A stretch of 60,466 bases of DNA, counting the filler. It is 6 parts of 6 records of this genome, joined end to end, with 100 filler letters (N's around TTAATTAATTAA, not from the genome) between each part and the next. Parts side by side here need not be neighbours in the genome. Positions count along the whole stretch, not along the records: positions 41,531 to 60,466 come from SRR31156797_11892; 5 more parts are not named here. One strand, given 5' to 3'. A program made the position numbers and the translations under genes. The notes under the pieces were generated by a model. It saw only the letters and a list, made by a program, of their open reading frames with translations. It did not search any database and was not told the origin of the DNA. This document shows, piece after piece, positions 1 through 60,466 of the stretch (the first letter of the stretch is position 1; each line of letters begins with the position of its first letter).

Positions 1-2
1 AG

Positions 3-176
3 AGAATTGCTGAAGGTAATGCCGACATTATAGCCATTGGCCGACCTTTTATAACAAACCCTGACTTGCCCGAAAGATATAGAAATAATTGGCCTTTGAA
101 TCCTGCAGAGGACATGTCGCTATGGTATACACCTGGTCCTGAAGGGTACACAGATTATGTGCCTCATAAGCCATAA
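3..176 (+). CDS. Old yellow enzyme/alkene reductase (NemA-like), 3' fragment
   Basis: Frame 3 translates to RIAEGNADIIAIGRPFITNPDLPERY...WYTPGPEGYTDY..*, the typical OYE C-terminus (GRPFI.NPDL, GYTDY). Truncated by the window start and absent from the ORF track. Confidence 0.85.
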   Translation, partial: RIAEGNADIIAIGRPFITNPDLPERYRNNWPLNPAEDMSLWYTPGPEGYTDYVPHKP

Positions 177-322
177 CCTTTAAAAATTGGACTCTCTTCG
201 AACCTGCCTATCACTTTAGCAGCAAAACAGCACAGAAACAGTGGCATATACCTAAGCACACCACTATTTATTTGTTACCAAAACAACAGGGCTTTAAACT
301 GTATTCAAGGAAAGGAGTGGAA

Positions 323-2428
323 ATGAATCGTCGTGTGACTAGAACCACTGTGTTGAATCAGGGAACCACTGAAGAGAAACGTGCAGAAATTCGACAGTAT
401 TTTCAAGACACGTTTGCCCTTGAGGACCAACTCTATGACACTCTAGCCAGAGAAGAAGCCTTTTATCTCAGGCCTGAGCCTTTGCGCCATCCCTTAATTT
501 TTTACCTGGGCCACACAGCGACGTTCTATATGAACAAGCTCATCATCGCCAAATTAACCAAGACCCGTATCAACCGAAGCTTTGAGTCCATGTTTGCGGT
601 GGGTGTGGATGAAATGTCCTGGGACGACTTGGACAGTTCCCACTATGATTGGCCTCCGGTTGTTGATGTTCAGGAATACAGACTGCAGGTCAAAAATTTT
701 GTGGATCAGATGATATGCAGCCTGCCTCTAGAGATGCCAATTACCTGGGAGAGTCCCTTTTGGGTGATTATGATGGGGATTGAGCATCAACGGATACACC
801 TGGAAACCTCATCGGTGATCATTCGCCGGTTACCCATAGGCCAGGTTCGACAACTTGAGCCATGGAAAATCTGTGAGGAGACCAATCAGCCACCGGAAAA
901 CAGCTTAGTACCAGTAGAAGGCGGCAAGGTTGTTTTGGGCAGACAAAAGAATGACCAGCTCTATGGTTGGGATAATGAATTCGGTACTCATGAAGCTGAA
1001 GTCTGGGATTTTGCCGCTGCAAAATATCTGGTCTCCAATAAGGAGTATCTCTCTTTTGTAGAGGATAAAGGCTATAAGCAGCAGCAGTTCTGGACGGAAG
1101 AAGGCTGGAACTGGGTATCTTTTTCGCAGGCTGAGTATCCCCTGTTCTGGATACAGAGTAAAAACGATTTCAACTATCGCACCATGGCCCGTATTGTCAA
1201 AATGCCTTGGGACTGGCCGGTTGAGGTTAACTATCTCGAAGCCAAGGCCTTCTGCAACTGGAAGGCAGCTAAAACGAATAAGCCCATCCGGTTACCCAGC
1301 GAAGAAGAATGGTATAGACTGAGAAGCCTACAACCAATTGCTGACCAGCCATACTGGGAACAAGCACCGGGAAACATCAATCTGGAATACTGGGCCTCCC
1401 CCTGTCCGGTCACCCGATTTCCTGTTGGGGATTTTTTCGATATCATCGGTAATGTCTGGCAGTGGACAGAGACCCCGATTTCCGGCTTTTCCGGTTTTGA
1501 AGTTCATCCCTGTTATGATGATTTTTCCACCCCCACCTTTGATACGCGTCACAACCTGATAAAGGGTGGATCGTGGATCTCCACTGGCAATGAAGCGACT
1601 GAACATGCCCGGTATGCCTTTCGGCGGCATTTCTTTCAACATGCTGGGTTTCGTTATGTGGAGGCCAAGCAGCCTCTTGCCCAACCTGAGGCCATGTACG
1701 AAACCGATGATGCCGTCTCTCAGTACTGCGAGGCACATTACGGGAAGAGTTATTTTGGTGTGAGTAATTTTTCCGCGACCGTGGCGGCACACTGTCTCGC
1801 CTTGATGGGTAACAGACCTAAAAAGAAAGCCTTGGATCTGGGCTGCGCAGTGGGCAGAACCACCTTTGAGCTGGCCCAGGAGTTTGATTTTGTCCAGGGT
1901 TTGGATTTTTCGGCCCGTTTCATCCGTATCGCCTTTCAGATGCAGGAAAAAGGCACAGCCCATTATGGACTCAAGGAAGAGGGTGAGATCATTTCCCACC
2001 ATGAAAAAAATCTCGCTGACTTCGGATTGGAATCGACAAGAAACAAGGTTGAATTTTCCCAGGCTGATGCCTCAAATTTGAAAACCCGCTTTACCGGCTA
2101 TAATTTGATAGTGGCAGCCAACCTGCTGGACCGGCTCTATGATCCTCATAAGTTTTTAACCACCATTCATGAACGACTGCAACCCTTTGGATTATTAGTC
2201 CTGACCTCACCCTACACATGGCTTGAGGAGTTTACCAAAAAGGAAAACTGGATTGGTGGTTTCAGGCAGGATGGTGAGCCGTATACCACCTTGGAAGGAC
2301 TGCAGGATATCCTCAGCGAGCAATTTCGAATGGTGGGAGATCCTCAGGATATACCGTTTGTGCTGCGGGAGACCAAAAGAAAATTCCAACACACTGTTTC
2401 CCAGATGACGGTATGGGAGAAACGCTGA
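323..2428 (+). CDS. ovoA: 5-histidylcysteine sulfoxide synthase OvoA (DinB-like + FGE-sulfatase + SAM methyltransferase), ovothiol biosynthesis
   Basis: LRHPLIFYLGHT, MFAVGVDEMSWDD, iron motif GIEHQRIHLETSSV (HxxxHxE), YDDFSTPTFD, RYAFRRHFFQHAGFRY and a C-terminal methyltransferase (ALDLGCAVGR). Start moved to ATG 323 after RBS AAGGAG. Confidence 0.93.
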   Translation: MNRRVTRTTVLNQGTTEEKRAEIRQYFQDTFALEDQLYDTLAREEAFYLRPEPLRHPLIFYLGHTATFYMNKLIIAKLTKTRINRSFESMFAVGVDEMSWDDLDSSHYDWPPVVDVQEYRLQVKNFVDQMICSLPLEMPITWESPFWVIMMGIEHQRIHLETSSVIIRRLPIGQVRQLEPWKICEETNQPPENSLVPVEGGKVVLGRQKNDQLYGWDNEFGTHEAEVWDFAAAKYLVSNKEYLSFVEDKGYKQQQFWTEEGWNWVSFSQAEYPLFWIQSKNDFNYRTMARIVKMPWDWPVEVNYLEAKAFCNWKAAKTNKPIRLPSEEEWYRLRSLQPIADQPYWEQAPGNINLEYWASPCPVTRFPVGDFFDIIGNVWQWTETPISGFSGFEVHPCYDDFSTPTFDTRHNLIKGGSWISTGNEATEHARYAFRRHFFQHAGFRYVEAKQPLAQPEAMYETDDAVSQYCEAHYGKSYFGVSNFSATVAAHCLALMGNRPKKKALDLGCAVGRTTFELAQEFDFVQGLDFSARFIRIAFQMQEKGTAHYGLKEEGEIISHHEKNLADFGLESTRNKVEFSQADASNLKTRFTGYNLIVAANLLDRLYDPHKFLTTIHERLQPFGLLVLTSPYTWLEEFTKKENWIGGFRQDGEPYTTLEGLQDILSEQFRMVGDPQDIPFVLRETKRKFQHTVSQMTVWEKR

Positions 2429-2566
2429 CCGAGAATGCATGTTTTTTTTGCAGCGGAGCGAGTGCATCCAGCCAGGCATTCAATACCGCTCACATCCGTT
2501 CTGCTCAGATGCACTAAAGCGCGCCGGTCAATTCAACGGTGCCGCATACCAAATAAGGAGTCCTTA

Positions 2567-3379
2567 ATGGCGAAGAAGCCTCAAGTATTGTTTTTGTCTC
2601 ATGGTGGAGGCCCCTTACCCCTTCTTGGGCACGAAGGACATAAAGAGATGGTTAACTGCTTGCAAAGAATTGCAGCTCAGATACAAAAGCCATCGGCTAT
2701 CCTTGTTATCAGCGCACACTGGGAAGAACAGACACCCACCATCACGTCAGCAGCACACCCGCCTCTTTTCTTTGATTACTACGGATTCCCTGAAGAATCT
2801 TACACTATAACGTATCCCTGCCCTGGAGACTCATTACTCGCCAACCAACTGCAAAAAATATTCGAAAACAGAGGTGTTGCGTCCAAGCTCGATGATCAGA
2901 GAGGTTTTGACCATGGCGTGTTTGTGCCGCTAAAAATAATGTATCCGGATGCTGATATTCCGTGTGTGCAGTTGTCCCTTGTTAACAGCCTCGATCCAGC
3001 TGAGCACGTGAAGATAGGCGAGATTCTTCAAGACGTAGAGCATGAGAATTTACTCGTCATTGGCTCAGGCTTTTCCTTTCACAACATGAATGCTTTTTTT
3101 ACACCGGTAACCAGCGAATCAGAAGCAATGAATGAAGCTTTTGAAAGCTGGCTGCTGGAGACCTGCTCCGACCTAAAATTTGATGAAGAGGAAAGAGCAC
3201 AACGACTCATCCAGTGGTCAAAAGCCCCTTTTGCAAGCTTTTGCCACCCAAGAGAGGAGCACTTGTTACCACTGCATGTCTGCTATGGACTCGCTCACAG
3301 GAGTTGTTCCGATTCTTTTAAAATTCGAATTCTGAACAGAAAATCAAGTATGTATTACTGGGGAGACACTTGCAGCTGA
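2567..3379 (+). CDS. DODA/YgiD-type class III extradiol ring-cleavage dioxygenase (LigB family)
   Basis: FLSHGGGP, VISAHW, RGFDHGVFVPL, IGSGFSFHN, HPREEHLLPL. ATG 2567 follows RBS AAGGAG. Confidence 0.88.
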   Translation: MAKKPQVLFLSHGGGPLPLLGHEGHKEMVNCLQRIAAQIQKPSAILVISAHWEEQTPTITSAAHPPLFFDYYGFPEESYTITYPCPGDSLLANQLQKIFENRGVASKLDDQRGFDHGVFVPLKIMYPDADIPCVQLSLVNSLDPAEHVKIGEILQDVEHENLLVIGSGFSFHNMNAFFTPVTSESEAMNEAFESWLLETCSDLKFDEEERAQRLIQWSKAPFASFCHPREEHLLPLHVCYGLAHRSCSDSFKIRILNRKSSMYYWGDTCS

Positions 3380-3450
3380 TAGCGCCAGCTATTACACATT
3401 TCACCCATGCGCGGCTCTCCTGAAAATTACACAGCCATCCTCACTTTTAT

Positions 3451-3963
3451 TTATAGTTGGTGAGTTTTGCGAATTCTTCGGATACGGTCGCGCACGATTC
3501 CAACGGTTATTTTGGTTTCATAGAAGAGTAATATAGAGCCGGTAACCAACCCTCCGACTGCCACAAAAACAGCTATCACAGCAATTAAGGCAAGTATTTT
3601 ATCTATTTCGTTTGAGTTTATATTCACCAGGCCTGCACCCACCAAAGAAATAAACGCGGCAAAAGCGAATCCACCCAATGAAAAATAAAACGATCGAAGA
3701 CTGCTTAATAAAAAGATTGCTCGTTTTTCCGTTATCAGCAGTTCATGCTTAAGCCTGTCTAACAGTGCAGCATCGTCCTTTTTGCTAACTTCCTCAACCT
3801 GTCGAGAAAGCTCACGTGCTCTATCAATTGCTCTTGCAAAGCGATTGCTTGTGCTCAGGACCATGAGTGCAGAGGCGTTGGTCAAAATTGCGGGAGCAAC
3901 AATGAATGTCAGAATGACAAATGGATTGTTTTGTATCTGATTGGCGTCTGTAAGTATATCCAT
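3451..3963 (-). CDS. DUF2721-like membrane protein
   Basis: IVAPAILTNASALMVLSTSNRFARAIDRAREL followed by hydrophobic helices; start set at ATG 3963. Confidence 0.65.
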   Translation of the reverse strand: MDILTDANQIQNNPFVILTFIVAPAILTNASALMVLSTSNRFARAIDRARELSRQVEEVSKKDDAALLDRLKHELLITEKRAIFLLSSLRSFYFSLGGFAFAAFISLVGAGLVNINSNEIDKILALIAVIAVFVAVGGLVTGSILLFYETKITVGIVRDRIRRIRKTHQL

Positions 3964-4445
3964 ATTTTTTCTTTTAAGAGTTATTCGATTGGCCTTCAGT
4001 GCATCCGGCACCAATATTAAACAACTTAAGCCAATACACAACCCCTCCAGGCGTATTTATACCTGATCTAGGCAAAGTAAGATGATGACATAAGCATTGT
4101 TTCCTCCTCGCTGCGAGAGTGAAAATGCTGTTTAGGGGTATGGATGCGAGGAACTCTTGGACATGCCTGGGTCTAAGGGCAATATCACAAAATCTGGCAG
4201 ATTCTTTGACTCCATGATAAGGAGTATTATTAACATGTTATTTTTTGCTATATATCGAATAATAATTGCGTGGGGCATGCTGATGAGTCGGCATTGACCT
4301 CAGCGCACGAGCTGGCAGGATAAGTAAGACTTCGTTTTCCAGCCTGCTTGTATCTACCTGTTGCACTGTTACACCGTTACATATAGAGGGTAAGGCGAGG
4401 TAATTTGTTACTCGCTGAAGAGTTAGTAAATCTTTATTATATTAA

Positions 4446-4615
4446 TAAAATTTTAGGTGTCATAGCAGAATACTGCTTGGATAATCGGGAAACTGGTGAA
4501 ATTCCAGTACGTGCCCAGCGCTGTAAAGATGATTGCCTTGTTATGTGCCACTGATGAAGATTGGGAAGGCGACAAGGCAAGATGAAACTAAGTCAGAAGA
4601 CCGGCCTAAAATTTA
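4446..4615 (+). promoter_or_regulatory. Cobalamin riboswitch
   Basis: P1 AAATTTTAGG...CCTAAAATTT with conserved elements GGGAAACTGGTGAAATTCCAG, CTGTAA, GCCACTG...GGGAAGG and B12 box AGTCAGAAGACC, directly upstream of bluB. Confidence 0.93.
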
Positions 4616-4668
4616 ATAAAAACAGCTTGGACAAACTGTTTCAACTATTTTCATTGAAGGGGAATAAC

Positions 4669-5412
4669 ATGAATTTACCTCACCAAATTGACAACCACAT
4701 CTCCGAAGCTGACCGAAATGCTCTTTACAAAATTGTTTTTTCTCGCCGTGACGTACGAGGGCAATTCCTTCCTGATCCAATACCTGATGATGTTTTGAGT
4801 CGTGTCTTATATGCAGCACACCATGCTCCATCAGTAGGGTTCATGCAGCCATGGAATTTCTTGATTGTTAAATCAAAAACTATTCGCCAAAAAATACATG
4901 ACGCTTTCAAACAAGCTCATCACGAGGCTGCTGAAATGTTCTCTGGTGAGAAACAAGAGGTGTATCGTTCATTGAAACTGGAAGGCATCCTGGAATCGCC
5001 CCTTAACATATGTATAACCTGTGATAAAGAAAGAACGGGTCCTGTTGTTATTGGGAGAACTCATATTAAGGAAATGGACAGCTACAGCAGTGTTTGTGCA
5101 ATACAGAATTTTTGGTTAGCTGCTCGTGCGGAAGGGCTTGGAGTTGGCTGGGTAAGCATTTTTGACGAGAACAAGCTTAAAGACATCCTAAATATTCCTG
5201 ACCATGTTGTTCCTGTTGGTTACCTTTGTATTGGTCGGGTATCGCACTTCTATCAAAAGCCGGAATTAGAAACAGCTGGATGGCTCCCTAGAACTCCGCT
5301 GGAAGACCTTATCTATTTTGATCAATGGGGAACAGGTAGCCAAGAAAATAGCGCCACCTTATTAAACCAGATCAAAGACGATGAGAAATTCCCTACCAAC
5401 TCTGCGACCTAA
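4669..5412 (+). CDS. bluB: 5,6-dimethylbenzimidazole synthase (flavin destructase, nitroreductase fold)
   Basis: RRDVRGQF, AAHHAPSVGFMQPWNF, SLKLEGILE, YSSVCAIQNFWLAARAEGLGVGWVS; lies under a cobalamin riboswitch. Start set at ATG 4669 because the ORF-track start is inside the riboswitch. Confidence 0.9.
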   Translation: MNLPHQIDNHISEADRNALYKIVFSRRDVRGQFLPDPIPDDVLSRVLYAAHHAPSVGFMQPWNFLIVKSKTIRQKIHDAFKQAHHEAAEMFSGEKQEVYRSLKLEGILESPLNICITCDKERTGPVVIGRTHIKEMDSYSSVCAIQNFWLAARAEGLGVGWVSIFDENKLKDILNIPDHVVPVGYLCIGRVSHFYQKPELETAGWLPRTPLEDLIYFDQWGTGSQENSATLLNQIKDDEKFPTNSAT

Positions 5413-5486
5413 CCTAACCCGCTGATAATAAAACAATATTCAACCATTGCCGTTTACTGGTTTCAGGTAAACAAAACACTTCAAAA

Positions 5487-5528
5487 CAAGATACGTGAGG
5501 GGCTCCTTGTCCCCCCTCGCGTCTCTTG
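5487..5528 (-). terminator. Probable intrinsic terminator between convergent bluB and pta
   Basis: Hairpin CAAGATACGTGAGGGG...CCCCTCGCGTCTCTTG with a T-rich tail on the minus strand. Confidence 0.5.
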
Positions 5529-5681
5529 CACAGTATTCACTCATTTTTCATCATTGATCCAGGTCACTCTCCTGATCCCCCATACAGTCAAGTCCGGATT
5601 ACATCAGATAGCATGAGGTATAGGTTGAACAATATCAGCAACAACGACCTGGGATTATCAGGTAACAATGTTATTTAAAAC

Positions 5682-7787
5682 TCAAACCAACCCTTTCTCC
5701 GCCTGTGCCTGGATGGCCGTAATGGCAACCGTGTTAACGATATCTGGTATCAGGCAGCCGCGGCTCAAGTCATTCACTGGTTTATTCAACCCCTGCATAA
5801 CCGGACCTATTGCCACCGCTCCTGCTGAACGCTGCACAGCCTTATAGGTATTGTTGCCTGTATTGAGATCGGGAAAAATAAAGACCGTCGCCTTTCCAGC
5901 AACGCTGCTCTCAGGCATCTTAGTCCGGGCAACTTTGGCATCAACTGCTGCGTCATACTGGATAGGTCCTTCGAGCATCAGGTCAGGGGCGAGTTCATGG
6001 GCAATCTCAGTGGCTCTTTTCACCTTATCCACCTCTTCACCTTTTCCCGATGAACCAGAAGAATAGGAAAGCATGGCAACCAACGGGTTCACTCCGAACA
6101 ACTTGGCAGTTTTGGACGTTTCAATGGCAATCTCCGCCAGCTGTTCAGCATTGGGCCTTGGATTGACAGCACAGTCTGCATAGGCGAGCACCCGGTCTTC
6201 CAGGCACATGAAAAAAACGCCGGACATAATAGTGCTGCCAGGCTTTGTTTTCACAAATTCCAAAGCGGGACGAACGGTCTGCAGAGTTGAATGTACAGCA
6301 CCTGATACCATGCCGTCAGCATGCCCTTTATAAACCATCATGGTTCCAAAATGGCTAACGCCGGACATGACATCCCGAGCATTATCCGGGGTAATCCCTT
6401 TGTGCCTGCGAAGCTGGTAGTAAGTGGCGGCATAATCGTCAAAGTGCTCAGATTCAGTCGGGTCAATAATCTCGACCCCAGTCAGCGAGAGCCCGTAATC
6501 AACGATTTTTTTAAGAATCACTTTGGGTTTACCTAACAAAATAATGTTAACAGCATCCCGGTGAATAAGTATTTCTGCTGCCCTCAAGATTCGCTCTTCC
6601 TCCCCTTCTGGCAGGACAATAAGCTGTTTATTGGCCCTGGCTCGTTTAATCAGACCAAACTCAAACATTTTAGGGGAAGTATACAGGCTGGAAAAACGGA
6701 TAATTTTCTTGCGCAATGCAGTGGTCGCCACATTGGTTTCGAAGAGTCCCAGGGCAGTGGCAATTTTACGGGTCGATTCAGGAGTGATATAATTGCGAAT
6801 AGCCTTGATCTTCGAGGCAGTACTAAAGGTATCATTCTCAACCTTAACAATGGGAACAAGTCCTTCAGCACCTTCAAGTAGATTTTGCAGCGTCTTTTCG
6901 GTTTGCAGGTAACCGGTAAGCACCATGCCCGCAATATTCGGCATTTTGGTGGAGCGATAAGCCGCCATAGCTCCCAAAATTATATCAAGACGATCAGCAG
7001 GGGTGATGACCAGGTCATCATCGGCAAGGGTGGGCAGGTAGTTCTGCACGTGCATTGCGGCCACCACAAAACGGGTAACCAGTCTGCTGAGCTGCCCCTC
7101 CCCATAGATAACTTCTCCATCAAGCGCGAATACGATTTCGGCCATGGTAAGCATTTCCAGAGATTCTTCCTGGGGAATGGAATAGATAAGCTCTACCTTC
7201 TTCCGAAGGTTATCCAGCAAAATACCTGGTAGTTTTTCCTGTAAATGCAGAGGTGTCCGGTTGAGAATCATCGCCAACACACTGGAGCCTTTGTCTTCAA
7301 AGGCTTCAATGGCAAACTTGCAGGTTTTGAGCATACCGTCGACCGAGCCCTCATGGGCATTAGCAACCATCAAGACCGGGCTGCTGAGGTTGTTTGCGAT
7401 GTCGACATTCAGATCAAATTCAAAAGCTGCGGAGTCGCTCTCAAAATCCGTTCCCAGGCAGAGGACGAAATCATGCTCACTTTCAAGGGCCTGGTATTTG
7501 GTCAGAATCCCCTCCACCAGTTGTCCTGTTTTGTGTTCCGTTATCAGGCTTTGAGCCTCATCAAAGGTAAAGGCGTACATCTGATCATATGATAATTTCA
7601 GATCGTAGTAGGTGGAAATCAAATGAATGGTTTTATCAATACCATCCGCATGGCGAGATGCATTAATGATGGGCCTGAAAAAAGCTACCCTATCAAGATT
7701 TCGCACCAGAAATTCCATAATTCCCAATGTGACCACGGACATGCCGCTTTGCGGCTCAAGCGCAGTTATGTATAGTTTTTTGGACAT
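5682..7787 (-). CDS. pta: Phosphate acetyltransferase, long form (BioD-like + DRTGG + PTA_PTB)
   Basis: 701 aa; IVLPEGEEERIL, ADCAVNP, GPIQYDAA, FPDLNTGNNTYKAVQR, GLNKPVNDLSRG. Confidence 0.95.
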   Translation of the reverse strand: MSKKLYITALEPQSGMSVVTLGIMEFLVRNLDRVAFFRPIINASRHADGIDKTIHLISTYYDLKLSYDQMYAFTFDEAQSLITEHKTGQLVEGILTKYQALESEHDFVLCLGTDFESDSAAFEFDLNVDIANNLSSPVLMVANAHEGSVDGMLKTCKFAIEAFEDKGSSVLAMILNRTPLHLQEKLPGILLDNLRKKVELIYSIPQEESLEMLTMAEIVFALDGEVIYGEGQLSRLVTRFVVAAMHVQNYLPTLADDDLVITPADRLDIILGAMAAYRSTKMPNIAGMVLTGYLQTEKTLQNLLEGAEGLVPIVKVENDTFSTASKIKAIRNYITPESTRKIATALGLFETNVATTALRKKIIRFSSLYTSPKMFEFGLIKRARANKQLIVLPEGEEERILRAAEILIHRDAVNIILLGKPKVILKKIVDYGLSLTGVEIIDPTESEHFDDYAATYYQLRRHKGITPDNARDVMSGVSHFGTMMVYKGHADGMVSGAVHSTLQTVRPALEFVKTKPGSTIMSGVFFMCLEDRVLAYADCAVNPRPNAEQLAEIAIETSKTAKLFGVNPLVAMLSYSSGSSGKGEEVDKVKRATEIAHELAPDLMLEGPIQYDAAVDAKVARTKMPESSVAGKATVFIFPDLNTGNNTYKAVQRSAGAVAIGPVMQGLNKPVNDLSRGCLIPDIVNTVAITAIQAQAEKGLV

Positions 7788-7883
7788 GATGCAACCTTAC
7801 AGAAAATGATATAAATCAAAGTTATCCAACCTGAATTTCTTGAATATCCCAAGTCAATCATCGACTCCCCACACTATTCCCAT

Positions 7884-8531
7884 CTAGCTATCGTTTAGAC
7901 ACTCGGTCAACTCCTGCAAAGAATCAATCGACCAGGTTGGGGAAACCGGAAGTGAAGAGACCTCTGCCTGGCTCCAGTTGACAAAAATGGTGTCGATGCC
8001 AGCGCTGGCTCCGCTGCAGATATCATAGAGGGCATCCCCGATAAAAACAGTACTGGTTTTATCGGCATCAAGTAAAGACATAGCCTTGAGGGCTGGTTCG
8101 GCATCAGGCTTATGTTTCGTTGTGTCTTCAGGGGTTATTAAAAGGTCAAAATACCTGAGGGTATCTGTGGAGTGGAGGATTTGCTCCAAGCTGAATCGTC
8201 TGCGAGAAGTGACAACTGCCAATTGTTTTCCGGCACCTTTAAGCAGCTCCAAGGTCTCTATGACGTGGGGAAAAGGGCTTATACTTTCTTCCATGATGCT
8301 GAGCTGGTACTCTAGATAATCATCAAGAATCTGATCATGATCAAGCTCAGAGCCCAGATGAGTGATAAGTTGACTCTTCAACGGCAGTCCGATACCATTG
8401 ATTATGGTATTTTTTTCCATAGTTTTGCCTGCATATTTCTCGGCAACATATTGAAAGCATGTACAGATGAGGTCAACAGTATCGAAAAGGGTTCCGTCGG
8501 CATCAAAAAGGTAGCAGTCGTACGGTTTCAT
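7884..8531 (-). CDS. HAD-superfamily hydrolase (PpaX/phosphoglycolate phosphatase-like)
   Basis: LFDADGTL, VVTS, KHKPDAEP, FIGDALYDI; start at ATG 8531. Confidence 0.85.
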   Translation of the reverse strand: MKPYDCYLFDADGTLFDTVDLICTCFQYVAEKYAGKTMEKNTIINGIGLPLKSQLITHLGSELDHDQILDDYLEYQLSIMEESISPFPHVIETLELLKGAGKQLAVVTSRRRFSLEQILHSTDTLRYFDLLITPEDTTKHKPDAEPALKAMSLLDADKTSTVFIGDALYDICSGASAGIDTIFVNWSQAEVSSLPVSPTWSIDSLQELTECLNDS

Positions 8532-8678
8532 AATAGGGCTCCAGTTTATAAAAATTGAGCAGTGAGAATACACCATTGACTGCTATCGGGCAATTACCTG
8601 CTGACACGGACTGAAGAGAAATCCGGATTAGGAGATTTCAAGCGATCAGTTGGAAAACCGACAATAAGGAGCGACACT

Positions 8679-8996
8679 ATGCCCATGAGTAAGCAGCAGC
8701 AGGATGAGTATAAATTGGTAAAACAGCGCCTGAGTTCAATTCAAAAGGTCATAAAGCTGGCTCTTAAAGATGACAGACTCCCTCAAACGCATGATACTGC
8801 CCGCTTTATGGCAGTATCCGAGGAGGTAGAGCGACTCTCCCACCATACCTGGAAGGCGGCAATGGACGACTACATGGAACGTCTAGCACAATTTCAAACT
8901 GCTATGGAGAGTAGAGATCTATCGGCACTCAAAGATGCATTTCAAGGTCTGCTTGATTGTAAAATCTCCTGCCACAAAGCGTTTAGGCAGAGATAA
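8679..8996 (+). CDS. XXXCH-domain protein (cytochrome c'-like helical bundle, GAK-system associated family)
   Basis: 105-aa helical protein ending in LLDCKISCHKAFR; RBS AAGGAG. Confidence 0.6.
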   Translation: MPMSKQQQDEYKLVKQRLSSIQKVIKLALKDDRLPQTHDTARFMAVSEEVERLSHHTWKAAMDDYMERLAQFQTAMESRDLSALKDAFQGLLDCKISCHKAFRQR

Positions 8997-9022
8997 ATCT
9001 TCCCGACAATCAAACCCTATTA

Positions 9023-10135
9023 TCACTCTGTACCATCTCCGTCAAAGCGCATTTTGAAAGCCAAAAAAAGCGTACGCTGTGCTTTATTAAAGTTGCCGTC
9101 GGACACCAGAAAAAGGGTTTTGCTCCCGTCTGGCAGATCGGGGCCAAACGACATTCCCTCTATATTGTCCAAGGAGCGGTACTCTTTATCCGGGAGCGGG
9201 AGGATATCCTCCAGGTCCAGCACCAGTGTCTTTTTAAGAAACGGAATACCTTTCCCAAAAGCGCTTAGGGATACCACTGATGAAACATCTACGGCCTCTT
9301 CCAGATTGACTTGGTAAATGCGGATATAATTTTTTTTAAGAGTATCGACCCAGCTTCTCTCCATGGTAAGCAAAGTATTTTCATCAAGGGCGAGCAGTTC
9401 AACCAGGCCATTACCCCCTTGTAATGTACTCAGACCTGTCGGGTTTGGGACAGGTGAAACCAGGTAAGGATAATGACCAAGGACCTTTCCGTTTTTTGAA
9501 TATTTGACGATCCGAACAGGTGAACCATGCGCAATTGCAGCCATGTCTCCATCCTGCTTAAGAGCCTGCTCGTTTGCTGTAAAAACAAATTCTGCATCCG
9601 GTGTCACTGTTAAAGGTTCTAAGCCGAGATTCTCCCGGACGCCTTTCGCGCCTTCCTCCCCCAGCATGAACTGCGAAGGAAGAGTCCACTGCTTTACAAA
9701 ACTGCCGTCTTGATTAAATTCGGTCAGAGAAGGTTCTATTTTCAGCCTTACTGACCCTTCACTACTAACGAGCAGATTTCTGTTGCCCAAGATTGCCAGT
9801 CCTTCACAGTCGACCTTGTATTTCTTGAATAACTCCCCGTGGGCGTCTTTGAAGTATACCACATCCTTTGGCGTGAGAGTGACCCTGCCATCATTGGCAT
9901 CTCCCTCAACAATGTAATACCTTGTCGGATTAAGCAGTGATTGGTCATCTGATACAGCGTAAAAGCTTTTTTTTTCAGGGTCATAAGTAAGCCCGGACAA
10001 ACCGTTAAAGGCCGTCTGTTTCACTTTCTCATCGTAGTGAAAGTTCTTATCCCCAATCAACTCCAAGGTAATTGCGGCAGCTGGTAAAACGGCAAAATGC
10101 ATAAGCAGCAATGGTAAGATCATCAACTTCTTCAA
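9023..10135 (-). CDS. Secreted esterase-like phytase family beta-propeller protein
   Basis: Signal peptide; GLSGLTYD..FYAVSD, DCEGL, SSEG, RENLGLE, LDNIEGMSFGP, LVSDGNF. Confidence 0.8.
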   Translation of the reverse strand: MKKLMILPLLLMHFAVLPAAAITLELIGDKNFHYDEKVKQTAFNGLSGLTYDPEKKSFYAVSDDQSLLNPTRYYIVEGDANDGRVTLTPKDVVYFKDAHGELFKKYKVDCEGLAILGNRNLLVSSEGSVRLKIEPSLTEFNQDGSFVKQWTLPSQFMLGEEGAKGVRENLGLEPLTVTPDAEFVFTANEQALKQDGDMAAIAHGSPVRIVKYSKNGKVLGHYPYLVSPVPNPTGLSTLQGGNGLVELLALDENTLLTMERSWVDTLKKNYIRIYQVNLEEAVDVSSVVSLSAFGKGIPFLKKTLVLDLEDILPLPDKEYRSLDNIEGMSFGPDLPDGSKTLFLVSDGNFNKAQRTLFLAFKMRFDGDGTE

Positions 10136-10203
10136 ATGCTTTCCCCCCTGTCTTTTTCAGATTCACCCGGTAGAAACCGGGTGAATCCCCAAACCGGACT
10201 TTG

Positions 10204-10776
10204 CTAAAAATGATCAGACATTTTATAAAACATCAGGGCGTTCAGGACCAGTCCGTGATCAATCGTCCCCTCCCTGACAAGAGCCGCCACTTCTGCATAG
10301 GAGTGGAGAAAACATTCTATATCTTCCATATCATCCATCCTGGGTTCTGAAGATTTCACCGCGTCTCGTACCATGATGGTATAGCAGTAATTTCGCTGCA
10401 AGGCCGGGTTAGGGCAAACTTTACCGATTATAAACGGGTTACTGCCGGTATAACCGGTTTCTTCGAGCAGTTCGCGACAGCCTGCGGTCACAGGATCTTC
10501 ACCAGGATCAATCATACCGCCGGGAATTTCAATTTCCTGTCGACGGCTCCCATACCGAAACTGACGAATCATGACCAACTGGTTGTCGGGTGTTACGGCA
10601 ACAACGTTGACCCAGTCGGTAAAATCAAACAAAAAAAATTCTTTTTCCCGGCCGGTCCGACTACATTTAGCTGGACCGGACCTGATAGACCCCAAAGATG
10701 TTTTAAGCAGTTCTTTTTCTTCCGCCAGTTCCCAGCCACCCAATGGATCATTATTGCCCATGATTCTTGCCTTCAT
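10204..10776 (-). CDS. NUDIX hydrolase (ADP-ribose pyrophosphatase-like)
   Basis: RQFRYG plus Nudix box PGGMIDPGEDPVTAGCRELLEETG. Confidence 0.88.
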   Translation of the reverse strand: MKARIMGNNDPLGGWELAEEKELLKTSLGSIRSGPAKCSRTGREKEFFLFDFTDWVNVVAVTPDNQLVMIRQFRYGSRRQEIEIPGGMIDPGEDPVTAGCRELLEETGYTGSNPFIIGKVCPNPALQRNYCYTIMVRDAVKSSEPRMDDMEDIECFLHSYAEVAALVREGTIDHGLVLNALMFYKMSDHF

Positions 10777-10971
10777 CTCTTTCTTTTTAAAACCTCTACT
10801 CCACCCATAAAGCAGAAAAAGCATACCACACTCGCCACATGATCAACAGACAGTTAAGCCGCATATGGTGTATATGTAAATAACCACTTGCTCTTGTTTA
10901 ACGGTCTGATAAAATATATTATTGGTTAAAAAAAGTCATTCACCATTCCACTAACAATATTATTGAAAATT

Positions 10972-11358
10972 ATGCTTAGAGATTTAGCACTCGCTGCAAA
11001 AGCAGCCTGCAGTCTTGAAGACCAGGCAAGTCTAGTTCCAATCGTCACACTCCTCGCCAAACTGGGGCAAAATGCGAGTAAAAAAGGACTCCTTGCACTT
11101 GAAAGTGAACTGAGTAACATCAAAGATCCATTTCTAAACCTAGCCATCCAACTTATTGTTGATGAGGTGGAGCCTGAAAACTTGAAAGACATCTTAGATT
11201 CGGACATCTACTACAATGAATCCAACGGTAGAGAATTGTTGAAAAAAATAATCATTCGTGAGGGGGCATTACGAATTCAATCCGGTGACAATCACAGAAA
11301 CATTCTCATCTGTACCAAAATATTTTTAGGCAAACTGGATCAGAGTTACTGGGCGTGA
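10972..11358 (+). CDS. Small soluble protein resembling the cytoplasmic domain of MotA
   Basis: KKGLLALESELSNIKDPFLNLAIQLIVDEVEPENLKDIL matches the MotA loop pattern GLLALE...DPFL...QL.VD; no transmembrane segments. Confidence 0.55.
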   Translation: MLRDLALAAKAACSLEDQASLVPIVTLLAKLGQNASKKGLLALESELSNIKDPFLNLAIQLIVDEVEPENLKDILDSDIYYNESNGRELLKKIIIREGALRIQSGDNHRNILICTKIFLGKLDQSYWA

Positions 11359-11734
11359 TTACTGTTAACAATTTTATTTCATGGAACTCTTCAAGCTGCC
11401 AGGCATGCAGACTACTGATTACCAGCAGTGTAGCACAGCCCTCAAGTACATCATGCAGCCAACCGGCGGCAAGTACCTCACTGCACCGACGCAATGAACA
11501 ATACAATTAAAGCGATCTGTTTCTTCATCCTTCCTCCTGTTGGCAATATCGCTCCCGTTCGGAAGCGATATTGACCTTTCCGCTTCGATATATCAGCCAT
11601 ATAGTGAAAGTATAAATTGCGAAATACACCTTTGCAGTAAGGCTAAACGATGGCATCGACCGCCTTATTGGAAGCCAATTGAACAAGAGCAATGCTATCA
11701 ATGTATTCCCAATAACCTGCGTGGGGAGATTACC

Positions 11735-12178
11735 ATGAAAGATCAGTTCATTGTGTCAGCATTTATTGTATGCCTAACGATGACAGCACCAGGATGTTCG
11801 CCAAAGAAAACCATGCTGCTTCAGACTGAAGGCACAGAGATTTGTGAGGAAATAAAATCGGGAAAGATGTGGCAAAAAGGAAAAGGAGGGCCTTTTTCCA
11901 CCTTGCATGCGGCTGAGCAGTATGCTGCAGAGTTACAACTAGGCGGTTACAGTGATTGGCGGTTGCCCAGTAAAGAGGAATTGTTTGAGCTGTACCATAT
12001 TTTCTTCTGGAAAAAGAATAACAATTGCGATCTTAACCAGAGCGGTGAGTTCTGGTCTGTTGGAAAAGATCGAAAATCAAGCCTTGGTCATTGGGAAATG
12101 TATTTTTTATGTGACCCTGAATTCAATTATGTGAATTCGCTTAAAACAAGCGGCTATGTTCGGGCAATACGCCCTTAA
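11735..12178 (+). CDS. DUF1566 (Lcl C-terminal domain) probable lipoprotein
   Basis: SGKMWQK, LQLGGYSDWRLPSKEEL, GYVRAIR; lipobox-like TAPGC; RBS GGGGAG before ATG 11735. Confidence 0.8.
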   Translation: MKDQFIVSAFIVCLTMTAPGCSPKKTMLLQTEGTEICEEIKSGKMWQKGKGGPFSTLHAAEQYAAELQLGGYSDWRLPSKEELFELYHIFFWKKNNNCDLNQSGEFWSVGKDRKSSLGHWEMYFLCDPEFNYVNSLKTSGYVRAIRP

Positions 12179-12280
12179 AGACGAAGCATTATCAAAAAAA
12201 TATTGCAGATTTCCCCGCATAAGAGGACTCAACGACGGGCTGGGCCTGCTCCTGAACCCGTCGTCGACCATTGGGTGCTC

Positions 12281-12520
12281 TTATTTAAGGGCAGATAACT
12301 CTTTCACGTCGAGTTTGCCATCCTTGTTAACATCAAGCACGTTGAAAGCTTCAACCACCTCAGGCATTTCCTGCGCCTCTTCAAGAGAGACAAAGCCATC
12401 TTTATCTTTATCCAGTCCCATAAGGGGATGGGTATCGGCAAATACATTTCCAGCTGCCAGGGAAAGAGATAAGGCGGCCATTGCAACTACAGTTTTTTTC
12501 ATCATGATTATATTCTCCAT
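12281..12520 (-). CDS. Small secreted double EF-hand protein
   Basis: Signal peptide ending VFA; EF loops DKDKDGFVSLEE and DVNKDGKLDVKE. Start may be 12505 instead. Confidence 0.8.
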   Translation of the reverse strand: MENIIMMKKTVVAMAALSLSLAAGNVFADTHPLMGLDKDKDGFVSLEEAQEMPEVVEAFNVLDVNKDGKLDVKELSALK

Positions 12521-12541
12521 ATTTTCACTTTAAAAGTGTTT

Positions 12542-12641
12542 NNNNNNNNNNNNNNNNNNNNNNNNNNNNNNNNNNNNNNNNNNNNTTAATTAATTAANNN
12601 NNNNNNNNNNNNNNNNNNNNNNNNNNNNNNNNNNNNNNNNN
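12542..12641. other. Artificial contig spacer
   Basis: N44-TTAATTAATTAA-N44 (stop codons in all six frames). Confidence 0.99.
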
Positions 12642-12642
12642 C

Positions 12643-12792
12643 TTAAAGAAGAGCAATGATGAGTATAAGCTCAATTCTGCCATTCAGTTTTTTTTAGATC
12701 TTTACAACCAGCAGCCCCTCTCCATTCAGAAAGAATTAAGAAAAGAATGGAAACAGGCCGGATTGGGTGATTTACCTCCAGAAAAGAAATAA
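12643..12792 (+). CDS. 3' fragment of an unknown protein
   Basis: Open frame from the contig edge: LKKSNDEYKLNSAIQFFLDLY...LPPEKK*. Confidence 0.4.
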   Translation, partial: LKKSNDEYKLNSAIQFFLDLYNQQPLSIQKELRKEWKQAGLGDLPPEKK

Positions 12793-12917
12793 TTTCCTTG
12801 AGATTTCATGGGGAAAGGGGTGCCCGGACCGGAGCCCCTCAGTTCCCATACGATTGCCGCCCACGCCTATAACCATGGCATGGACGGCCCTAATAAAAAA
12901 ACCGCCATGTCCCCTTC

Positions 12918-14033
12918 CTAGAACATTCTTTCCAGCAAAGGAGTTCTCTTCATCAGAGATGACGTTGCCCAGGAGAGGATTACGGCAACGGCCATGGTCA
13001 GGAAAAATTTAAGAAAAAGCGGCAGATCGCTTTTGGTCAGGCCATAGGCGGTTCCGAAAATAAAGAACTGGTGAACATAATAGCTTCCGTAGGAGTTAGC
13101 CGAAAAATGCTTCAGGAAAGGTCCTGTCCTGTTCAAGCGGCCCTTGCAGATTGCCAGCAGGGACATAATGGAAGATAAACAGAAGGTGTTGAACAATAAG
13201 GAATTGATGCCTTGAAGCATGAGGGTTGTCAGTTTCGGCTCCGGGAATATGAGTTTCCAGGCGAGGTACAATGCGCCGGAAGCAAGACATACCAATGTCC
13301 AGGGGAGTATTTTGGGATTGTAACCGCCATTGGTGAACCACCGGTTTTGCTCACAATAAATCCCAAGTAAAAAATAGAGAAACAGCCCCGCGATCCTGAC
13401 GGGCTGGAAGACAAACACATACCCCGGATGAATCCAGGCGTCCAGAGGGAAGAACTGGTCGGCCCCAAGGAACAGGGCGGTGGTGAGGGCGATAAAACCT
13501 GTGTGGAATAAGAGTCCCGGCATCCTGCCCTTTTCAGGCTTTTCCAGGAGAGAGGGAAACAGCCTGGCAACCATGGTTACCACCGCGACAAATCCCAGCA
13601 GCACCCCCAAAAACCAGTAATGTGCCTGCTGGTATGCCTTTCCCCAGAAATCACCGGCCCAGAAATCCGGAAAGGAAACGGGAATACTTCTTGAATAATA
13701 GATCATATACGCGAGGGGCGGCGCCAGCAAAAGAACGCCCATCACCCAGGGGATTGCAATTCTCCACCCCTTGTCCCTGATGAATTGCGCGGTTCCTTTT
13801 CTTCTCAGGGAAGAAAAAGTAAAATACCCGGAAATAAAAAACATTGCAGGCATGATAAAGACATCCGTCAAGAGAACAATGCAGGTAAAAAGAATACTTC
13901 GGTCAGGATCCAGAACATACCACCACTCCGGAGCATAGGCCATGTAGCATAAGGATGTGTGGAGAAGGATCACCATGACGATGATCAGACTTCTCAGATT
14001 ATCCATAAAATAAAGCCGGTTTGAAGGGTTCAT
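12918..14033 (-). CDS. Acyltransferase family 3 membrane protein (OpgC/MdoC-like)
   Basis: RLYFMDNLR..LH, FIMPAMFFISGYF, HYWFL, SYGSYYVH; multiple TM helices. Confidence 0.88.
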   Translation of the reverse strand: MNPSNRLYFMDNLRSLIIVMVILLHTSLCYMAYAPEWWYVLDPDRSILFTCIVLLTDVFIMPAMFFISGYFTFSSLRRKGTAQFIRDKGWRIAIPWVMGVLLLAPPLAYMIYYSRSIPVSFPDFWAGDFWGKAYQQAHYWFLGVLLGFVAVVTMVARLFPSLLEKPEKGRMPGLLFHTGFIALTTALFLGADQFFPLDAWIHPGYVFVFQPVRIAGLFLYFLLGIYCEQNRWFTNGGYNPKILPWTLVCLASGALYLAWKLIFPEPKLTTLMLQGINSLLFNTFCLSSIMSLLAICKGRLNRTGPFLKHFSANSYGSYYVHQFFIFGTAYGLTKSDLPLFLKFFLTMAVAVILSWATSSLMKRTPLLERMF

Positions 14034-14163
14034 CTTTACTCCTTTTTTCCTTCATTAAAAAAGGAGTAATACTTACCAATGAAGAAGCCTTCTGTCAACA
14101 ATGGAAAACCGGCTTCAGCCGATCCGGCAGGTAACCGGTTATATCAGTTTCTCACCTGAAGAA

Positions 14164-14484
14164 TTAATTTTCCAAGGCCAATTGTCTTCTATGCTTTTTA
14201 ATGTATGCTTCAACAATGGAATCGAGCTGGTTTTTTACGATGGACTTATAGACAAGATATTTTTCATCTTCTTCATTCGTTCTGTTTTTTTCCAGATAAT
14301 AATTTATCAGGTTGATGTAGTCATCAATAATTCTTTCCTTAACTTCAACAAACTTTTCCGCAGGCCTGAACATATCATCCGATTTTACATCCCTATAATG
14401 CATTACATACAGCGCTTTAAGCAAATTATAATCACCAATCTGCATGGACTTGTCGACTATCTTTTTAAAATAATCCTGTCCCAT
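14164..14484 (-). CDS. Hypothetical protein, AT-rich
   Basis: 106-aa charged helical ORF with RBS GGGAG upstream of the ATG. Confidence 0.55.
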   Translation of the reverse strand: MGQDYFKKIVDKSMQIGDYNLLKALYVMHYRDVKSDDMFRPAEKFVEVKERIIDDYINLINYYLEKNRTNEEDEKYLVYKSIVKNQLDSIVEAYIKKHRRQLALEN

Positions 14485-14690
14485 ATCACGCTCCCATTTT
14501 TAATTGTAATATTTCTCAGCAAATACAATTTTGTTGCTTTATTTGGAGTGTTGGCTTGTCATTTTATTAAGGAGCTCACCGGCATGCACTTAATATGTGT
14601 AAGACGAGACGATGGGTTTTGTCAAGAAAAGTATATGATCACATGAGCATCCCCGAGCCCTCTCCGTCACCGTATAAAAAGGCGCACGAC

Positions 14691-16298
14691 TTACTTTCGG
14701 GACTCCAGGTATTTCAACATCTGCCGCATGGTGAGACTCAAGCTGGAGGGACCGCTGCGCACATAAAACGATTCGTCTTTTTTATTGATCAGAAAGACAG
14801 GATCATCCACCCGCTCACACTCGATCGCCATCACCGTGCAGCCGTCAATGACGCCAATGGAAAGGTGGATGTACTTGGCGAACTCCGGACCGATATGCTG
14901 GTTCATGAGGTTTCGGAAATGAAGCCGGCATTTGTCTTCGCTTTCAAACCCGTCCGGGGCCGTTCCGACCACCTCGCCATCATCATTGACACCGATAACA
15001 ATCATTCCGCCGTTGGTGTTCATAAACGCGGACACGGATTTCATCCAGGCCACTTCGATATTCTTGTCGTTTTTCCCTGTCTTGAGGTTCATGCGCATGG
15101 TGGATTTAAACTCCAGGGTGGCCCCCTCCCCCTGGCTGATGATACGCCGGACATCATTGGCAAAGTGGGCGTCACGGATCACCCGGTTCGGCACATCCCG
15201 AAGATGGTGGCGATACTTCCAGACCACAAACCCGGCCATGAGAAGGCCCAGGGCAAAGACCCCCAGTACCACCACCAGAATAGCCCAGCGTTTCTCCTGA
15301 ACTTTATTAAGGAAATCCGATTGCGGCACCACCACACCGATCCAGAATTCCCGGGTATCGGCGTTGATGGGCTCCACCCCCGCCCAGTAGGTCTTGCCCC
15401 CGCAGGGAAACATAAAGGCCGTTGCCGGCTTGCCCTTGGCGTGCCAGGCGGCCATGGCATCACGCACGTTGGCGGCCTCCACCTCGGTATGGCGGGATGA
15501 GAAGCGGGGGTCCCCAGTTCCTGTCTCCATGTTCACCGGATGGTAAACCGATGTGTCGCCATCAAACAAAAACGCGGTCCCGTTGGCGCCCACCCTGGTT
15601 TCCGAGATGCGGTTGAACAACCCGTTTATCGAGACGTCAAGGGCCATCACCGATATCTCTGCCGCCTCCTTGCCCGAAGGCCAGGTCATGACAGCGGACA
15701 ATCCGGGAATATCGTCGTAGTCGAACATATAGGGAGGTATCCAGGTGACGCCTGCCTGGTTCTGGGGAGAGTGGGAAAGGCCCACCCGATACCAGAGGCG
15801 GTCTTTAAAACCATACGCCTTTTTTTCAACCCTGATCTCCAGGGGGTGGCCGTTCACCCACTGCTGCCAGAGGGTCTCCCCGGGCTTGTCCGGGGAGGTG
15901 GTGCGTGTCATCCAGATGTTGTCATTGCGGGTAAGAAGGTAAGAGCGGCCGGAGGTATCCCCGAATTTGATGCCCCCTACCTGGGGAAGGTTCTCCATGA
16001 TGGGGATCAGCTTGGCAGTGATGGAGGCCGTGTCGTCCATCCGCCAGATACCGGCAAGCCCCCACTTTTGAATCAACAAGGCATTGCTGACCACGGGCTC
16101 GTAAAACTGATAAATTCGATCCGCTGTATTGGTCAGGCTTTGCCGAATATGCTCTTGCGCAATGTCATTACGCATATTGGCGCCCTGAACAAGGGTGACC
16201 GCCGTGATGGCACCGGTGGTCAGCAAAATAATCACTATCAGGTCCCGCAGGAGGCGTTTTCGGGTATTGGCGGGGCCGAGCAATGTTTGTAAAATCAC
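14691..16298 (-). CDS. Membrane protein: TM - Cache-like periplasmic domain - TM - Schlafen/AlbA_2 domain
   Basis: TM LIVIILLTTGAITAVTLV; Cache-like RLWY...WIPPY...GLSAV...MALDVSI and GANGTAFLFD; second TM WAILVVVLGVFALGLLMAGFVVW; C-terminal GEGATLEFKS..SAFMNTNGGMIVIGVNDDGEVVG..FYVRSGPSS. GTG 16298 chosen from an upstream GGAG; exact start uncertain. Confidence 0.8.
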   Translation of the reverse strand: MILQTLLGPANTRKRLLRDLIVIILLTTGAITAVTLVQGANMRNDIAQEHIRQSLTNTADRIYQFYEPVVSNALLIQKWGLAGIWRMDDTASITAKLIPIMENLPQVGGIKFGDTSGRSYLLTRNDNIWMTRTTSPDKPGETLWQQWVNGHPLEIRVEKKAYGFKDRLWYRVGLSHSPQNQAGVTWIPPYMFDYDDIPGLSAVMTWPSGKEAAEISVMALDVSINGLFNRISETRVGANGTAFLFDGDTSVYHPVNMETGTGDPRFSSRHTEVEAANVRDAMAAWHAKGKPATAFMFPCGGKTYWAGVEPINADTREFWIGVVVPQSDFLNKVQEKRWAILVVVLGVFALGLLMAGFVVWKYRHHLRDVPNRVIRDAHFANDVRRIISQGEGATLEFKSTMRMNLKTGKNDKNIEVAWMKSVSAFMNTNGGMIVIGVNDDGEVVGTAPDGFESEDKCRLHFRNLMNQHIGPEFAKYIHLSIGVIDGCTVMAIECERVDDPVFLINKKDESFYVRSGPSSLSLTMRQMLKYLESRK

Positions 16299-16369
16299 AG
16301 GGTTTCTTTCTCCAGGAATAATATCAAAAAAACGTAAAAACAACGTTGTTCCGTCTTCAAAAACTTGTA

Positions 16370-16399
16370 AGTTTAGGATAGGAGGCCGCTTTTTGTCAA
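16370..16399 (-). promoter_or_regulatory. Putative sigma70 promoter of the Cache-Schlafen gene
   Basis: Minus strand reads TTGACA-N18-TAAACT, about 70 nt upstream of GTG 16298. Confidence 0.4.
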
Positions 16400-16563
16400 G
16401 AACAGTATAAAAATTCCATCCCCCATGTGATAAAAAAATGTTGTAAAAGACAAGGGGCAAATGTTAGGGTATGAATCCTGATCGACTCGGAGTCAGCCTG
16501 GCCACCGGCCCTTGCAGCCACACGGACCTGCATCCAACCGATACCGTAGAGAAAGGACGCTTT

Positions 16564-17616
16564 ATGCCATACTTCGAAACCGGACCGGGAAGAATTGTCC
16601 CCACCCTGTTTTTTACCGTTTTCATGCTCTGTCTGCCAACCGGCGATCTTTGGGCAGACCTTCAAAAGAACCTTACCGGTTGCGCCGCAATCGAAGATGA
16701 GGCCCTGCGCCTGCAATGTTACGATGAGCTGGCAGGCCGAAGCAAGCCCAGGGAAGCCGCCCCCGTACAAACCGCAATTGTCCCTCCTTCGAAATCTCAG
16801 ATAGTCTCCCCCCTGACGGATCTTTGGGAAATGGACAAGCGCCGGTCCCGGAGCCGATTTACCATCAAGATGCATCGCCCCAATTATATCATGCCCTTCA
16901 CCTACAACCCGTCCCCCAATAATGATCCGATCCATGAAATAGATCCGGGTAAGGATTTGCAGAAGTCTGAAGTGTCGTTTCAGCTCAGCATCAAGTCCAA
17001 ACTGTGGGAGGAAATCCTGGGAAAGGATATGGACCTGTGGGTCGGATACACCCAGCGCTCCTTCTGGCAGCTCTACGACACCGATTCCGCTCCGTTCCGT
17101 GAAACCAACTATGAACCGGAGCTTCTGCTCAACCTGCCCATGTCCATGGACCTGCTGGGGATGACCCTGCGTACCGTGAATTTCGGGATCAACCACCAGT
17201 CCAACGGCAGGGGTGAACCCCTCTCCCGGAGCTGGAACCGACTCGTGGCCAATTGGGGATTTGAGAAGGAAAACGTTTTCTCCGGCGAGGACATCCTGGT
17301 TTTGCAATTGAAATCCTGGTGGCGGATCCCTGAGAGCTCAAGCAGCGACGACAATCCGGATATTGAAGATTACCTGGGGAATGGCGAGATCTGGGGCTAT
17401 TATCTAAGGAAGGGGCACAGGTTTGGGATGATGGTTAGAAACAACCTGGATTTCAACGACAACCACGGTGCCTTCCAGGTGGAATGGAGCTACCCCCTGA
17501 ACGACCGGGTCAGCTGGTATGTCCAGTATTATACGGGATACGGAGAAAGCCTCCTGGACTATAATCACACCGTGAACCGCCTGGGGGCCGGATTCATCCT
17601 CACGGATTGGAATTGA
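16564..17616 (+). CDS. pldA: Outer-membrane phospholipase A1 (OMPLA)
   Basis: FQLSIK, GYTQRSFWQ, SAPFRETNYEPE, catalytic HQSNG, SRSWNR, GYGESLLDYNH. Confidence 0.9.
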   Translation: MPYFETGPGRIVPTLFFTVFMLCLPTGDLWADLQKNLTGCAAIEDEALRLQCYDELAGRSKPREAAPVQTAIVPPSKSQIVSPLTDLWEMDKRRSRSRFTIKMHRPNYIMPFTYNPSPNNDPIHEIDPGKDLQKSEVSFQLSIKSKLWEEILGKDMDLWVGYTQRSFWQLYDTDSAPFRETNYEPELLLNLPMSMDLLGMTLRTVNFGINHQSNGRGEPLSRSWNRLVANWGFEKENVFSGEDILVLQLKSWWRIPESSSSDDNPDIEDYLGNGEIWGYYLRKGHRFGMMVRNNLDFNDNHGAFQVEWSYPLNDRVSWYVQYYTGYGESLLDYNHTVNRLGAGFILTDWN

Positions 17617-17735
17617 CCTTGCCGCTTTATCCCAAGCACCATGCTTCCGTCCATGGAAAACAGAAAAAAGATTCGGAACCCATAAACGGATAAATATTTT
17701 CTATACGGAGTAAAAAAAGAAGAGAGAAAAAAAAG

Positions 17736-17762
17736 TGGCAGGCCAGGAGGGATTCGAACCCC
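17736..17762 (-). tRNA. tRNA 3' end (T-arm, acceptor strand, CCA), probably tRNA-Trp; truncated by contig end
   Basis: Reverse complement GGGGTTCGAATCCCTCCTGGCCTGCCA. Anticodon not visible; isotype inferred from the acceptor strand only. Confidence 0.75.
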
Positions 17763-17862
17763 NNNNNNNNNNNNNNNNNNNNNNNNNNNNNNNNNNNNNN
17801 NNNNNNTTAATTAATTAANNNNNNNNNNNNNNNNNNNNNNNNNNNNNNNNNNNNNNNNNNNN
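17763..17862. other. Artificial contig spacer
   Basis: N44-TTAATTAATTAA-N44. Confidence 0.99.
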
Positions 17863-18365
17863 GGGTGAAACTGAATTGCCCAGGTTTTTTCATTATCAAC
17901 CTTATAAGCGGCATAGTTTACATCTTCGGTAGAAGCTATAACCTTATAATCTTTAGGTAATTTTACTATTGTATCGCCATGCGACATCCAAACTTGCGAG
18001 TGCAGGCTGATGTTATCAAACAGTACACTATCGTGATCAATAAAACCAAGATTAGCACGACCATATTCCCGCGTATTAGATGGAGCAACCTCACCACCGT
18101 AAAAATGAGCCATGTATTGAGCACCATAACAAATACCAAGAACCGGTAATGTTCCTTTTATTTTAGAAAGGTCCGGTCGTGGAGCATCTTCATCGCGAAC
18201 CGAATAAGGGCTTCCCGAAAGGATAACACCTTTTACGCTCTCGTCAATCTCAGGGTAATGATTAAAAGGGTGGATTTCGCAATACACATTTAACTCTCGA
18301 ATTTTTCTACCTATTAATTGTGTGTATTGAGAACCAAAATCAAGGATCAAAATCTTTTCCTGCAT
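17863..18365 (-). CDS. guaA: GMP synthase (glutamine-hydrolysing), 5' part
   Basis: [39 protein letters not shown]; truncated by the contig end. Confidence 0.95.
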
Positions 18366-18392
18366 GAACTTTTACTTTATCTTATGAAAGCA

Positions 18393-18400
18393 CAAAAGTA
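18393..18400 (-). promoter_or_regulatory. Bacteroidota-type -7 promoter element upstream of guaA
   Basis: TACTTTTG matches TAnnTTTG. Similar elements at 18546-18553 (+, LysM gene) and 31607-31614 (-, upp). Confidence 0.5.
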
Positions 18401-18578
18401 AGAATAAGGTTGCAAATTGGATTCAAATGTTCATGAAAAAGAGGTGCTTGTTAACAACATCACAATGGTTTGGATGAATACTTCATAAAATCGAGAAAAT
18501 TATTCGTGAAACGACACGTTTAAATACATGTTGTAACATATTTGCTAAATTTGAACGAAATTTTAAATCGAAGGTTTA

Positions 18579-21002
18579 ATGAGGATTTTTCTGACAACAC
18601 TTATATTTATTCTTTTTGTAGGAATTTCGGAGCATGTTATTGCACAAAAATATGCTGAAAATGAAATTGTTGTAATAAAGGGAGAGAAATATATAATGCA
18701 CCATGTTCGAACGGGAGAAACTATTTATTCGCTCTCAAAAAAATACAAGGTCAATCAAGCAGATCTTGAAAAACTTAATCCGGCAATTAAAAATGGATTA
18801 AGTATTGGTCAAATTCTAAAAATACCTTTTGTTGAGAATGTTGATTCTTCCCCCGATTTATCTGCAATACAAAAAGGTGATCCTTCTGGTTTTGAAACGC
18901 ATAAAATTAAATCAAGAAAAGAAACTCCTTATTTTATTGCCAAAAAATATGGAATTACGGTAGAAGAACTCTATGCTTATAATCCGAGAGTTCGCAAGTT
19001 TAAAAGGGGAACAAAACTAAATATTCCGTATTGGAATACGTCGGAGCAAGCAGTGGAAGGAGAGAGAGCAGAGGATCAAATCATTACGGATGAAACAGAA
19101 ATTGTAACACACAAAGTTGTTTCCGGGGAGACTTTGTATTCTATTTCCCGAAGATACGGAATAAGTGAATCTACGATTATTGAGACTAATCCTGAAGCCA
19201 TGAATCTTAAAGCAGGTATGGTATTAATGATCAAAAAGAAAGTTACGATTGGTGATGATATGAAGCCCGAACCAACCTTAAGAGATGATAATATCAGTTA
19301 TTTTGAGCATATTATTGAATCGGGTGAAACCATGTGGGGAACCACCCGAAAGTATAAAGTATCAGAGGCAGAGCTAAAAGAACTGAATCCTATTCTGAAT
19401 ACCGGATTTCCTGCTGGAGCGGTTATAAAAATTCCGGTACGGGAGCTTGAAAAAACAATTGCTCAACCGGTTAACGAAGCAGCTTTTTCAAAACACGTTG
19501 TTGAAAAGGGAGAAACGTTGTATGGCTTATCTAAAAAATATGAAATTAGTATCCCGGATATAAAAAAATATAATCCTGCGCTGGAAAAAAGAAACCTGGT
19601 TTATGGGGAAACAATTCTAATCCCTGTTAAACCAAACGAAATTTTTCAGCAAATTACAGGTAATAATAAGGTGGATTCTGCACGATTGGTGGAAGAATAT
19701 TATCAGGTTGAACTTCCCATTGAAATTCCGGAAACCTGTTTGCCTGATTTTTCAGAAATACAATCTGGTAAAATTTACAAAATAGCCTTATTCCTTCCAC
19801 TGTTTTTTGAAGCGAATGATACTTTGAATCGTGAAGATCTGGTAATCGACTCAACTGCAATTTATTCAGAAGAAGAAGTTGAAATTGCCAGGGATACCAC
19901 AATTGAAATGGAAGAAAGAAAAGAATTGTTCAAACAATTTTATGGAGGTAGTGAAAATTTCGTTCAGTTTTATGAAGGAGTTTTAATAGCGGTTGATTCT
20001 TTGCAACAAAGAGGGGTGCCGATCGAATTGAATGTATATGATACTCAACGAAATATCGACTCGGTTCGTCAATGTATGATGGGGAATAATTTTTTGGCAA
20101 CCGATCTTATCATCGGACCAATTTATCCAAAGTTTCAGAAAGAGGTAGCTGGTCTTGCAGCTAAGAACCGAATTCCTATGATATCTCCTCTTGCTTCGCA
20201 ATCAGGTATAACAGAAAATAACTCCAGGTATTTCCAGGTTAATCCATCGCGTAATTATTTAACAGAGCAAACAGCAGAAATGGTTGCCGAGGAGTTTTTT
20301 AATAGCAATTTTATTGTTGTAAAAACAAACGATTATAAAGGTACTCCCGAGGGAAGATTGGTTGACCTGCTTCGCGAGAAGTTCTTTAATTCAGGTTTTT
20401 TAAGCAGTAAGCAAGGAGTTAATTTTACGGTTTACGATTTTCAGAATGAGGGTGCTTTCGGTTTACGCAGAATTATGTCGAAAAACAAAGAGAATGTGAT
20501 ATATATACCTTCGTCAAATGAGGGCAAACTAAGCGTGGCCATCTCAAATGTGAATAATTTGGCCGATGATTATTCCATAACATTAATTGGATCAAACAGG
20601 TATCCTAATTACTCCAGCATTCAATTAGAACACTACCACAACTTAAAACTTAAATTTATAACACCATATTGGACAGATTATTCTGACACTGAAACTATCG
20701 CATTTATTGAGAAGTTTAAGAATAATTTTGGAACAGAACCAAATAACTTCGGTTTTCAGGGATACGATGTTACGATGTATTTTATAACCGCATTAACTAC
20801 TTACGGTCACGATTTTGCCAACTGTCTTCCTTACCTACACACGCAGCAAATGCAGGGAAGTTATCATTTTGAAAAAATAACTCAATTTGGAGGATATATG
20901 AATGAAGGAACATCAGTTGTGTCGTATACCCCGGATTATAAGGTAGTTCGGAAAAGGATTAAAGGACGTCCACGTTTGGTTACGGCTTCAAACAATGAGT
21001 AG
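18579..21002 (+). CDS. Secreted protein with five LysM domains and a C-terminal type-1 periplasmic-binding-fold (LppC-like) domain
   Basis: Signal peptide; five H.V..GET..S...Y...LNP...G..L.IP repeats; IALFLP, DLIIGP, GYDVT. Confidence 0.85.
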   Translation: MRIFLTTLIFILFVGISEHVIAQKYAENEIVVIKGEKYIMHHVRTGETIYSLSKKYKVNQADLEKLNPAIKNGLSIGQILKIPFVENVDSSPDLSAIQKGDPSGFETHKIKSRKETPYFIAKKYGITVEELYAYNPRVRKFKRGTKLNIPYWNTSEQAVEGERAEDQIITDETEIVTHKVVSGETLYSISRRYGISESTIIETNPEAMNLKAGMVLMIKKKVTIGDDMKPEPTLRDDNISYFEHIIESGETMWGTTRKYKVSEAELKELNPILNTGFPAGAVIKIPVRELEKTIAQPVNEAAFSKHVVEKGETLYGLSKKYEISIPDIKKYNPALEKRNLVYGETILIPVKPNEIFQQITGNNKVDSARLVEEYYQVELPIEIPETCLPDFSEIQSGKIYKIALFLPLFFEANDTLNREDLVIDSTAIYSEEEVEIARDTTIEMEERKELFKQFYGGSENFVQFYEGVLIAVDSLQQRGVPIELNVYDTQRNIDSVRQCMMGNNFLATDLIIGPIYPKFQKEVAGLAAKNRIPMISPLASQSGITENNSRYFQVNPSRNYLTEQTAEMVAEEFFNSNFIVVKTNDYKGTPEGRLVDLLREKFFNSGFLSSKQGVNFTVYDFQNEGAFGLRRIMSKNKENVIYIPSSNEGKLSVAISNVNNLADDYSITLIGSNRYPNYSSIQLEHYHNLKLKFITPYWTDYSDTETIAFIEKFKNNFGTEPNNFGFQGYDVTMYFITALTTYGHDFANCLPYLHTQQMQGSYHFEKITQFGGYMNEGTSVVSYTPDYKVVRKRIKGRPRLVTASNNE

Positions 21003-21086
21003 CATTTAAAATATCCAGAGGCGGTAAAAACGGATGCTGTATTTAAGAATACTGATGATGTTATTATTAGATAAACTTGAACTAAA

Positions 21087-21617
21087 ATGGAAAATTTAAC
21101 TATTGGAACACGCGTAGAACATCCGCGTTATGGAGAAGGAATTATAAGCAAAGATAACCTAACGGCCTACGAGATATTTTTTGAGCGTGGGGGGAAAATG
21201 GAAATTACAAAAAGAAATACTGACCTAACTGTTATAGAATCGAATTCTGAAGGGCCTAAAGAAGGGCTCTCAATTAGTAAGGTTGAAGAAGCAATTAGTT
21301 ATGTTCTGGATAAACATGGAGCGCTAAACGAGGTAGTTCCGATGGGCGAAAAATGGATTGGGGGTACCTTGAATTTACAGCCTGCAAATCTTGAGTTAAA
21401 ACCAAAGGAAATTCCAATTGAAATCTTTTTCCATAAAATTGTAATGTTGCGAGACCGTTTACGTGTATTGGAGCAAAATATAAACAGCAACAAATCGCTT
21501 TCTGACGAAGAAAAAGTTAATATACAACAATACATTACTCGAGCCTATGGTTCGCTAACCACATTTAATGTTTTATTTTCAGAAAAAGAACATTATTTTG
21601 TTGGAGCTAAAAAATAA
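21087..21617 (+). CDS. Conserved hypothetical protein (Bacteroidota)
   Basis: SH3-like N-terminus GTRVEHPRYGEG; FFHKIVMLRDRLRVLEQ..QYITRAYGSLTTFNVLF. Confidence 0.7.
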   Translation: MENLTIGTRVEHPRYGEGIISKDNLTAYEIFFERGGKMEITKRNTDLTVIESNSEGPKEGLSISKVEEAISYVLDKHGALNEVVPMGEKWIGGTLNLQPANLELKPKEIPIEIFFHKIVMLRDRLRVLEQNINSNKSLSDEEKVNIQQYITRAYGSLTTFNVLFSEKEHYFVGAKK

Positions 21618-21714
21618 ATAAAATGAAACTGATCCTGACTGGTTATGACACGATATTGAAGTCTGATGACAGGAAAGTTTCTATTACCCTTAATAATTAA
21701 ACATTATTTGTAAA

Positions 21715-22617
21715 ATGAAAATATTAAAGTTATTGGTTCTGATGTTTGCAATCTCTTCCATTTCTGTAGCTCAGGATAAAGTTTTAAAAGTATGGCCCGA
21801 TGGTGCACCTAACGATAATGGTATGACCGAACCAGAAGAAAAATATGATGGTGTTCGTGTTCGTAATGTTTCGGAAGCAGAAATATATGTTTATTTGCCT
21901 GAAGCCAAAAAGAATACTGGTGCAGCAATGGTTATTTGTCCTGGTGGAGGTTATCGTATTGAAGCCATGGACCATGAAGGCTTTGATATTGCAACCTTTT
22001 TGCAGGAAAAGGGTATCGCCGGTATTGTTTTAAAATACCGCTTACCATATGGTCATCATGAAATACCATCGTGCGATGCCAGACAGGCTATTCGTATTGT
22101 TCGTGCCCATGCAAAAGAATGGGGAATAGATCCAGGCAAAATAGGAATAGCTGGTTCGTCTGCTGGTGGCCATCTGGCTTCAACTGTAGGAACTGTTTTT
22201 GATTTAGGAGATAAAGAAAGCTCATGCACGGTTGCTCAACTAAGCTGTCGTCCTGATTATATGCTTTTATTGTATCCGGTAATTACAATGAACGAAGAGT
22301 TTACTCATTTAGGATCGCGTGAAAACCTGATAGGTAAAGGTCACGACAAAGAGTTGGTTCGAAAATATTCAAATGAATTGAATGTTAGTGCTCAAACTCC
22401 ACCCACATTTTTGGTGTTAGCCGATAACGATAAAGGTGTTGTTCCGCGCAATTCAATAGAGTTCTATACTCAATTAAAAAAATACGATATTCCTGCCGAA
22501 ATGCATATTTTCCAGGAGGGTGGACATGGATTTGGTATTCGAAAAAACGGAATACCTGCTGATAATTGGCCTGAAATGTTTTATACCTGGTTAAAAGCTC
22601 AAAAAGTAGTGGAATAA
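21715..22617 (+). CDS. Secreted alpha/beta hydrolase (acetyl/feruloyl esterase-like)
   Basis: ICPGGGY, nucleophile GSSAGG, TPPTFL...D, GGHGFG. Confidence 0.88.
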   Translation: MKILKLLVLMFAISSISVAQDKVLKVWPDGAPNDNGMTEPEEKYDGVRVRNVSEAEIYVYLPEAKKNTGAAMVICPGGGYRIEAMDHEGFDIATFLQEKGIAGIVLKYRLPYGHHEIPSCDARQAIRIVRAHAKEWGIDPGKIGIAGSSAGGHLASTVGTVFDLGDKESSCTVAQLSCRPDYMLLLYPVITMNEEFTHLGSRENLIGKGHDKELVRKYSNELNVSAQTPPTFLVLADNDKGVVPRNSIEFYTQLKKYDIPAEMHIFQEGGHGFGIRKNGIPADNWPEMFYTWLKAQKVVE

Positions 22618-23145
22618 ATGAGCAGCACACATCCTTTAAAGGTCTTAAAATTCTGCCCAAAATGCGGATCTGCCGATTGCTCTCAGTTTGGTGACCGCTC
22701 ACTGAAATGTGAAACATGTGGTTTCCATTATTACATCAACTCGTCGGCAGCAGTTGCAGCATTGGTAACCAATACTGCAGGAAGTTTAATGTTGGTTAAA
22801 CGTGGAGTTGAGCCCGATTATGGTAAACTGGATTTACCAGGTGGATTTATTGATCCACTGGAAACAGCTGAAAATGCAGTTGTACGCGAATTGGACGAAG
22901 AGCTCGGACTTCGCGTTAAGAGTTTGAAATACCTTGGTTCTGCTCCAAATGAGTATATCTTTTCCGGGTTTACAGTTTTTACAATAGATATGGCATTTCA
23001 GGTTGTGGCTGAATCCTTAGAGAACCTAAAACCCCAGGATGATATTCTCGATTATAAGTTCTATACAAAAGAAGAAGTGGACTACAATGAGATTCCCGCT
23101 CCATCAATAAAAAAATTCGTATTAAATTATTTTAATGAAAACTGA
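22618..23145 (+). CDS. NUDIX hydrolase with N-terminal zinc ribbon (NudC-like)
   Basis: CPKCG..CETCG; LPGGFIDPLETAENAVVRELDEELG. Confidence 0.88.
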   Translation: MSSTHPLKVLKFCPKCGSADCSQFGDRSLKCETCGFHYYINSSAAVAALVTNTAGSLMLVKRGVEPDYGKLDLPGGFIDPLETAENAVVRELDEELGLRVKSLKYLGSAPNEYIFSGFTVFTIDMAFQVVAESLENLKPQDDILDYKFYTKEEVDYNEIPAPSIKKFVLNYFNEN

Positions 23146-24916
23146 AATAAAAAAACGATTACAGACCTTACGGGCCGAAATGCTAAAACTCAACATTGAT
23201 GCCTGGTATATATCGGGAACCGATCCACACTCGAGCGAATATCTTTCTGAAAGGTGGCAAACACGGGCATTTATATCCGGTTTTACCGGATCTTACGGAA
23301 TGGTGGTTGTTACCCAATCGGAAGCTGCATTATGGACAGATACCCGATACTTTTTACAGGCTGCCGATCAATTGGAAGGAACCGGAATTGAAATGATGAA
23401 GCTTCGGGTACCCGATGCCGTTTCGCCTCAGCAGTGGTTATGCAATAAACTAAAAAGTGGAGCAAAAGTAGGGATGGATGCTTCAACAGTAACAGCTGAT
23501 AATTTCTTTGATTTTTCTAATATTCTTGAAAAGAATAAAATTGAGCTGGTTGAAACCAATGATCTGTTGGAAAAGATTTGGGATAACCGGCCTGTAAATT
23601 CAAAAGATAATATTTTTGAACTAGCAGTTAAATACACAGGATTAACACGAAATGAAAAGCAAGAGCAAGTTGTGGCTCAAATAAAAGAGTTGGGAGCAGA
23701 TTATCATGTAATAACAATGCTTGATGAATTGGCCTGGCAATTTAATCTTCGCGGTTCTGATATTTCTTATAATCCGGTATTTAATGGTTTTGCTTTAATT
23801 GGTGCAAACCAAAGTTTTTTATTTGTTGACGATGATAAATTGGACAGTGAGCTTAAGAATCAACTTCAAATTGAGGGGATTAGCATAGAAGCCTACAGCA
23901 GCTTTTATTCTTTTCTATCAGAATTAGAGGGGAAACGAATTTTTATCGATAGTTCTTCTGCAAATTATGCCGTCTATTCTGCTTTAAAAGGAAAAAATGA
24001 ACTGGTTACCGGAACATCGGTGGTCTCATTGTTAAAAGCTAAAAAGAACACTATTGAATTGGCTGGTTTTCGAAAAGCGATGGAAAAGGATGGAGTTGCT
24101 TTGGTTGAATTCCATTATTGGTTAAAAAACAATGTGGGAAAAAAAAGGCTAACTGAATATGAGATAGGTGTTAAATTAAAAGAGTTTAGAGCAAAGCAGG
24201 ATGGTTTTAAAGGGGAAAGCTTTCCGCCGATTGTCGGGTATAGAGAACATGGGGCAATTGTACATTTAACCGTTGGTCCGGACAATGCTTTACCGATTGA
24301 TGCAGATGGGATCTTATTGTTTGATTCTGGTGGACAGTACTTTGAAGGGACGACTGATATTACACGAACCGTAGCTTTGGGTGAAATAACACCTCAGCAA
24401 AAAGTTGATTTTACGCTGGTCTTAAAAGGTATGATCAGTTTATCCAGGGCGAAATTTCCTTATGGAACTAAAGGTTGTCATTTGGATATTTTAGCGCGTC
24501 AACCACTTTGGGAACACGGTTTAAATTATGGTCACGGCACAGGTCATGGTGTTGGGCACTTTTTAAATGTGCACGAAGGACCAATGGCCATCCGTCAGGA
24601 GTTTAACGAGAACCGAATTGAACCCGGACATGTAATGAGCAATGAACCTGCGTTTTATAGAGAAGGAGAGTATGGATTACGAACAGAAAATATGATTACC
24701 TGTATTGAATTGGAAGAAACTGAATTTGGTCGTTTCCTCGGATTTGAAACGCTAACGCTCTGTCCGATTGATACAACCCTGGTTGATACGTCGTTATTAA
24801 CCCAAGAGGAAATTGATTGGTTAAATGATTATCACCGGAAAGTGAGAACAAGTATAAAACCCATTTTACGAGCAGAGCTTCATAACTACCTGGATGAATT
24901 AACCCGAGAAATTTAA
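23135..24916 (+). CDS. Xaa-Pro aminopeptidase (M24B)
   Basis: DPHSSEY, WTDTRY, DSGGQY..GTTDITRT, HGTGHGVG...VHEGP, SNEPAFY, RTEN. Confidence 0.93.
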   Translation: MKTEIKKRLQTLRAEMLKLNIDAWYISGTDPHSSEYLSERWQTRAFISGFTGSYGMVVVTQSEAALWTDTRYFLQAADQLEGTGIEMMKLRVPDAVSPQQWLCNKLKSGAKVGMDASTVTADNFFDFSNILEKNKIELVETNDLLEKIWDNRPVNSKDNIFELAVKYTGLTRNEKQEQVVAQIKELGADYHVITMLDELAWQFNLRGSDISYNPVFNGFALIGANQSFLFVDDDKLDSELKNQLQIEGISIEAYSSFYSFLSELEGKRIFIDSSSANYAVYSALKGKNELVTGTSVVSLLKAKKNTIELAGFRKAMEKDGVALVEFHYWLKNNVGKKRLTEYEIGVKLKEFRAKQDGFKGESFPPIVGYREHGAIVHLTVGPDNALPIDADGILLFDSGGQYFEGTTDITRTVALGEITPQQKVDFTLVLKGMISLSRAKFPYGTKGCHLDILARQPLWEHGLNYGHGTGHGVGHFLNVHEGPMAIRQEFNENRIEPGHVMSNEPAFYREGEYGLRTENMITCIELEETEFGRFLGFETLTLCPIDTTLVDTSLLTQEEIDWLNDYHRKVRTSIKPILRAELHNYLDELTREI

Positions 24917-25278
24917 TTGGCCACCGGAAGTGTAAAGCAAAAGGTGCTTCCCTCGTTTTCAATACTTGAAACAGAGATGGTGCCTCCGTTTTTCTCAACA
25001 AATTCTTTACACAAGTGAAGCCCAAGGCCAGTACCGCTTTCACGCGATGTGCCGAATCGTTGGGTCTTACTATTAAGATTAAATAGACTGTTAACAGTTG
25101 TTTCATCCATGCCAATACCATTATCGGTTATACAAAACCTGAGAGATCCGTTTGAAACAGCAGATGCAACTTCAATCTTCCCTCCGGGATTTGTAAATTT
25201 TATAGCATTTGAAATGAGGTTTCTGAAAACAGTAGAGATCATATTTTTGTCGGCCAGACATTTATATTCACTATCAAC
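24913..25278 (-). CDS. Sensor histidine kinase, C-terminal HATPase fragment
   Basis: NLISNAIKFT, DNGIGM, GTGLGL, GSTFCFTLP; 5' end truncated by the contig edge. Confidence 0.9.
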   Translation of the reverse strand, partial: VDSEYKCLADKNMISTVFRNLISNAIKFTNPGGKIEVASAVSNGSLRFCITDNGIGMDETTVNSLFNLNSKTQRFGTSRESGTGLGLHLCKEFVEKNGGTISVSSIENEGSTFCFTLPVAN

Positions 25279-25378
25279 NNNNNNNNNNNNNNNNNNNNNN
25301 NNNNNNNNNNNNNNNNNNNNNNTTAATTAATTAANNNNNNNNNNNNNNNNNNNNNNNNNNNNNNNNNNNNNNNNNNNN
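25279..25378. other. Artificial contig spacer
   Basis: N44-TTAATTAATTAA-N44. Confidence 0.99.
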
Positions 25379-25379
25379 T

Positions 25380-26858
25380 ACGATAAAAGCAAATTCATAT
25401 CTGATTCTTTGTTCGAGTTCAGCGATGGAGGATTTTTCTGTATACGGGAACACTTTGGGGGTAAGTAATTTTTCAGGATTGACTAATGCAGGTACCACTA
25501 TTAGTCTTAAATCAACCGAAGGCATATTACTCGATTCAATTACATACTCAATTGCTTGGTATAAATCTGATGAAAAGAATGATGGAGGTTGGTCACTAGA
25601 GAGAATTGATCCAATGAACACAACATGGCAACAACCAAATTGGTCGGCTTCAGATCATCACACAGGAGGAACTCCAGGTTCAATAAATTCAATTTATAAA
25701 GACAATAAAGATATAACTTCACCAGAACTTCAAAAGTTGATTGTGAGTTCTACAAATTCAATCCAACTGAATTTTTCGGAACCAATGCTACCAAAAGAGA
25801 TTATTGACCATCAAAATTTCATTTTGTTAGAATCTGGTCAGCATCCTATAAGTATTGTAAATGTTAAGAACATGGGAATTTCGTTTGAACTAGTATTTCA
25901 GGATAATTTTGTCCCAAATTTAAAATATGAACTCAGTATTGATCAAAAAGTGACTGATTTGGCACATAACCCTCTTTTAAAGGATGTTTATGAGTTTTGG
26001 ATTCCATCAGAAATTCAAGCAGGTGATGTTGTAATCAATGAAGTACTTTTTAATCCGCTTTCGGGTGGTGCTGATTACGTTGAATTGTACAATACTTCAG
26101 ATAATATTCTGGATTTATCTAAATCATATCTTGCTAAAAGAGACGAGAACTATTTACTAACCGACAGTGTGAAAATTTCGGATGAGCAATTAATTTTAAA
26201 ACCTCAAAACTATATTTTATTAAGTGCGGATACTCTTAACGTTCGTGAGAATTATTATACCAATGATTGGAATGTATTTAAGAAATGTAATCTTCCGAGT
26301 TATGGTGATAAATCGGGTAGAGTTGTTTTACTATCCGAAACGGAGCTTATAGATGATTTTGCCTACGATGAAAAAATGCATTTTAGCTTATTGGCATCCG
26401 TTGAAGGTGTGGCACTGGAACGGATCAATCCAAATGATAAAACCAATAATACTTCCAATTGGCAATCAGCGGCACAGAGTATAGGGTATGGCACTCCCGG
26501 TTTGGAGAATTCCGTTTTTACAGATGAAAAAGCACTTGAAAGTGAAGTTAGTTTGTCTAATAAAATATTTTCACCTGATAGCGACGGGCAAGATGATCGA
26601 CTTTATATCAACTTTAATTTGAAAGAAGATGGTATTGTTGCTAATGTTAGAATTTATAATTCAACAGGTAAAGAGGTGCGGAAACTGGCAAGCAAGTACT
26701 ATTTGGCATTAGAGGATAAAATTTATTGGGATGGATTAAATTCAAGCAGAGAAAGGTTGCCAATAGGAATTTATCTTGTATATATTGAGTTGTTTAATGC
26801 AAATGGTGATGTGAAAACGTTTAAAAAGACATGCGTTTTGGGAGGGAAATTCAACTAA
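25380..26858 (+). CDS. Lamin-tail/Ig-like domain protein with C-terminal T9SS-type (gliding motility-associated) domain, 5' truncated
   Basis: Frame open from the contig edge; SLERIDP..GGTPG, VVINEVLFNP..DYVELYN, FSPDSDGQDD..WDG..LPIGIY. Confidence 0.75.
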   Translation, partial: TIKANSYLILCSSSAMEDFSVYGNTLGVSNFSGLTNAGTTISLKSTEGILLDSITYSIAWYKSDEKNDGGWSLERIDPMNTTWQQPNWSASDHHTGGTPGSINSIYKDNKDITSPELQKLIVSSTNSIQLNFSEPMLPKEIIDHQNFILLESGQHPISIVNVKNMGISFELVFQDNFVPNLKYELSIDQKVTDLAHNPLLKDVYEFWIPSEIQAGDVVINEVLFNPLSGGADYVELYNTSDNILDLSKSYLAKRDENYLLTDSVKISDEQLILKPQNYILLSADTLNVRENYYTNDWNVFKKCNLPSYGDKSGRVVLLSETELIDDFAYDEKMHFSLLASVEGVALERINPNDKTNNTSNWQSAAQSIGYGTPGLENSVFTDEKALESEVSLSNKIFSPDSDGQDDRLYINFNLKEDGIVANVRIYNSTGKEVRKLASKYYLALEDKIYWDGLNSSRERLPIGIYLVYIELFNANGDVKTFKKTCVLGGKFN

Positions 26859-27024
26859 TAATGATTGAATTTAAAAAAATGAAAAAACTATTGATCATTC
26901 ATCGTGAATTTTGTAACTTGATGATGCATAGCGTATTTAAGTGATCAAATTTAAATATTGGCTTTAGCCAAATTGCTTTAGCAATAGCTGTTAATTAATG
27001 TAGTGGTTAATTAAATGGTAGAGT

Positions 27025-27052
27025 AAAAGGGGAATGAAAATTCCCCTTTTTT
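27025..27052. terminator. Bidirectional intrinsic terminator
   Basis: AAAAGGGGAAT-GAAA-ATTCCCCTTTT between convergent genes. Confidence 0.75.
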
Positions 27053-28178
27053 ATATTGAATCGGTTTCTATATTGTGCAAATTACTTGACCTTTTATTTT
27101 TTCGGACATAGTTCAAGATTTGATTGTCAAATAATGCTTTATCCTCATTTAGGAATTTAATACGAAGCGGAACGTAAAAAAGATGTTTCTTGATCAAATC
27201 CTGATCTATATTCATATCAAAAATTCGAGTAGCGTCCTTTTCAGTGGTAATAATAATCTTGTTTTCTCCAGCTAGTTCTTTAAATCGTTTTTCTATTTGC
27301 TCTATATCTTTTTGGTTAAAATCATGATGATCTGGAAAGTGTAATTCATCAATGACATCCGAAAAATCATCCAAATATTCTTTTAATGGTTTTGGATTGG
27401 CAATTCCGGTAAGCAACAGAATTGAAAAATTCTCTTTCCCCCAATCCTGGTTGATTATATTTATTGCATTATTGCTAAAAACAGGTTGTAAACTAGCATA
27501 GTCTAAACAGGTAAAATACAATTTTTGATACGGTAAAATATTTAATTCTTTTACAAAAATTCTTCTTTCTATGGGAGTCATGTTTGTAGGAGCTTTGCTC
27601 ACAATAATAATATTGGCTCTCGATCTTTCATCAGAACTTTCCCTTAATCTGCCATAGGGTAAAATATAATCTCGTGTTATTGGGCGATTGTAATCGATAA
27701 GAAGAATTGACAAACCAGGTTTGATATACCTGTGCTGAAATGCATCATCCAATAATATAGCGCTTAAATCATTACCATATTCAGTTTGTAAAAGACTTTT
27801 GACACCATTCACTCTATTTTTATCAACAGACACAAAAATATCTGGGAATTTACGCTTGATTTGCATTGGTTCATCACCAATTTGCGATGCTGTAGCATTT
27901 TCATCAGCTAAAATAAATCCTTTCGATTTTCTTTTGTACCCCCGACTTAAGGTTGCCAATTTATAATCATCATTTAAAAGAGTGATTAGGTATTCGATAT
28001 GTGGAGTTTTACCAGTGCCACCAACGGTGATATTCCCTACAGAAATAATTGGAATTTTAAATTCGGTACTTGATAAAATATTGATATCGAAGAGAAAATT
28101 ACGAAAAGCAACAATTAATCCGTAAAGTAAACTAAACGGTAACAGTAAGCCTTTTAAAAAACGGGATAGTGCTTTCAT
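27051..28178 (-). CDS. lpxK: Tetraacyldisaccharide 4'-kinase
   Basis: SVGNITVGGTGKTP, LSRGY, GDEP, LDDAFQH, FPDHH, ITTEKD. Confidence 0.95.
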   Translation of the reverse strand: MKALSRFLKGLLLPFSLLYGLIVAFRNFLFDINILSSTEFKIPIISVGNITVGGTGKTPHIEYLITLLNDDYKLATLSRGYKRKSKGFILADENATASQIGDEPMQIKRKFPDIFVSVDKNRVNGVKSLLQTEYGNDLSAILLDDAFQHRYIKPGLSILLIDYNRPITRDYILPYGRLRESSDERSRANIIIVSKAPTNMTPIERRIFVKELNILPYQKLYFTCLDYASLQPVFSNNAINIINQDWGKENFSILLLTGIANPKPLKEYLDDFSDVIDELHFPDHHDFNQKDIEQIEKRFKELAGENKIIITTEKDATRIFDMNIDQDLIKKHLFYVPLRIKFLNEDKALFDNQILNYVRKNKRSSNLHNIETDSI

Positions 28179-28344
28179 TCGATCCTTAAATTTAGCCGTA
28201 AAATCAATTTGTCAGTTGATTTTAGATGTCTTTGTGGTAATTTATACATTAATAAATGTACAGAAATATTTGTTAGGATTTAAATCGAATTAAATATGAC
28301 AATAATTTTTTATTAAGGAACTAAGCAATCAGACTTAATTGCAT

Positions 28345-28376
28345 AAAAAAATCCTCAATTGTTTGAGGATTTTTTT
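28345..28376 (-). terminator. Intrinsic terminator after sppA
   Basis: AAAAAAATCCTCAA-TTGT-TTGAGGATTTTTTT. Confidence 0.75.
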
Positions 28377-28394
28377 ATTTGATTTGAAAGATTT

Positions 28395-30188
28395 TTAGTT
28401 TAATTCTATTTCGTAAGGGATACGTGCCTGAATACCACCTAAATCGATTAAATTTTGCGCTTTATCATAGAATCTGTAAGAGTCACCTAACTCATTTTTT
28501 AGAATTCTAATTTTTGCTTCACCTGTAAGATCCTTAATCATTTTTTGAACAGGATCTTCTTGCTTAGGAAGAGAAACTAATCTGTATTCTTCCAAACCAG
28601 CTTTTTCTTTTGCAATCTCGATGGCAGTTTCCAAGCCTCCTAATACATCAACAAGCCCTTTCTCTTTTGCATCAATAGCATTCCAAACTCTACCTTGAGC
28701 AACTTCATGAATAGCTTCTCTTGTACTATTTCTTCCTTCAACTACTCTTGACAGGAATGTTTCGTAACCATCGTTAATAATTTCCTGTAAAATTGCTTTC
28801 TCTGTGGAAGTAAAGTTTCTTGAAGATACCGGTAACATTAATGGATATCCACCACCAAAAGCTGAATGTTTATTAGTTCCGTAAGCATCAGTTGTAAAAC
28901 CAATTTTATTTTTAATTAATTCTTCCCCAGAAAAGAACAGTCCATAAATTCCAATAGATCCCGTAATGGTGTTTTTATCAGCTACAATTGTATCTGCAGG
29001 ACAAGCAATGTAATATCCGCCCGAAGCGGCAACATTACCCATAGATGCAATTACTGGTTTTTCTTGAGAAGCCAATTCTACCTCTCTCCAAATAATATCA
29101 GATACTAGTGCACTTCCTCCAGGAGAATTTACACGTAATACAATCGCTTTAATTGTTGTGTCGCGACGTGCTTTGCGAATTGTTTTAGCCAGACCAGGAC
29201 CAATTGAAGTTTCACTTTGTTCCATTCCGATTCCACCAGTAGCATAGACAATGGCAATTTTATCTTTAGAGTATTTTTTCTCTGCATCAGGAGTTTTTGA
29301 ATAATCAGAAACACTAATAAATCTTAGTTTTTTATCCTCTTTGATATCGGTCAGTTGACGCAATTTAGCATTCATCTCATCCTGATAAATTACTCCATCA
29401 ATTAAATTATTAGCTTTTGCATCAACTGCTTTACGAATTGCGAAATCATCGATAAGCTGATTTAATTTTTTAACAGATATGTTTCTTTCTTCGGAAATGC
29501 CAGTAAGAATTTGATTCCAAATTGCTCCAACATAAGCCATGGTTTGTTCACGACTCTCATCACTCATATCATCTCTAAAAAATTGCTCGGTTGCCGATTT
29601 GTATTTTCCAACACGAATAACTTGCGCTTCAACACCAATATTTTTTAGAAATTTCTTGTAAAAAGTTCGTTCTCCTCCCATACCAACAATAAACAAGCTA
29701 GCTTCAGGATTTAAGAAAATACTATCGGATACAGAAGTTAGATAATAGGTTTTTTGAGAGTAAGCATAGTTGTTATAACTCACAATGAACTTACCTGTTT
29801 CTTTAAATTCCTTTAACTTATTACGTACCTCTTCAATAGAAGCCATTCCTCCAAAATTGGCTGAAATTCCACTGATATTTAAATAAATTCCTTTGATTTT
29901 ATCATCAGTTTTTGCTTTTTCGATGCTTTCAAGAATGGTATTTAAACCAATGCTTGATTTATCACTCATTCCAGGAATATCAAATCCATCAAAAGGATTG
30001 TCAGTACCTCTATCTGCAAGTTGTTTGTTTAGTTTAATTTCAAGAATACTCTTGTTTTTAACAACAACAGGTTTATCTGCACTTGAAGCAATACCTACTA
30101 ACATCATTATTCCTATAAAAAGAAGGAGAATTCCACCAAGAATAACTCCCAGGATAGAAGCAAATGTAAATTTGAAGAAACTTTTCAT
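28395..30188 (-). CDS. sppA: Signal peptide peptidase SppA, 67K type
   Basis: RVGKYKSA, LRVNSPGGSA, SMGNVAASGGYY, TITGSIG, AQGRVW. Confidence 0.94.
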   Translation of the reverse strand: MKSFFKFTFASILGVILGGILLLFIGIMMLVGIASSADKPVVVKNKSILEIKLNKQLADRGTDNPFDGFDIPGMSDKSSIGLNTILESIEKAKTDDKIKGIYLNISGISANFGGMASIEEVRNKLKEFKETGKFIVSYNNYAYSQKTYYLTSVSDSIFLNPEASLFIVGMGGERTFYKKFLKNIGVEAQVIRVGKYKSATEQFFRDDMSDESREQTMAYVGAIWNQILTGISEERNISVKKLNQLIDDFAIRKAVDAKANNLIDGVIYQDEMNAKLRQLTDIKEDKKLRFISVSDYSKTPDAEKKYSKDKIAIVYATGGIGMEQSETSIGPGLAKTIRKARRDTTIKAIVLRVNSPGGSALVSDIIWREVELASQEKPVIASMGNVAASGGYYIACPADTIVADKNTITGSIGIYGLFFSGEELIKNKIGFTTDAYGTNKHSAFGGGYPLMLPVSSRNFTSTEKAILQEIINDGYETFLSRVVEGRNSTREAIHEVAQGRVWNAIDAKEKGLVDVLGGLETAIEIAKEKAGLEEYRLVSLPKQEDPVQKMIKDLTGEAKIRILKNELGDSYRFYDKAQNLIDLGGIQARIPYEIELN

Positions 30189-30381
30189 GAATCTATGTAT
30201 TTGAAATGAATATTCGATACCAAGCCATTCTATTTAATAAATGACATAATATTTATGTAAATTTTGTTTAAAACAAATATATCTAATTAAGATGATATTG
30301 TTTTTATGGCATCACGATTTTTCGATGTATATTTTGTTTGAACAGATTTCTTTGTTTCTTTTACCGATCAAATGAAAAATA

Positions 30382-30870
30382 ATGGCAAAAGTATATTTCT
30401 TAATTGGTGGTAATCTTGGCAATCGAGAACAAATTCTTAAAGATACTGCAGAACAATTGAATGAAAAGGTTGGAGAAATCTATTTAATTTCATCTATTTA
30501 TGAAACTGAACCTTGGGGATTTGAACATGAATTGAGTTTTTTGAATCAGGTTGTTGTATGTGAAACAACTTTATTACCCATTGAGGTTTTAAATAGTACA
30601 CAGGAAATTGAACTGAATTTGGGACGTGTGCGTAAAAAAAATCGGTACAGTGAACGAACAATAGATATCGACCTGTTATTCTACGATGATTTGATTATGG
30701 ATACGGAGAGATTAGAATTACCACATCCTAGATTGGGAGAGAGGATGTTTGCTCTGACTCCATTGTCGGAAATTATTCCGGAATTTATTCATCCGATTAG
30801 CTTCAAAACAGTTCAAACAATAAAAGCTGAATGTGAAGATACTTCAGTAGTTACCATATTTAACTCATAA
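30382..30870 (+). CDS. folK: 2-amino-4-hydroxy-6-hydroxymethyldihydropteridine diphosphokinase
   Basis: GGNLGNR, SSIYETEPWG, FLNQV, RTIDIDLL, LPHPR. Confidence 0.95.
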   Translation: MAKVYFLIGGNLGNREQILKDTAEQLNEKVGEIYLISSIYETEPWGFEHELSFLNQVVVCETTLLPIEVLNSTQEIELNLGRVRKKNRYSERTIDIDLLFYDDLIMDTERLELPHPRLGERMFALTPLSEIIPEFIHPISFKTVQTIKAECEDTSVVTIFNS

Positions 30871-30896
30871 AAAAAGACTGCCATTTGGCAGTCTTT
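30871..30896. terminator. Bidirectional intrinsic terminator between folK and upp
   Basis: AAAGACTGCC-ATTT-GGCAGTCTTT. Confidence 0.8.
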
Positions 30897-30918
30897 AATA
30901 TATAATTTGGATTATTTT

Positions 30919-31575
30919 CTATCCTAATTTTGGTCCGAAAGCTAAATCTCCAGCATCTCCACAACCAGGAACGATATATGATTTAGAATTTAATTCTGCA
31001 TCAACAACACCATTCCAAATGGTAATATTTTCTTCAGGTAGATTGTTTTTGATGAAATCGACACCTTGTTGGCTTGCAATAACAGATACAATATGTACAT
31101 GTTTAGGAGTTCCTTTTGTTAGCATCGCTTTATAAGCTAGTTCCATCGAAGATCCGGTTGCCAACATAGGATCAGCAAGGATCACAATTTTTCCATCGAT
31201 AGAAGGAGATGAGATGTATTCAAAATTAATTGTGAATTTTCCATCTTCGGTATGCTTACGATATGCTGAGATAAAAGCATTTTCCGACTTGTCGAAATAA
31301 TTTAATAAACCATTGTGCAAAGGAAGACCAGCTCTTAAAATAGAAGCGACTACCACTTCATCTTTAGGAAGAGAAGTTTTTGCAGTTCCCAGTGGAGTTT
31401 CTACTGACTGCTCCGCGAAATCTAAAGTTTTACTGATTTCATAGGCATAAATTTCTCCAACTCTTTCAAGATTTCTTCTAAAACGAAGAGGATCATTTTG
31501 AACGTTAACGTCTCGGATTTCAGCTATAAATTGGTTAAAAAGGGAGTTGTTTTCCCCTAAAGTATGGATCACCAT
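30919..31575 (-). CDS. upp: Uracil phosphoribosyltransferase
   Basis: SILRAG, DPMLATGSS, YIVPGCGDAGDLAFG. Confidence 0.95.
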   Translation of the reverse strand: MVIHTLGENNSLFNQFIAEIRDVNVQNDPLRFRRNLERVGEIYAYEISKTLDFAEQSVETPLGTAKTSLPKDEVVVASILRAGLPLHNGLLNYFDKSENAFISAYRKHTEDGKFTINFEYISSPSIDGKIVILADPMLATGSSMELAYKAMLTKGTPKHVHIVSVIASQQGVDFIKNNLPEENITIWNGVVDAELNSKSYIVPGCGDAGDLAFGPKLG

Positions 31576-31673
31576 GTTATTGTATCATTTAAAAATTAGC
31601 TGAGCGCAAATATAGCCATATTTCAAGAATATTAAAGCAGTAAATAAGGAAAAAAATAAAAAGCTAATTGATT

Positions 31674-32369
31674 CTAAATTAGACCTTCATCGGCAAAACT
31701 GTAATATTGATTATCGCCAATAATTATGTGATCTAAAATGTCTATATTCATCAGTTTAGCAGCCTCTTTCGCTTTGTTCGTGATATCTTTATCAGCAGCA
31801 GAAGGTGATAGATTTCCGGATGGATGGTTGTGGCATAAAATTAGATTTACAGCTTCAAGTTGTAGAGCATCTTTTAGGATTAAACGAATATCGAAAACTG
31901 TACCTGTAATTCCGCCTGATGACACGTTTTTAATTTCAACAATTTTGTTGGCTCTATTCATAAAAAGAACCCAAAATTCTTCGTGTCCGAGATTTTCTAC
32001 ATAAGGAAAAAATAATTCGAAAGCATCCTGGCTACAGCTTACTTTTTGCTTTTGTTTGCTTTGAAAAGCTCTTTGTCTTCTCCCTAATTCAAGTGCCGAA
32101 ATAATGCCAATAGCTTTTGCTTCCCCAATTCCACGAATTTTCATTAAATCGTGAATGGATTTTTTTGCCAAATTATTAAGATCATTATTGCAAGAGGAAA
32201 GTATTGATTTGGAAAGTTCTACTGCAGATTGGTTTCGGTTACCACTGCCTATAATAATTGCCAGAAGTTCGGCTGAAGATAAACTTTTAACACCATTGTA
32301 CATTAATTTTTCTCGAGGGCGATCTTCAAGTGCCCAGTCTTTAATGCTTAACTTATTATACTCTTCCAT
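31674..32369 (-). CDS. radC: RadC/JAB-domain protein
   Basis: RPREKL, HhH GIGEAKA, HNHPSG, DHIIIG. Confidence 0.93.
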   Translation of the reverse strand: MEEYNKLSIKDWALEDRPREKLMYNGVKSLSSAELLAIIIGSGNRNQSAVELSKSILSSCNNDLNNLAKKSIHDLMKIRGIGEAKAIGIISALELGRRQRAFQSKQKQKVSCSQDAFELFFPYVENLGHEEFWVLFMNRANKIVEIKNVSSGGITGTVFDIRLILKDALQLEAVNLILCHNHPSGNLSPSAADKDITNKAKEAAKLMNIDILDHIIIGDNQYYSFADEGLI

Positions 32370-32442
32370 AATTATTTGTGCAAATACTTAATTAAAGTTA
32401 TGAATTTGCTTAAACAATACAAATATGAAATAGGTACATGCC

Positions 32443-32470
32443 AAAAAAGGGTCCTCAAATGAGAACCCTT
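32443..32470 (-). terminator. Intrinsic terminator after rpsT
   Basis: AAAAAAGGGTCCTC-AAAT-GAGAACCCTTT. Confidence 0.65.
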
Positions 32471-32490
32471 TATAACAGAGTTATAGTGTC

Positions 32491-32742
32491 TTAAAGCTTG
32501 TTAACGTGTGAAGCTAATTTAGATTTCAAGTTAGCAGCTTTGTTCTTATGAATCACATTGATTTTTGCAAGCTTATCTAACATTGCAGTAACCTGTGGAA
32601 GTAATTCATTAGCAGCTTCCTTATCTGAAGTAGCACGTAACTTTCTTACAGCATTTCTAGCAGTCTTAGCAAAATACTTATTGTGTACTCTTTTCTTTTC
32701 AGACTGTCTAATTCTTTTAATTGCAGATTGATGATTTGCCAT
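32491..32742 (-). CDS. rpsT: 30S ribosomal protein S20
   Basis: [13 protein letters not shown]...[13 protein letters not shown]. Confidence 0.97.
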
Positions 32743-32769
32743 CTCTTAAAGTTATCTAAATTATTATCT

Positions 32770-32844
32770 TGGTAGTCCGTACGGGAATCGAACCCGTGTT
32801 ACCAGAATGAAAATCTGGCGTCCTAACCCCTAGACGAACGGACC
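32770..32844 (-). tRNA. tRNA-Glu(TTC)
   Basis: Reverse complement GGTCCGTTCGTCTAGGGGTTAGGACGCCAGATTTTCATTCTGGTAACACGGGTTCGATTCCCGTACGGACTACCA; full cloverleaf, anticodon TTC, encoded CCA. Confidence 0.96.
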
Positions 32845-32944
32845 NNNNNNNNNNNNNNNNNNNNNNNNNNNNNNNNNNNNNNNNNNNNTTAATTAATTAA
32901 NNNNNNNNNNNNNNNNNNNNNNNNNNNNNNNNNNNNNNNNNNNN
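32845..32944. other. Artificial contig spacer
   Basis: N44-TTAATTAATTAA-N44. Confidence 0.99.
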
Positions 32945-32946
32945 CA

Positions 32947-34662
32947 AGCAAATTAATGACAACCAAGCAAGCTGTCGAAACCTTCGTCAAAGAAGGTATG
33001 CATGTGGGGTTTGGCGGATTTTCTTCATGTCGAAACGCCATGGCTGTTTCGCATGAGATTATCCGCCAGGGCATTGGCAAACTTCACATCTCAAGCGTCA
33101 ATCCGGCCTTTGGAGTCGACATAATAATAGGGGCCGGTTTGGTTAAAACGGTTGAATCAGGTTGTCTCAACATGGAAAGATTGGGTCTGCCCCGTAATTT
33201 CTGCCGTCAGGTCGAAGCAGGAACGCTGCTTTCCGAAGACTATGAGCATTTGGGAATGACTCTCAGGTACCTGGCCGGTTCTTTAGGGCTCAGCTTCATT
33301 CCGGCCAAGTCGGCCATCGGATCCGACATCGCTAATTATTCGGTTTTGGACAAAAAGAAATTAGCCGCGACAACGTGTCCTTTCACCGATGAAAAATACC
33401 TTCTTCTGCCGGCATGTACACCGGACCTGGCGATAATTCATGTGACAAAGTCAGATGAATTTGGTAACTGTCAAATAGAAGGTTCAGCTTTTACAGACGA
33501 ATATATCGCCAAGGCTTCCAAAGAGGTTATCGTCATAGCCGAGGAAATCGTTCCTATAGGATTGATCAGAAGGCGCCCGCAGGAAACGGTAATCCCCGCC
33601 TACCGCGTAAACGCAGTTGTTCATGAACCTCATGGAGCATACCCGACTTCAGTGCCCGGCGTATACGATTACGACTACGAAGCCTTGCTCGACTACCAGA
33701 AACATGCCAAGAATCCGGAACTCTTCAAGGAGTATCTTGACCGTCATGTTTATGGGGTATCGGATTTCAAGGAATACCTTGATAAGGTTCTTCCCGCCTC
33801 ACGTATGCATAAAATCAGCATCGACCCCCGGTTAGGGTATTCAGGTCATGTCGCCGAGTTGGTGACCACCGGCGGCAAGACCGGTGAAATGCCGGATGAA
33901 TACACCAGCAATGAAATGATGATCGTTGCCGCGGCCCGGCAGTTCAAGGACGGCGAAACGGCTATTATTGGAACCGGCCTGCCCATGGCGGCCTGTACGC
34001 TGGCCATGGCCACGCACGCCCCTAACCTTAACTATATTGTTGAAACAGGCATTGGCGACATCAGCCCCAAACATGCTTCCTTGTCAGTGGCCGACCCGCG
34101 CCTGACAGGCGCCGCAAAACCTGCGTTTATCAGGAACACCATGGAAGCGCTCGGCTTTCTCGTCCAGCGAGGTCTGGCCGACGTCGGTTTCCTGGGCGGG
34201 GCCCAGATCGATATGTACGGGAACCTTAACGCCACATCCACGGGCGACTATCACAAGCCCGGCAAGCGTTTCCCCGGCAGCGGCGGAGCCAACTCCATAG
34301 CCAGTTGCGCTCAAAGACTCCTGACCATCATCAAGCATGAGCGCCGCCGTTTCCTGGAAAAAGTGGACTATATCACCAGCCCCGGATTTCTGCAGGGAGG
34401 CAAAACCAGGTGGGAAGCCGGCCTGAGGGGCGAAGGACCGGACAAAGTCATCACCGACCTGGCTATCATGGATTTTGAGCCTGAAACAAAACGCATGAGG
34501 GTCATTTCCCTGCATCCGGGCGTGACCAAGGAACAGGTCCAGGAAGCCACGGGTTTTGAACTTTTATTCGCCGACAACGTTGTGGAAACTCCACCGCCGA
34601 CCGCGGAAGACATTGAAATATTGAGGACCCGCATCGGTCGAGTTTACCTGGGCGGCGACTAA
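32947..34662 (+). CDS. Family I CoA-transferase, fused alpha+beta subunits (glutaconate CoA-transferase GctAB-like)
   Basis: Alpha half: GFGGF, PDLAIIH..DEFGN, GAYPTS. Beta half: IGTGLP, IVETG, FLGGAQIDMYGNLN, PGSGGAN, SLHPGVT. Frame is open to the contig edge, so the start may lie upstream. Confidence 0.88.
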   Translation, partial: SKLMTTKQAVETFVKEGMHVGFGGFSSCRNAMAVSHEIIRQGIGKLHISSVNPAFGVDIIIGAGLVKTVESGCLNMERLGLPRNFCRQVEAGTLLSEDYEHLGMTLRYLAGSLGLSFIPAKSAIGSDIANYSVLDKKKLAATTCPFTDEKYLLLPACTPDLAIIHVTKSDEFGNCQIEGSAFTDEYIAKASKEVIVIAEEIVPIGLIRRRPQETVIPAYRVNAVVHEPHGAYPTSVPGVYDYDYEALLDYQKHAKNPELFKEYLDRHVYGVSDFKEYLDKVLPASRMHKISIDPRLGYSGHVAELVTTGGKTGEMPDEYTSNEMMIVAAARQFKDGETAIIGTGLPMAACTLAMATHAPNLNYIVETGIGDISPKHASLSVADPRLTGAAKPAFIRNTMEALGFLVQRGLADVGFLGGAQIDMYGNLNATSTGDYHKPGKRFPGSGGANSIASCAQRLLTIIKHERRRFLEKVDYITSPGFLQGGKTRWEAGLRGEGPDKVITDLAIMDFEPETKRMRVISLHPGVTKEQVQEATGFELLFADNVVETPPPTAEDIEILRTRIGRVYLGGD

Positions 34663-34699
34663 ACCATAACCCTATATTTCATAGAAAAGGAGGAACGGG

Positions 34700-36223
34700 G
34701 TGACTGACCTCTTCCAGTATTTACCAAACGCCCTCACCGCGACCAACCTGCTGGTGCTTGTCCTGGGAACAATCGGCGGCCTTTTCCTCGGCGCCACCCC
34801 GGGGCTCAGCCCGACCATGGCCGTGGCCCTGCTGGTGCCTTTCACCTTTTACATGGAACCGGCGACAGGGCTTATTCTGCTCGGCGCGGTTTACACCGCC
34901 ACAGTGGCCGGCGGGGCTATTTCCGCCATTTTGCTTAATATCCCCGGCGCTCCGGCAAATATCGCCACCATGCTCGACGGCCACCCCATGGCCAAACAGG
35001 GGCGCTCCCAAAAGGCCCTGTACGTCTGCTTCATCAGCTCGCTGATCGGCGGACTATTCGGCATGCTGATCATGGTCCTCTTTACGCCTCCAATGGCGGC
35101 CCTGGCCATGAAATTCGGCCCATCCGAACTGTTCTGGATAGCCATATTCGGCATCACCGTCATGGCCGGCCTTTCATCAGGATCCATTATGAAAGGCCTT
35201 TTCGGAGGCATGTTCGGTCTTCTCATCAGCACCATCGGGTACAGCCCCATGTTGGGCGTGCCCAGGTTCATATTTCATGACGTCCTGACCGGCGGCGTGG
35301 CCATCGTCCCCGCATTGATCGGCCTGTTCGCCATCCCCCAGGTTTTCAACCTTGTTGAAGATTTGGGAACCAAGATCGAACGGGCGGATTACAGACCTCA
35401 AAGAGGCGTGCTGGCCGAAACAATCCTCGACCATTTCAAATGGCTCAAGGCATTGTCAATTGGCTCCATAGTGGGTTCGATTATCGGCATTATCCCCGGC
35501 GCCGGCGGACAGGTGGCCGGTTTGATCGCTTACGATCAAAACAAGAGGTTTTCAAAACATCCTGAAACCCTCGGGACCGGAAACCCCGAAGGCGTAGCCG
35601 TGGCCGAATCGGCCAACAACGCCATGGTCGGACCGTCCCTGATTCCATTACTGACCCTGAGCATCCCCGGCAGCCCGACAGCCGCCGTGCTTCTGGGCGG
35701 TCTTCTCATTCACGGTCTCTTTCCCGGTCCGGATCTGTTCATTAACAATGCGGATGTTACTTACACCTTCATTTCAGCCATGATCCTGGCCCAGATAGCC
35801 ATGTGCATCTTCGGCATCGCCATGTCCAGGTTTTCATACCTCGTCATGAGCGTGTCAAACCTGATGATGCTGGCCGCGGTCACAGTTCTCGCCGTTTACG
35901 GAACATACAGCGTCCAGAATAGCTTCTCCGACGTTATTGTAATGTTCGGACTGGGACTGGCCATGTATGTAGGCAGCAAGTTCGGGTTCTCAGCGGCGCC
36001 GGTCGTCCTGGGCATTATCCTCGGCCCCATTGCCGAAGATAATTTCCTCAAAGGCAAGATGATCGCCGACACCGAAGTCGGAGTTTTCTCCTACTTTTTC
36101 ACTGGAACAATAAACATCATCGTTATCTTGCTTTGCGTCTTTTCCATCGGATGGAGCATTTACGGTGAAATAAAAATGATGAAAAAAAGTAAAAATCTGG
36201 AAGCGATGGAGGCGGCAAAGTGA
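34700..36223 (+). CDS. tctA: Tripartite tricarboxylate transporter large permease
   Basis: GATPGLSPTMAVALL, ILLNIPGAP, DGHPM, AESANNA, LTLSIPG. Confidence 0.92.
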   Translation: MTDLFQYLPNALTATNLLVLVLGTIGGLFLGATPGLSPTMAVALLVPFTFYMEPATGLILLGAVYTATVAGGAISAILLNIPGAPANIATMLDGHPMAKQGRSQKALYVCFISSLIGGLFGMLIMVLFTPPMAALAMKFGPSELFWIAIFGITVMAGLSSGSIMKGLFGGMFGLLISTIGYSPMLGVPRFIFHDVLTGGVAIVPALIGLFAIPQVFNLVEDLGTKIERADYRPQRGVLAETILDHFKWLKALSIGSIVGSIIGIIPGAGGQVAGLIAYDQNKRFSKHPETLGTGNPEGVAVAESANNAMVGPSLIPLLTLSIPGSPTAAVLLGGLLIHGLFPGPDLFINNADVTYTFISAMILAQIAMCIFGIAMSRFSYLVMSVSNLMMLAAVTVLAVYGTYSVQNSFSDVIVMFGLGLAMYVGSKFGFSAAPVVLGIILGPIAEDNFLKGKMIADTEVGVFSYFFTGTINIIVILLCVFSIGWSIYGEIKMMKKSKNLEAMEAAK

Positions 36224-36672
36224 AACGGGAACTATCCATTTCAGCGGGCATGATCGCGCTGACTCTGATCAGCTTCTATCTGATGTACCAGATTGAAATC
36301 CCCGAAGCCCAGACTTTTCCCAAGGTAGTGTTGTCAATAATGATGCTCTTGGGTCTGTTTTTGGGAATTCAGGCTATTATCAACAAAAAGACGGAAGAGG
36401 CGTCAAAAGGCGACAAAAAGCCTTATCCCATTAAAAAAGTTGCGATCGCCCTGTGTTGCATGATTGTCTATTTCGCCGTTATGGAAACCGTGGGCTTCTA
36501 TCTCTCGGGTTTCATATTCTTTTTTATTGTGACTCTTGTTCTCCAGGAAGAAAAGATCACTCCCAAGGGAGCAGCCTTCAGAGGCATAATCTGTCTGGCT
36601 TTTATGGGCGTTCTGTTTATTCTGTTTAACAATATTCTTGCGGTTCAGGCCCCAAGAGGGATTTTTTATTAA
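36220..36672 (+). CDS. tctB: Tripartite tricarboxylate transporter small permease
   Basis: About four TM helices with FP and terminal P.G motifs; overlaps the tctA stop. Confidence 0.82.
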   Translation: MKRELSISAGMIALTLISFYLMYQIEIPEAQTFPKVVLSIMMLLGLFLGIQAIINKKTEEASKGDKKPYPIKKVAIALCCMIVYFAVMETVGFYLSGFIFFFIVTLVLQEEKITPKGAAFRGIICLAFMGVLFILFNNILAVQAPRGIFY

Positions 36673-36784
36673 TCGATGGAAAATGCGGCAGGCGGCGGCG
36701 TTAGGCGGCCGTCTAACCGTATTTCCTTGTTTTTGTGGTTAAGTGCCTTTGGCATTAAGTAACGGATAAAAAAAGGAGTAAGAA

Positions 36785-37756
36785 ATGAAGAAGAGTTTAC
36801 TGCATGTCGTAATCGCCGCCTTTGTCTGTACTTCCCTGTTTTTCGCCCCCAGCACGGCCAAAGCCGAATGGCCGGATAAACCGGTCAGCATGATCGTCGC
36901 CTATTCACCGGGCGGCGCCACCGACTTCCAGGCCAGGATAGTCACCATGCTCGCAGGCGACGAAAAATACCTCGGCCAGCCCATGGTTGTTATCAACAAA
37001 CCCGGCGCCGGCGGCCAGGTCGGTTGGAACTGGATGGTTCAAAAAGGCACCAAAGATGGTTACACGGTAACAGCCTACAATGTGCCCCACTTCATCGCCC
37101 AGTCCATCATGTACAAAACCAAATACAACATCAATACTTTCGAAGCAGTCGCCAACTGGGGCGCTGACCCGGCCGTTCTGATCGTGCCCAAGGACAGCCC
37201 CTTCAACACGGTTGACGACCTGGTCAAGTTTGCCAAGGAAAACCCGGGCAAAGTCACCGTCAGCGGCGCCGGCCTGTACGTGGGACACCACATCGCCACA
37301 TTGCAGCTTATGAAAGCCGCGGGCATCAAGGTTACCTACATCCCTGAAAAAGGCGGCGTGGGCGCCATGCAGTCGGTCGTGGCCGCCAAGGTCAAAGCAG
37401 GCTTCAACAACCTTTCCGACTCTTACCGCAACAAGGATCGTATAAAAATCCTGGCGATCGCCGACCTCCAGCGCAACGACTTTCTGCCCGACGTCAAAAC
37501 CTTTAAGGAATTGGGCATTGATATCGACGATTCAAGCGTTAACTTCCGCGGCATTGCCCTGCCCAAGGGCGCACCGGCGGACGTAATCGCCAAAGCGTCG
37601 GAAATATTCCCCAAAATGTTCAGCGACCCGAAGACCCTCAAAAAGATGAAAGCTTCGGGCAGCCCGGTTCGCGTGCTTCCTCGCGAAGAAGTAACAGAAA
37701 TGTTCAAGAAACGCGAAGCTTTCCTCAAGGAACTTCTTAAAGGCCTGAAAAAATAG
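36785..37756 (+). CDS. tctC: Tripartite tricarboxylate transporter substrate-binding protein (Bug/TctC)
   Basis: Signal peptide; WPDKPVSMIVAYSPGGATD, VINKPGAGG, PDVKTFKELG. Confidence 0.92.
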   Translation: MKKSLLHVVIAAFVCTSLFFAPSTAKAEWPDKPVSMIVAYSPGGATDFQARIVTMLAGDEKYLGQPMVVINKPGAGGQVGWNWMVQKGTKDGYTVTAYNVPHFIAQSIMYKTKYNINTFEAVANWGADPAVLIVPKDSPFNTVDDLVKFAKENPGKVTVSGAGLYVGHHIATLQLMKAAGIKVTYIPEKGGVGAMQSVVAAKVKAGFNNLSDSYRNKDRIKILAIADLQRNDFLPDVKTFKELGIDIDDSSVNFRGIALPKGAPADVIAKASEIFPKMFSDPKTLKKMKASGSPVRVLPREEVTEMFKKREAFLKELLKGLKK

Positions 37757-37765
37757 CACCCATAT

Positions 37766-37798
37766 CGGCCGGCGGCTTTCCGCCGGCCGTAATTTTTT
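37766..37798 (+). terminator. Intrinsic terminator after tctC
   Basis: CGGCCGGCGG-CTTT-CCGCCGGCCG followed by TAATTTTTT. Confidence 0.8.
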
Positions 37799-37820
37799 CC
37801 AACCCCCTCATTATTCAGGC

Positions 37821-38609
37821 TTACACCGCTCCCTCTTCATACTTTGTCATCTGCCTGGCCTGTTGGACCATTTTTTCCTTGAACGGCCGGAAATGCTTCA
37901 ACAACTTGAATATCGGCGGCATGGGTATGATGTTGCATGAAGCCTCCTTTTCCGTGGACCGGCTGATGCGGCCGTTTTTAACCAACTCGCGTCCGGCCTT
38001 TTCAAAAGCGGCATAAGCCGTAGTCAGTTTCGGCGCTATTTGCTCCATTTCCGGCTTACGGCCGTGGCCGGCGAATCTGCCCGCATTGCGAACCAGCATG
38101 CCCGCTAAAGGCGCATCATTGAATTTTGCATAAGTTTTGAAATAGGAAATAACATTCTTGGGCGTTTCCTTTTCCACGTTGTCGCAGCAAACCAGGGCCA
38201 CAAAAGGCTTTGAACAGATAGCCGCGTCCACGTGGTGGAAAATCAATCCGCTTTTTGTCACGTTAAGGTCGAAAACATCCGCCGTGGCGTACATTCTATC
38301 AAGAAAATTCTTCATCAGTCCCGTCATGGTGAATATGTAAATCGGCGTGGCGTAAACAATGATATCGGCCGCGGCCATTTTATCAAAAACTGAACGCGCG
38401 TCGTCTTTCTCTTCAAACACACATTTGAGATAATGATCGGGACTGTTACATTTGCCGCAGGAAAGGCAATGATTAATTTTCAACCTCGCCAGGTCGACGG
38501 ATTCAAACTCCCCGCCGGCCGAAACAATTCCATTAGACAACTTTTTTAATAAAAATGCGGTGTGCCCCCCGGATCCTCGATGCGAACCATTTATGGCCAG
38601 TATTTTCAT
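37821..38609 (-). CDS. Flavodoxin-family iron-sulfur flavoprotein (Isf-like)
   Basis: ILAINGSHR, CLSCGKC......KC..DD, ATPIY, MKNFLDR. Confidence 0.82.
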   Translation of the reverse strand: MKILAINGSHRGSGGHTAFLLKKLSNGIVSAGGEFESVDLARLKINHCLSCGKCNSPDHYLKCVFEEKDDARSVFDKMAAADIIVYATPIYIFTMTGLMKNFLDRMYATADVFDLNVTKSGLIFHHVDAAICSKPFVALVCCDNVEKETPKNVISYFKTYAKFNDAPLAGMLVRNAGRFAGHGRKPEMEQIAPKLTTAYAAFEKAGRELVKNGRISRSTEKEASCNIIPMPPIFKLLKHFRPFKEKMVQQARQMTKYEEGAV

Positions 38610-38626
38610 AGCTGCCTCCTGAATGT

Positions 38627-39925
38627 CTATTTTTCGGCCTGTAGTGAAATTCCTCTAACCCGATCCCTGTCGGCCGGGTAGTGCCTGGCGGCCGCCAAAA
38701 AGAAAACCGCGGCCAAAATTCCGCATAATGCCATTATCTGCATGGCGAATTTTAAACCTGCCGCCCCGCCGCCAAGTGAATCGGAAACAACGCCGACAAC
38801 AAGAGGCGCCCAGCCCGCTCCGCCGATCATGGCAATAAAACCGGCCATGCCCCAGGAAAGGCCTTTCACCTGCGGCTCGACTACATCCTGGGAAATGGAA
38901 TTCACCGCGGGCGTTCCCGCCACGGACAAAATTCCCCAAAAAGCTCCAAAAACCAAGCCGATTCCCCATAGATCGAATTGCACTGCCAGAAACATCATGA
39001 CGGAGCCGCAAAGCACGGCCGTTACAGCCATGTATATCCTTCCATTGGGATTCTTCCTCTGCCAGAGATCGGCCAGAACGCCTCCAAGAGGGGCGCCCAC
39101 AATGCCTATAATACCTATTAAACCAATTACCATGCCGACTTTGTCCACGGCCATGTCCCGGGCCCTCATCAAAAAGGCCGGCGACCATACGATAAAAGCC
39201 ATGGTCATGGCTAATTGCATGGCATACCCGACATATACCAGCCTCAGGCTTTTTATTTTCAGCAAACCGGCCGAAGATGCTAAAAATCCATTTATTTTTC
39301 CTGATTCGTCGGCGGTTTTTACCGTTTTATAATCCTTAAGAAAAAGCGCAACAACTCCCAATATTATTCCGGGGACAGCAAATATGTAAAACGGCCATTG
39401 CCACCCCCCGAACTTTGCCGCGATTACTCCCCCCAGAATGGTGCCCAGGGCTGCGCCCAGTGGAATGGCCGCGTTGAAAATTCCTAAAGCCCTGCTGCGG
39501 GAGGATTCAGGAAAAGCCGCACTGATCATGGCCGTGCTTCCCGGGGGGAACCCGGCTTCGCCCACGCCGACCATAAGTCTTGGCAGTAAAACCCCTATGA
39601 AACTTTTGCCCATGCCGGTCACATAAGTAAAAGCGCTCCAAATTATGGCCATAAGCGCCATTGACTTGCGGCGGCTCCACCGGTCGACCAGGTAAGAAGC
39701 CGGAAAGGCGAAAAAGGCCATGCTGAAAAAAAATGCGGTTTGAAGAAGACCGGCCTGGGCGTCGGTCAACCCGAGATCCTGTTTCATCGGCTCCATAACC
39801 ACCGAAAGCACCTGGCGGTCCATAAAGTTAACCATGTAAAGCAGAAAACAGATGATCAGTATAAAACGTCTCTGAAACGGGCTCACCTGGAAAGACGATT
39901 CCGTGTGTTGTTCTTTTAAGCTCAT
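38627..39925 (-). CDS. MFS transporter (spinster-like)
   Basis: NFMDRQVL..LGLTDAQAGLL, DRWSRR, RLMVGVGEA; about 12 TM helices. Confidence 0.9.
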   Translation of the reverse strand: MSLKEQHTESSFQVSPFQRRFILIICFLLYMVNFMDRQVLSVVMEPMKQDLGLTDAQAGLLQTAFFFSMAFFAFPASYLVDRWSRRKSMALMAIIWSAFTYVTGMGKSFIGVLLPRLMVGVGEAGFPPGSTAMISAAFPESSRSRALGIFNAAIPLGAALGTILGGVIAAKFGGWQWPFYIFAVPGIILGVVALFLKDYKTVKTADESGKINGFLASSAGLLKIKSLRLVYVGYAMQLAMTMAFIVWSPAFLMRARDMAVDKVGMVIGLIGIIGIVGAPLGGVLADLWQRKNPNGRIYMAVTAVLCGSVMMFLAVQFDLWGIGLVFGAFWGILSVAGTPAVNSISQDVVEPQVKGLSWGMAGFIAMIGGAGWAPLVVGVVSDSLGGGAAGLKFAMQIMALCGILAAVFFLAAARHYPADRDRVRGISLQAEK

Positions 39926-40021
39926 TATCAGCCTTTCCGGACTAATTTTGTCCTATGAATATTTTAAAACTATTTCGCAATGCCCTTACTATCGGTAGGG
40001 AATTCAAACTGGCTGCGCGTA

Positions 40022-41329
40022 TTAGAAACTCCATTTTTTCACCGGCGCAAAGGTTATTCTCTCTCCATCCAAACGCCTTGACGCCCCGGCTTCCATCATC
40101 ACCTTGGCGACAAGCATCTCCGGGCTCGAGGGAATGTTGGGCATTGTCAAACCCATTTTGAACGCGACATTTTTATTTTTGGATTTCCCCAATTCCTCGA
40201 CTATTTCAAAAACATCGGCTTCGCCTATGCGTGAATGGGCCAACAGGACCTCATTTTTAAGACTGGTGTAGTAATCAACCCACATTCCATAAAAGGCCAT
40301 GCATTCTTCACTTCCCCTGGCCGCATCAACGAGTTGAATCCTGTCTAATGGCTCAAGCCCCCATGATTCAAGCAAGCGCGGCAGCCACTGGGATGTGCGG
40401 CGACAGTCCGTTGCTATTTCAATAAAGCCGTTTTCGGCCAGTTCGAAACATTTCCGGCATATATCGATACAGGCGTTGAAATCGCAGTCAAAAAACGGGG
40501 GATTGATTTCAGAAGCGGCGTCTCCGGTTATCATCAACTTGTTTTTGGGATCGTAAACACATATATGGCCGGGGCTTTGAGAAGCATCGTGAATTATGAA
40601 AAAACGCCCTATATGCCAGCCCGTGAACTCTGATTTTCCTATCAATGTCCTTTCGCGATCGGCCAGTGCCAGCGGCTCGGCACGGTCGATAATATTGCCG
40701 GCCGGATCCGGGTAAAGGACGTCGCCCAGCAGTCGGCGGTAGGCTTTAAAGGCCGCATCGGGATCGTATTCATCCGGCAGGGATTCAATAGCCCGCCAGG
40801 CGTTTTGATATTTTTCTTCCGTAAAGGCAGGGAAATTTCTCGCCCGGTCATAAAACAATTTCAATCCGGGGACGATCATTTTAAGGGGATCGTAATATTC
40901 CCGGACCTTTTTAATATCGGCTGCCATGTGCACAGGCGCATTCATTGCGGCGAACCCATTTTCAGGCCGCAGGAAGCGCACGCTCTCATAGCCGGCTTCA
41001 TATATGACGTCGTTGTTATTTCCGTGACCCCAATGGCCATGGCAGAGCGTCAGCACTAAATGACGGGCGCCTTCACGGCGCAGCTTGATCAGGATTTCCA
41101 GAATCAAACTTCTATAAAAAGCATGGCGCCCGGAGTTCATCATAAGCACCATGTCGCCGTCCCTGAGAATAAATATGTTGCCTGAAGGGGGCTCGAGGAG
41201 AAACATCTTCCCGGCAAACCCTTCAATTTCCCAGACGTCGGAAGCGATTTCAATGGTCCGGCATTTTTCCAGGTCCGCAAGCATGTCGGGGTTGCAAAAC
41301 GGATTGCAGAGCATTTCCGACACGGTCAT
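40022..41329 (-). CDS. Metallo-beta-lactamase-fold protein with degenerate metal motif
   Basis: GNIFILRDGD..MMNSG, HGHWGH (vs HxHxDH), QSPGHICVYD, LMITGD; RBS AAGGAGG before ATG 41329. Confidence 0.7.
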   Translation of the reverse strand: MTVSEMLCNPFCNPDMLADLEKCRTIEIASDVWEIEGFAGKMFLLEPPSGNIFILRDGDMVLMMNSGRHAFYRSLILEILIKLRREGARHLVLTLCHGHWGHGNNNDVIYEAGYESVRFLRPENGFAAMNAPVHMAADIKKVREYYDPLKMIVPGLKLFYDRARNFPAFTEEKYQNAWRAIESLPDEYDPDAAFKAYRRLLGDVLYPDPAGNIIDRAEPLALADRERTLIGKSEFTGWHIGRFFIIHDASQSPGHICVYDPKNKLMITGDAASEINPPFFDCDFNACIDICRKCFELAENGFIEIATDCRRTSQWLPRLLESWGLEPLDRIQLVDAARGSEECMAFYGMWVDYYTSLKNEVLLAHSRIGEADVFEIVEELGKSKNKNVAFKMGLTMPNIPSSPEMLVAKVMMEAGASRRLDGERITFAPVKKWSF

Positions 41330-41430
41330 GACTGATTCCTCCTTAATATCCTCGGCAAGCAATACATGGCCATTTGCCTGCCGAGGATGATTCCAATAAC
41401 TAGTGTCTGTCCAGAAATGAGAGATTTTTT

Positions 41431-41530
41431 NNNNNNNNNNNNNNNNNNNNNNNNNNNNNNNNNNNNNNNNNNNNTTAATTAATTAANNNNNNNNNNNNNN
41501 NNNNNNNNNNNNNNNNNNNNNNNNNNNNNN
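41431..41530. other. Artificial contig spacer
   Basis: N44-TTAATTAATTAA-N44. Confidence 0.99.
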
Positions 41531-41610
41531 CATTGGTGCGCCTTGAAGGCAAACAAAAATTCTTCGTCCTATTGGCGGATTTTAAAACAATCGTCCCCCT
41601 AATTGGAAAA

Positions 41611-41730
41611 ATCCGTCAACTTTTCGATTTTGTCCGTATGAATATGGTGGTGATAAAAACCAATGCAGATAAACGGTCCATGTATAAGCGTATTTTTGCT
41701 TACTCTTAAAACATCAAACAAAAAGGAGGT
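41611..41730 (+). promoter_or_regulatory. Putative promoter/leader, copy 1 (TTTGTCCGTA box, TTACTCTTA, AAACA..AAGGAG)
   Basis: The same three elements occur in the same order at 43952-44072, upstream of the 44079 gene. Confidence 0.45.
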
Positions 41731-41733
41731 CGC

Positions 41734-42477
41734 GTGAAACAAATTTTAACCTTTTGCCTGGTATCTACCATTTATTTTACCTGCTGGGGTTTAACAGACG
41801 GTTGTTGCCAAAGCAGCTCTACGATCCGGGGAACTGTGAAAGCCATTAAACCAACACCAGTCTTGAGTCCTGAAATCACAATATTGAAACAGGCGGATGA
41901 TGGAAACATCATTGAAAAAAAATTTACTGCGGTTTTCTTACAGAACGACACCGGATGTGTTGACTGGAATGCCCCTGAAAACCGTTTAAAGGCGTTGGTG
42001 TTCAACCTTTTGCCGGGCAATGTGGTTGAAATAAGTTATGCGCGTCAAAATGGGAGGCAGGAAATTAAAACAATCAGGCTTTTGTCCCTTTCCTCAACAA
42101 CGCTTTTTCCGGGATACGAAAAAGTAAAACATGGGCAGTTGCTAACGGATCTTCAGATGCCGGAACCCAAAAAACCTGTGATTGTTTTACTCAAGGGGCA
42201 TGAAAAACTATCATCCCGCATGAAAATGAAAGACAAGCGCCAGTCAGTCATTAAGGAGATCAAGGTGCTTCAGAACAAAGTGCTTGGGGCAATTTCCAAA
42301 GAGGCGTTTACCCCGGGTCTGATTTTGACAAATGTTCCTGTGATTTCAGGAGATGCCACCCTTGAAGGCATTAGGGTTTTGGCTGGGAATCCGCTTGTGG
42401 AAACCATTGAATCTGATATGCCGATGGAGCTTCATGGTGATGGTGTCAAGTCCATGCAGATGGGAGGAGAAAAATGA
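41734..42477 (+). CDS. Exported protein with a C-terminal stand-alone subtilase propeptide (inhibitor I9-like) domain
   Basis: N-terminal hydrophobic signal. VIVLLKG..LQNKVL..NVPVISG..GIRVLAG.PLVETIESDMPMELH aligns with the prodomain of the next gene. RBS AAGGAGG, GTG start. Confidence 0.7.
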   Translation: MKQILTFCLVSTIYFTCWGLTDGCCQSSSTIRGTVKAIKPTPVLSPEITILKQADDGNIIEKKFTAVFLQNDTGCVDWNAPENRLKALVFNLLPGNVVEISYARQNGRQEIKTIRLLSLSSTTLFPGYEKVKHGQLLTDLQMPEPKKPVIVLLKGHEKLSSRMKMKDKRQSVIKEIKVLQNKVLGAISKEAFTPGLILTNVPVISGDATLEGIRVLAGNPLVETIESDMPMELHGDGVKSMQMGGEK

Positions 42478-43937
42478 TGAATTTGTATCGATTTACTATG
42501 TTCTGTTGCGCTGTAGTGCTGATGCTTTGCTGGCCTGCCTGGACAATCGCTTTCCAGGGAATTGAAAAAATAAAGGATCCGGAACTGCTGGAGCAGGCTG
42601 AAAAAACATTAGAACCTGTGCAGGTTATTGTTGTTCTAAAAGGCTGTGAAGAAGTCAAGGACATACATTTCGGCAAAGATGTTTTCACAAAATCGTCTGT
42701 CCAGTCAAAGGTTGCCCGTATCCAGGAAAAAGTGCTTAGCCGGATGCCTTTTGAAAATGGCCGGATTCGGTATCGAATGGAAAATTTGCCCATCATATCG
42801 GGCGAAGTTTCTTATTCAGGTCTGAAATCGTTGGCAGGACTTGAAGACGTTGTGATGATCGAAAAAGACCATCCCTTGGAATTACATACAGCACAAGGCC
42901 TTGAGTTAATTGAAACCGGCAGTTACCGGTATCCAGACAGTGGCAGGTCTGTTGCCATCGCGATTGTAGATACCGGTGTGGATTATTCCCATCCAGCATT
43001 GGGGGGCAGAAGGTTTCCAAATGCAAAAGTAATCGGAGGTTACGATTTCGGTGATAAAGATTCGGACCCTATGGATAACCTGGGACATGGCAGCAGTTGC
43101 GCAGGCATATCAGCAGGCTGGGCCAGAAAACGGGGCGATTACAAAGGCGGGGTTGCTCCAGCAGCAGGCATATATGCATTAAAAGCCAGCAACCGGGAAG
43201 GCCTAATTCCAAGAAGTGCTAGTTTGGCGTCTATAGATTGGTGTGTTTCTCATCAATATGATTCTTCTGATCAACCCATTATGATTATATCCATGAGCCT
43301 TGGTACTCAAAATTTTCAATCGCATAGCTATTGTGATAACAAATTCAACTCCGCGCAGGCTAGTTTTGATATGGCCGAAGCCAATGGGATTGCGGTATTT
43401 GTTTCCTCTGGAAATGAAGCTAATCCAAAAGGAATAAGTTTTTCTTCTTGTATGAAAAACACTATTGCTGTAGGTGCCGTTTATGACGGCAGTTCTGGCG
43501 AGGCTAAATTCAACAATTGTAGCGATAGCTCAACTGCTTCCGATCAGGTTACCTGCTATTCTAATTCTGCACCTATATTGGACATGCTGGCACCTTCACA
43601 TGATGCTTACACTCCCTCCTGGCCAAATGGAAAATATAACCGGGAATTTGGAGGCACCTCAGCTGCCTGTCCATATGCAGCCGGTGCAGCCGCCTTGATT
43701 CAAAGCTACCATAAAGAAAAAACCGGCCGTTTCCTAAGTGTTAAAGAACTCAAAGCACTTATGATTGAAACAGGAGATCCAATTAAGGACCAAAAATCAG
43801 GGATTACAACCCCCCGCGTAAATATCACCAAAGCCATACAATCACTAAATCTTGAGGGTGATCGGAGCGAGGGAGGAGAGGGGTCAAACAGAGCAATAGA
43901 TCAATTAAGGGATTTATTGCAAAATGCAAATCAATAA
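42474..43937 (+). CDS. Secreted S8 subtilisin-like serine peptidase
   Basis: Signal peptide, prodomain, triad IVDTG / HGSSCAG / GTSAACP, oxyanion SSGN. Confidence 0.93.
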   Translation: MMNLYRFTMFCCAVVLMLCWPAWTIAFQGIEKIKDPELLEQAEKTLEPVQVIVVLKGCEEVKDIHFGKDVFTKSSVQSKVARIQEKVLSRMPFENGRIRYRMENLPIISGEVSYSGLKSLAGLEDVVMIEKDHPLELHTAQGLELIETGSYRYPDSGRSVAIAIVDTGVDYSHPALGGRRFPNAKVIGGYDFGDKDSDPMDNLGHGSSCAGISAGWARKRGDYKGGVAPAAGIYALKASNREGLIPRSASLASIDWCVSHQYDSSDQPIMIISMSLGTQNFQSHSYCDNKFNSAQASFDMAEANGIAVFVSSGNEANPKGISFSSCMKNTIAVGAVYDGSSGEAKFNNCSDSSTASDQVTCYSNSAPILDMLAPSHDAYTPSWPNGKYNREFGGTSAACPYAAGAAALIQSYHKEKTGRFLSVKELKALMIETGDPIKDQKSGITTPRVNITKAIQSLNLEGDRSEGGEGSNRAIDQLRDLLQNANQ

Positions 43938-43951
43938 AATTTATTTTAAAA

Positions 43952-44072
43952 AATTGTACGGTTTTTTAATTTGTCCGTAAGGTATAGTTGAGCATGAAAA
44001 CAACTAAGTTAAGGTCGTCATCTTAAATTTTAAGAATATGCGGCACATTTTACTCTTATTAAACAAAGGAGA
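43952..44072 (+). promoter_or_regulatory. Putative promoter/leader, copy 2
   Basis: TTTGTCCGTA (43970-43979), TTACTCTTA (44050-44058) and AAACAAAGGAG, matching 41611-41730. Confidence 0.45.
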
Positions 44073-44078
44073 ACAATT

Positions 44079-45053
44079 ATGGAAAAATCGTTTCAAATTC
44101 TGTTTATGACAGCCATGGTCATGTTGAGTCTGACGGCATACACGGTCACCGCTTTTGCAGATGTAAAAGCTATCGGTATCCGCTCCGGCGGCGGCAGCAG
44201 CGGCGGCGGAAATGGTGACGGCAATCCGTTAAAAGTGGAATTTACCCCGGTCAAACAGGTCTTTAAAACCGGTGAGGCCATCCGTTTTAAAGTCAGGGGA
44301 TCTGAAACATTTTACCTGTATCTTTTCAGCGTGGATGAAAGAAATAATAAAGGGTATATGATTCTGCCCAACAAAAAACAGCAGTATATTAAATATAAAG
44401 CCGGAACAACTTATACCGTACCGGAAAAATATATTGAATTTTACAGTGATTCCCCAGGCCGGGAAAAAATTATCATGCTGGCCAGCACCAAACGAATGGA
44501 TGTGAAATTTGACAGGTATGCCAAGGTCGGCAATCTTCTCTCTGCCAATTTTGACACGGTTGTTCAGGAAACCAAGGCGCTTGGCATCCGCTCCCGCCAG
44601 GCTAAAGCCAAACATGTTACCAAAGAATTGTCCCTGATAATAACAGGAAATGGACAACACGCAGGTGTTGTGCCTCCCAGTCATCGTGGCAGTGATCCGG
44701 CAGCAGCACCGTTTGTTTCTACAAACAAATCTTCGTACCGGGTTGGAGATGCCATCCGTATCACCTTTGGTGCCGATAAATCCGGATATGTACATCTTTA
44801 TATCAACGAACCCGGTGGCCGCCAATCCTTTCTGACTACAAAAAAGGTTTCCGGCAGGGACTTTTACCAGGTGAACGCCACGGCTTCCAGGCCCGGCGGG
44901 GTCCATCAGATTATCGCCGTGTATGACAATAACGCCACCCCGGATAAACACCGGATCTATACGCTTGCAACCAAACAGATGTCCAAGGATATTCGCCTGG
45001 CCCCTGATACGCCGGATGCCTACGCCGTTTATGACTTCATTATTGAGGAGTAA
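44079..45053 (+). CDS. Secreted tandem DUF4384-domain protein
   Basis: Signal ending AFA; FKTGEAIRF..YLYLFSVD..ILPN..YTVP..PGREKI and YRVGDAIRITF..GYVHLY..PGGVHQI. Confidence 0.78.
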   Translation: MEKSFQILFMTAMVMLSLTAYTVTAFADVKAIGIRSGGGSSGGGNGDGNPLKVEFTPVKQVFKTGEAIRFKVRGSETFYLYLFSVDERNNKGYMILPNKKQQYIKYKAGTTYTVPEKYIEFYSDSPGREKIIMLASTKRMDVKFDRYAKVGNLLSANFDTVVQETKALGIRSRQAKAKHVTKELSLIITGNGQHAGVVPPSHRGSDPAAAPFVSTNKSSYRVGDAIRITFGADKSGYVHLYINEPGGRQSFLTTKKVSGRDFYQVNATASRPGGVHQIIAVYDNNATPDKHRIYTLATKQMSKDIRLAPDTPDAYAVYDFIIEE

Positions 45054-45060
45054 AATAATC

Positions 45061-45576
45061 ATGAGAGCTTCAATTCTGCTTACCGGCCTGCTCATCAGTG
45101 TGGCCCTGTTATCCGGCGGGTGCAAAAACACAGACTATGTTCATGTCGGACCTAACTGGAAAGCCCTTCACGACATGGAGCCTGAAAAAAATGCATTTTC
45201 AGTCACCGTGAAAGGCACCCGTGAAGCCCCACTGGGAAAAGCGCTTTCTTATACGGTTTATTCCGGCGAAACCGGAAAGCTTTGGGTCGTGCAGGTGGAT
45301 CCTGATGATAAGGTTTCCGTTATTGTCCCCAATGCTGAAATGCAGGACCATCAAATTCTAAAAAATGTTCCCCTGCATATTCCACCCCAAGGTGCCCACT
45401 GGGAAATGGCTGCCATGGAGCCTGTGGGAAAAAGTGTGCTCGGTTTTTTTGTGACAACAGGGGATGAAGATATCAGTGCTATCCTGTCCCAGGGACAAGG
45501 AACATCCAAGGCGATCCATGTAAGACCGGTCTCTGAATGGGGCATGGATAAAATGGTCGTGGATATCAAACCATAA
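45061..45576 (+). CDS. DUF4384-domain lipoprotein
   Basis: Lipobox LSGGC; GKLWVVQVDPDDKVSVIVPN..HIPP..EPVGKS; start at ATG 45061. Confidence 0.75.
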   Translation: MRASILLTGLLISVALLSGGCKNTDYVHVGPNWKALHDMEPEKNAFSVTVKGTREAPLGKALSYTVYSGETGKLWVVQVDPDDKVSVIVPNAEMQDHQILKNVPLHIPPQGAHWEMAAMEPVGKSVLGFFVTTGDEDISAILSQGQGTSKAIHVRPVSEWGMDKMVVDIKP

Positions 45577-45583
45577 ACCGCTA

Positions 45584-45605
45584 AAAGGCGCCAAAAGGCG
45601 CCTTT
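45584..45605 (+). terminator. Intra-cluster stem-loop (partial terminator or RNA stabiliser)
   Basis: AAAGGCGCC-AAAA-GGCGCCTTT between the DUF4384 genes and the first caspase gene. Confidence 0.6.
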
Positions 45606-45640
45606 ATTCATATTGCTTCAAAAAGGACAGGAGATAGGAA

Positions 45641-47026
45641 ATGAAAGGTCACTCTTATTGCACACAGCGGGGAATATTTTTTATTCTGGTTTGCTTATTG
45701 TTAAGTGCCTGGCCGGCCTTTGCAGAGAACCGGGCATTGATCATTGGGGTGGGAAAATATCAGATATCATCGGGCAATCTGCCGGGTATTGAAAAAGATG
45801 TTGAAATGGCCAAGAAGATCGCACAGGCAATTGGATTCAAATCCAGCCAGATCAAGGTGCTCAGGGATGAGCAGGCCACCCTTGACAATATCGGCAGTAC
45901 GATCAGCAGCTGGTTGATTCAAGGCACCACCAAAAACGACCGGGTTTTCTTTTATTTCAGTGGGCACGGTTCACATGTTCTTGACACCGACAGGGATGAA
46001 AAAGACAATGCCGATGAGGTCCTGCTGCCCCATGATACACAAATTAAAGGTAAAACCTTAAAAAATGTTTTTTTAGATGATGTGTTCGGTAAAATGCTGG
46101 CAAAAATTCCTGCCAGGGAAAGTTTTGTATTTATCGATGCCTGCCACAGCGGTACCAGTACCAAGTCTTTTGGCAGTTCCGATCAAAAAGCCAAATTCTT
46201 TATATACCCTGGAATGCCTCGCCTGGTCGGAAAAGCCAACTTTTCCACCCAGCCCAGGCGCCGGGCCATAACCCGGGAGCGGTTTGCCTCTTTGAGTGCT
46301 TGTCAGGATGATGAAACGGCCATTGCCACACGGGACGGCAGCCTGTTTACCCGGGGATTGTATGATGCCATCACTAAATCCAATGGGAAACCGGTTTCCC
46401 TCAAATTGTTGAAAAAAAGTACCACGGCTTATATTGCCGCCCATGCATCGCCTGACAAGGTCCACCACCCGGATTTGGCGGGCAGTAAAAAACTTCAAAG
46501 AAAAGATATTCATGTTACCAGTGCCGTATCATCACCCTCGGAATCCAGCCTTTGGGATCGGGTGATGTTGCTGACCGAAGGAGCGGACTATAAAGTACCG
46601 GTTCGTACCAGCCAGTCCAAGTTTAAGGAAGGGGACCTGCTGAAAATTTCACTGACCATGCCCCATGACGGATATGTCAATGTGGTGAATTTAAGCCCGA
46701 ATGACACGAAATCGACGATATTGTTTCCCAATGGATATCATAAGAAAAATTTCTTCAAGGCCGGCACCCGGATTACAATTCCGGGTAAAGATGACGACTT
46801 TAATTTGCCGGCATCTCCGCCTTTTGGAAAAACCCTGATCGCAGTGTTTGTGACCACACAGGAAATTAATTCATATAAAAAAGGGCTTGGGAATTCGGGG
46901 GATCTGATCAAACTCATGTCCAGTGAAACCGCCGGGGAATTTGATGCGGTCAGAGGTAGTTTTTCCGTTCAGGCAAAATCCGTAGGGCTGGGCGCAGGCA
47001 GGGTGATCGCTTTAGTTGAACCGTAA
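45641..47026 (+). CDS. Secreted caspase-like peptidase C14 + DUF4384
   Basis: Signal ending AFA; RALIIGVGKY, LPGIEKD, FSGHG (H109), DACHSG (C168), SLFTRGL; C-terminal DUF4384 (FKEGD..GYVNV..LFPN..PPFG). Confidence 0.9.
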   Translation: MKGHSYCTQRGIFFILVCLLLSAWPAFAENRALIIGVGKYQISSGNLPGIEKDVEMAKKIAQAIGFKSSQIKVLRDEQATLDNIGSTISSWLIQGTTKNDRVFFYFSGHGSHVLDTDRDEKDNADEVLLPHDTQIKGKTLKNVFLDDVFGKMLAKIPARESFVFIDACHSGTSTKSFGSSDQKAKFFIYPGMPRLVGKANFSTQPRRRAITRERFASLSACQDDETAIATRDGSLFTRGLYDAITKSNGKPVSLKLLKKSTTAYIAAHASPDKVHHPDLAGSKKLQRKDIHVTSAVSSPSESSLWDRVMLLTEGADYKVPVRTSQSKFKEGDLLKISLTMPHDGYVNVVNLSPNDTKSTILFPNGYHKKNFFKAGTRITIPGKDDDFNLPASPPFGKTLIAVFVTTQEINSYKKGLGNSGDLIKLMSSETAGEFDAVRGSFSVQAKSVGLGAGRVIALVEP

Positions 47027-47067
47027 TGTCCATGAACGATACCTCACCATCAAGGAGACAAAAAAAA

Positions 47068-48966
47068 ATGAAAACAATGATCCGACTGATTGGGCTTAGC
47101 CTGCTGGCACTCAGCATTACCCTCCCTTCTTTGGCAATGGCTGCCGATAAAAAAGCGATGCCAACCGGCATGTTTGAGCTGTATGCCATGAACGAAAAAG
47201 ACAACATCGGCAACTACATCACCGAAGACTTCATTCTTACGGCCTATGCCATGATGGTTAACCAAAGTATTACGGATATGGAACAGGCCGTGGTCATGCC
47301 GGCGTTTAAGACTCTGTTGACTGCCATGGTTCAGCATTTGAAAAATAACCCGCCCTCCAAATTGCCGGTGGATGTTGCAGCCCATAAAGCCAACCTTAAT
47401 TATCTGAGCGTGGTCAAAGCCCTGGCATTTGGTCACACAAAAATCAAGGACGCCCCGGACGGTGACACCGCCAATGGGGAACTTTCTGCCGTGATGGGTG
47501 CCAAAGGGATTGCCGTATCCCCATTGGTGCAGCAAAAGATTGACTACACCCAATTCAAGGTTCGGGGTAAATATACCCGTACTGCTGAACTGAAGAACTA
47601 TTTTCGGGCGATGCGGTACAGCAGCACTGTATTATTCCCGGTGCTTTCATCCAAAGCGACAGGTATTACGGAAAAGCAGGCGGATTTTCTGACTGCCCAG
47701 GCCCGTGCCCTGGCTGAGCTGATTCAAAATCAGCCGAAAATCAAACAGCAATATGACAGTATCAACGAAAAATTATCCTTTTTGTTCGGGCCGCCCGATG
47801 ATTTGACCGTTGGCGACTATATAAAGGTCTCTTCTGCCGTATCCCCTGAAACCAAGCTCCCGGCCCTGAGGAAAAAATTGGCTGAGTTTGCTGGAAAGCA
47901 CAGCAAACAGCCCCGGATTATTGCCGGTATCGTGAACCAGTCTGCTTTGAAAAAAGAAAAGCGCAGCGCATCGGAAGTTATGACCGGATTTCGGTTAATG
48001 CCCCTGCGGTTCACCCCGGACAGCGCGGCCTTACAGGAATTATGCTACAGCCGCCTGTCCGGCGATTACCAGGGTAAGGATAAAAAACAGCCTCCTTTTT
48101 CCATGGTCCTGGCTGGCGGCCGCCCGGTTAAAGGATTCCCCCTGACCCTTGAGCTGATGGCTCTGTCCGGGTCAAAGGCCGCTGAGACGATCCTGGCCGG
48201 TTCCGGCGACCAGGCATACAAGGGGTATGATGTGGCATTCAAAAAGGCGAAAGCCGGTCTTGACCAGGGCAACGGTCTGGCCGCAGATCACCTGGCACTG
48301 ATTGCCTACTGGCTGAAAAGAGGTCAGGATATCCAGGTAAACAATGATCCTGCCAGGCGCCTGAACACCAGTCTGGGGTTTTATACCTGGCACCGGTATA
48401 TCAATATCCTGTATGCCAAACAATCTTACAGTGCAGTGGCTAAAAGTCTTTTGATATCACAGTCCCGCAGCACTGCATGGATTGAACCGGCACCTGAACT
48501 CTATCTTCTTTTGAAAAATCAGGTGGGCAAGCTGAGCAAGCACTTTGCAGATCCCCGGTATACCCGCAGGATGAGTACGTTTGCCGGACTGCTTGAACGC
48601 TGTCATGACATTGCCCGCAATATTGTTCTTGGAAAATCCCTGTCTGCGGCTGATACAGGCTTTTTAAATACCTTGGATCAGGCGTTTAAAAAATTATTGC
48701 CTGGTGAAGACCATCCCATTGTTGTGGATATCCACACGGATGCCAATTCCGGCAAGGTGCTGGAACAGGCCCTGGGATATCCTCAAATCGTTGAGCACGA
48801 TACCGGGAAGGGCCGAACACGGGGCGCACTATTCACCCATTATGAATTTAAACAGGACATGGATAAACGGTTGACGGACAGGGAATGGCAGCTGATTCTC
48901 ACTGCTGACCCGAAATTGGCTAACTTTCAGATGGCACCGGGTCCCGATTCGGGTACAAAACCATAG
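47068..48966 (+). CDS. Secreted DUF3160-family protein
   Basis: Signal ending AMA; YITEDFIL, DYTQFKVRGKYT..YFRAM, FRLMPLRFTPDS, ILYAKQ, VVDIHTD, YEF..RLTDREW. ATG 47068 after AAGGAG. Confidence 0.8.
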   Translation: MKTMIRLIGLSLLALSITLPSLAMAADKKAMPTGMFELYAMNEKDNIGNYITEDFILTAYAMMVNQSITDMEQAVVMPAFKTLLTAMVQHLKNNPPSKLPVDVAAHKANLNYLSVVKALAFGHTKIKDAPDGDTANGELSAVMGAKGIAVSPLVQQKIDYTQFKVRGKYTRTAELKNYFRAMRYSSTVLFPVLSSKATGITEKQADFLTAQARALAELIQNQPKIKQQYDSINEKLSFLFGPPDDLTVGDYIKVSSAVSPETKLPALRKKLAEFAGKHSKQPRIIAGIVNQSALKKEKRSASEVMTGFRLMPLRFTPDSAALQELCYSRLSGDYQGKDKKQPPFSMVLAGGRPVKGFPLTLELMALSGSKAAETILAGSGDQAYKGYDVAFKKAKAGLDQGNGLAADHLALIAYWLKRGQDIQVNNDPARRLNTSLGFYTWHRYINILYAKQSYSAVAKSLLISQSRSTAWIEPAPELYLLLKNQVGKLSKHFADPRYTRRMSTFAGLLERCHDIARNIVLGKSLSAADTGFLNTLDQAFKKLLPGEDHPIVVDIHTDANSGKVLEQALGYPQIVEHDTGKGRTRGALFTHYEFKQDMDKRLTDREWQLILTADPKLANFQMAPGPDSGTKP

Positions 48967-48979
48967 GGGGAAAAATAAA

Positions 48980-49861
48980 ATGAAGAAAGCCTATTTCGTT
49001 TTAATGGCTTTAGTGGCATTGGCATTGTGCTGGGTTGCAGTTGTTCCGCCCGTTGCAGCAAGCCAGGGATGTCAACAGGCAAAACACCTTTATGATTTGG
49101 CAATAGGCCATTCCGACAATCAGGAAAAAATTCGGCTTCTGGAGGAAGTTGCCGATGTATGCCCCGATTTTAATACCTATTTCCAATTGGGAAAAGCATT
49201 TGAAAAAGAAAAAAAGTATAACGAAGCGCGGATGGCTTACAAGGATGCGCAGTTGACAACAGAAGAAGAAAGGCTGCAGGCCAATGCTTTGATCATGATC
49301 GGGGGAACTTATGAAACGCAAGGGTCAATGCAGGCGGCGATCCGGCATTACCGGCAGGCACAGATGGTTCATGAGAATCCTAAAGTTGAGGCTCATTTGC
49401 AAAAACTTGTCCTGTCTCTGGCAGGAGAATATGTTTCCCAGGATGATATAACCCGGGCATTGACGGAATCCACAAGATCCCTCAGGGGGTTTTCCGTTGC
49501 TCCCAAGATTGATCTTTACATTAACTTTGACCTGGACAGCCATGCACTTTCCAGCCACGATGCGCAACAACAGGCTGAGGCACTTGGCCGTGCCTTGATG
49601 GACAAAAGCCTGAAAGGCAGGCACATTCATATTGTCGGGCATACGGACAGCCAGGGTGATGCATCCTATAATATGTCACTGTCAATGAAACGGGCCCAAA
49701 GTGTGAAACGGTTTTTGATCGGACAATTTCCCGCTTTAACATCCCATTTGTCCCTCACAACCCAAGGAAAAGGCGAGACCGGCCTGCTGATTTCTCCGGA
49801 AGTCACACAGCGGCATTTCGCTGCCAACCGCCGGGTAGAGGTCGTGCTGCAATACAAATAA
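48980..49861 (+). CDS. Secreted TPR + OmpA-C (peptidoglycan-binding) protein
   Basis: Signal peptide; TPR-like helices; INFDLDS, IVGHTDSQG..YNMSLSMKRA, GKGE, NRRVE. Confidence 0.88.
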   Translation: MKKAYFVLMALVALALCWVAVVPPVAASQGCQQAKHLYDLAIGHSDNQEKIRLLEEVADVCPDFNTYFQLGKAFEKEKKYNEARMAYKDAQLTTEEERLQANALIMIGGTYETQGSMQAAIRHYRQAQMVHENPKVEAHLQKLVLSLAGEYVSQDDITRALTESTRSLRGFSVAPKIDLYINFDLDSHALSSHDAQQQAEALGRALMDKSLKGRHIHIVGHTDSQGDASYNMSLSMKRAQSVKRFLIGQFPALTSHLSLTTQGKGETGLLISPEVTQRHFAANRRVEVVLQYK

Positions 49862-49890
49862 TACTACGGATAGGAGGCCTGATCATAAAT

Positions 49891-51609
49891 ATGACTTCTC
49901 AAAAAAAAAGCAGGTTCATGGGTGTGTGCGTTGGCCTGGTGCTGTGCCTGACCGTTATTTTCCCGGCCTGGGCAGCCCATCATGCCCTGCTCATTGGCGT
50001 AGGCGAATATCCGGGCCTGCCGCCGAAAGCGCAGTTGGAGGGCCCGGTGTATGATGTGGCAGCTTTGAAAGAGCTGCTGATCGCCGAGCTGAAATTTGAG
50101 CCGGGTAATATTGTAACGCTCACCGATGCCCAGGCCACTAAAGACGGGATACTGACTGCCCTGGATAACCTGCATAAAACGACATCACCCGATGATTTTG
50201 TATTTATTTATTTCAGTGGACATGGCACAAGCCCCCAGGACAAGGGGGCCCGGAAAATGAAAATAGATGATATGGGCACGCCTTACACCGGTGCCGTTTT
50301 GCCTTTTGATTTTTCCATTGAGGGCAGTGCAGCCCAAATAATGGGCAGGCTGATCATCGGTAGCCGGGATATCCGGCCACGTATAGAGCGCTTGGATAAA
50401 GACCGGCGGATCTTCGGCGTGTTTGATGCCTGTTATTCTGAAAATGCTTTCCGCAGCCTTGATGTGCCAAAAACACGGCATGTGATCATACCCTGGGACC
50501 GCGCAACAAGAAGTATCGGGGATTCATTGATCGACGATACCCCGTCGGAGACCAAGCAGACACCGGCCCCGGTTTCTGCACCAAGCCCTTATAAAAACAC
50601 GGTATTTTTATCGGCAGCATCCAAAGGAGAACCGGCAAATGACATGGTTCAACGTGATATGCCCCACAGGTATACTACCTTTGACGGCAATTCCCATGGT
50701 GCATTGAGCAATGCCTTGCTCATTGGTTTAAACGGGGCCGCAGATCTGGATGGCAACGGTAAAATTACTTATCGGGAACTGCACAAAAACGTTCGACTTA
50801 AAGTGGAACAAGATTTCCATCACACCCCCCGGCTTCTGGTGCCGGAAAACCGGCCCTCCATGAAAGATGACATGGTTTTTCACGCCAAACGGGGCGGACA
50901 AATCCGACCGAATCCACCACTCCCTGCAGGTCCGCTGAAAGTCACGGCCAAGGGAAGTGCAAAGCGGTTTCTCTCCGCTATCGCGGACATTCCCGGAGTC
51001 AAACTGGGTACGGAAAACGATTTTGACCTGATGATAAAGGCCGCACCGGCCGGTGCGGGCAACAATAGTGACACAGAAAAATTTGAATTGTATCTGTCCA
51101 ACGGGGGAATGCTGGCTGAACTGCCTAAATCTAAAGTCCTGGAAAGGATCAAGGCCCAGGTCAAAGTCAAAACACTGCTGGAAAAAACATGGCCAAATTC
51201 CGGATCTAACGTGTTTCTTGAAATTCTTGGCAAGCAGGGGATACTGTTTGAAGGGGATTCTCTTGGATTCTCCATTGAGACCCAGTCTGATGCCTATATT
51301 CTGCTTATCAATATTGACCATGCCGGTAACATTAACGTGGTTTATCCCTATGATGAGTCGGAAACGGTCATCGTTAAAAAGGGACAAGGGCTCCATATGC
51401 CGGGTGTTTGCCGGGTAACCGGGGAATTTTTGGGCACGGAATACTTAAAGGTGTTTGCCTTCCCGGCCCTGCCTGCAGAAATTTCAACACTGATGGGTGA
51501 ATCTTTTTCCCCTGAAGATCCATTGTTTAATACCCTTTTGACCATGCTCAACCAACAAAAAAAGGGCGTGACCACTACAAGGATGCTGAAAACGGAAAGA
51601 CGGCAATAA
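49891..51609 (+). CDS. Secreted caspase-like peptidase C14 + DUF4384
   Basis: Signal ending AWA; HALLIGVGEY, LEGPVYD, FSGHG (H111), DACYS (C181), EF-hand-like DLDGNGKITYREL; C-terminal DUF4384. Confidence 0.88.
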   Translation: MTSQKKSRFMGVCVGLVLCLTVIFPAWAAHHALLIGVGEYPGLPPKAQLEGPVYDVAALKELLIAELKFEPGNIVTLTDAQATKDGILTALDNLHKTTSPDDFVFIYFSGHGTSPQDKGARKMKIDDMGTPYTGAVLPFDFSIEGSAAQIMGRLIIGSRDIRPRIERLDKDRRIFGVFDACYSENAFRSLDVPKTRHVIIPWDRATRSIGDSLIDDTPSETKQTPAPVSAPSPYKNTVFLSAASKGEPANDMVQRDMPHRYTTFDGNSHGALSNALLIGLNGAADLDGNGKITYRELHKNVRLKVEQDFHHTPRLLVPENRPSMKDDMVFHAKRGGQIRPNPPLPAGPLKVTAKGSAKRFLSAIADIPGVKLGTENDFDLMIKAAPAGAGNNSDTEKFELYLSNGGMLAELPKSKVLERIKAQVKVKTLLEKTWPNSGSNVFLEILGKQGILFEGDSLGFSIETQSDAYILLINIDHAGNINVVYPYDESETVIVKKGQGLHMPGVCRVTGEFLGTEYLKVFAFPALPAEISTLMGESFSPEDPLFNTLLTMLNQQKKGVTTTRMLKTERRQ

Positions 51610-51619
51610 GGAAGCTACA

Positions 51620-54490
51620 ATGAAAAATAAATTCTCAGTACAATGTTGTGTTCTGTTTTTGATGTTCTGGGTGATGGGAGGGGCCGCTGCCGCCCCAAGC
51701 CGCCCGCCATCAACCGAACCCATTCTCCGGCTTGGAACAAAAATGCATTTTTCTACGATAAGGCGGATCAGTAGTGATGCTTCAGGCCGGTATATTCTCA
51801 CCTGCAGCGAGGATAAAACGGCAAGGCTCTGGGACGGGGAAACCGGTGATCTTGTCAGAATTTTAAGAGTTCCGTTAGAAAAAGGAAAGGAGGGCAAACT
51901 GCGTGCCTGTGCCCTTTCTCCTGACGGAAACATTGCGGCTGTGGGAGGGTTTACAGGTTACAAGTATTCGGGAAAAATCGTCATCTATCTTTTTAGTACA
52001 CTCACAGGTGAAATGATCCAAAGGCTGACGGGTATGGAAGGTGTCGTTTGTGACATCGAATTTTATTCCAATCATTTATTTGCTGCAGCCCTTGGCGGAA
52101 AAACCGGCATCCGGGTATTTAAAAAAACCGGAACCCGTTTTGTTCAGCATCACAAAGATACAGACTATGGCGGACCAACTTTAAATTTGGCTTTTGGTAC
52201 AGATGGCCGGCTGGCATCTGTTGCCTTTGACGGTTATATCCGCCTTTATGATGCTGAATTCAACCTTATAAAAAAGAAGAAGGCAACGGGCGGGAAAAAG
52301 CCCTATTCACTTACTTTTTCTCCGGATAATACCAAACTGGCAGTTGGATATGGTGATACCGCTGCCCTGGAAGTACTGGACACGGGCAACCTTGACGTCC
52401 TCTACCGGCCCGATAATAAGGGTGCCGATACCCCGGGCCTGCAGTTGAACAAGTTAAGCTTCGGGACGGACGGGTGCCTCTACGGAGGCGGGCTCTATGA
52501 TCAATCCATTGAAGGCAGGCAGTGGTTTTTAATTCGCAAATGGGCTGATTATGGCCGGGGAAAGTTTTTGGATTTTAAAGCCGCCGGCAATACGGTTATG
52601 GATATTAAGGCATTTGGAAACGGGCTTGTTATGATGGCCGGCAGCCGGCCGGATATGGCTTTGTTTACAGCGTCCGGAGACAGGGTGTTTTATAAAACCG
52701 GCGAAGTGATGGATTTTGGGCATAAAGACCGGTTTGAATTTTTTACAGTGAGCCGGGATGGCGGCCGGATTACATTTAAACCCACGGGGGCTGATCCGCT
52801 TACCTTCAGCATTGCCGACAGGGCACTGAAACCATTTTCCAAAAAATTTGACTCTTCCCGGGATAGCCGCGCGGGGCTTAATATTACAGACTGGAAAAAT
52901 ACGGATTGCCCAAAACTCAACGGCTGTCCATTGGATTTTCTGGATCGATATGAGACCTGTCGAAGTATAGATATCGGAGCGGATGGCACTCTTCTGGTGG
53001 GTGCCGCCTGGTCAATTTATGCGCTGGACAAAACAGGAAATCAAAAATGGAGAGCACAGGTCCCCGGCGAAGCCTGGGCCGTTAAGATTGCCCCGGATAA
53101 TAAAGTCGCTGTGGCAGTTCATGACGGGGGGGAAATCCGTTGGTACAGGATGAAAGACGGTGCACTGCTTTTGTCCCTGTTTGTCCATCCGGACAGAAAA
53201 AGATGGATTCTGTCTACCCCCCAAGGGTATTATGATTCTTCCCCCGGAGCAGATTCCCTTATGGGCTGGCATATTAACAAGGGTCCGGAACAGGCTGCAT
53301 CTTTTTATCCCATGTCCCGTTTTCGGTCATCATATTACCGGCCGGATGTTTTGGCTAAAGTGATTGAGTACGGTGACGGTGGAAAAGCGCTGGAGGCAGC
53401 GGACAAGGGCAAGAAAAAAAAGCCGTTATCCATTGTGAAAATGGTACCGCCGGAAGTGGTCATTGTTTCCCCTGAAAATAATGCTGTGGTTTCTTCGGAT
53501 ACAATCCGTGTCAAATACCGGGTCAACACGCCTTCAGGGGAAGCAGTCACTGGAATTAAAGTGATGGTGGACGGACGGCCTCTGGACCGTCAGCGGGGAA
53601 TTAAGCGGGTAAAAAAAGGAGATGTTGTTGAAGTTAATGTTCCGGTGCCGCCCCGGGATAGTACGCTGTCTATTATCGCCGAAAACCGGTATGCTGCAAG
53701 TGAACCGACAAAAGTCAGGTTGAAGTGGAGCGGGCCTGACAAGTTCATTCTCAAACCCAAACTCTATGTTCTGGCCATGGGCAGTTCCTTGTACGACGAT
53801 GAGGACCTTCAACTGGATTTTCCGGCAAAAGACGCCCAGGATTTTGCTGCTGTGTTAAGACAGCAAAAAGGGGGCATTTATAGGGATGTGGAAGTGAATT
53901 TGCTTGATAATCCCTCAAGGGATGATATTTTAGATGGTTTGGATTGGATTGAAAGGCAGACCACAGATCTTGATGTGGCAGCAGTGTTTCTGGCCGGCCA
54001 TGGGGTGAATGACAGAAATGGAAAATACTACTACCTGCCCATTGACACGGATCGTGATAGAATCAAACGGACCGGGATATCTTATTCAGCCATCAAAGAC
54101 ACGATCACCGGACTGGCCGGCAAGGTGCTTTTTTTTATCGACACCTGCCATTCCGGTAATGTGATGGGAGCGCGGCGTGGTGATACAGGTGATCTGAATC
54201 AGGTTGCAAATGACCTGTCCTCTGCTGAAAACGGGGTTGTGGTCTTTACCTCTTCCTCAGGGACCCAGTATTCACTGGAAAATCATTCTTGGGGCAACGG
54301 GGCATTTACCAAAGCTGTGGTCGAAGGATTGTCCGGGAAGGCCGATTACCATCGGGACAATAAAATATCCATCAATGAACTGAAATTGTTTGTGGCTGAG
54401 CGGGTTAAAGAACTGACCCGGGGGCAGCAGACCCCCACAACCTGTCAGCCTGAAACAATTACCGATTTTCCCATTGTGTTGATACAATAA
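51620..54490 (+). CDS. Secreted WD40 beta-propeller + Ig-like + caspase-like peptidase C14
   Basis: Signal peptide; WD40 repeats (TCSEDKTARLWD, SVAFDGYIRLYD, GEIRWY); TPQGYYDSSPG; PPEVVIVSP Ig-like domain; LAGHG (H794), DTCHSG (C843), GAFTKA, GQQTP. Confidence 0.9.
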   Translation: MKNKFSVQCCVLFLMFWVMGGAAAAPSRPPSTEPILRLGTKMHFSTIRRISSDASGRYILTCSEDKTARLWDGETGDLVRILRVPLEKGKEGKLRACALSPDGNIAAVGGFTGYKYSGKIVIYLFSTLTGEMIQRLTGMEGVVCDIEFYSNHLFAAALGGKTGIRVFKKTGTRFVQHHKDTDYGGPTLNLAFGTDGRLASVAFDGYIRLYDAEFNLIKKKKATGGKKPYSLTFSPDNTKLAVGYGDTAALEVLDTGNLDVLYRPDNKGADTPGLQLNKLSFGTDGCLYGGGLYDQSIEGRQWFLIRKWADYGRGKFLDFKAAGNTVMDIKAFGNGLVMMAGSRPDMALFTASGDRVFYKTGEVMDFGHKDRFEFFTVSRDGGRITFKPTGADPLTFSIADRALKPFSKKFDSSRDSRAGLNITDWKNTDCPKLNGCPLDFLDRYETCRSIDIGADGTLLVGAAWSIYALDKTGNQKWRAQVPGEAWAVKIAPDNKVAVAVHDGGEIRWYRMKDGALLLSLFVHPDRKRWILSTPQGYYDSSPGADSLMGWHINKGPEQAASFYPMSRFRSSYYRPDVLAKVIEYGDGGKALEAADKGKKKKPLSIVKMVPPEVVIVSPENNAVVSSDTIRVKYRVNTPSGEAVTGIKVMVDGRPLDRQRGIKRVKKGDVVEVNVPVPPRDSTLSIIAENRYAASEPTKVRLKWSGPDKFILKPKLYVLAMGSSLYDDEDLQLDFPAKDAQDFAAVLRQQKGGIYRDVEVNLLDNPSRDDILDGLDWIERQTTDLDVAAVFLAGHGVNDRNGKYYYLPIDTDRDRIKRTGISYSAIKDTITGLAGKVLFFIDTCHSGNVMGARRGDTGDLNQVANDLSSAENGVVVFTSSSGTQYSLENHSWGNGAFTKAVVEGLSGKADYHRDNKISINELKLFVAERVKELTRGQQTPTTCQPETITDFPIVLIQ

Positions 54491-54499
54491 GGAGTTCTA

Positions 54500-55414
54500 A
54501 TGAAAAAAGTAATTTTTTTTAACGTTTTTTTGTACGGTTTTATTTCATTGTTGATTCTGTCTGGCTGCATGATGCCGCAGGGAACAATTGAGCCTGTGCA
54601 GGGTGATCAGTGTGCGCAAAATCTGTATAAATTACAATCGTATGACAAATCAAATGCAGTGACCTCTTCTGCGATGTCCTGGACAAAATGTATAGCAGAA
54701 TGCGAGCTTAAAGCTTTTCTGACAGGTGGGGAAGAAGACTGCAAAGCCAAGTGTAACAGTCAGGTCGATACAAAAAAAATAGTTAACAACTTTATTTCAA
54801 CTTCGGAAGAAGAACAAATGCGACTGAGGCAGATCAACCTTGAAATTGACCGCCTTCAGCAGTGCCGGAATCAGGAATCCAGACTGATACTTGCGGGATT
54901 AAAAAGCAAAAATTCCGTTAGAAGAAAAAATGCCCGGGCCGACTACAAAGTTTTCGTGGAAAAAGTCCAAAATGACAACCGTCTATTAGACAAACTTTTA
55001 GCTGCATCCGGAGAGCGCATCTCTGAACATGAAAAGACAATGACAGAACTCAATAAAATGAATGATGATTCGGGCATTAATGTACGTGCAGGATACAATA
55101 TACGCAGTGCACCATCTACAAAAACCGGTCAAATTATCGGAAAAACAGGCTCAAGGGCAACAATCAGGCAGGTCCAAGGCAGATGGGTCTGTATCGACTA
55201 TCTTTCGCATGAAAAGGCATATGTCCATATCAAAGCGTTTCCCTCTCTTTCTCCTGGCAGCCAAACAGCGCCCGGCAAGAAAAATAATGCAGCAGCCCAT
55301 GAAGCTCATGTCGCGACCCAAAGACAACATGCTGAATCTGTTGAAAAAAAATCCGATTATGCCAGCGGTATGGATCTTCGTTTGTCTGAACTGGATGAAG
55401 CGAGCATTTCCTAA
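54500..55414 (+). CDS. Lipoprotein with Cys-rich segment, coiled coil and SH3b-like domain
   Basis: Lipobox ILSGC; CIAEC..CKAKC; NIRSAPSTKTGQIIG..GRWVCI. Confidence 0.7.
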   Translation: MKKVIFFNVFLYGFISLLILSGCMMPQGTIEPVQGDQCAQNLYKLQSYDKSNAVTSSAMSWTKCIAECELKAFLTGGEEDCKAKCNSQVDTKKIVNNFISTSEEEQMRLRQINLEIDRLQQCRNQESRLILAGLKSKNSVRRKNARADYKVFVEKVQNDNRLLDKLLAASGERISEHEKTMTELNKMNDDSGINVRAGYNIRSAPSTKTGQIIGKTGSRATIRQVQGRWVCIDYLSHEKAYVHIKAFPSLSPGSQTAPGKKNNAAAHEAHVATQRQHAESVEKKSDYASGMDLRLSELDEASIS

Positions 55415-55437
55415 ACATATATAGGAAGGAAGAAAAG

Positions 55438-56055
55438 ATGAAAAAAAAGTCTATTTGTTTGGGTTGGCTGTGGATCTGCGTATTTTTTTTAGCCGGTCAT
55501 GGTGTTTGGGCAAGTGAAAAAATGGTCAAGGCCAAAATTGGAATTGAGATTTTTACGGGTCAAGATATTCAACGTGCAAAATCCAGGGATACGTTAAAAC
55601 CGGGGGATAAAATTCGCATTTACGTCCATACCCGGGAAAGTGCCAATGTCTATGTGGTGTCCACTGACAAGAAAAAAGCCATTCTGCTCAATATGACCAA
55701 TCCAAAAATCGGTGAGCCCACGTTTGTATGTCTGCCGTCTGCCGATGCCTACTACAAAGTGGACGGTATCTCGCCTGTTGAACGGTTGATCATTTTGTGC
55801 AGCCAGGAAAAAATACCTGAAATCTCTAAAATGACCGACTCGGGAATACCATGGAGCCAATGGGTTGACATAGAAGCCAGGCTTTCCAATCAAAGCACTG
55901 TTTCTTTAACCCAGTCTTTAAAACCGACCATTGAAATCGCTGGAAATACCAAGGGGTTGGATGGTGCTGTTGCTAAAGACGATTTTGTAGATACGCTTCC
56001 CACCTATTCGGGCAAAGGACTGCTGACAAAAATATATGAGTTCAAAATTCAATAG
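55438..56055 (+). CDS. Secreted DUF4384-like protein
   Basis: Signal ending VWA; LKPGDKIRIYV..ANVYVV..LPS..YKVD..ERLIIL. Confidence 0.68.
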   Translation: MKKKSICLGWLWICVFFLAGHGVWASEKMVKAKIGIEIFTGQDIQRAKSRDTLKPGDKIRIYVHTRESANVYVVSTDKKKAILLNMTNPKIGEPTFVCLPSADAYYKVDGISPVERLIILCSQEKIPEISKMTDSGIPWSQWVDIEARLSNQSTVSLTQSLKPTIEIAGNTKGLDGAVAKDDFVDTLPTYSGKGLLTKIYEFKIQ

Positions 56056-58198
56056 AAAAAAAAGGTTTGGCCTGGTTTTTTGTATTGCCCTGCTTTTTAT
56101 TTTTAGTTTGTTTTTGTTTTGGAGATGGAATGGAAAGTTCTGGACCCGGTATGATGCCATAGCCCTTGACTATGTTTACCGGTTGGCCGTTAGCAAAGGC
56201 AAAGGTCCGGCGTCTTCATTTATGCCTCGGGTCACGTACCTGATTATCGACGATGATACATACCGGTATTTTGGTAAAAATGCCTTGTCCCGCATTGATT
56301 TAGCCCGGATCAACAATGCACTGGTACGTCTCAGTCCCCTGGCGGTTGCGTATGACATTATTTTTGCCATGCAAGGTCCCGTGGATTCGGACCTGCAGTT
56401 TGCCAAATCCATTGCCGACCTTGGGTGCGTTTTTTTGCCAGTGGGGTGTGCGCTTTCCAACACGCCGGTGTCACCTGGAACGCTTCCGGAACTCAGTCAG
56501 TTGGCTGCACCTGAAATATACGGACAGGGCAAGCCTTTTCATGCTACCCGGATTCTTACGCAGCAGGGCAGATTCAGGCTGGCTGCAAAAGGGATTGGAG
56601 ATATCAGTGTCCAGGCAGATTCTGATGGGGTATATCGGCATATACCCTTGCTGATCAAGGTGGGCGATGATTATTTGCCGACCTTAAGTTTGTCTATGTT
56701 TTTGGATCACGCCGGCATTTCCTGGGATCAGATCCAGGTCCGTTGGGGAAAGCATATTTCCTTGCCCGGTCCCAAGGAAACAATCCGTATTCCCATTGAC
56801 CACAGAGGCAGGGTGTTCATCCCTTTTGTGGCTCCTATGGGAAAGGATTTCCCCGTTGTTGGGGTCCATACTTTTCTTGACGCCTCACAAAATGACGACC
56901 TCAGGGGGAATCTTGAAGAATTATTTGAAGGTAATTTTATCATAATTGCGGATGCGGCAACCGGTGCAGCAGACATAGGGACGACTCCCCTGGAAAGGGC
57001 CGTTCCACTGGTTAATATCCATGGTGCCCTGCTCAATGGGCTGTTGACCAATTCATTTTATCACAAGTGGCCTTCCCCAAAAGTCATTACCTGTCTTTCT
57101 TTGATGTTGATCCTGTTTACGGTCAGCACGGCGCTTGGAGCCCGATTAGTATTATACGGTTCTGGAATTCTTATCTTTGTGACCCTTCCCTTTTTAACCT
57201 GGTATGAATTTATTCATTTCAGACTGTTCCCTGTTACCACGGTGATGCTGTCAGGCGCATTGCTGTTTGCCTTATTGGTTGTTGCGTTGGAATACATCTC
57301 CTCAATCGACAGAACTGCCATCCGGGATATATTTTCCAGATATGTTCCCAAATCAGTGGTCAAAGAGTTGCTGGCAAATCAGAAAAAGCTTGAGTTGGGT
57401 GGAGAAGAAACAACAGCCACGGTTTTATTTTCCGATATTGTTGGTTTTACCACTATTGCCGAATACCTGAAGCCAGGAGAACTGGTTTCTTTACTCAACC
57501 ACTATCTTACCGAGATGGCTGATATTATACTAGAACAAGAAGGGATCATTGATAAGTTTCAAGGCGATGCCATCATGGCGGAATTTGGTATACCGCTTCC
57601 GTCCCAAGACCATGCGGACAGAGCCGTAACAGCAGCTATCGCCATGCAGGATCGTCTTGTCGAACTTAGAAAAGAGTGGAAAAAAGAGGGGAAGCCTCAG
57701 CTTTATTGCCGTATCGGGATTAACACCGGAAAAATGGTTGTGGGGAACATGGGGTCCAGGCAGTGTCAAGACTACACGGTGATGGGAGATGCTGTAAATC
57801 TGGCGTCAAGGCTGGAGGGAGCAAATAAATTATATGGCACCGATATCATGATTTCCGAATTTACGCTCAATGCATTAAAACAAAGGCGGTATACTTATAG
57901 ATTGCTGGATGTTATTAAAGTTAAGGGAAAAGCCGAAGCAGTAACCGTCTATGAGGTGTATGGATTCAGTGGGGATTTTATAGGGGAAAACGAAGAAAAA
58001 TATTACAGTTGCTATGAACAGGCTTTTGATGCGTATCTCAGCCGAGATTTTAAAACGTCAGAATTAAATTTTCAGAACGCTCTAACTTATCGCCCCAATG
58101 ATCCTGCCGCCAGTGAAATGATTCTCAGAGTTAAAAGCCTATTTTTAAAAAAGCTTCCACCTATTTGGGACGGGTCTGTATCTCTGAAATCTAAATAA
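56036..58198 (+). CDS. CHASE2-domain class III adenylate cyclase with C-terminal TPR-like tail
   Basis: TM; CHASE2 (IIDD.T, YDIIF, DSDGVYR, TPL...IHG); three TMs; VLFSDIVGFT, DKFQGDA, DYTVMGDAVNLASRLE (Lys/Thr pattern indicates ATP), VKGK. Confidence 0.92.
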   Translation: MSSKFNRKKRFGLVFCIALLFIFSLFLFWRWNGKFWTRYDAIALDYVYRLAVSKGKGPASSFMPRVTYLIIDDDTYRYFGKNALSRIDLARINNALVRLSPLAVAYDIIFAMQGPVDSDLQFAKSIADLGCVFLPVGCALSNTPVSPGTLPELSQLAAPEIYGQGKPFHATRILTQQGRFRLAAKGIGDISVQADSDGVYRHIPLLIKVGDDYLPTLSLSMFLDHAGISWDQIQVRWGKHISLPGPKETIRIPIDHRGRVFIPFVAPMGKDFPVVGVHTFLDASQNDDLRGNLEELFEGNFIIIADAATGAADIGTTPLERAVPLVNIHGALLNGLLTNSFYHKWPSPKVITCLSLMLILFTVSTALGARLVLYGSGILIFVTLPFLTWYEFIHFRLFPVTTVMLSGALLFALLVVALEYISSIDRTAIRDIFSRYVPKSVVKELLANQKKLELGGEETTATVLFSDIVGFTTIAEYLKPGELVSLLNHYLTEMADIILEQEGIIDKFQGDAIMAEFGIPLPSQDHADRAVTAAIAMQDRLVELRKEWKKEGKPQLYCRIGINTGKMVVGNMGSRQCQDYTVMGDAVNLASRLEGANKLYGTDIMISEFTLNALKQRRYTYRLLDVIKVKGKAEAVTVYEVYGFSGDFIGENEEKYYSCYEQAFDAYLSRDFKTSELNFQNALTYRPNDPAASEMILRVKSLFLKKLPPIWDGSVSLKSK

Positions 58199-58225
58199 CG
58201 GCTATGGCCGTTCGTTATTTTTTTG
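58193..58225 (+). terminator. Possible terminator or stem-loop between cyclase and HD-GYP genes
   Basis: AACGGC-TATG-GCCGTT (alternatively AAATAACG/CGTTATTT) followed by a T run. Confidence 0.45.
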
Positions 58226-58250
58226 TTTTTTAAAATTTATAAGGTGTTTC

Positions 58251-59945
58251 ATGGATAAAAAAATTTCACATAAATTTTTTGGTAATAAACGGTTGGACAG
58301 GCTTGTCAACACCATTGCGACAGAGGTCAACGACTATGCCCATGAACAGATAAAACATATTAAGAAATTGTCTGAAATCGGGATGGCACTCTCCGTCGAA
58401 AAGGACATGAAAAAACTGTTTAAAATGATTCTTACCGAGGCTCGTATGTTTTGCAGGGCTGAGGCGGGGACTTTGTATCTTCTTGATAAAAAGAAACAAA
58501 GTCTTCGATTCGAAATTTTTCAAAACGAGAAAATAAAAAGTAGTACGTCAGTGCCTTTAGAGCCACCCATTCAACTGCCGGATGTACCATTATATATCAA
58601 CGATCAACCCAATCATTCCAATGTGTCCTCCCATGCGGTTTTGAATAAAACAGTCGTTAACTTGCCGGATATTTATAATATGAAAGATACGGGCAAAACG
58701 CGGGAGTTGGATTTTAAAGGGACAATGAAATATGACCGTGCCACAGGATTTCGGACCCGTTCAATGCTTGTGATCCCCATGAAAAATCACGAGAATCAGA
58801 TTATCGGCGTTCTCCAGTTGATTAATGCCAGGGACGATGAAACCGATAAGATTATACCATTTTCAGAAGGAATGCTTGAAATCGTTTCTTCACTTGCCTC
58901 CCAGGCTGCTGTGGCTTTGACAAATGCACAATTGATCAGCGAACTCAAGGCTCTTTTTTATGCCGTTATCAAAAGTATTGCAACGGCCATTGATAAGAAG
59001 TCCGCATATACGGGAGGGCATATCAGGCGGGTGGTTGAATTGACTATGATGATGGCCGAAGATATCAATGCTTCCCAAACAGGTGCTTTTAAGGATGTTT
59101 GTTTAACCGAGGCACAGATGGAGGAGCTTCATATCGCGGCCTGGATGCATGATGTCGGCAAAATCACTATTCCAGAGTTTGTCGTGGATAAATCCGCAAA
59201 GCTGGAGACGGTTTTCGATCGTATTGACCTGATTAAAACCCGGTTTGAATTAATAAAGGAAAAACTTAAAAACAGTTGTGCCGATAAAATATTAAACCGT
59301 GCTGCATTGGGAAAGCAAGCCCCCGATGAATTTGACTGGCTTGAAAGGGAACGGGATGAAAAAATAATGCAGATTCAGGGTGATTTTGAATTTATCGAAT
59401 CCTGTAACAATACTGGGGATTATATGTCCGATGAAAAAGTTGAGCGGATAAAGAAGATAGGAAAAAAGAGATATGTCGTCAATGGGAAAGAATACCCGTT
59501 TCTTACTGAGAATGAAATCCGGAACCTGTGCATCAGAAGGGGTACTTTGACTGACGATGAGAGAGCGCAGATTGAAAATCATGCAAAAATGACCTTTGAT
59601 ATTATCAGTCAGTTGCCTTTTCCCAAACATCTTTCCCACGTACCTGAATATGCGGCATCTCACCATGAAAAACTTGACGGCAGCGGTTATCCGTGGGGAC
59701 TCGACAGTGACAGTATTCCCATTCAATCGCGCATCATAGCTATTGCCGATATCTTTGAGGCCCTGACAGCCAGGGACCGGCCCTATAAAACGCCTATGGG
59801 GCTGTCTCAAAGTATGAAAATTTTAGAGTTCATGAAACAAGACAACCATATTGATTCAGCCATACTGGATCTTTTTATCAAAAATAGGCGATTTTTAGAA
59901 TACGCTGAAAAAGAGATGAATCCCGATCAAATTGATATGGAGTGA
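58251..59945 (+). CDS. GAF + HD-GYP cyclic dinucleotide phosphodiesterase
   Basis: GAF (AGTLYL, TRSMLVIPM..IIGVLQLIN); YTGGH, HDVGKI, HHEKLDGSGYP, ADIFEALTA.DRPYK. Confidence 0.92.
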   Translation: MDKKISHKFFGNKRLDRLVNTIATEVNDYAHEQIKHIKKLSEIGMALSVEKDMKKLFKMILTEARMFCRAEAGTLYLLDKKKQSLRFEIFQNEKIKSSTSVPLEPPIQLPDVPLYINDQPNHSNVSSHAVLNKTVVNLPDIYNMKDTGKTRELDFKGTMKYDRATGFRTRSMLVIPMKNHENQIIGVLQLINARDDETDKIIPFSEGMLEIVSSLASQAAVALTNAQLISELKALFYAVIKSIATAIDKKSAYTGGHIRRVVELTMMMAEDINASQTGAFKDVCLTEAQMEELHIAAWMHDVGKITIPEFVVDKSAKLETVFDRIDLIKTRFELIKEKLKNSCADKILNRAALGKQAPDEFDWLERERDEKIMQIQGDFEFIESCNNTGDYMSDEKVERIKKIGKKRYVVNGKEYPFLTENEIRNLCIRRGTLTDDERAQIENHAKMTFDIISQLPFPKHLSHVPEYAASHHEKLDGSGYPWGLDSDSIPIQSRIIAIADIFEALTARDRPYKTPMGLSQSMKILEFMKQDNHIDSAILDLFIKNRRFLEYAEKEMNPDQIDME

Positions 59946-60180
59946 CTAAAACATTCCCTTGGGTGGCAGGAGCTGCTCTTTGTTTAGCGCAACCATTTAA
60001 TGTCAGCGCCAATTAAGGGATTCGGCGAAAATAAGTCCCATGCGATTGTCTTAAAGCTCCGCATTGATTTTTATCCATATTCTTATTAGACTGTGGAATA
60101 TTTGATATTCAATACGATGCGGGCTGCGTTTGTTTTTCAAAGCTAAAATTTATCAGATTATTTCCAAAGAGGACAGTGAC

Positions 60181-60466
60181 ATGACTATTCAGCGAAATAT
60201 CGGCGTTATTCGTATATTGCTTATGGCTTACTCCATTTTTCTGGCAGTATCTGCCCAAGCCCAAGCCCGGACATCTGTTTACGTTCCAGATGCCCTTGCC
60301 CCCTGGAAAGAATGGGTGCTGCACGGAAAGGAAAAGCAGTTGTCATGCATTCCCATGTACAACAATGCCGAACAGGTCCTTTGCGCCTGGCCGGGACAGT
60401 TAAATCTGAATCTGACAGACAGCGGGGGAACTTTTGAACAGTCATGGCAGGTGTATGTCCAGACCC
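60181..60466 (+). CDS. 5' fragment of a probable large exported or membrane hypothetical protein
   Basis: ATG after GAGGA; signal peptide ending AQA, then VPDALAPWKEWVLHG..C......CAWPGQL; open to the window end and absent from the ORF track. Confidence 0.7.
   Translation, partial: MTIQRNIGVIRILLMAYSIFLAVSAQAQARTSVYVPDALAPWKEWVLHGKEKQLSCIPMYNNAEQVLCAWPGQLNLNLTDSGGTFEQSWQVYVQT

Follow-up and report, generated by a model that had tools for sequence, protein, structure and literature searches.

Gene content of the locus

The window analyzed, a stretch of 60,466 nucleotides, is a pseudomolecule whose contigs were joined by linkers of the form N...TTAATTAATTAA...N; five of these linkers lie within it, where none would be expected by chance. 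The contig that carries the cluster starts after the linker (N runs around TTAATTAATTAA) at 41432..41530, near position 41531 and about 200 bp upstream of the first gene; on its 5' side the cluster is bounded by an assembly break, and genes before 41431 are therefore not cluster neighbours. This contig, which is of the Desulfobacter type, is cut at both ends. Positions 41531–60466 were present in one piece, with zero differences, in a contig that a second assembler produced from the probable source run.

As stated in a preliminary description of this DNA, 13 tightly spaced, co-directional ORFs (g1–g13) occupy positions 41734–59945, all on the + strand, with intergenic gaps of −20 to +141 bp and overlaps between g1 and g2, g5 and g6, and g11 and g12. 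Domains were assigned from Pfam matches above the curated cut-off, and export was predicted with a hydropathy script that detects an N-terminal hydrophobic segment. Export signals had been proposed for the first 11 genes; ten of these, g2–g11, have such a segment, while that of g1 is weaker. We found the locus to be a composite of nested modules rather than one fixed system.

Module A (g1–g2) consists of an exported subtilase and a free propeptide-like protein. g2 (487 aa; 42474..43937) is an exported S8 subtilase (Peptidase_S8, 128 bits) that has its own propeptide, and comparison with g2 identified the C-terminal part of g1 (247 aa; 41734..42477), which matched no Pfam or NCBIfam family, as a free copy of a subtilase propeptide: g1 residues 122–234 and g2 residues 24–138 are 37% identical (E = 1e-14), in agreement with the free prodomain copy proposed earlier. 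Both genes have orthologues in D. latus (67% and 75%, respectively), and none for g2 is present at the D. curvatus locus.

Module B (g3–g9) is the conserved core, and all of its members are predicted to be exported. It comprises DUF4384-only proteins, two C14-DUF4384 peptidases, a DUF3160 protein, a peptidoglycan-anchoring TPR-OmpA protein and a WD40-C14 peptidase. The secreted g3 protein (324 aa; 44079..45053) has two DUF4384 domains (75.9 bits, in two stretches) and orthologues of 82–84% identity in D. latus and D. curvatus, while g4 (171 aa; 45061..45576), which starts at 45061 and not at 44923 as previously assigned, encodes a probable lipoprotein (LLSGGC) with one DUF4384 domain (38.7 bits). 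g6 (646 aa; 47026..48966) is a secreted DUF3160 protein (286 bits) for which no PDB relative was found by sequence; its predicted structure (pLDDT 78.7) is mainly helical with a C-terminal beta domain. g7 (293 aa; 48980..49861) is an exported TPR protein (TPR_1, TPR_8) with a peptidoglycan-binding, OmpA-like C-terminal domain (45.5 bits). Other TPR models scored below the Pfam cut-off for g7, and with NCBIfam g7 reached no cut-off.

The remaining members are caspase-like peptidases. Both g5 (461 aa; 45641..47026; Peptidase_C14 87.8 bits, DUF4384 69.1 bits) and g8 (572 aa; 49891..51609; 64.5 and 33.3 bits) are secreted and combine a C14 domain with DUF4384, separated in g8 by a long linker. The secreted g9 protein (956 aa; 51620..54490) has a C-terminal C14 domain (71.7 bits), preceded by an Ig-like stretch and, at the N-terminus, a large WD40 beta-propeller region, both of which had been overlooked. 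The catalytic dyads reported for these three peptidases are intact: G-H-G and D-x-C-x-S do not vary among the three C14 domains of the window and four relatives aligned with them, and the Asp at Cys−2 is kept in g5, g8 and g9. Furthermore, g5 aligns to the yeast metacaspase 4f6o over both catalytic motifs, and H794 and C843 of g9 are invariant in seven relatives. Relatives of g9 number at least 478 and occur in many phyla.

Caspases together with a nucleotide cyclase might suggest an anti-phage or conflict system. At the domain level the cluster is matched by PADLOC models for caspase, subtilase and Pycsar cyclase, and the g9 C14 domain is similar to the EACC1-associated caspase type, although below cut-off (93.9 versus 140 bits). 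However, the PADLOC hits are to generic domains, the cluster lacks an NTPase, nuclease or other effector, and its cyclase combines an extracytoplasmic CHASE2 sensor with adenylate-type residues. Moreover, defence caspases act in the cytoplasm, whereas export signals are found on the subtilase and on each of the three caspases. We consider a defence function highly improbable.

Between modules B and C lies g10 (304 aa; 54500..55414), a lipoprotein with a coiled-coil region. It had been described as an SH3b lipoprotein; the lipobox (ILSGC, containing LSGC) is present, but the SH3b-like C-terminus is weak, SH3_3 scoring 17.8 bits against a cut-off of 27. In D. curvatus, the orthologous gene (52%) has the opposite orientation.

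Module C consists of g11 and g12, with g13, and comprises a small secreted, divergent DUF4384 protein, a CHASE2 adenylate cyclase and a cytoplasmic GAF-HD-GYP phosphodiesterase. g12 (720 aa; 56036..58198) is predicted to be an inner-membrane CHASE2 class III adenylate cyclase (CHASE2 101.5 bits, Guanylate_cyc 96.1 bits), with hydrophobic segments at residues 11–29 and 350–418 according to the hydropathy script. Among 34 relatives, D467, D511, N588 and R592 are invariant and K507 and D585 nearly so; we take these residues to include the Lys/Asp pair and the metal-binding Asp of adenylate cyclases, by their roles in class III enzymes. g13 (564 aa; 58251..59945) is a predicted cytoplasmic GAF and HD-GYP phosphodiesterase (GAF 49.5, HD_5 133, HD 49.7 bits) in whose translated sequence the HD and HHEKLDGSGYP motifs can be read; its PDB relatives are 4mcw, 5z7c and 4r8z, plus cNMP-binding GAF domains, which its own GAF domain resembles. 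Nearly all of the domains named in the preliminary description were recovered, those of g6, g7, g12 and g13 with Pfam matches above cut-off. Of the six DUF4384 domains reported in five genes, those in g3, g4, g5 and g8 scored above cut-off, and that in g11 below it (17.4 bits against 27).

A consensus hairpin scan indicated, on the + strand, a hairpin of nine pairs (six G-C) with a weak T tail between g4 and g5 (45584..45605) and another, followed by a T-rich tail, at the stop codon of g12 (58197..58212), possible attenuators, the latter before g13, as well as a terminator-like hairpin downstream of g13 (59961..59978).

Recurrence of the modules in other genomes

The core g3–g9 recurs, unaccompanied by CHASE2, in D. 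latus and D. curvatus, in other Desulfobacterales and in a Gallionella MAG. The D. latus locus contains g1–g8 in the same order (67–90% identity) without g9–g13, and the D. curvatus locus g3–g9 in the same order (70–90% identity), with g10 inverted and without g11–g13. Another Desulfobacterales genome (L107) encodes, in this order, C14-DUF4384, DUF3160, TPR-OmpA, C14-DUF4384, DUF4384, lipoprotein and WD40-C14 proteins, and looser versions were found at L106, L108, L109 and in the Gallionella MAG (L003). Eight DUF3160 loci were fetched from the order sample; five have C14 and OmpA-type genes nearby, and one of these five is decayed. CHASE2 was found in none of the eight, including all five with caspase neighbours; the sequence of three of the eight stops at the WD40-C14 gene or an equivalent point, or no more than 300 bp from it. 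A CHASE2 gene lies within 10 kb in only 4 of 43 WD40-C14 loci, as judged with custom profile models that are less sensitive than Pfam, and CHASE2 did not appear among the families represented at least twice when 73 unlabelled operon neighbours were tallied with Pfam.

For module C, 33 non-redundant loci have a g11-like gene followed by 250 bp or more of downstream sequence; in 26 of them a CHASE2 ORF lies directly 3' of that gene, mostly with an overlap of 13–43 nt. Five of the seven g11-like genes without a downstream CHASE2 ORF belong to a GC-rich subclade, in which a pyruvate phosphate dikinase-like gene is next in four of five cases, the fifth having too little downstream sequence. Sixteen CHASE2-paired loci were informative, having at least 1500 bp of upstream sequence: in ten, a co-oriented C14 or CHAT gene is found no more than 6 kb away, and six have no protease in view. 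Three further loci have a partial protease ORF at a contig edge. While the g11/CHASE2 pair is constant, the protease beside it differs among loci (WD40-C14, plain C14 or TPR-CHAT). Relatives of g13 are found within 8 kb of CHASE2 cyclases in three of seven other loci, D. latus included. Consequently, as regards clustering in other genomes, the check suggested in the preliminary description, the 13 genes do not stay together as the single system that had been envisaged (homologues are not all clustered in D. latus, in D. curvatus, or at the DUF3160 and WD40-C14 loci), but sub-modules do. One, found in both genomes and metagenomes, associates a CHASE2 cyclase with a small DUF4384-like protein and an exported caspase-fold protease; another associates GAF-HD-GYP proteins with CHASE2 cyclases.

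Since module B occurs without module C at this locus in the two closest genomes, the adjacency seen here could be recent and functionless. The protease cluster (g1–g10) and the cAMP arm (g11–g13) would then be separate units juxtaposed by recombination in this strain, the proteases acting on envelope or peptidoglycan-linked proteins and the cyclase sensing something unrelated. We consider this unlikely, although several observations are compatible with it: D. latus has g1–g8 alone, its g11/g12-like pair and g13 orthologue (75%) being on another contig, beside a TPS exoprotein and a TPR-CHAT protease; D. curvatus has g3–g10 alone; the eight DUF3160 loci lack CHASE2; and CHASE2 genes are common, occurring in 122 of the 151 genomes of the order sample. 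However, g10 is separated from g9 by 9 bp and from g11 by 23 bp, with no terminator-like site in either gap in the hairpin scan, and in a Gallionella locus C14 and WD40-C14 genes run through to a CHASE2 cyclase on a single strand. Chance is, furthermore, a hard explanation for caspase-fold proteases of differing families beside g11/CHASE2 in 10 of 16 loci.

A conserved loop in g11 and a model for cyclase control

g11 (205 aa; 55438..56055), which overlaps g12 by 20 bp, appears from gene context to encode the partner of the CHASE2 cyclase. The evidence for a divergent DUF4384 domain consists of a profile-profile comparison (79%, E = 1.6e-5) and the Atlas neighbours of a homologue. Residues 167–173 form the motif I-A-G-N-T-K-G, the strongly conserved family form being A-G-N-V-R/K-G: of the 130 family members, 122 have R and 5 have K at position 172, and G169 is shared by 121 and A168 by 108. 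In the structure model, the motif lies within a loop (residues 159–180, pLDDT <50) that is predicted to be disordered and is flanked by a confident beta-sandwich and a confident C-terminal hairpin, which folds back against the domain.

Literature searches returned no published description of the cluster. We infer, with slightly less than even confidence in the model as a whole, that CHASE2-dependent cAMP synthesis is set through cleavage of g11 by an exported caspase, and that the GAF domain of g13 reads the cAMP. An exported caspase-fold protease, here most likely g9, would dock on the DUF4384-like domain of g11 and might cut it in the conserved loop, which is exposed, on the C-terminal side of the basic residue in A-G-N-x-R/K-G; altered presentation of g11 to the periplasmic CHASE2 domain would then alter cAMP synthesis by g12. 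Cleavage by CHAT proteases need not follow a basic residue. The cNMP-type GAF domain of g13 would read the cAMP and tune its HD-GYP phosphodiesterase, which may act on c-di-GMP or another cyclic nucleotide. Module B would provide a peptidoglycan-tethered proteolytic machinery with further DUF4384 substrates or adaptors, and would not depend on module C, which is missing beside it in D. latus and D. curvatus. A caspase set joined to a cAMP-making membrane sensor offers a testable lead on how the unexplained CHASE2 type of sensor is switched.

Alternatively, the loop may be a binding surface and g11 a stable periplasmic CHASE2 co-receptor that is not cleaved, or the direction may be reversed, the proteases being outputs or clients whose expression is controlled by cAMP or whose products are monitored by the sensor; we assign this a minor share of the probability. 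Such a co-receptor would resemble the FecR-type proteins adjoining other CHASE2 receptors, for example LysM-FecR with a CHASE2 kinase in Burkholderia (PMC5192318) and FecR, TPR and phosphodiesterase proteins with CHASE2 cyclases in Campylobacterota (PMC9239204), and the clusters as outlined in these reports have a periplasmic accessory protein and no protease. The six informative loci without a protease and the packing of the C-terminal hairpin onto the domain point in the same direction. Nevertheless, so strongly conserved a motif in a predicted-disordered loop, with a basic residue in 127 of 130 members, suits a site at which Arg/Lys-specific orthocaspases cut or dock; orthocaspases are described as cutting after positively charged residues (PMC6426788). 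DUF4384 is also present on a known CHAT substrate: Csx30 is described as the substrate of the TPR-CHAT protease Csx29, with one group of its C-terminal domains being DUF4384, a precedent for a protease substrate that carries this domain.

Finally, the proteases and the subtilase may mature or release the DUF4384 and DUF3160 proteins, generating a peptidoglycan-anchored layer or an adhesin, with the nucleotide arm being only modulatory. This would resemble the regulated periplasmic adhesin proteolysis of the LapG/LapD type, and we regard it as quite improbable. Neither an adhesin-like giant protein nor a TPS gene was found on the cluster's contig among the ORFs and Pfam matches, although this is weak evidence because the contig is cut at both ends. 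Consistent with surface processing, the cluster contains the OmpA-like anchor g7 and several DUF4384-only proteins, TPS exoprotein and ShlB genes adjoin the paralogous g11/CHASE2 pair in D. latus and L100, and the Gallionella cluster contains PG_binding-DUF4384 and OmpA proteins.

Organization and assembly of the gene cluster

The thirteen genes g1–g13, which a preliminary description of this DNA had listed as co-directional and tightly spaced, are present as thirteen open reading frames (ORFs) on the plus strand from 41734 to 59945. Overlaps were found between g1 and g2 (4 bp), g5 and g6 (1 bp) and g11 and g12 (20 bp); most of the remaining gaps measure 7–64 bp, the widest being the 141 bp that separate g2 from g3, and the start of g4 was re-read from the sequence as 45061. 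Five linkers of the form N...TTAATTAATTAA...N, at 12586, 17807, 25323, 32889 and 41475, identify the window as a pseudomolecule of separate contigs, and gene neighborhoods across these points are therefore not real. As the contig of the cluster begins near 41531, about 200 bp 5' of g1, the genes to the left of the cluster are not its neighbors, and the cluster may be truncated at its 5' end.

A 19,011-base contig from a second assembler, generated from the probable source run, contains 41531–60466 unbroken, with no differences and at even depth. Thus, g1–g13 are contiguous in two assemblies, which probably derive from one set of reads, and the contig is ended by an assembly break on either side. 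Short contigs from two metagenome runs match stretches in each half of the cluster (90–99% likeness) and are too short to establish linkage. Within an ORF downstream of g13, the stretch 60294–60335 is common to contigs with a depth of 90–137, as against 18.7, and is probably a repeat at which the contig of the cluster ended.

Domains, active sites and export

Almost all of the domains named in the preliminary description were confirmed by Pfam: S8 in g2; C14 in g5, g8 and g9; DUF3160 in g6; TPR and OmpA in g7; CHASE2 and a class III cyclase domain in g12; and GAF and HD-GYP in g13. A large WD40 beta-propeller region that precedes the C14 domain of g9 had been missed. Two of the earlier assignments were only partly upheld. 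Six DUF4384 domains had been counted in five genes, and while those of g3 (two stretches), g4, g5 and g8 were recovered, g11 scored 17.4 bits, below the Pfam cut-off of 27 for DUF4384 (PF14326). Since g11 falls below this cut-off, and only a distant relation is indicated by hhalign (79%, E 1.6e-5 for the g11 sandwich against DUF4384) and by the Protein Atlas neighbors of the g11 homolog P0010, which are also DUF4384 proteins, we label g11 as DUF4384-like rather than as a member. Similarly, g10, described as an SH3b lipoprotein, carries a lipobox, but its SH3b (PF08239) score of 17.8 bits is below the cut-off of 27.

These lipobox and export assignments were made with a hydropathy script, which detected an N-terminal hydrophobic segment in g2–g11, ten of the first 11 genes, for which signal peptides or lipoboxes had been claimed, and a weaker one in g1; g4 carries the sequence LLSGGC. 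The same script assigned no membrane segments to g13, and placed hydrophobic segments of g12 at residues 11–29, 350–368, 366–384 and 400–418, i.e., one at the N-terminus and three after the CHASE2 domain.

The Peptidase C14 domains scored 87.8 (g5), 64.5 (g8) and 71.7 bits (g9) against a cut-off of 21.4. Their His-Cys dyads are intact, as had been claimed: neither the G-H-G nor the D-x-C-x-S motif varies in an alignment of seven domains, the three from the window and four relatives, and the alignment of g5 to the yeast metacaspase 4f6o covers both catalytic motifs. Also invariant in all seven domains is an aspartic acid at position Cys-2, which may correspond to a residue lining the acidic S1 pocket in metacaspases. 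The subtilase g2 (S8, 128 bits) contains DTG, HGS and GTSAA sequences, presumably the motifs of the S8 Asp/His/Ser triad. Although g1 matches no Pfam family, its C-terminal half repeats the propeptide found in g2 (37% identity, E 1e-14), which bears out the free prodomain copy reported earlier. The match of g6 to DUF3160 (PF11369, 286 bits) extends over profile positions 22–622 of 632.

In g12, CHASE2 scored 101.5 bits and Guanylate_cyc 96.1 bits. In 34 relatives, D467, D511, N588 and R592 are invariant and K507 and D585 nearly so; we assume that these residues constitute, respectively, the metal-binding aspartic acid pair, the transition-state Asn/Arg and the Lys/Asp pair for ATP of an adenylate cyclase-type enzyme. 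The g13 protein (HD_5, 133 bits; GAF, 49.5 bits) contains MHD and HHEKLDGSGYP motifs. For its GAF domain, the nearest solved relatives are of the cNMP-binding kind, from PDE5, PDE2 and a cyanobacterial cyclase; for its HD-GYP domain, they are enzymes that hydrolyze c-di-GMP or 3'3'-cGAMP.

None of the NCBIfam models scored above the cut-off among the ten cluster proteins tested. PADLOC produced generic caspase, subtilase and PycC-domain matches, the kind of content on which a defense system might be proposed, but no matches to system-specific defense models and none of any kind for g6, g10 and g13. We regard a defense system as extremely improbable.

A protease core that exists without the cyclase

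The cluster comes from a Desulfobacter, and each of the two genomes nearest to it, D. latus and D. curvatus, has a different subset of its genes. At its cluster locus, D. latus retains g1–g8 in the same order (67–90% identity), followed by unrelated genes; with the query used, no relative of g9 was found in D. latus. In D. curvatus, the corresponding locus contains g3–g9 in order (70–90%) and a g10 relative on the opposite strand (52%), while it lacks g1, g2 and g11–g13 and continues with efflux-pump-like genes. Elsewhere in D. curvatus, a WD40-C14 paralog is followed by the gene of an unambiguous SH3_3 protein (46 bits).

In a sample of 151 genomes belonging to the same order, DUF3160 was detected in 11. 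We examined eight DUF3160 loci from five of these genomes and found C14-DUF4384 and OmpA-type neighbors at five; the other three belong to a longer DUF3160 subfamily and stand alone. One of the loci, L107, repeats the g5-to-g9 order, encoding C14-DUF4384, DUF3160, TPR-OmpA, C14-DUF4384, a DUF4384 protein, a lipoprotein and WD40-C14. A looser arrangement was seen in a Gallionella MAG (L003), with C14-DUF4384, DUF4384, DUF3160, two WD40-C14 proteins, a two-domain DUF4384 protein and C14. None of the eight DUF3160 loci, of which L106, L107 and L108 stop at contig edges, was positive for CHASE2 with our own profile models. From the subsets kept in D. latus, D. curvatus, the DUF3160 loci and the Gallionella MAG, we define the core of the cluster as g3–g9; this core exists without the cyclase. 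The g1–g2 subtilase pair is an add-on common to the window and D. latus only.

One of the five DUF3160 loci with C14-DUF4384 and OmpA-type neighbors (L111, G048:C53, 334–13127) is a decayed copy of the core, in which C14, DUF4384 and DUF3160 are split into several short ORFs adjoining an intact TPR-OmpA gene.

Relatives of the WD40-caspase g9 number at least 478 and are spread over many phyla. We retained 80 loci, 43 of which contain a full-length relative (at least 850 aa), and our own profile models identified CHASE2 at only four of the 43 (L025, L036, L056 and L060). When Pfam was applied to 73 unlabeled co-directional neighbors of WD40-C14 genes, glycine-zipper (7) and DUF7490 (5) were the commonest families, and CHASE2 was absent from the 25 listed families having at least two members each. 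Apart from its ortholog, the nearest relative of g9 is that of the DUF3160 cluster L107 (44%). Thus, for most WD40-caspases there is no tie to CHASE2, and g9 is to be counted primarily with the core module.

Several arrangements around these genes may be recorded here. The glycine-zipper and DUF7490 matches correspond to a lipoprotein of about 230 aa that follows many WD40-C14 genes (L020–L099); g10 occupies its position in the window and matches neither family. In three Bacteroidota-type loci (L057, L065 and L066), an S8 subtilase gene lies in divergent orientation beside WD40-C14, echoing the pairing of subtilase and caspase in the window. A co-directional run in a Gallionella MAG (L014/L015) encodes autotransporter-like, hydrolase-like, C14, WD40-C14, DUF7490 lipoprotein, MlaD, TPR, PG_binding-DUF4384, OmpA and DUF192 proteins and a CHASE2 cyclase; here, it is DUF192, and not a g11-like protein, that directly precedes the cyclase.

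A small exported protein paired with CHASE2 receptors

Although g11 has no Pfam family of its own, it belongs to a family of 886 representative clusters at E≤0.001 (132 at E≤1e-30). We collected g11-like loci from genomes and metagenomes, together with the window and L060, dropped one member of each of four near-identical pairs (L122, L136, L151 and L152), and set aside those in which fewer than 250 bp followed the g11-like gene, which left 33 loci. In 26 of these, a CHASE2 ORF lies directly downstream of the g11-like gene, usually overlapping it by 13–43 nt. Five of the seven loci that lack CHASE2 belong to a GC-rich g11-like subclade; in L131, L137, L140 and L141 the g11-like gene is followed by an ORF of 130 aa and a gene resembling pyruvate phosphate dikinase, and L134 has only 255 bp downstream. 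The remaining exceptions are L142, which has WD40-C14, C14 and the g11-like gene followed by a metallophosphoesterase-like gene, and L148, for which only 386 bp are available downstream.

Proteases were counted at those CHASE2-paired loci that extend at least 1500 bp upstream (16 loci), considering C14 or CHAT genes that lie no more than 6 kb away on the same strand. Such a protease is found beside the pair in ten (the window, L060, L100, L102, L104, L123, L130, L132, L145 and L146) and is absent in six (L101, L103, L124, L133, L147 and L153). Three loci with less upstream sequence (L128, L129 and L138) start within a protease ORF. Pfam supports the CHAT, TPS, ShlB, C14 and papain-DUF4384 assignments in L100, L102, L104 and L105.

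In D. latus, genes for ShlB, a TPS exoprotein and a TPR-CHAT protease precede a paralogous pair, the members of which are 39% and 48% identical to g11 and g12, respectively; the D. latus g13 ortholog (75%) is located about 4 kb upstream of this ShlB/TPS/CHAT block, adjoining another CHASE2 cyclase. A CHASE2 cyclase lies no more than 8 kb away from three of the seven full-length g13 relatives identified in other genomes. This D. latus neighborhood (L104, the same as L016 and L114; about 350–14700) contains GAF-HD-GYP, ShlB, TPS exoprotein, TPR-CHAT, g11-like protein, CHASE2 cyclase and chemoreceptor genes, and a further CHASE2 cyclase and part of a cyclase are found just past it.

Taken together, the g11-like/CHASE2 counts, the neighboring protease counts and the positions of the g13 relatives define a recurrent unit consisting of a caspase-fold protease, the family of which varies, a g11-like protein and a CHASE2 receptor; a GAF-HD-GYP gene is often nearby. 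The instance of this unit in the window is g9, (g10), g11, g12 and g13, with g9 common to the core module. The claim that the 13 genes form one system is accordingly not supported; they combine, specifically in this strain, a conserved protease core and a sensor arm (g11–g13). The proposed wiring of exported proteases to a CHASE2 cyclase survives in part: the association recurs via the small partner in ten of 16 loci, but the core exists without a cyclase. The latter observation would fit a cluster in which the g1–g10 proteases and the g11–g13 cAMP arm are independent neighbors; given the former, we consider this unlikely. A surface-processing machine appears still less probable.

Candidate cleavage site and proposed mechanism

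The AlphaFold model of g11 (mean pLDDT 78.9) comprises a confident beta-sandwich, with strands between residues 29 and 122, followed by a helix, a loop at 159–180 with pLDDT below 50, and a confident C-terminal hairpin at 189–204. It is in this loop that the most conserved motif of the family is situated. Scored by column counts over 130 sequences, P164 is present in 101, A168 in 108 and G169 in 121, and position 172 is arginine in 122 and lysine in five, the g11 of the window having lysine; a strict regular expression matched 49 of 129. Orthocaspases are described as cleaving after positively charged residues in the available text of PMC6426788.

A precedent by analogy is provided by the type III-E CRISPR system Craspase, in which the TPR-CHAT protease Csx29 cuts Csx30, one group of whose C-terminal domains is DUF4384 (10.1101/2022.08.17.504292, as far as its accessible text extends). 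As might hold for g9 and g11, a caspase-fold protease there cuts the linker of a DUF4384-bearing substrate and frees a signaling fragment, which suggests that DUF4384 could serve as the handle by which such a protease holds its substrate. Craspase differs in being cytoplasmic, RNA-guided and defensive, and the accessible text describes it without CHASE2 or a cyclase.

In the model that we put forward, a periplasmic caspase, most likely g9, would dock on g11 and cut its loop; the processed g11 would shift the state of the CHASE2 domain, and hence the cAMP output of g12; and the cAMP would bind the GAF domain of g13 and thereby tune its HD-GYP domain. The core would represent proteases tethered to peptidoglycan via the OmpA-like domain of g7, with its DUF4384 proteins acting as substrates or adaptors and DUF3160 as a partner. 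As a whole, the chain from caspase cleavage of g11 through CHASE2 and cAMP to g13 is offered tentatively, its chances being in our estimate slightly short of even. A more specific version, that g11 is a pro-ligand cut by an exported caspase in the conserved loop after its nearly invariant basic residue, that the product is a direct activating or inhibiting CHASE2 ligand, and that the DUF3160/C14-DUF4384/TPR-OmpA core is a peptidoglycan-tethered cascade feeding it, is possible but rather doubtful.

A complex prediction of g11 (27–205) with the periplasmic CHASE2 domain of g12 (32–348), run without alignments, scored 0.22 against a mark of 0.34, a result that counts neither for nor against contact between the two. 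The g11-like/CHASE2 pair occurs at loci with no caspase-fold protease beside it, and g11 might be a stable co-receptor that acts without cleavage, or the direction of signaling might be reversed; set beside the conserved basic residue in the loop, this appears improbable to us. If true, the pro-ligand reading would give CHASE2 receptors their first defined switching mechanism and would be the first instance of a caspase-type protease in signaling outside the bacterial cytoplasm. CHASE2, present in 122 of the 151 genomes of the order sample, is among the commonest extracytoplasmic sensor domains and is not known to have a defined switch; here, the locus offers a conserved small (20-kDa) partner with a candidate cut site and an adjoining caspase-fold protease. 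The uncharacterized families DUF4384, DUF3160 and exported bacterial caspases would likewise gain a setting, the envelope, in peptidoglycan-tethered form, and the distinction now drawn between conserved and accessory parts is a guide to which genes go together.

Relation to described systems

Two known kinds of gene cluster are related to that of the window: those in which a CHASE2 receptor is accompanied by a periplasmic accessory protein, and multi-metacaspase operons. The signals of CHASE2 domains are given as unknown (PMC5192318) or, in one case, as protein-natured (PMC13001267) in the accessible parts of these papers.

Within the first kind, a four-gene cluster of Campylobacterota encodes a CHASE2 adenylate cyclase, a cAMP phosphodiesterase, a FecR-domain protein and a TPR protein (PMC9239204, mBio 2022). 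According to the text available, it shares with the window a CHASE2 class III cyclase clustered with an accessory protein that is small and exported, it may also correspond in its phosphodiesterase and TPR protein, and, like the window's cluster, it is known from sequence analysis only. As regards the phosphodiesterase and TPR components, g13 (HD-GYP) follows the cyclase g12, and g7 (TPR-OmpA) is located 6 kb upstream. The clusters differ in that the accessory protein of the window is the divergent DUF4384-like g11 and not FecR, which had no Pfam match in any of the 13 proteins and whose position beside the cyclase is occupied by g11; the window, moreover, has GAF-HD-GYP as its phosphodiesterase, and exported caspases, DUF3160 and a subtilase in addition.

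The CHASE2 cyclases CyaD1, CyaD2 and CyaK of S. meliloti act with the outer-membrane protein NsrA and, in a manner similar to that proposed for g12, raise cAMP on a protein signal via an envelope partner; that partner is, however, an outer-membrane beta-barrel, the signal is a plant ribosomal protein, and neither a protease nor DUF4384 figures in the accessible text (PMC13001267). In the Burkholderia BiofilmReg operon, a LysM-FecR periplasmic protein is encoded beside a CHASE2 histidine kinase, so that, as in the window, a small exported protein adjoins a CHASE2 receptor directly; its output is a kinase rather than a cyclase, its partner is of another family, and the portion of the paper available describes no proteases (PMC5192318).

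As to the second kind, Deltaproteobacteria have multi-metacaspase operons of up to three genes, in Desulfococcus oleovorans Hxd3, for which the text at hand provides counts, with no composition or function; like the window, this member of the Desulfobacterales has several metacaspase genes in one operon, and N-terminal helices of those metacaspases are noted as likely signal peptides (PMC3501461). Fused caspase-CHASE2 proteins with a cytoplasmic caspase have also been reported (PMC3501461, PMC8195603, PMC7475262, PMC5756287, each as partially accessible), including cyanobacterial caspase-CHASE2 (PMC3501461) and EACC2-caspase-CHASE2 (PMC8195603). The association of caspase and CHASE2 is common to these fusions and the window; whereas the caspase of the fusions is cytoplasmic, with CHASE2 as its input (PMC3501461, PMC8195603), the caspases of the window are exported and CHASE2 is on the cyclase.

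In the published literature searched, which mostly did not extend to subscription journals and supplements, we found no combination of exported caspases, a DUF4384-like partner and a CHASE2 receptor, no description of the DUF3160 core, and nothing linking CHASE2 with the CHAT domain; where DUF3160 is mentioned in this literature, it is simply listed as a secreted enzyme. Within this literature, the succession of exported protease, small partner and CHASE2 cyclase is thus a recurrent theme that is unpublished.

Other observations in the window

Two contigs at 17819–32888 have a G+C content of 32–39%, compared with 44–50% elsewhere. On one of them, the protein encoded at 25425–26858 bears a CHU_C type IX secretion signal; this points to a Bacteroidota-like origin, and the record may mix organisms. 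At 272–2428, a 718-aa protein fuses DinB_2, FGE-sulfatase and methyltransferase domains, which we take to be the architecture of the ovothiol synthase OvoA.

What the first reader, a model, noticed from the sequence alone, without database searches (positions are those of the whole stretch)
44163..55965. Recurrent x-[K/R]-[A/G/S/D]-hydrophobic motif across the cluster: a putative shared caspase cleavage site
Seen: VKAIGI (44163), TKALGI (44571) and SKDIRL (44982) in the tandem DUF4384 protein; SKAIHV (45505); TKSFG (46160) and looser VRGSFSV (46949) in caspase 1; AKSLLI (48439) in DUF3160; TRSLRGFSV (49472) just before the OmpA domain; FRSLDV (50449) and TRSIG (50506) in caspase 2; QRGIKRV (53591) in caspase 3; TKGLDG (55948). 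Most lie in apparent linkers or loops of otherwise unrelated proteins. Known: metacaspases and orthocaspases cut after Arg/Lys using an acidic S1 pocket, and all three enzymes keep the relevant Asp residues (L.G/F...D and DxC). Inference: the cluster encodes its own substrates, and cleavage exposes a common small-hydrophobic neo-N-terminus that may act as a docking or activating peptide. The motif is short, so some matches could be chance.
Basis: partly seen in the sequence, partly recalled or inferred. Interest (0 to 1): 0.85.

Follow-up and report, generated by a model that had tools for sequence, protein, structure and literature searches.

The report
Shared Lys/Arg motif beside bacterial caspases
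A short lysine/arginine-small-hydrophobic motif is conserved in flexible stretches of several exported proteins encoded beside three bacterial caspase-like proteases, which makes them testable candidate substrates, but cleavage itself is not shown.

Summary
All 12 strings are at the stated coordinates. By raw count the loose motif is barely above chance (50 seen, 41.5±6.0 in shuffles; 1.26 vs 0.87 per 100 aa in the rest of the window). Position tells more. In orthologues 30-50% identical, 10 of 12 sites keep [KR]-[GAS(D)]-hydrophobic, one (TKGLDG) keeps only [KR]-G, and one (TRSIG) is not kept. The motifs are islands of conservation in indel-rich stretches that AlphaFold2 mostly leaves at low confidence. 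In the tandem-DUF4384 family the three copies co-vary within a protein, and three members carry Glu in place of Lys at all three copies at once. I found no compensating change inside the protein. One outside factor therefore seems to read them. The co-encoded Arg/Lys-type C14 peptidases are the best candidate (confidence 0.45), but cleavage is untested. Against this, Lys is strongly preferred over Arg in some families, the motif persists in genomes with no detected C14, and there are structural alternatives. Half the sites flank paralogous DUF4384 modules, so the proteins are not all unrelated. Earlier notes of this scan reported a similar shared motif in other genomes.

The parts
41734..42477 (+). 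A: exported 247-aa protein with no Pfam hit. Residues 122-234 copy the N-terminal pro-region of the S8 protease next door.
   Evidence: no family; 37% identity over 118 aa to B residues 24-138, E 1e-14; orthologues travel with B in L001, L037, L045 and L047
42474..43937 (+). B: exported subtilase (Peptidase_S8)
   Evidence: PF00082, 128 bits
44079..45053 (+). C: exported tandem-DUF4384 protein (324 aa) with three motif copies
44163..44186 (+). C site 1, VKAIGIRS (K30). It lies just after the signal peptide and before a Gly-rich, indel-rich linker.
   Evidence: K in 75 of 105, hydrophobic at +2 and +4; pLDDT below 50 for residues 21-39; conservation island
44571..44594 (+). C site 2, TKALGIRS (K166), between the two DUF4384 modules
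   Evidence: K 90 and R 4 of 105; modelled inside helix 158-174 at pLDDT about 90; co-varies with site 1
44982..45005 (+). C site 3, SKDIRLAP (K303), about 12 residues before the last beta-strand
   Evidence: K 92 and R 2 of 105; G, D, A or S at +1 in 97 of 105; pLDDT below 50 for residues 301-305
45061..45576 (+). D: DUF4384 lipoprotein (171 aa, with a lipobox-like LSGC read by eye). The motif SKAIHVRP is at 45505-45528.
   Evidence: K in 11 of 11 orthologues
45641..47026 (+). E: exported C14 peptidase + DUF4384 (461 aa)
46160..46177 (+). E site TKSFGS. K175 lies seven residues after the catalytic Cys168.
   Evidence: K 59 and R 54 of 113; Thr at -1 in 102; S, G or A at +1 in 84; hydrophobic at +2; block 171-180 has mean pLDDT 59
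46949..46969 (+). E site VRGSFSV (R438), after the DUF4384 core and before the last strand. The window has one extra Ser compared with the family pattern R-G-F-x-V.
   Evidence: R 94 and K 10 of 113; residues 439-446 below pLDDT 50; flanks 60-87% gaps
47026..48966 (+). F: exported DUF3160 protein of a divergent, cluster-linked subfamily. The motif AKSLLI is at 48439-48456, in a variable loop.
   Evidence: K in 12 of 12 cluster-type orthologues; only 4 of 25 canonical DUF3160 proteins have a [KR][SG]-hydrophobic there
48980..49861 (+). G: exported TPR + OmpA-like protein. The conserved motif LRGFSV is at 49481-49498, in the TPR-OmpA linker.
   Evidence: [RK] in 10 of 10 (6 R, 4 K); homology to solved OmpA-like domains starts at residue 176-181
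49891..51609 (+). H: exported C14 peptidase + divergent DUF4384. The motif FRSLDV is at 50449-50466 (R188 = Cys+7). TRSIG at 50506-50520 is not conserved.
   Evidence: R in 10 of 10; TRSIG falls in an indel region
51620..54490 (+). I: exported WD40 + Ig-like + C14 peptidase. QRGIKRV is at 53591-53611. A conserved R-R-G follows the catalytic Cys843 at 54170-54187.
   Evidence: R659 in 112 of 121; R852 in 119, R853 in 114 and G854 in 108 of 121
54500..55414 (+). J: 304-aa lipoprotein-like protein (weak SH3_3 hit).
   Evidence: E 0.0039, below cut-off; 2 loose matches
55438..56055 (+). K: exported DUF4384-like protein. It carries TKGLDG at 55948-65, VKAKIGI at 55525-45 and SGKGLL at 56008-25.
   Evidence: 17.4 bits, below cut-off; [RK]-G in 12 of 12 but the next residue varies; K193 in 11 of 12; N-terminal [KR]-A-[KR]-I-G-I
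56036..58198 (+). L: CHASE2-adenylate/guanylate cyclase. It is next in the same orientation and is a possible output of the system (inference only).
58251..59945 (+). M: GAF + HD-GYP-type (HD_5) protein

Best explanation
The window carries a conserved, fully exported gene module: a tandem-DUF4384 protein, a small DUF4384 lipoprotein, two C14 caspase-like peptidases fused to DUF4384, a DUF3160 protein and a TPR-OmpA protein. In this genome the module also has a WD40-C14 peptidase, an S8 protease with a free pro-domain copy, and a CHASE2 cyclase.

A short linear motif, [K/R]-[G/A/S/D]-hydrophobic-x-hydrophobic, sits in flexible, indel-rich stretches of these proteins. It lies on one or both sides of DUF4384 modules, just ahead of the module's last beta-strand. 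It also lies in a variable loop of DUF3160, in the TPR-OmpA linker, and a few residues after the catalytic Cys of each peptidase.

My reading is that these are recognition sites for the co-encoded Arg/Lys-specific C14 peptidases, with the basic residue entering the acidic S1 pocket. They would act as processing sites or uncleaved pseudosubstrate locks.

Shown: the motif's positions, its conservation, its low-confidence context, and the co-variation of its copies.

For: (1) Conservation at 10 of 12 sites in orthologues of 30-50% identity, against 0-4 for 13 control patterns.

(2) The motif columns carry 2.2-3.5 bits, while the flanks carry 0.4-1.0 bits and many gaps. AF2 confidence is low at C sites 1 and 3 and at both E sites.

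(3) K and R interchange freely where expected for a basic-P1 site: E Cys+7 is K 59 / R 54 of 113, and G is 6 R / 4 K.

(4) Copies in one protein co-vary. Site 1 vs site 2 identity is 0.387 against 0.259 +/- 0.010 with shuffled partners (0 of 5000 shuffles reach it). The largest excess among 120 control segment pairs was 0.025.

(5) Three of 105 family members have Glu at all three copies and a fourth has Glu at two. Column shuffles expect 0.0155 such rows (0 of 20000 reach 3). The rest of the motif is kept.

(6) The module is conserved. In 6 of 8 metagenome loci scanned, a C-like gene is followed directly by a caspase-DUF4384 gene. DUF4384 and C14 co-occur in genomes: 70 of 88 DUF4384 genomes have C14, against 60 of 313 others (odds ratio 16), not corrected for phylogeny.

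(7) The motif is not needed for the DUF4384 fold. 72 of the 130 Pfam hits examined lack it (9 of 30 and 63 of 100), and 21 of 25 canonical DUF3160 lack it in that loop.

(8) The S1-pocket Asp residues and the catalytic dyad are kept.

(9) Precedent: Lys225 of the AtMC4 linker sits in the acidic pocket and is then cut, with recognition mainly through main-chain beta pairing (10.1101/2020.03.09.983940, abstract and passages).

(10) All cluster proteins begin with a signal-peptide-like or lipobox-like N-terminus. This is read by eye, with no predictor run.
Against: - No cleavage evidence of any kind exists. The complex prediction never ran.
- Lys is strongly preferred over Arg in C (K 90 / R 4 and K 92 / R 2 of 105), D (11 of 11) and F (12 of 12). 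A plain K/R-specific protease would not impose this.
- Conservation lies mostly on the prime side (+1, +2, +4). As far as I recall, caspase-family enzymes read mainly the non-prime side.
- The motif follows DUF4384 in 6 of 8 loci from genomes with no C14 hit. The four canonical DUF3160 proteins with the loop motif come from three genomes with no C14 hit. Genome completeness is unknown in both cases.
- A motif-less DUF4384 subfamily also sits next to C14 genes.
- C site 2 is modelled as a confident helix.
- In 112 E-family rows the Cys+7 motif and the post-DUF4384 motif do not co-vary (0.201 vs 0.213).
- Cys+7 is the position of Asp220 of the TbMCA2 Ca site, which offers a structural reason for a fixed cation there.
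- The raw motif count is only modestly above background.
- The Glu-type rows may stem from a single origin, because the starred branches of the quick tree force only one change.
Confidence: 0.45

Rival explanations
1. The motif is a docking element that is not cut. It would be a short strand that adds onto a sheet or groove of a non-catalytic partner of the cluster: a DUF4384 module of another subunit, the TPR of G, the WD40 of I, or DUF3160. This would assemble the exported proteins into a complex or chain. The basic residue would make a salt bridge with that partner.
For: - The pattern alternates hydrophobic residues at +2 and +4, and conservation is on the prime side.
- Family-specific fixation of K or of R fits a fixed salt-bridge partner better than a K/R protease.
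- The motif flanks DUF4384 on both sides, and the two flanks resemble each other within a protein.
- The motif is kept in DUF4384 proteins of genomes with no C14 hit.
- The motif is at low AF2 confidence in the monomer, as expected for an element ordered only on binding.
Against: - No compensating charge change was found within the C protein for the K-to-E switch, so DUF4384 of the same protein is an unlikely receptor.
- The free K/R mixing at E Cys+7 and in G is not explained.
- No partner is identified and no complex was predicted.
- The strong genomic tie to C14 peptidases would then be only indirect.
Confidence: 0.3
2. There is no common function. The instances are separate, ordinary features that happen to fit a short degenerate pattern. 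Possible cases are a strand or turn belonging to an extended DUF4384 module in some subfamilies, a built-in cation at Cys+7 replacing the metacaspase Ca-site Asp, the lead-in to the first OmpA strand, and a loop of DUF3160.
For: - The raw frequency is near chance.
- Two of the 8 conserved matches are plainly structural: E R31 (RALIIG) and F K369 (KGFP), the latter shared by canonical DUF3160.
- Cys+7 equals TbMCA2 Asp220 of the Ca site, while the acidic cluster D115...E126 is kept in E.
- The caspase-internal and DUF4384 sites do not co-vary.
- C site 2 is modelled as a helix.
- In 100 lower-scoring DUF4384 hits, 37 have the motif against 24.9 +/- 4.3 expected.
Against: - 8 conserved instances against a mean of 1.4 for control patterns.
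- The instances are conservation islands inside indel-rich, low-confidence stretches.
- The three copies switch K to E in concert, and copies co-vary within proteins well beyond control segments.
- The F loop motif is specific to the cluster-linked subfamily: 12 of 12 against 4 of 25.
Confidence: 0.2

Closest known systems
Type II metacaspase AtMC4 and its self-inhibitory linker (Lys225; PDB 6W8R/6W8S/6W8T)
   Same: Both are C14 fold enzymes with an acidic pocket. In AtMC4 a Lys in a flexible linker is held in the S1 pocket through main-chain beta pairing and is then cut (10.1101/2020.03.09.983940, abstract and passages). The E model matches AtMC4 and AtMC9 chains by Foldseek (E 1e-11 to 4e-14).
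   Different: Here the candidate sites lie mainly on separate, co-encoded proteins and on the DUF4384 appendage. The peptidase-internal site is only 7 residues (E, H) or 9-10 residues (I) after the Cys, not in a long p20-p10 linker. At Cys+7 these enzymes have K/R where Ca-dependent metacaspases have Asp. The system is exported and bacterial.
Bacterial/cyanobacterial orthocaspases with accessory domains (for example MaOC1; C14 + DUF4384, WD40, FGE-sulfatase, CHASE2)
   Same: The Peptidase_C14 p20-like domain has the His-Cys dyad, and the literature reports specificity for basic residues. DUF4384, WD40 and FGE-sulfatase are listed among orthocaspase accessory domains; DUF4384 is found in 23 proteins (PMC8283722 table; PMC7475262 passages).
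   Different: The passages I read describe domain architectures only. I saw no flank motif, no dedicated substrates and no conserved multi-gene module with DUF3160 and TPR-OmpA. Natural substrates are not given there.
Type III-E CRISPR 'Craspase': CHAT-family protease Csx29 cutting Csx30
   Same: A caspase-fold protease cuts a dedicated, co-encoded partner in a flexible linker next to its C-terminal domain. [quoted passage not shown]
   Different: That system is cytoplasmic and RNA-guided, and as I recall the cleavage there is not after a basic residue. No CRISPR parts are present here, and everything is exported.
MALT1 paracaspase (caspase domain + Ig3 domain)
   Same: An Arg-specific (recalled) caspase-fold domain is followed by an Ig-like sandwich. 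The whole E model aligns to MALT1 caspase-Ig3 chains over 406-453 columns (TMq 0.36-0.41).
   Different: It is eukaryotic and cytoplasmic. Identity is low (11-13%). There is no evidence that DUF4384 plays the regulatory role of Ig3. This is a resemblance of architecture only.
Alpha-2-macroglobulin bait region
   Same: In both, an Ig/MG-like sandwich carries an exposed protease-sensitive stretch. The C model matches MG-domain proteins among many generic sandwiches. There is a weak A2M_BRD hit (E 0.0035). A bacterial A2M gene lies beside a C-like gene in L041.
   Different: The Pfam hit is below the cut-off, and the TM-scores are 0.33 or less. There is no thioester domain. A bait region is variable by design, whereas this motif is conserved.

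Membership tests
Peptidase C14 (metacaspase/orthocaspase branch) | Match to the Peptidase_C14 profile above the curated cut-off | tested here: met
   E scores 87.8 bits, H 64.5 and I 71.7, against a cut-off of 21.4. The PDB profile search hits metacaspases and GSU0716, and the fold search agrees.
Peptidase C14 (metacaspase/orthocaspase branch) | Catalytic His-Cys dyad | tested here: met
   E H109 and C168 are invariant in 113 rows. I C843 is present in 121 of 121 and H844 in 119 of 121. H has SGHG and DACYS in the sequence.
Peptidase C14 (metacaspase/orthocaspase branch) | Acidic S1-pocket residues equivalent to TbMCA2 Asp95 and Asp211 | tested here: met
   E D53 and D166 are invariant and align with the metacaspase ND and D-S-C. 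I D841 is present in 121 of 121. The Asp two residues before the Cys is present in 10 of 10 H orthologues. The residue roles are taken from PMC4357240 passages. This rests on alignment only.
Peptidase C14 (metacaspase/orthocaspase branch) | Cleavage after Arg/Lys | not testable with these tools
   This needs enzyme assays.
Ca-dependent type I/II metacaspases | Four-Asp allosteric Ca site including the Asp seven residues after the catalytic Cys (TbMCA2 Asp220) | tested here: not met
   Cys+7 is K or R in 113 of 113 E-family rows and R in 10 of 10 H orthologues. The site definition is from PMC4357240. Placing the catalytic Cys at 213 follows from Asp211 lying two residues before it, plus recall.
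DUF4384 (PF14326) | Profile match above the curated cut-off of 27 bits | tested here: met
   C scores 75.9 (two stretches), D 38.7, E 69.1 and H 33.3. K scores 17.4 and does not reach the cut-off; it is called DUF4384-like on architecture only.
DUF3160 (PF11369) | Profile match above the cut-off | tested here: met
   F scores 286 bits over profile positions 22-622. It is much weaker than canonical members of the phylum (390-712 bits), so it belongs to a divergent subfamily.
Protease processing site / short linear motif | A conserved island within a variable, indel-rich, flexible stretch | tested here: met
   One search gives the bit and gap profiles. Searches show low pLDDT at C sites 1 and 3 and at both E sites. 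C site 2 is the exception (helix at pLDDT about 90). F and G were not modelled: the F site lies between conserved blocks in a length-variable loop, and the G site lies between the TPR and OmpA homology regions.
Protease processing site / short linear motif | The scissile bond is actually cut by the proposed enzyme | not testable with these tools
   There are no proteomic or biochemical data. Complex prediction was never accepted because its queue was full.
AtMC4-like self-inhibitory linker | A long p20-p10 linker whose Lys occupies the enzyme's own S1 pocket | tested here: inconclusive
   E has a low-confidence stretch after the Cys (block 171-180 at pLDDT 59, and 199-205 below 50), but the basic residue is only 7 residues from the Cys. 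I could not read model coordinates to see where its side chain points.

The most novel reading that the evidence does not exclude
DUF4384 modules are the dedicated, co-evolving substrates or locks of bacterial caspase homologues. Each module carries a P1-type residue, Lys or Arg, that switches in concert to Glu in some lineages. This residue lies just before the module's last beta-strand. The switch would be predicted to track a change of the partner peptidase's S1 pocket from acidic to basic.

Cleavage would nick the module and free a tethered small-hydrophobic N-terminus. The same tag on DUF3160 and TPR-OmpA proteins would make the cluster an extracytoplasmic proteolytic cascade whose output is read by the neighbouring CHASE2 cyclase.
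Probability: 0.2. Interest if true: 0.85.

Novelty: new variant of a known kind. Interest (0 to 1): 0.62.

Why it matters
The natural substrates and the biological role of bacterial caspase homologues are largely unknown. The passages I read give architectures, basic P1 preference and autoprocessing only.

This cluster offers a concrete hypothesis that can be proved wrong. It names exact residues in at least five co-encoded exported proteins. It names a domain of unknown function (DUF4384) as the likely cognate partner of C14 peptidases. It also makes a computable prediction, that lineages with Glu in the motif should have an altered S1 pocket.

If this holds, it would assign a function to DUF4384 and perhaps DUF3160. 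It would also describe a periplasmic caspase cascade in sulfate reducers and many metagenomic relatives.

If it fails, the motif still defines an unannotated conserved element of several DUF4384 subfamilies.

Tried and rejected
(1) Whole genome of the window: none is held. I used relatives instead.

A 5-row alignment worked.

The calls were 54, 59, 62, 65, 70, 75, 78, 83, 86, 88, 90, 93, 95, 105, 110, 118, 121, 124, 127, 129, 130 and 131, plus none that ran. No result exists either way.

(4) I looked for an intramolecular salt-bridge partner of the motif Lys. The conserved acidic columns stay acidic in the Glu-type rows. Two columns turn basic, the same number as random quadruples give (mean 1.98). 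Rejected as unsupported.

(5) Co-variation between the two E-family sites: none (0.201 vs 0.213).

(6) My interim idea that the motif is a universal part of DUF4384 came from 21 of 30 top loci. It did not hold. Only 37 of the next 100 hits have it, against 24.9 expected.

(7) Fold search of the C model found only generic Ig/MG/transglutaminase-type sandwiches, with TM 0.33 or less.

(8) NCBIfam: no model reached its cut-off for A, C, D, E, F, H, I, J or K.

Two viral-contig scans gave nothing usable.

(10) Literature: 'DUF4384' is held by 7 papers and 'DUF3160' by 1. I read passages of three DUF4384 papers and saw no mention of the motif. I did not read whole texts or supplements.

(11) A MAFFT run with slow settings timed out. 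I repeated it with --auto.

Full report
**What is there**

On the + strand from 41.7 kb to 59.9 kb the window encodes thirteen co-oriented proteins:
- A: no family.
- B: S8 subtilase.
- C: two DUF4384 domains.
- D: DUF4384 lipoprotein.
- E: Peptidase_C14 + DUF4384.
- F: DUF3160.
- G: TPR + OmpA-like.
- H: Peptidase_C14 + DUF4384.
- I: WD40 + Ig-like + Peptidase_C14.
- J: weak SH3_3.
- K: weak DUF4384.
- L: CHASE2 cyclase.
- M: GAF + HD-GYP type.

Proteins A to K all start with a signal-peptide-like or lipobox-like N-terminus. I read this from the sequences, with no predictor. The closest genomes found are Desulfobacter latus and D. curvatus, with orthologues 70-90% identical.

**The observation: presence and raw count**

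All twelve strings are at the stated coordinates. As a bare count the motif is weak:
- [KR][AGSD][ILVFM] occurs 50 times in 3932 aa, against 41.5 +/- 6.0 in shuffles. A fraction of 0.088 of 2000 shuffles reach 50.
- Against the other 36 ORFs of the window it is 1.26 vs 0.87 per 100 aa.

Narrower patterns gave smaller tail fractions. They were chosen after seeing the data, so I do not rely on them.

**Positional conservation**

I collected relatives from several sources:
- 320 relatives of C (105 aligned as A1).
- 1110 relatives of E (113 aligned as A2).
- 120 relatives of I.
- 12 relatives of K (11 of them aligned with the window protein).
- Whole orthologous clusters from twelve metagenome loci and five genome stretches.

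Results by site:

| Site | Residue | Conservation |
|---|---|---|
| C site 1 | K30 | K in 75 of 105 |
| C site 2 | K166 | K 90 + R 4 of 105 |
| C site 3 | K303 | K 92 + R 2 of 105 |
| D | K150 | 11 of 11 |
| F | K473 | 12 of 12 |
| G | R169 | basic in 10 of 10 (6 R, 4 K) |
| H | R188 | 10 of 10 |
| E | K175 | K 59 / R 54 of 113 |
| E | R438 | R 94 / K 10 of 113 |
| I | R659 | R in 112 of 121 |
| K | K172 | [KR]-G in 12 of 12, next residue variable |
| H (TRSIG) | - | falls in an indel region, not kept |

For the three C sites, the +1 position is small (or D) in 66, 79 and 97 rows, and +2 and +4 are hydrophobic.

An R-R-G follows the Cys of I (119, 114 and 108 of 121). K has an N-terminal [KR]-A-[KR]-I-G-I and an S-G-K-G-L-L.

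As a control, I counted columns kept in at least 80% of rows over six orthologue alignments (2467 window residues). The motif order gives 8, and thirteen reordered or recharged patterns give 0-4, mean 1.4. Two of the 8 are plainly fold features. E R31 starts strand 1. F K369 (K-G-F-P) is shared by canonical DUF3160 proteins.

**Context of the sites**

The motif columns carry 2.2-3.5 bits. The flanks carry 0.4-1.0 bits and are often 60-97% gaps.

AlphaFold2 with these alignments gives the following:
- C (mean pLDDT 83.1): residues 21-39 and 301-305 are below 50, but site 2 lies inside helix 158-174 at about 90.
- E (mean pLDDT 88.9): the block 171-180 averages 59, and residues 439-446 are below 50.

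In both models the architecture is DUF4384 core, helix, motif, variable linker, then a last beta-strand that returns to the sandwich.

The F site lies in a length-variable loop between two conserved DUF3160 blocks. All 12 cluster-type F proteins have K-[SG]-hydrophobic there, but only 4 of 25 canonical DUF3160 proteins from the same phylum do. The G site lies between the TPR region and the start of homology to solved OmpA-like domains at residue 176-181. F and G were not modelled.

**The proteins are not all unrelated**

Seven of the twelve strings flank DUF4384 or DUF4384-like modules. A further family of about 300 aa with a single DUF4384 has T-R-G-[IV]-x-[LIV] after the domain in 18 of 18 members. 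The motif is thus a recurrent appendage of several DUF4384 subfamilies.

It is not part of every DUF4384. Among 130 Pfam hits in 401 genomes of the phylum, 21 of the 30 best have the five-position motif within 75-90 aa downstream, and so do 37 of the next 100. Shuffled tails expect 24.9 +/- 4.3, and 3 of 1000 shuffles reach 37. One motif-less subfamily is common and also sits beside C14 genes. The fold therefore does not need the motif.

**Evidence for a common reader**

(i) Motif copies within one protein resemble each other more than copies from different proteins:

| Pair | Within-protein identity | Shuffled partners | Shuffles reaching it |
|---|---|---|---|
| site 1 vs site 2 | 0.387 | 0.259 +/- 0.010 | 0 of 5000 |
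| site 2 vs site 3 | 0.264 | 0.239 | 10 of 5000 |
| site 1 vs site 3 | 0.229 | 0.197 | 2 of 5000 |

In 120 control pairs of non-motif segments the mean excess was 0.004 and the maximum 0.025, with z at most 4.06 against 13 for site 1 vs site 2. The site 1-site 2 signal is clear; the other two are marginal.

(ii) Of 105 rows, 66 are K,K,K at the three sites. Three rows (P0038, P0052, P0061) are E,E,E and P0074 is E,E,K, with the rest of the motif kept. Column shuffles expect 0.0155 E,E,E rows, and 0 of 20000 reach 3 (not corrected for phylogeny). In a quick ML tree P0052 and P0061 are sisters, P0074 sits near them among K-type rows, and P0038 sits elsewhere among K-type rows. Parsimony needs three changes, but the well-supported branches force only one.

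(iii) No conserved acidic residue of C is lost or reversed in the Glu-type rows. The two columns that turn basic are no more than random quadruples give.

Together this suggests that the three copies are read by one lineage-specific factor outside the protein.

A negative result belongs here too. In 112 E-family rows the Cys+7 motif and the post-DUF4384 motif do not co-vary (0.201 vs 0.213).

The C14 peptidases are the best candidate, for these reasons:
- They keep the catalytic dyad and the two pocket Asp residues. The residue roles come from PMC4357240 passages, and the basic specificity of characterised homologues from PMC8283722 passages.
- They are exported together with the motif-bearing proteins.
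- The module C-like, caspase-DUF4384, small DUF4384, DUF3160, TPR-OmpA, caspase-DUF4384 recurs. In 6 of 8 metagenome loci scanned, the C-like gene is followed directly by a caspase-DUF4384 gene.
- In D. curvatus all six DUF4384 hits lie in this one region.
- In 401 genomes, DUF4384 and C14 co-occur in 70. There are 18 genomes with DUF4384 only, 60 with C14 only and 253 with neither, an odds ratio of 16. This is uncorrected for phylogeny, and completeness is unknown.
- AtMC4 gives a precedent for a linker Lys held in the acidic pocket and then cut.

**What speaks against cleavage**

- Lys is almost exclusive in C, D and F.
- Conservation is mainly on the prime side.
- The motif follows DUF4384 in 6 of 8 loci from genomes with no C14 hit.
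- The four canonical DUF3160 proteins with the loop motif come from three genomes with no C14 hit.
- Of five genomes with the 300-aa family, only two have a C14 gene within 5 kb.
- For the peptidase-internal sites there is a structural rival. Cys+7 corresponds to Asp220 of the four-Asp Ca site of TbMCA2, while E keeps the neighbouring acidic cluster. A fixed Lys/Arg could therefore stand in for the metal.

I could not run the one co-folding job because its queue stayed full.

**Verdict**

It is a positionally conserved short linear motif tied to DUF4384 modules and to three other proteins of a conserved exported caspase cluster. The interpretation as a shared cleavage or pseudosubstrate site is the best single explanation (0.45), but it is not shown. 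A non-cleaved docking motif (0.3) and unrelated structural features (0.2) remain open.

In the passages I read from the few papers that mention DUF4384 (7 papers; passages) and in the search listing for DUF3160 (1 paper), I saw no description of this motif.

Earlier notes of this scan report a similar shared Lys motif between DUF4384-type proteins and caspase linkers in other genomes. I treated them as leads only. One of them prompted the P1 co-variation check.

Noticed in passing
window 18000-32900: G+C drops to 0.32-0.39, against 0.44-0.57 on both sides. The stretch encodes housekeeping-type genes (LpxK, HPPK, UPRTase, RadC, SppA-type S49, M24 aminopeptidase, NUDIX) and a protein with a CHU_C type IX secretion sorting domain. 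It ends at a tRNA-Glu at 32770-32844 on the - strand. As I recall, a type IX sorting domain is typical of Bacteroidota, so this may be a foreign island or an assembly chimera within a Desulfobacter-like contig.
   Followed up: partly
window 41734-43937: Protein A residues 122-234 are 37% identical to residues 24-138 of the S8 protease B, its N-terminal pro-region (E 1e-14). The A-B pair travels together in L001, L037, L045 and L047. A may be a free-standing pro-domain-like inhibitor or chaperone of B.
   Followed up: partly
window 46139-46162 (E) and 50428-50451 (H): These C14 peptidases have Lys/Arg at the position seven residues after the catalytic Cys, where Ca-dependent metacaspases have the Ca-site Asp (TbMCA2 Asp220). 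The count is 113 of 113 in the E family and 10 of 10 in H orthologues. This could be a built-in cation replacing Ca2+.
   Followed up: partly
window 48127-48147 (F residues 368-374): [KR]-[GA]-[FY]-P-x-G-L-[DE] is conserved in the 9 cluster-type DUF3160 proteins and in about 10 of the 25 canonical ones; a further group of canonical members has R-x-L-P. It is probably a core functional or structural motif of this family of unknown function.
   Followed up: no
L035, L040, L042, L041 (metagenome loci): Related clusters add other clan-CD or protease-control genes: TPR-CHAT proteins, C14 fused to FGE-sulfatase domains, a C14-PEGA-OpuAC fusion, and a bacterial alpha-2-macroglobulin right beside a C-like gene.
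   Followed up: no
L001, L002, L045 vs window 51620-59945: The part after H is variable among close relatives. D. curvatus has I but a different upstream region, including another caspase-DUF4384 gene on the opposite strand. D. latus and G268 lack I, J and K at this place. The conserved core is C-D-E-F-G-H. The gene order is C-E-D in the metagenome loci and C-D-E in Desulfobacter.
   Followed up: partly
window 44923-45576: The longest ORF for D starts inside C at 44923. The likely true start is the ATG at 45061, which gives a signal peptide with an LSGC lipobox and matches the 170-174-aa orthologues.
   Followed up: partly
A1 alignment column of window C residue 246: The three rows with Glu at site 3 have K, K and R at this loop position of domain 2. 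The E,E,K row has G, and K-type rows are acidic there in 43%. The number of such columns is what chance gives, but this one tracks site 3 exactly and may deserve a look in a larger alignment.
   Followed up: partly

What the first reader, a model, noticed from the sequence alone, without database searches (positions are those of the whole stretch)
44079..56055. DUF4384 domains carry the basic motif just before their last beta-strand: strand-exchange subunit or bait loop?
Seen: in five of six DUF4384 domains the order is domain core, variable loop, K/R motif, short spacer, terminal hydrophobic strand (TKALGI..KELSLII; SKDIRL..AVYDFII; SKAIHV..DKMVVDI; VRGSFSV..GRVIALV; TKGLDG..TKIYEFKI). Known analogies: type V pili polymerise by strand exchange after Arg/Lys cleavage by gingipains, which share clan CD with caspases; baculovirus p35 inhibits caspases through an exposed reactive loop. 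Inference: cleavage may trigger strand swapping and polymerisation, or the stand-alone DUF4384 proteins may be bait-loop inhibitors.
Basis: inference. Interest (0 to 1): 0.75.

Follow-up and report, generated by a model that had tools for sequence, protein, structure and literature searches.

The report
Conserved basic motif in DUF4384 tails
In a gene cluster of exported caspase-like proteases, the accompanying DUF4384 domains share a conserved lysine or arginine motif just before their last strand; it is probably where those proteases dock or cut, but this is unproven and some evidence points the other way.

Summary
All five quoted motifs are in the translations, and the sixth domain lacks one. 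The basic residue is kept in orthologues: K150 in at least 90% of 25 lipoprotein homologues, K in 15/15 for both domains of the two-domain protein, and R438 in 16/16 caspase fusions. Family-wide, 193 of 285 DUF4384 tails carry [KR]-small-hydrophobic-x-hydrophobic, against about 40 expected from shuffles.

AlphaFold models put the terminal strand in the sandwich core (pLDDT 93-96). The basic residue sits next to segments with pLDDT under 50.

Two additions:
- The caspases carry the same motif seven residues after their catalytic Cys (K175 16/16; R 11/12).
- Two-domain proteins carry a third copy at the mature N-terminus, and it co-varies with the domain-1 tail.

My best reading (0.4) is a shared recognition or cleavage site for the co-encoded Arg/Lys-type metacaspase-like proteases.

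Evidence against this reading:
- The motif persists in 5 of 7 DUF4384 proteins from genomes where no Peptidase_C14 was found.
- It is missing from 9 of 13 caspase-adjacent DUF4384 proteins of other subfamilies.
- Its periodicity fits an edge strand.

Type V pilus, p35 and alpha-2-macroglobulin membership is not supported. The complex prediction never ran. Earlier notes of this scan had flagged similar shared motifs on other DNA.

The parts
42474..43937 (+). Exported subtilisin-type (S8) protease at the head of the gene row. It is an accessory gene, found only in some related loci.
   Evidence: Pfam Peptidase_S8 E 5.1e-37. Present in L002 and L007 only, of 16 related loci.
44079..45053 (+). Secreted two-domain DUF4384 protein (324 aa) with three copies of the motif.
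   Evidence: Pfam, 2 stretches. Orthologue alignments.
44166..44186 (+). N-terminal third copy of the motif (KAIGIRS, aa 30-36). It lies just after the predicted signal-peptide cut (AFA/DV) and is followed by a Gly-rich linker.
   Evidence: sequence, coordinates. The strict motif is in 63/122 relatives (70/122 with a relaxed +1). N-terminal copy versus domain-1 tail: 3.83 of 8 identical, against 2.17 when permuted.
44574..44594 (+). Domain-1 tail motif (KALGIRS, aa 166-172). The terminal strand KELSLIIT follows at 44622-44645.
   Evidence: (K/R in 111/122; +2 hydrophobic in 122/122).
44985..44999 (+). Domain-2 tail motif (KDIRL, aa 303-307). The terminal strand AVYDFII follows at 45024-45044.
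   Evidence: K 15/15; K/R 96/122.
45061..45576 (+). DUF4384 lipoprotein (171 aa; Cys21 invariant). The motif KAIHV is at 45508-45522 and the terminal strand at 45538-45570. An invariant N-terminal YVHVGPNW lies at 45136-45159.
   Evidence: C21, Y26, H28, V29, G30, W33, W160 invariant; K150 at least 90%; pLDDT under 50 at 145-149; strand 160-170 at about 95.
45641..47026 (+). Exported metacaspase-like protease fused to DUF4384 (caspase 1). The catalytic Cys168 and K175 loop are at 46136-46171, the tail RGSFSV at 46952-46969 and the terminal strand at 46997-47020.
   Evidence: H109, C168, D53, D166, K175, R438 invariant in 16; pLDDT under 50 at 171-178 and 439-446.
47026..48966 (+). DUF3160 protein, a conserved member of the module. 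Its role is unknown.
   Evidence: Pfam E 7.8e-85. A tblastn match of 50 bits or more to it lies in 14 of the 16 related loci.
48980..49861 (+). TPR plus OmpA-like peptidoglycan-binding protein, a conserved member of the module.
49891..51609 (+). Second exported metacaspase-like protease with a partial DUF4384 that lacks the tail motif. R188 lies seven residues after its catalytic Cys (50425-50460).
   Evidence: (R in 11/12).
51620..54490 (+). WD40 propeller, Ig domain and caspase protein. Its post-Cys loop GARRGD is at 54140-54184.
55438..56055 (+). Secreted DUF4384-like protein coupled to the CHASE2 cyclase. The motif IAGNTKGLDG is at 55936-55965 and the terminal strand at 56017-56049.
   Evidence: (below cut-off).
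56036..58198 (+). CHASE2-sensor class III nucleotide cyclase. Its start overlaps the end of 55438 by 20 bases.
   Evidence: It lies directly downstream of the 55438 homologue in 21 of 30 metagenome loci.

Best explanation
DUF4384 is an Ig/macroglobulin-like beta-sandwich that runs about 50-70 residues past the Pfam model. Its last (G) strand is part of the core. The long connection before that strand displays a conserved Lys or Arg, followed by a small residue and, in most subfamilies, an alternating hydrophobic pair.

In this locus the motif is most likely a shared recognition and cutting site (P1 = Lys/Arg) for the co-encoded exported metacaspase-like proteases. These proteases carry the same motif in the loop just after their own catalytic cysteine. 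On this reading the stand-alone DUF4384 proteins and the proteases' own DUF4384 tails are dedicated substrates or regulators. They would be nicked before the final hairpin as part of a periplasmic proteolytic relay that also includes the CHASE2 cyclase module.

Shown here: the motif, its conservation, its position in predicted models, the protease type, and the gene linkage. Inferred: that it is bound or cut, and everything that would follow a cut.
For: (1) The proteases are of the Arg/Lys type. The caspase-1 profile matches yeast and Candida metacaspase-1, AtMC4/9 and TbMCA2 (E 7e-25 to 3e-15). The alignment pairs LpGidkD with LRGCIND, SGHG, GDEeDgaDE with GDEEDGMDD, and DaChSGT with DSCHSGT. 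Foldseek's top hits are metacaspases. D53 and D166 are invariant; they correspond to the two S1 aspartates that take basic residues in TbMC2 (passage of PMC6426788).

(2) The basic residue is conserved, with K/R interchange: at least 90% of 25, 15/15 and 15/15, 16/16, 12/12, 28/28, and 111/122 and 96/122. The pattern is in 193/285 tails, against 39.6 +/- 5.9 shuffled.

(3) The motif is conserved yet modelled with low confidence. pLDDT is under 50 at 145-149, just before K150, and at 439-446, just after R438. The terminal strands score 93-96. This combination is typical of elements that order on a partner.

(4) The same motif lies seven residues after the catalytic Cys. K175 is invariant in 16/16 and sits inside a segment of pLDDT under 50 (171-178). 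It is K in 6/6 further fused representatives and R in 11/12 caspase-2 orthologues.

(5) There is a third copy at the mature N-terminus of two-domain proteins: 63/122 strict, 70/122 relaxed. The K/R state agrees at all three sites in 46/53. N-terminal copy versus domain-1 tail: 3.83 of 8 identical, against 2.17 +/- 0.16 permuted (0 of 2000 permutations reach it). In a minority the hydrophobic part starts directly at the Ala-x-Ala signal-peptidase site with no Lys. This suggests that a free N-terminus at that point is what matters.

(6) Gene linkage. The module is syntenic in 16 loci from several classes. DUF4384 and Peptidase_C14 co-occur in 24 of 31 DUF4384-positive genomes, against 24 of 120 DUF4384-negative ones (odds ratio 13.7, p 4e-9).
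Against: No cleavage or binding is shown.

The basic residue and the conserved hydrophobic residues at +2 and +4 share one face of a strand. That fits a structural capping role.

In a sample of 20 DUF4384 proteins from the same phylum, the strict motif is in 5 of 7 from genomes with no Peptidase_C14 hit. Three of those five genomes also have no CHAT hit. The motif is in only 4 of 13 proteins that sit next to a caspase. Orthologues with the motif occur both between two WD40-caspases and in caspase-free neighbourhoods.

The 55438 family keeps its Arg in 28/28 tails, yet a caspase is seen in only 6 of 30 loci.

The low pLDDT may reflect shallow alignments (16 and 25 sequences). The permutation tests ignore relatedness. 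The motifs of different groups do not align in one column.
Confidence: 0.4

Rival explanations
1. Purely structural. The motif is a short edge strand that pairs with the terminal strand. The Lys/Arg caps the rim of the hydrophobic core or forms a salt bridge with one of the invariant aspartates. It is conserved for folding only.
For: The +2 residue is hydrophobic in 122/122 and +4 mostly so, so positions 0, +2 and +4 face one way. DSSP gives a bridge at 152-153. Invariant D80, D83 and D135 are available as partners. The motif persists in genomes where no Peptidase_C14 was found (5 of 7).
Against: The models give this conserved stretch their lowest confidence. A near-copy sits at the N-terminus behind a flexible linker and co-varies with the domain-1 tail. 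Other DUF4384 subfamilies replace the segment with a helix and still fold as the same Pfam domain. The same motif also recurs in the caspase loop after the catalytic Cys.
Confidence: 0.27
2. Binding epitope for a non-protease partner. Candidates are the CHASE2 sensor (for the 55438 family) or the DUF3160 or TPR-OmpA proteins of the module. The motif would be bound without being cut.
For: The 55438 homologue is followed directly by a CHASE2 cyclase in 21 of 30 loci, while a caspase is seen in only 6 of 30. Its Arg is kept in 28/28 tails. DUF3160 and TPR-OmpA are constant neighbours in the other module.
Against: It does not explain why the caspases carry the motif next to their own catalytic Cys. 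No interaction was tested.
Confidence: 0.13
3. Protease-triggered strand exchange. A cut at the Lys/Arg frees the final hairpin, and the look-alike N-terminal strand of the same or another subunit takes its place. This would give oligomers, fibres or a conformational switch.
For: The N-terminal copy resembles the domain-1 tail specifically: identical at +2 in 44/53 (against 23/53 for domain 2) and at +5 in 20/53 (against 5/53). It sits on a flexible linker. Some relatives start with that strand at the signal-peptidase site. The lipoprotein has an invariant, unmodelled N-terminal YVHVGPNW. Protease-mediated strand exchange is an established assembly principle (passages of PMC13655056).
Against: The cut would detach the terminal strand as a free peptide, so it cannot link subunits as a donor strand. 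No pilin-like fold appears among the structure matches. No oligomer model was obtained. The terminal strand is modelled as a firm part of its own domain (pLDDT 93-96).
Confidence: 0.1
4. Bait-loop inhibitors. The stand-alone DUF4384 proteins trap or block the caspases through the exposed loop, in the manner of p35, serpins or alpha-2-macroglobulin.
For: The basic residue sits beside a flexible loop. The fold is closest to macroglobulin domains, at a borderline score (C5 MG2: Z 8.4, rmsd 1.8 over 91 residues; human A2M MG2: Z 7.7). There is a sub-threshold A2M bait-region hit (18.1 bits against a cut-off of 22.7).
Against: There is no thioester domain, and the proteins are only 171-324 aa. No p35 or serpin family was found at E up to 0.01. 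Z of about 8 is in the range the tool calls a common arrangement. The same motif in the proteases' own fused tails fits substrates or autoregulation better.
Confidence: 0.07

Closest known systems
Metacaspases and bacterial orthocaspases (Peptidase_C14; Yca1, TbMCA2, AtMC4/AtMC9, GSU0716)
   Same: Catalytic His-Cys, both S1 aspartates and the acidic GDExDxxDE stretch all align. Foldseek E is 6.7e-14 to AtMC9, and TM 0.72 to GSU0716. Self-processing at Lys/Arg in a linker is the family's known way of regulation (recalled; AtMC4 Lys225 is named in an earlier scan note).
   Different: These proteins are exported and are fused to, or clustered with, DUF4384. The candidate site lies seven residues after the Cys, in a stretch with no sequence match to the eukaryotic enzymes: the alignments stop at CHSGT.
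MALT1 paracaspase (caspase domain followed by the Ig3 domain)
   Same: An Arg-specific caspase-fold protease with an Ig-like domain directly behind it. Foldseek aligns both domains (4i1p, E 2.8e-12, 426 columns). That Ig3 regulates the protease is recalled, not tested.
   Different: The rmsd of 13 shows a different domain arrangement. There is no sequence relation between Ig3 and DUF4384. MALT1 is cytosolic and eukaryotic.
Type V pili of Bacteroidia (FimA, Mfa1)
   Same: Beta-sandwich subunits, lipoprotein precursors, and a clan CD Arg protease cut that triggers a strand rearrangement (passages of PMC13655056). The 45061 product is also a lipoprotein.
   Different: Pilins have two transthyretin-like domains. 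The cut lies in the loop after the N-terminal anchor strand, and the C-terminal donor strand stays attached. Here the cut would lie before the last hairpin and detach it. No pilin appears among the fold matches. The organisms here are Desulfobacterales and Gammaproteobacteria.
Alpha-2-macroglobulin/complement macroglobulin (MG) domains
   Same: The best structural matches are MG2 of C5 (Z 8.4), human A2M MG2 (Z 7.7) and Salmonella A2M (Z 7.4).
   Different: The scores are borderline. There is no thioester domain and no multi-MG architecture. The bait-region Pfam hit is below its cut-off.
Csx30, the substrate of the type III-E CRISPR protease Csx29 (Craspase)
   Same: One group of Csx30 C-terminal domains is DUF4384. 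The authors note that this domain is often fused to protease domains (passage of bioRxiv 10.1101/2022.08.17.504292). So DUF4384 also occurs in a proven substrate of a caspase-like protease.
   Different: Csx30 is cytoplasmic. As the passage describes, it is cut in the linker between its domains, not in the DUF4384 tail.
GAIN and SEA domains (recalled, not tested)
   Same: A cut just before a late beta-strand that stays lodged in the fold until it is released.
   Different: Those cuts are autoproteolytic, and the folds are unrelated.

Membership tests
DUF4384 (PF14326) | Match to the Pfam model above its gathering score | tested here: met
   Met for 44079 (two stretches), 45061, 45641 and 49891. 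Not met for 55438 (17.4 bits against 27), which I call DUF4384-like.
Metacaspase-like Peptidase_C14 | Pfam match, catalytic His-Cys dyad and two S1 aspartates for basic P1 | tested here: met
   (E 1.2e-24, 1.5e-17, 9.3e-20). (H109, C168, D53, D166 invariant in 16). (alignment to metacaspase-1). (pocket residues as given in PMC6426788). For 49891 and 51620 the residues were read from the sequence.
Metacaspase-like Peptidase_C14 | Cleavage after Arg/Lys | not testable with these tools
   Inferred from pocket residues only.
Type V pilins | Two transthyretin-like domains of the pilin fold | tested here: inconclusive
   No pilin appears among the 50 rows shown by Foldseek or by the wide structural search. 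Absence from a list does not exclude it.
Type V pilins | Lipoprotein precursor with an N-terminal anchor strand, and an Arg cut in the loop right after it | tested here: not met
   45061 is a lipoprotein (C21 invariant), but its conserved Lys is at residue 150 of 171. 44079 has an ordinary signal peptide.
Type V pilins | C-terminal donor strand that stays attached after the cut | tested here: not met
   The motif lies N-terminal of the last strand in all five domains, so a cut there separates that strand from the body.
Alpha-2-macroglobulin family | Bait region plus thioester domain in a multi-MG protein | tested here: not met
   The proteins are 171-324 aa. The only hit is a sub-threshold A2M_BRD match. 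MG-like fold similarity is Z 7.4-8.4.
Baculovirus p35 | p35 family sequence or fold | tested here: not met
   No such Pfam family at E up to 0.01 in any of the 13 proteins. No p35 chain appears among the fold matches of the DUF4384 model.

The most novel reading that the evidence does not exclude
DUF4384 proteins are protease-armed strand-swap modules. The caspase cut releases the C-terminal hairpin. A look-alike strand kept in reserve at the N-terminus (KAIGIRS against KALGIRS in the window protein) then fills the vacated edge of the same or the next subunit. This would build a periplasmic oligomer or flip a switch. In the CHASE2-linked family, the released C-terminal peptide could be the long-sought ligand of the sensor.
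Probability: 0.1. Interest if true: 0.85.

Novelty: new variant of a known kind. Interest (0 to 1): 0.55.

Why it matters
Bacterial caspase homologues are widespread, but I know of no natural substrate for them outside the CRISPR-linked Craspase. That statement is my own recollection, not the result of a dedicated search. DUF4384 is one of their commonest companions and has no known function. A profile search found 11,986 cluster representatives at E up to 0.001.

A conserved Lys/Arg motif shared by the proteases' own loops and by their DUF4384 neighbours gives defined residues to mutate. It also gives defined proteins to mix in a test tube. If it holds, it would supply the first substrate logic for exported orthocaspases and a route to the unknown input of CHASE2 receptors. 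If it fails, the motif still redefines the domain boundary: Pfam's model misses the last two strands.

Tried and rejected
It was never accepted. The job was not sent on. One search gave no usable answer. So there is no result on binding.

No whole genome is held for the window.

The search for related loci with alignment A4 found no stretch conserved enough to search with. The single 55438 protein found no relative in genome contigs. A smaller alignment then found 30 metagenome loci.

Foldseek against the PDB gave only generic Ig-like matches for the DUF4384 model (best E 6.6e-4, TM at most 0.44). The sequence profile found no solved DUF4384 structure.

The scan's notes by place and by sequence were empty.

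I expected the motif to track caspase presence, and it did not (5 of 7 against 4 of 13). I report this as evidence against my reading.

The mutual-information check of site covariation is weak at 53 sequences.

The orthocaspase literature search was used as a listing only.
Full report
WHAT IS THERE. Window bases 41734-59945 hold one co-directional row of genes on the + strand. Pfam names them in this order:
- an S8 protease (42474-43937);
- a secreted protein with two DUF4384 domains (44079-45053);
- a DUF4384 lipoprotein (45061-45576);
- a Peptidase_C14 caspase homologue fused to DUF4384 (45641-47026, 'caspase 1');
- DUF3160 (47026-48966);
- a TPR-OmpA protein (48980-49861);
- a second caspase-DUF4384 fusion (49891-51609, 'caspase 2');
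- a WD40-Ig-caspase protein (51620-54490);
- a weak SH3-like protein (54500-55414);
- a small secreted protein with a sub-threshold DUF4384 hit (55438-56055);
- a CHASE2 nucleotide cyclase whose start overlaps that gene by 20 bases (56036-58198);
- a GAF/HD-GYP protein (58251-59945).
The closest relatives of the lipoprotein are from Desulfobacter curvatus (89%) and D. latus (84%).

The sixth domain, in caspase 2, has no such motif. Its orthologues show a helix and a Thr-containing last strand instead.

Conservation shows this is not chance.
- Lipoprotein family: K150 is kept in at least 90% of 25 sequences. W160 is invariant and V166 is kept in at least 90%.
- Two-domain protein (window plus 14 orthologues from related loci): both tails have the Lys in 15/15.
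- Caspase 1: R438 is invariant in 16/16.
- 55438 family: the basic residue followed by Gly is in 12/12 full-length sequences. Arg is in 28/28 complete tails from metagenome loci.

A profile of the domain plus tail finds 11,986 cluster representatives at E up to 0.001. Among the 150 best, 122 two-domain proteins (121 representatives plus the window's own) have K/R at the motif position in 111 (domain 1) and 96 (domain 2). The +2 position is hydrophobic in all 122.

Over the 285 tails of those 150 proteins, the strict pattern [KR][GASDN][LIVFM]x[LIVMF] occurs in 193. Shuffles of the same tails give 39.6 +/- 5.9 (maximum 57 in 200). The pattern is four times denser in tails than in domain cores. 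Kinase-, OmpA- and PEGA-fused members carry variants such as KDIxV or RDLxV.

Two caveats apply. Only three of the five window motifs meet the strict pattern. A joint alignment of all groups does not place their motifs in one column.

WHERE THE MOTIF SITS. The AlphaFold2 model of the lipoprotein has mean pLDDT 83.6. It is a seven-strand sandwich followed by a 27-residue connection, which has these parts:
- a short helix at 138-141;
- a stretch with pLDDT under 50 at 145-149;
- K150;
- a two-residue bridge at 152-153.
The terminal strand 160-170 follows, with pLDDT of about 95.

Structural matches run through residue 171, so the last strand belongs to the core. The best matches are macroglobulin domains: C5 MG2 (Z 8.4, rmsd 1.8, 91 residues) and human A2M MG2 (Z 7.7). 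RbmA (Z 8.0) and a PKD domain (Z 7.8) score alongside them. The tool warns that this range may mean only a common arrangement. Foldseek gave only generic Ig-like hits. No solved DUF4384 structure exists by sequence profile.

The model of full-length caspase 1 has mean pLDDT 81.1 and pTM 0.58. It has a helix at 428-439 ending at R438, then pLDDT under 50 at 439-446, then the terminal strand 451-460 at about 93.

It is not met for the basic residue, which borders the least confident part of each model.

THE PROTEASES. The caspase-1 profile matches metacaspase-1 of Candida and yeast, GSU0716, AtMC4, AtMC9 and TbMCA2 (E 7e-25 to 3e-15). The catalytic His and Cys, the acidic GDExDxxDE stretch and the two pocket aspartates all align. 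Foldseek agrees.

A passage of PMC6426788 says that in TbMC2 these two aspartates accommodate basic substrate residues. D53 and D166 are invariant here. The matching residues can be read in the other two caspases. All carry signal peptides. These are therefore exported, probably Arg/Lys-specific enzymes. The specificity itself is inferred.

TWO ADDITIONS TO THE FINDING.

First, the proteases carry the motif themselves, seven residues after the catalytic Cys.
- In caspase 1 it reads DACHSGTxTK[GSAR][ILFW].
- K175 is invariant in 16/16 and sits in a segment of pLDDT under 50 (171-178).
- Six further fused representatives also have it.
- Caspase 2 has Arg there in 11/12.
- The WD40-caspase has GARRGD, and its neighbour 55438 has GNTKGLDG.

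Second, the two-domain proteins hold a third copy at the mature N-terminus.
- In the window protein, AFA/DV-KAIGIRS is followed by a Gly-rich linker. The domain-1 tail reads KALGIRS.
- The strict motif lies between the signal peptide and domain 1 in 63/122 (70/122 with a relaxed +1). It sits a median of 17 residues before the domain.
- In the 53 proteins with all three sites, the K/R state agrees at all three in 46.
- The N-terminal copy matches the domain-1 tail at 3.83 of 8 positions, against 2.17 +/- 0.16 when partners are permuted (0 of 2000 permutations reach it).
- It resembles domain 1 more than domain 2: identical at +2 in 44 against 23, and at +5 in 20 against 5.
- These permutations ignore relatedness, so they show concerted, lineage-specific variation rather than independent events.
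- In one search a regex put ten proteins in a class where the hydrophobic part starts directly at an Ala-x-Ala site with no Lys. About seven of the ten look genuine by eye. About eleven more such cases can be seen among the rows left unclassified.
- Where the Lys is present, it follows a short acidic pro-piece.

LINKAGE. The lipoprotein alignment retrieved 16 genome loci. They come from Desulfobacterales, Desulfarculia, Methylococcaceae, Lamprocystis, Aeromonadales and Contendobacter. In those with enough flank, the row recurs: two-domain DUF4384, caspase 1, lipoprotein, DUF3160, TPR-OmpA, caspase 2.

In five such genomes nearly all PF14326 hits lie inside this one locus. In 151 genomes of the phylum, 24 of 31 with DUF4384 also have Peptidase_C14, against 24 of 120 without it (odds ratio 13.7, p 4e-9).

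The 55438 family is followed directly by a CHASE2 cyclase in 21 of 30 metagenome loci. Four of the other nine have under 300 bases downstream. A caspase is visible in only 6 of 30.

EVIDENCE AGAINST MY READING. I fetched 20 further DUF4384 genes from that phylum. The strict motif is in 5 of 7 from genomes with no Peptidase_C14 hit. It is in 4 of 13 that lie next to a caspase.
- One subfamily (tail ...T-RGVK[IL]...) keeps the motif both between two WD40-caspases and in caspase-free surroundings.
- Another caspase-adjacent subfamily has a helix instead.
- Two of the five motif-bearing 'no C14' genomes hold a CHAT protease elsewhere. Three show none.

These genomes are small and may be incomplete, and the sample is small and related. 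Still, there is no positive association. In addition, positions 0, +2 and +4 share one face of a strand, which suits a structural cap.

WEIGHING.
- Recognition or cleavage reading (0.4). It explains the low-confidence yet conserved segments, the copy in the proteases' own loops and the N-terminal copy. This is why I rank it first.
- Purely structural reading (0.27). It explains the periodicity and the persistence without caspases.
- Non-protease partner such as CHASE2 (0.13). It fits the 55438 family best.
- Strand exchange (0.1). It gains something from the N-terminal look-alike strand, but the cut would detach the last strand rather than leave a tethered donor.
- Bait-type inhibition (0.07). 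It has only the borderline macroglobulin-like fold in its favour.

COMPARISON WITH WHAT IS KNOWN. The term DUF4384 occurs in seven papers of the library. I read the passages in five of them.
- Two cyanobacterial surveys and one pseudo-orthocaspase survey list it as an orthocaspase accessory domain.
- A kinase atlas lists it as a C-terminal domain of one kinase family.
None of these passages mentions a tail motif. I did not open PMC11229311 or PMC6886795, and no supplements were read.

Type V pilus features were taken from passages of PMC13655056. The statements on MALT1 regulation, AtMC4 Lys225, p35, alpha-2-macroglobulin baits, GAIN/SEA domains and clan CD membership are recalled.

Earlier notes of this scan had already flagged shared candidate cleavage motifs between caspase homologues and DUF4384-like neighbours on other DNA. 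They had also flagged the WD40-caspase/DUF4384/CHASE2 trio. I treat those as leads, not as evidence.

VERDICT. The binding prediction could not be run.

Noticed in passing
window 18000-33000: This block has G+C of 0.32-0.39, against 0.44-0.57 around it. It holds housekeeping-type genes (LpxK, SppA, UPRTase, RadC, an M24 peptidase) and a protein with a CHU_C type IX secretion sorting domain. That looks Bacteroidota-like inside a Desulfobacter-like window. It may be a chimeric contig or a large transfer.
   Followed up: no
window 41734-42477 and 42474-43937: The unannotated 247-aa protein upstream of the S8 protease is a paralogue of that protease's own N-terminal pro-region: residues 122-234 against 24-138, 37% identity, E 1e-14. 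It could be a stand-alone propeptide or inhibitor. The pair recurs in L002 and L007.
   Followed up: partly
window 45136-45159: The lipoprotein family has an invariant YVHVGPNW right after the lipidated Cys. It is more conserved than any other part, yet it is left unstructured in the model (pLDDT about 58). In the window protein it loosely resembles its own tail (AIHVRP..W).
   Followed up: partly
window 44079-47026, and family-wide: The Pfam DUF4384 model (81 positions) ends before the last two strands of the fold, so annotated domain limits are about 50-70 residues too short.
   Followed up: yes
L004 (7187-9844 and 13693-15444): In this uncultured deltaproteobacterial MAG, the two-domain protein, caspase 1 and DUF3160 each appear as two or three adjacent pieces in different frames. 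One piece runs into an Asp-Arg repeat. The cause may be frameshifts from sequencing errors or a decaying module.
   Followed up: no
L097 (G083) 3995-12485: In a genome with no Peptidase_C14 hit, a motif-bearing DUF4384 protein sits between a CHASE2 protein, a SpoIID-TPR protein, a GNA1162-like beta-helix protein and an amidase-TPR protein. In its orthologue's locus (L100), the flanking genes are two WD40-caspases.
   Followed up: partly
L003 8513-9394, L006 9326-9970, L011 9287-9964: Some related loci hold an extra small lipoprotein that copies the C-terminal DUF4384 of caspase 1, inserted between caspase 1 and the lipoprotein gene.
   Followed up: no
window 14691-16460 (-) and 272-2428 (+): Elsewhere in the window there is a Schlafen/AlbA_2 domain protein and an FGE-sulfatase plus methyltransferase fusion.
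   Followed up: no
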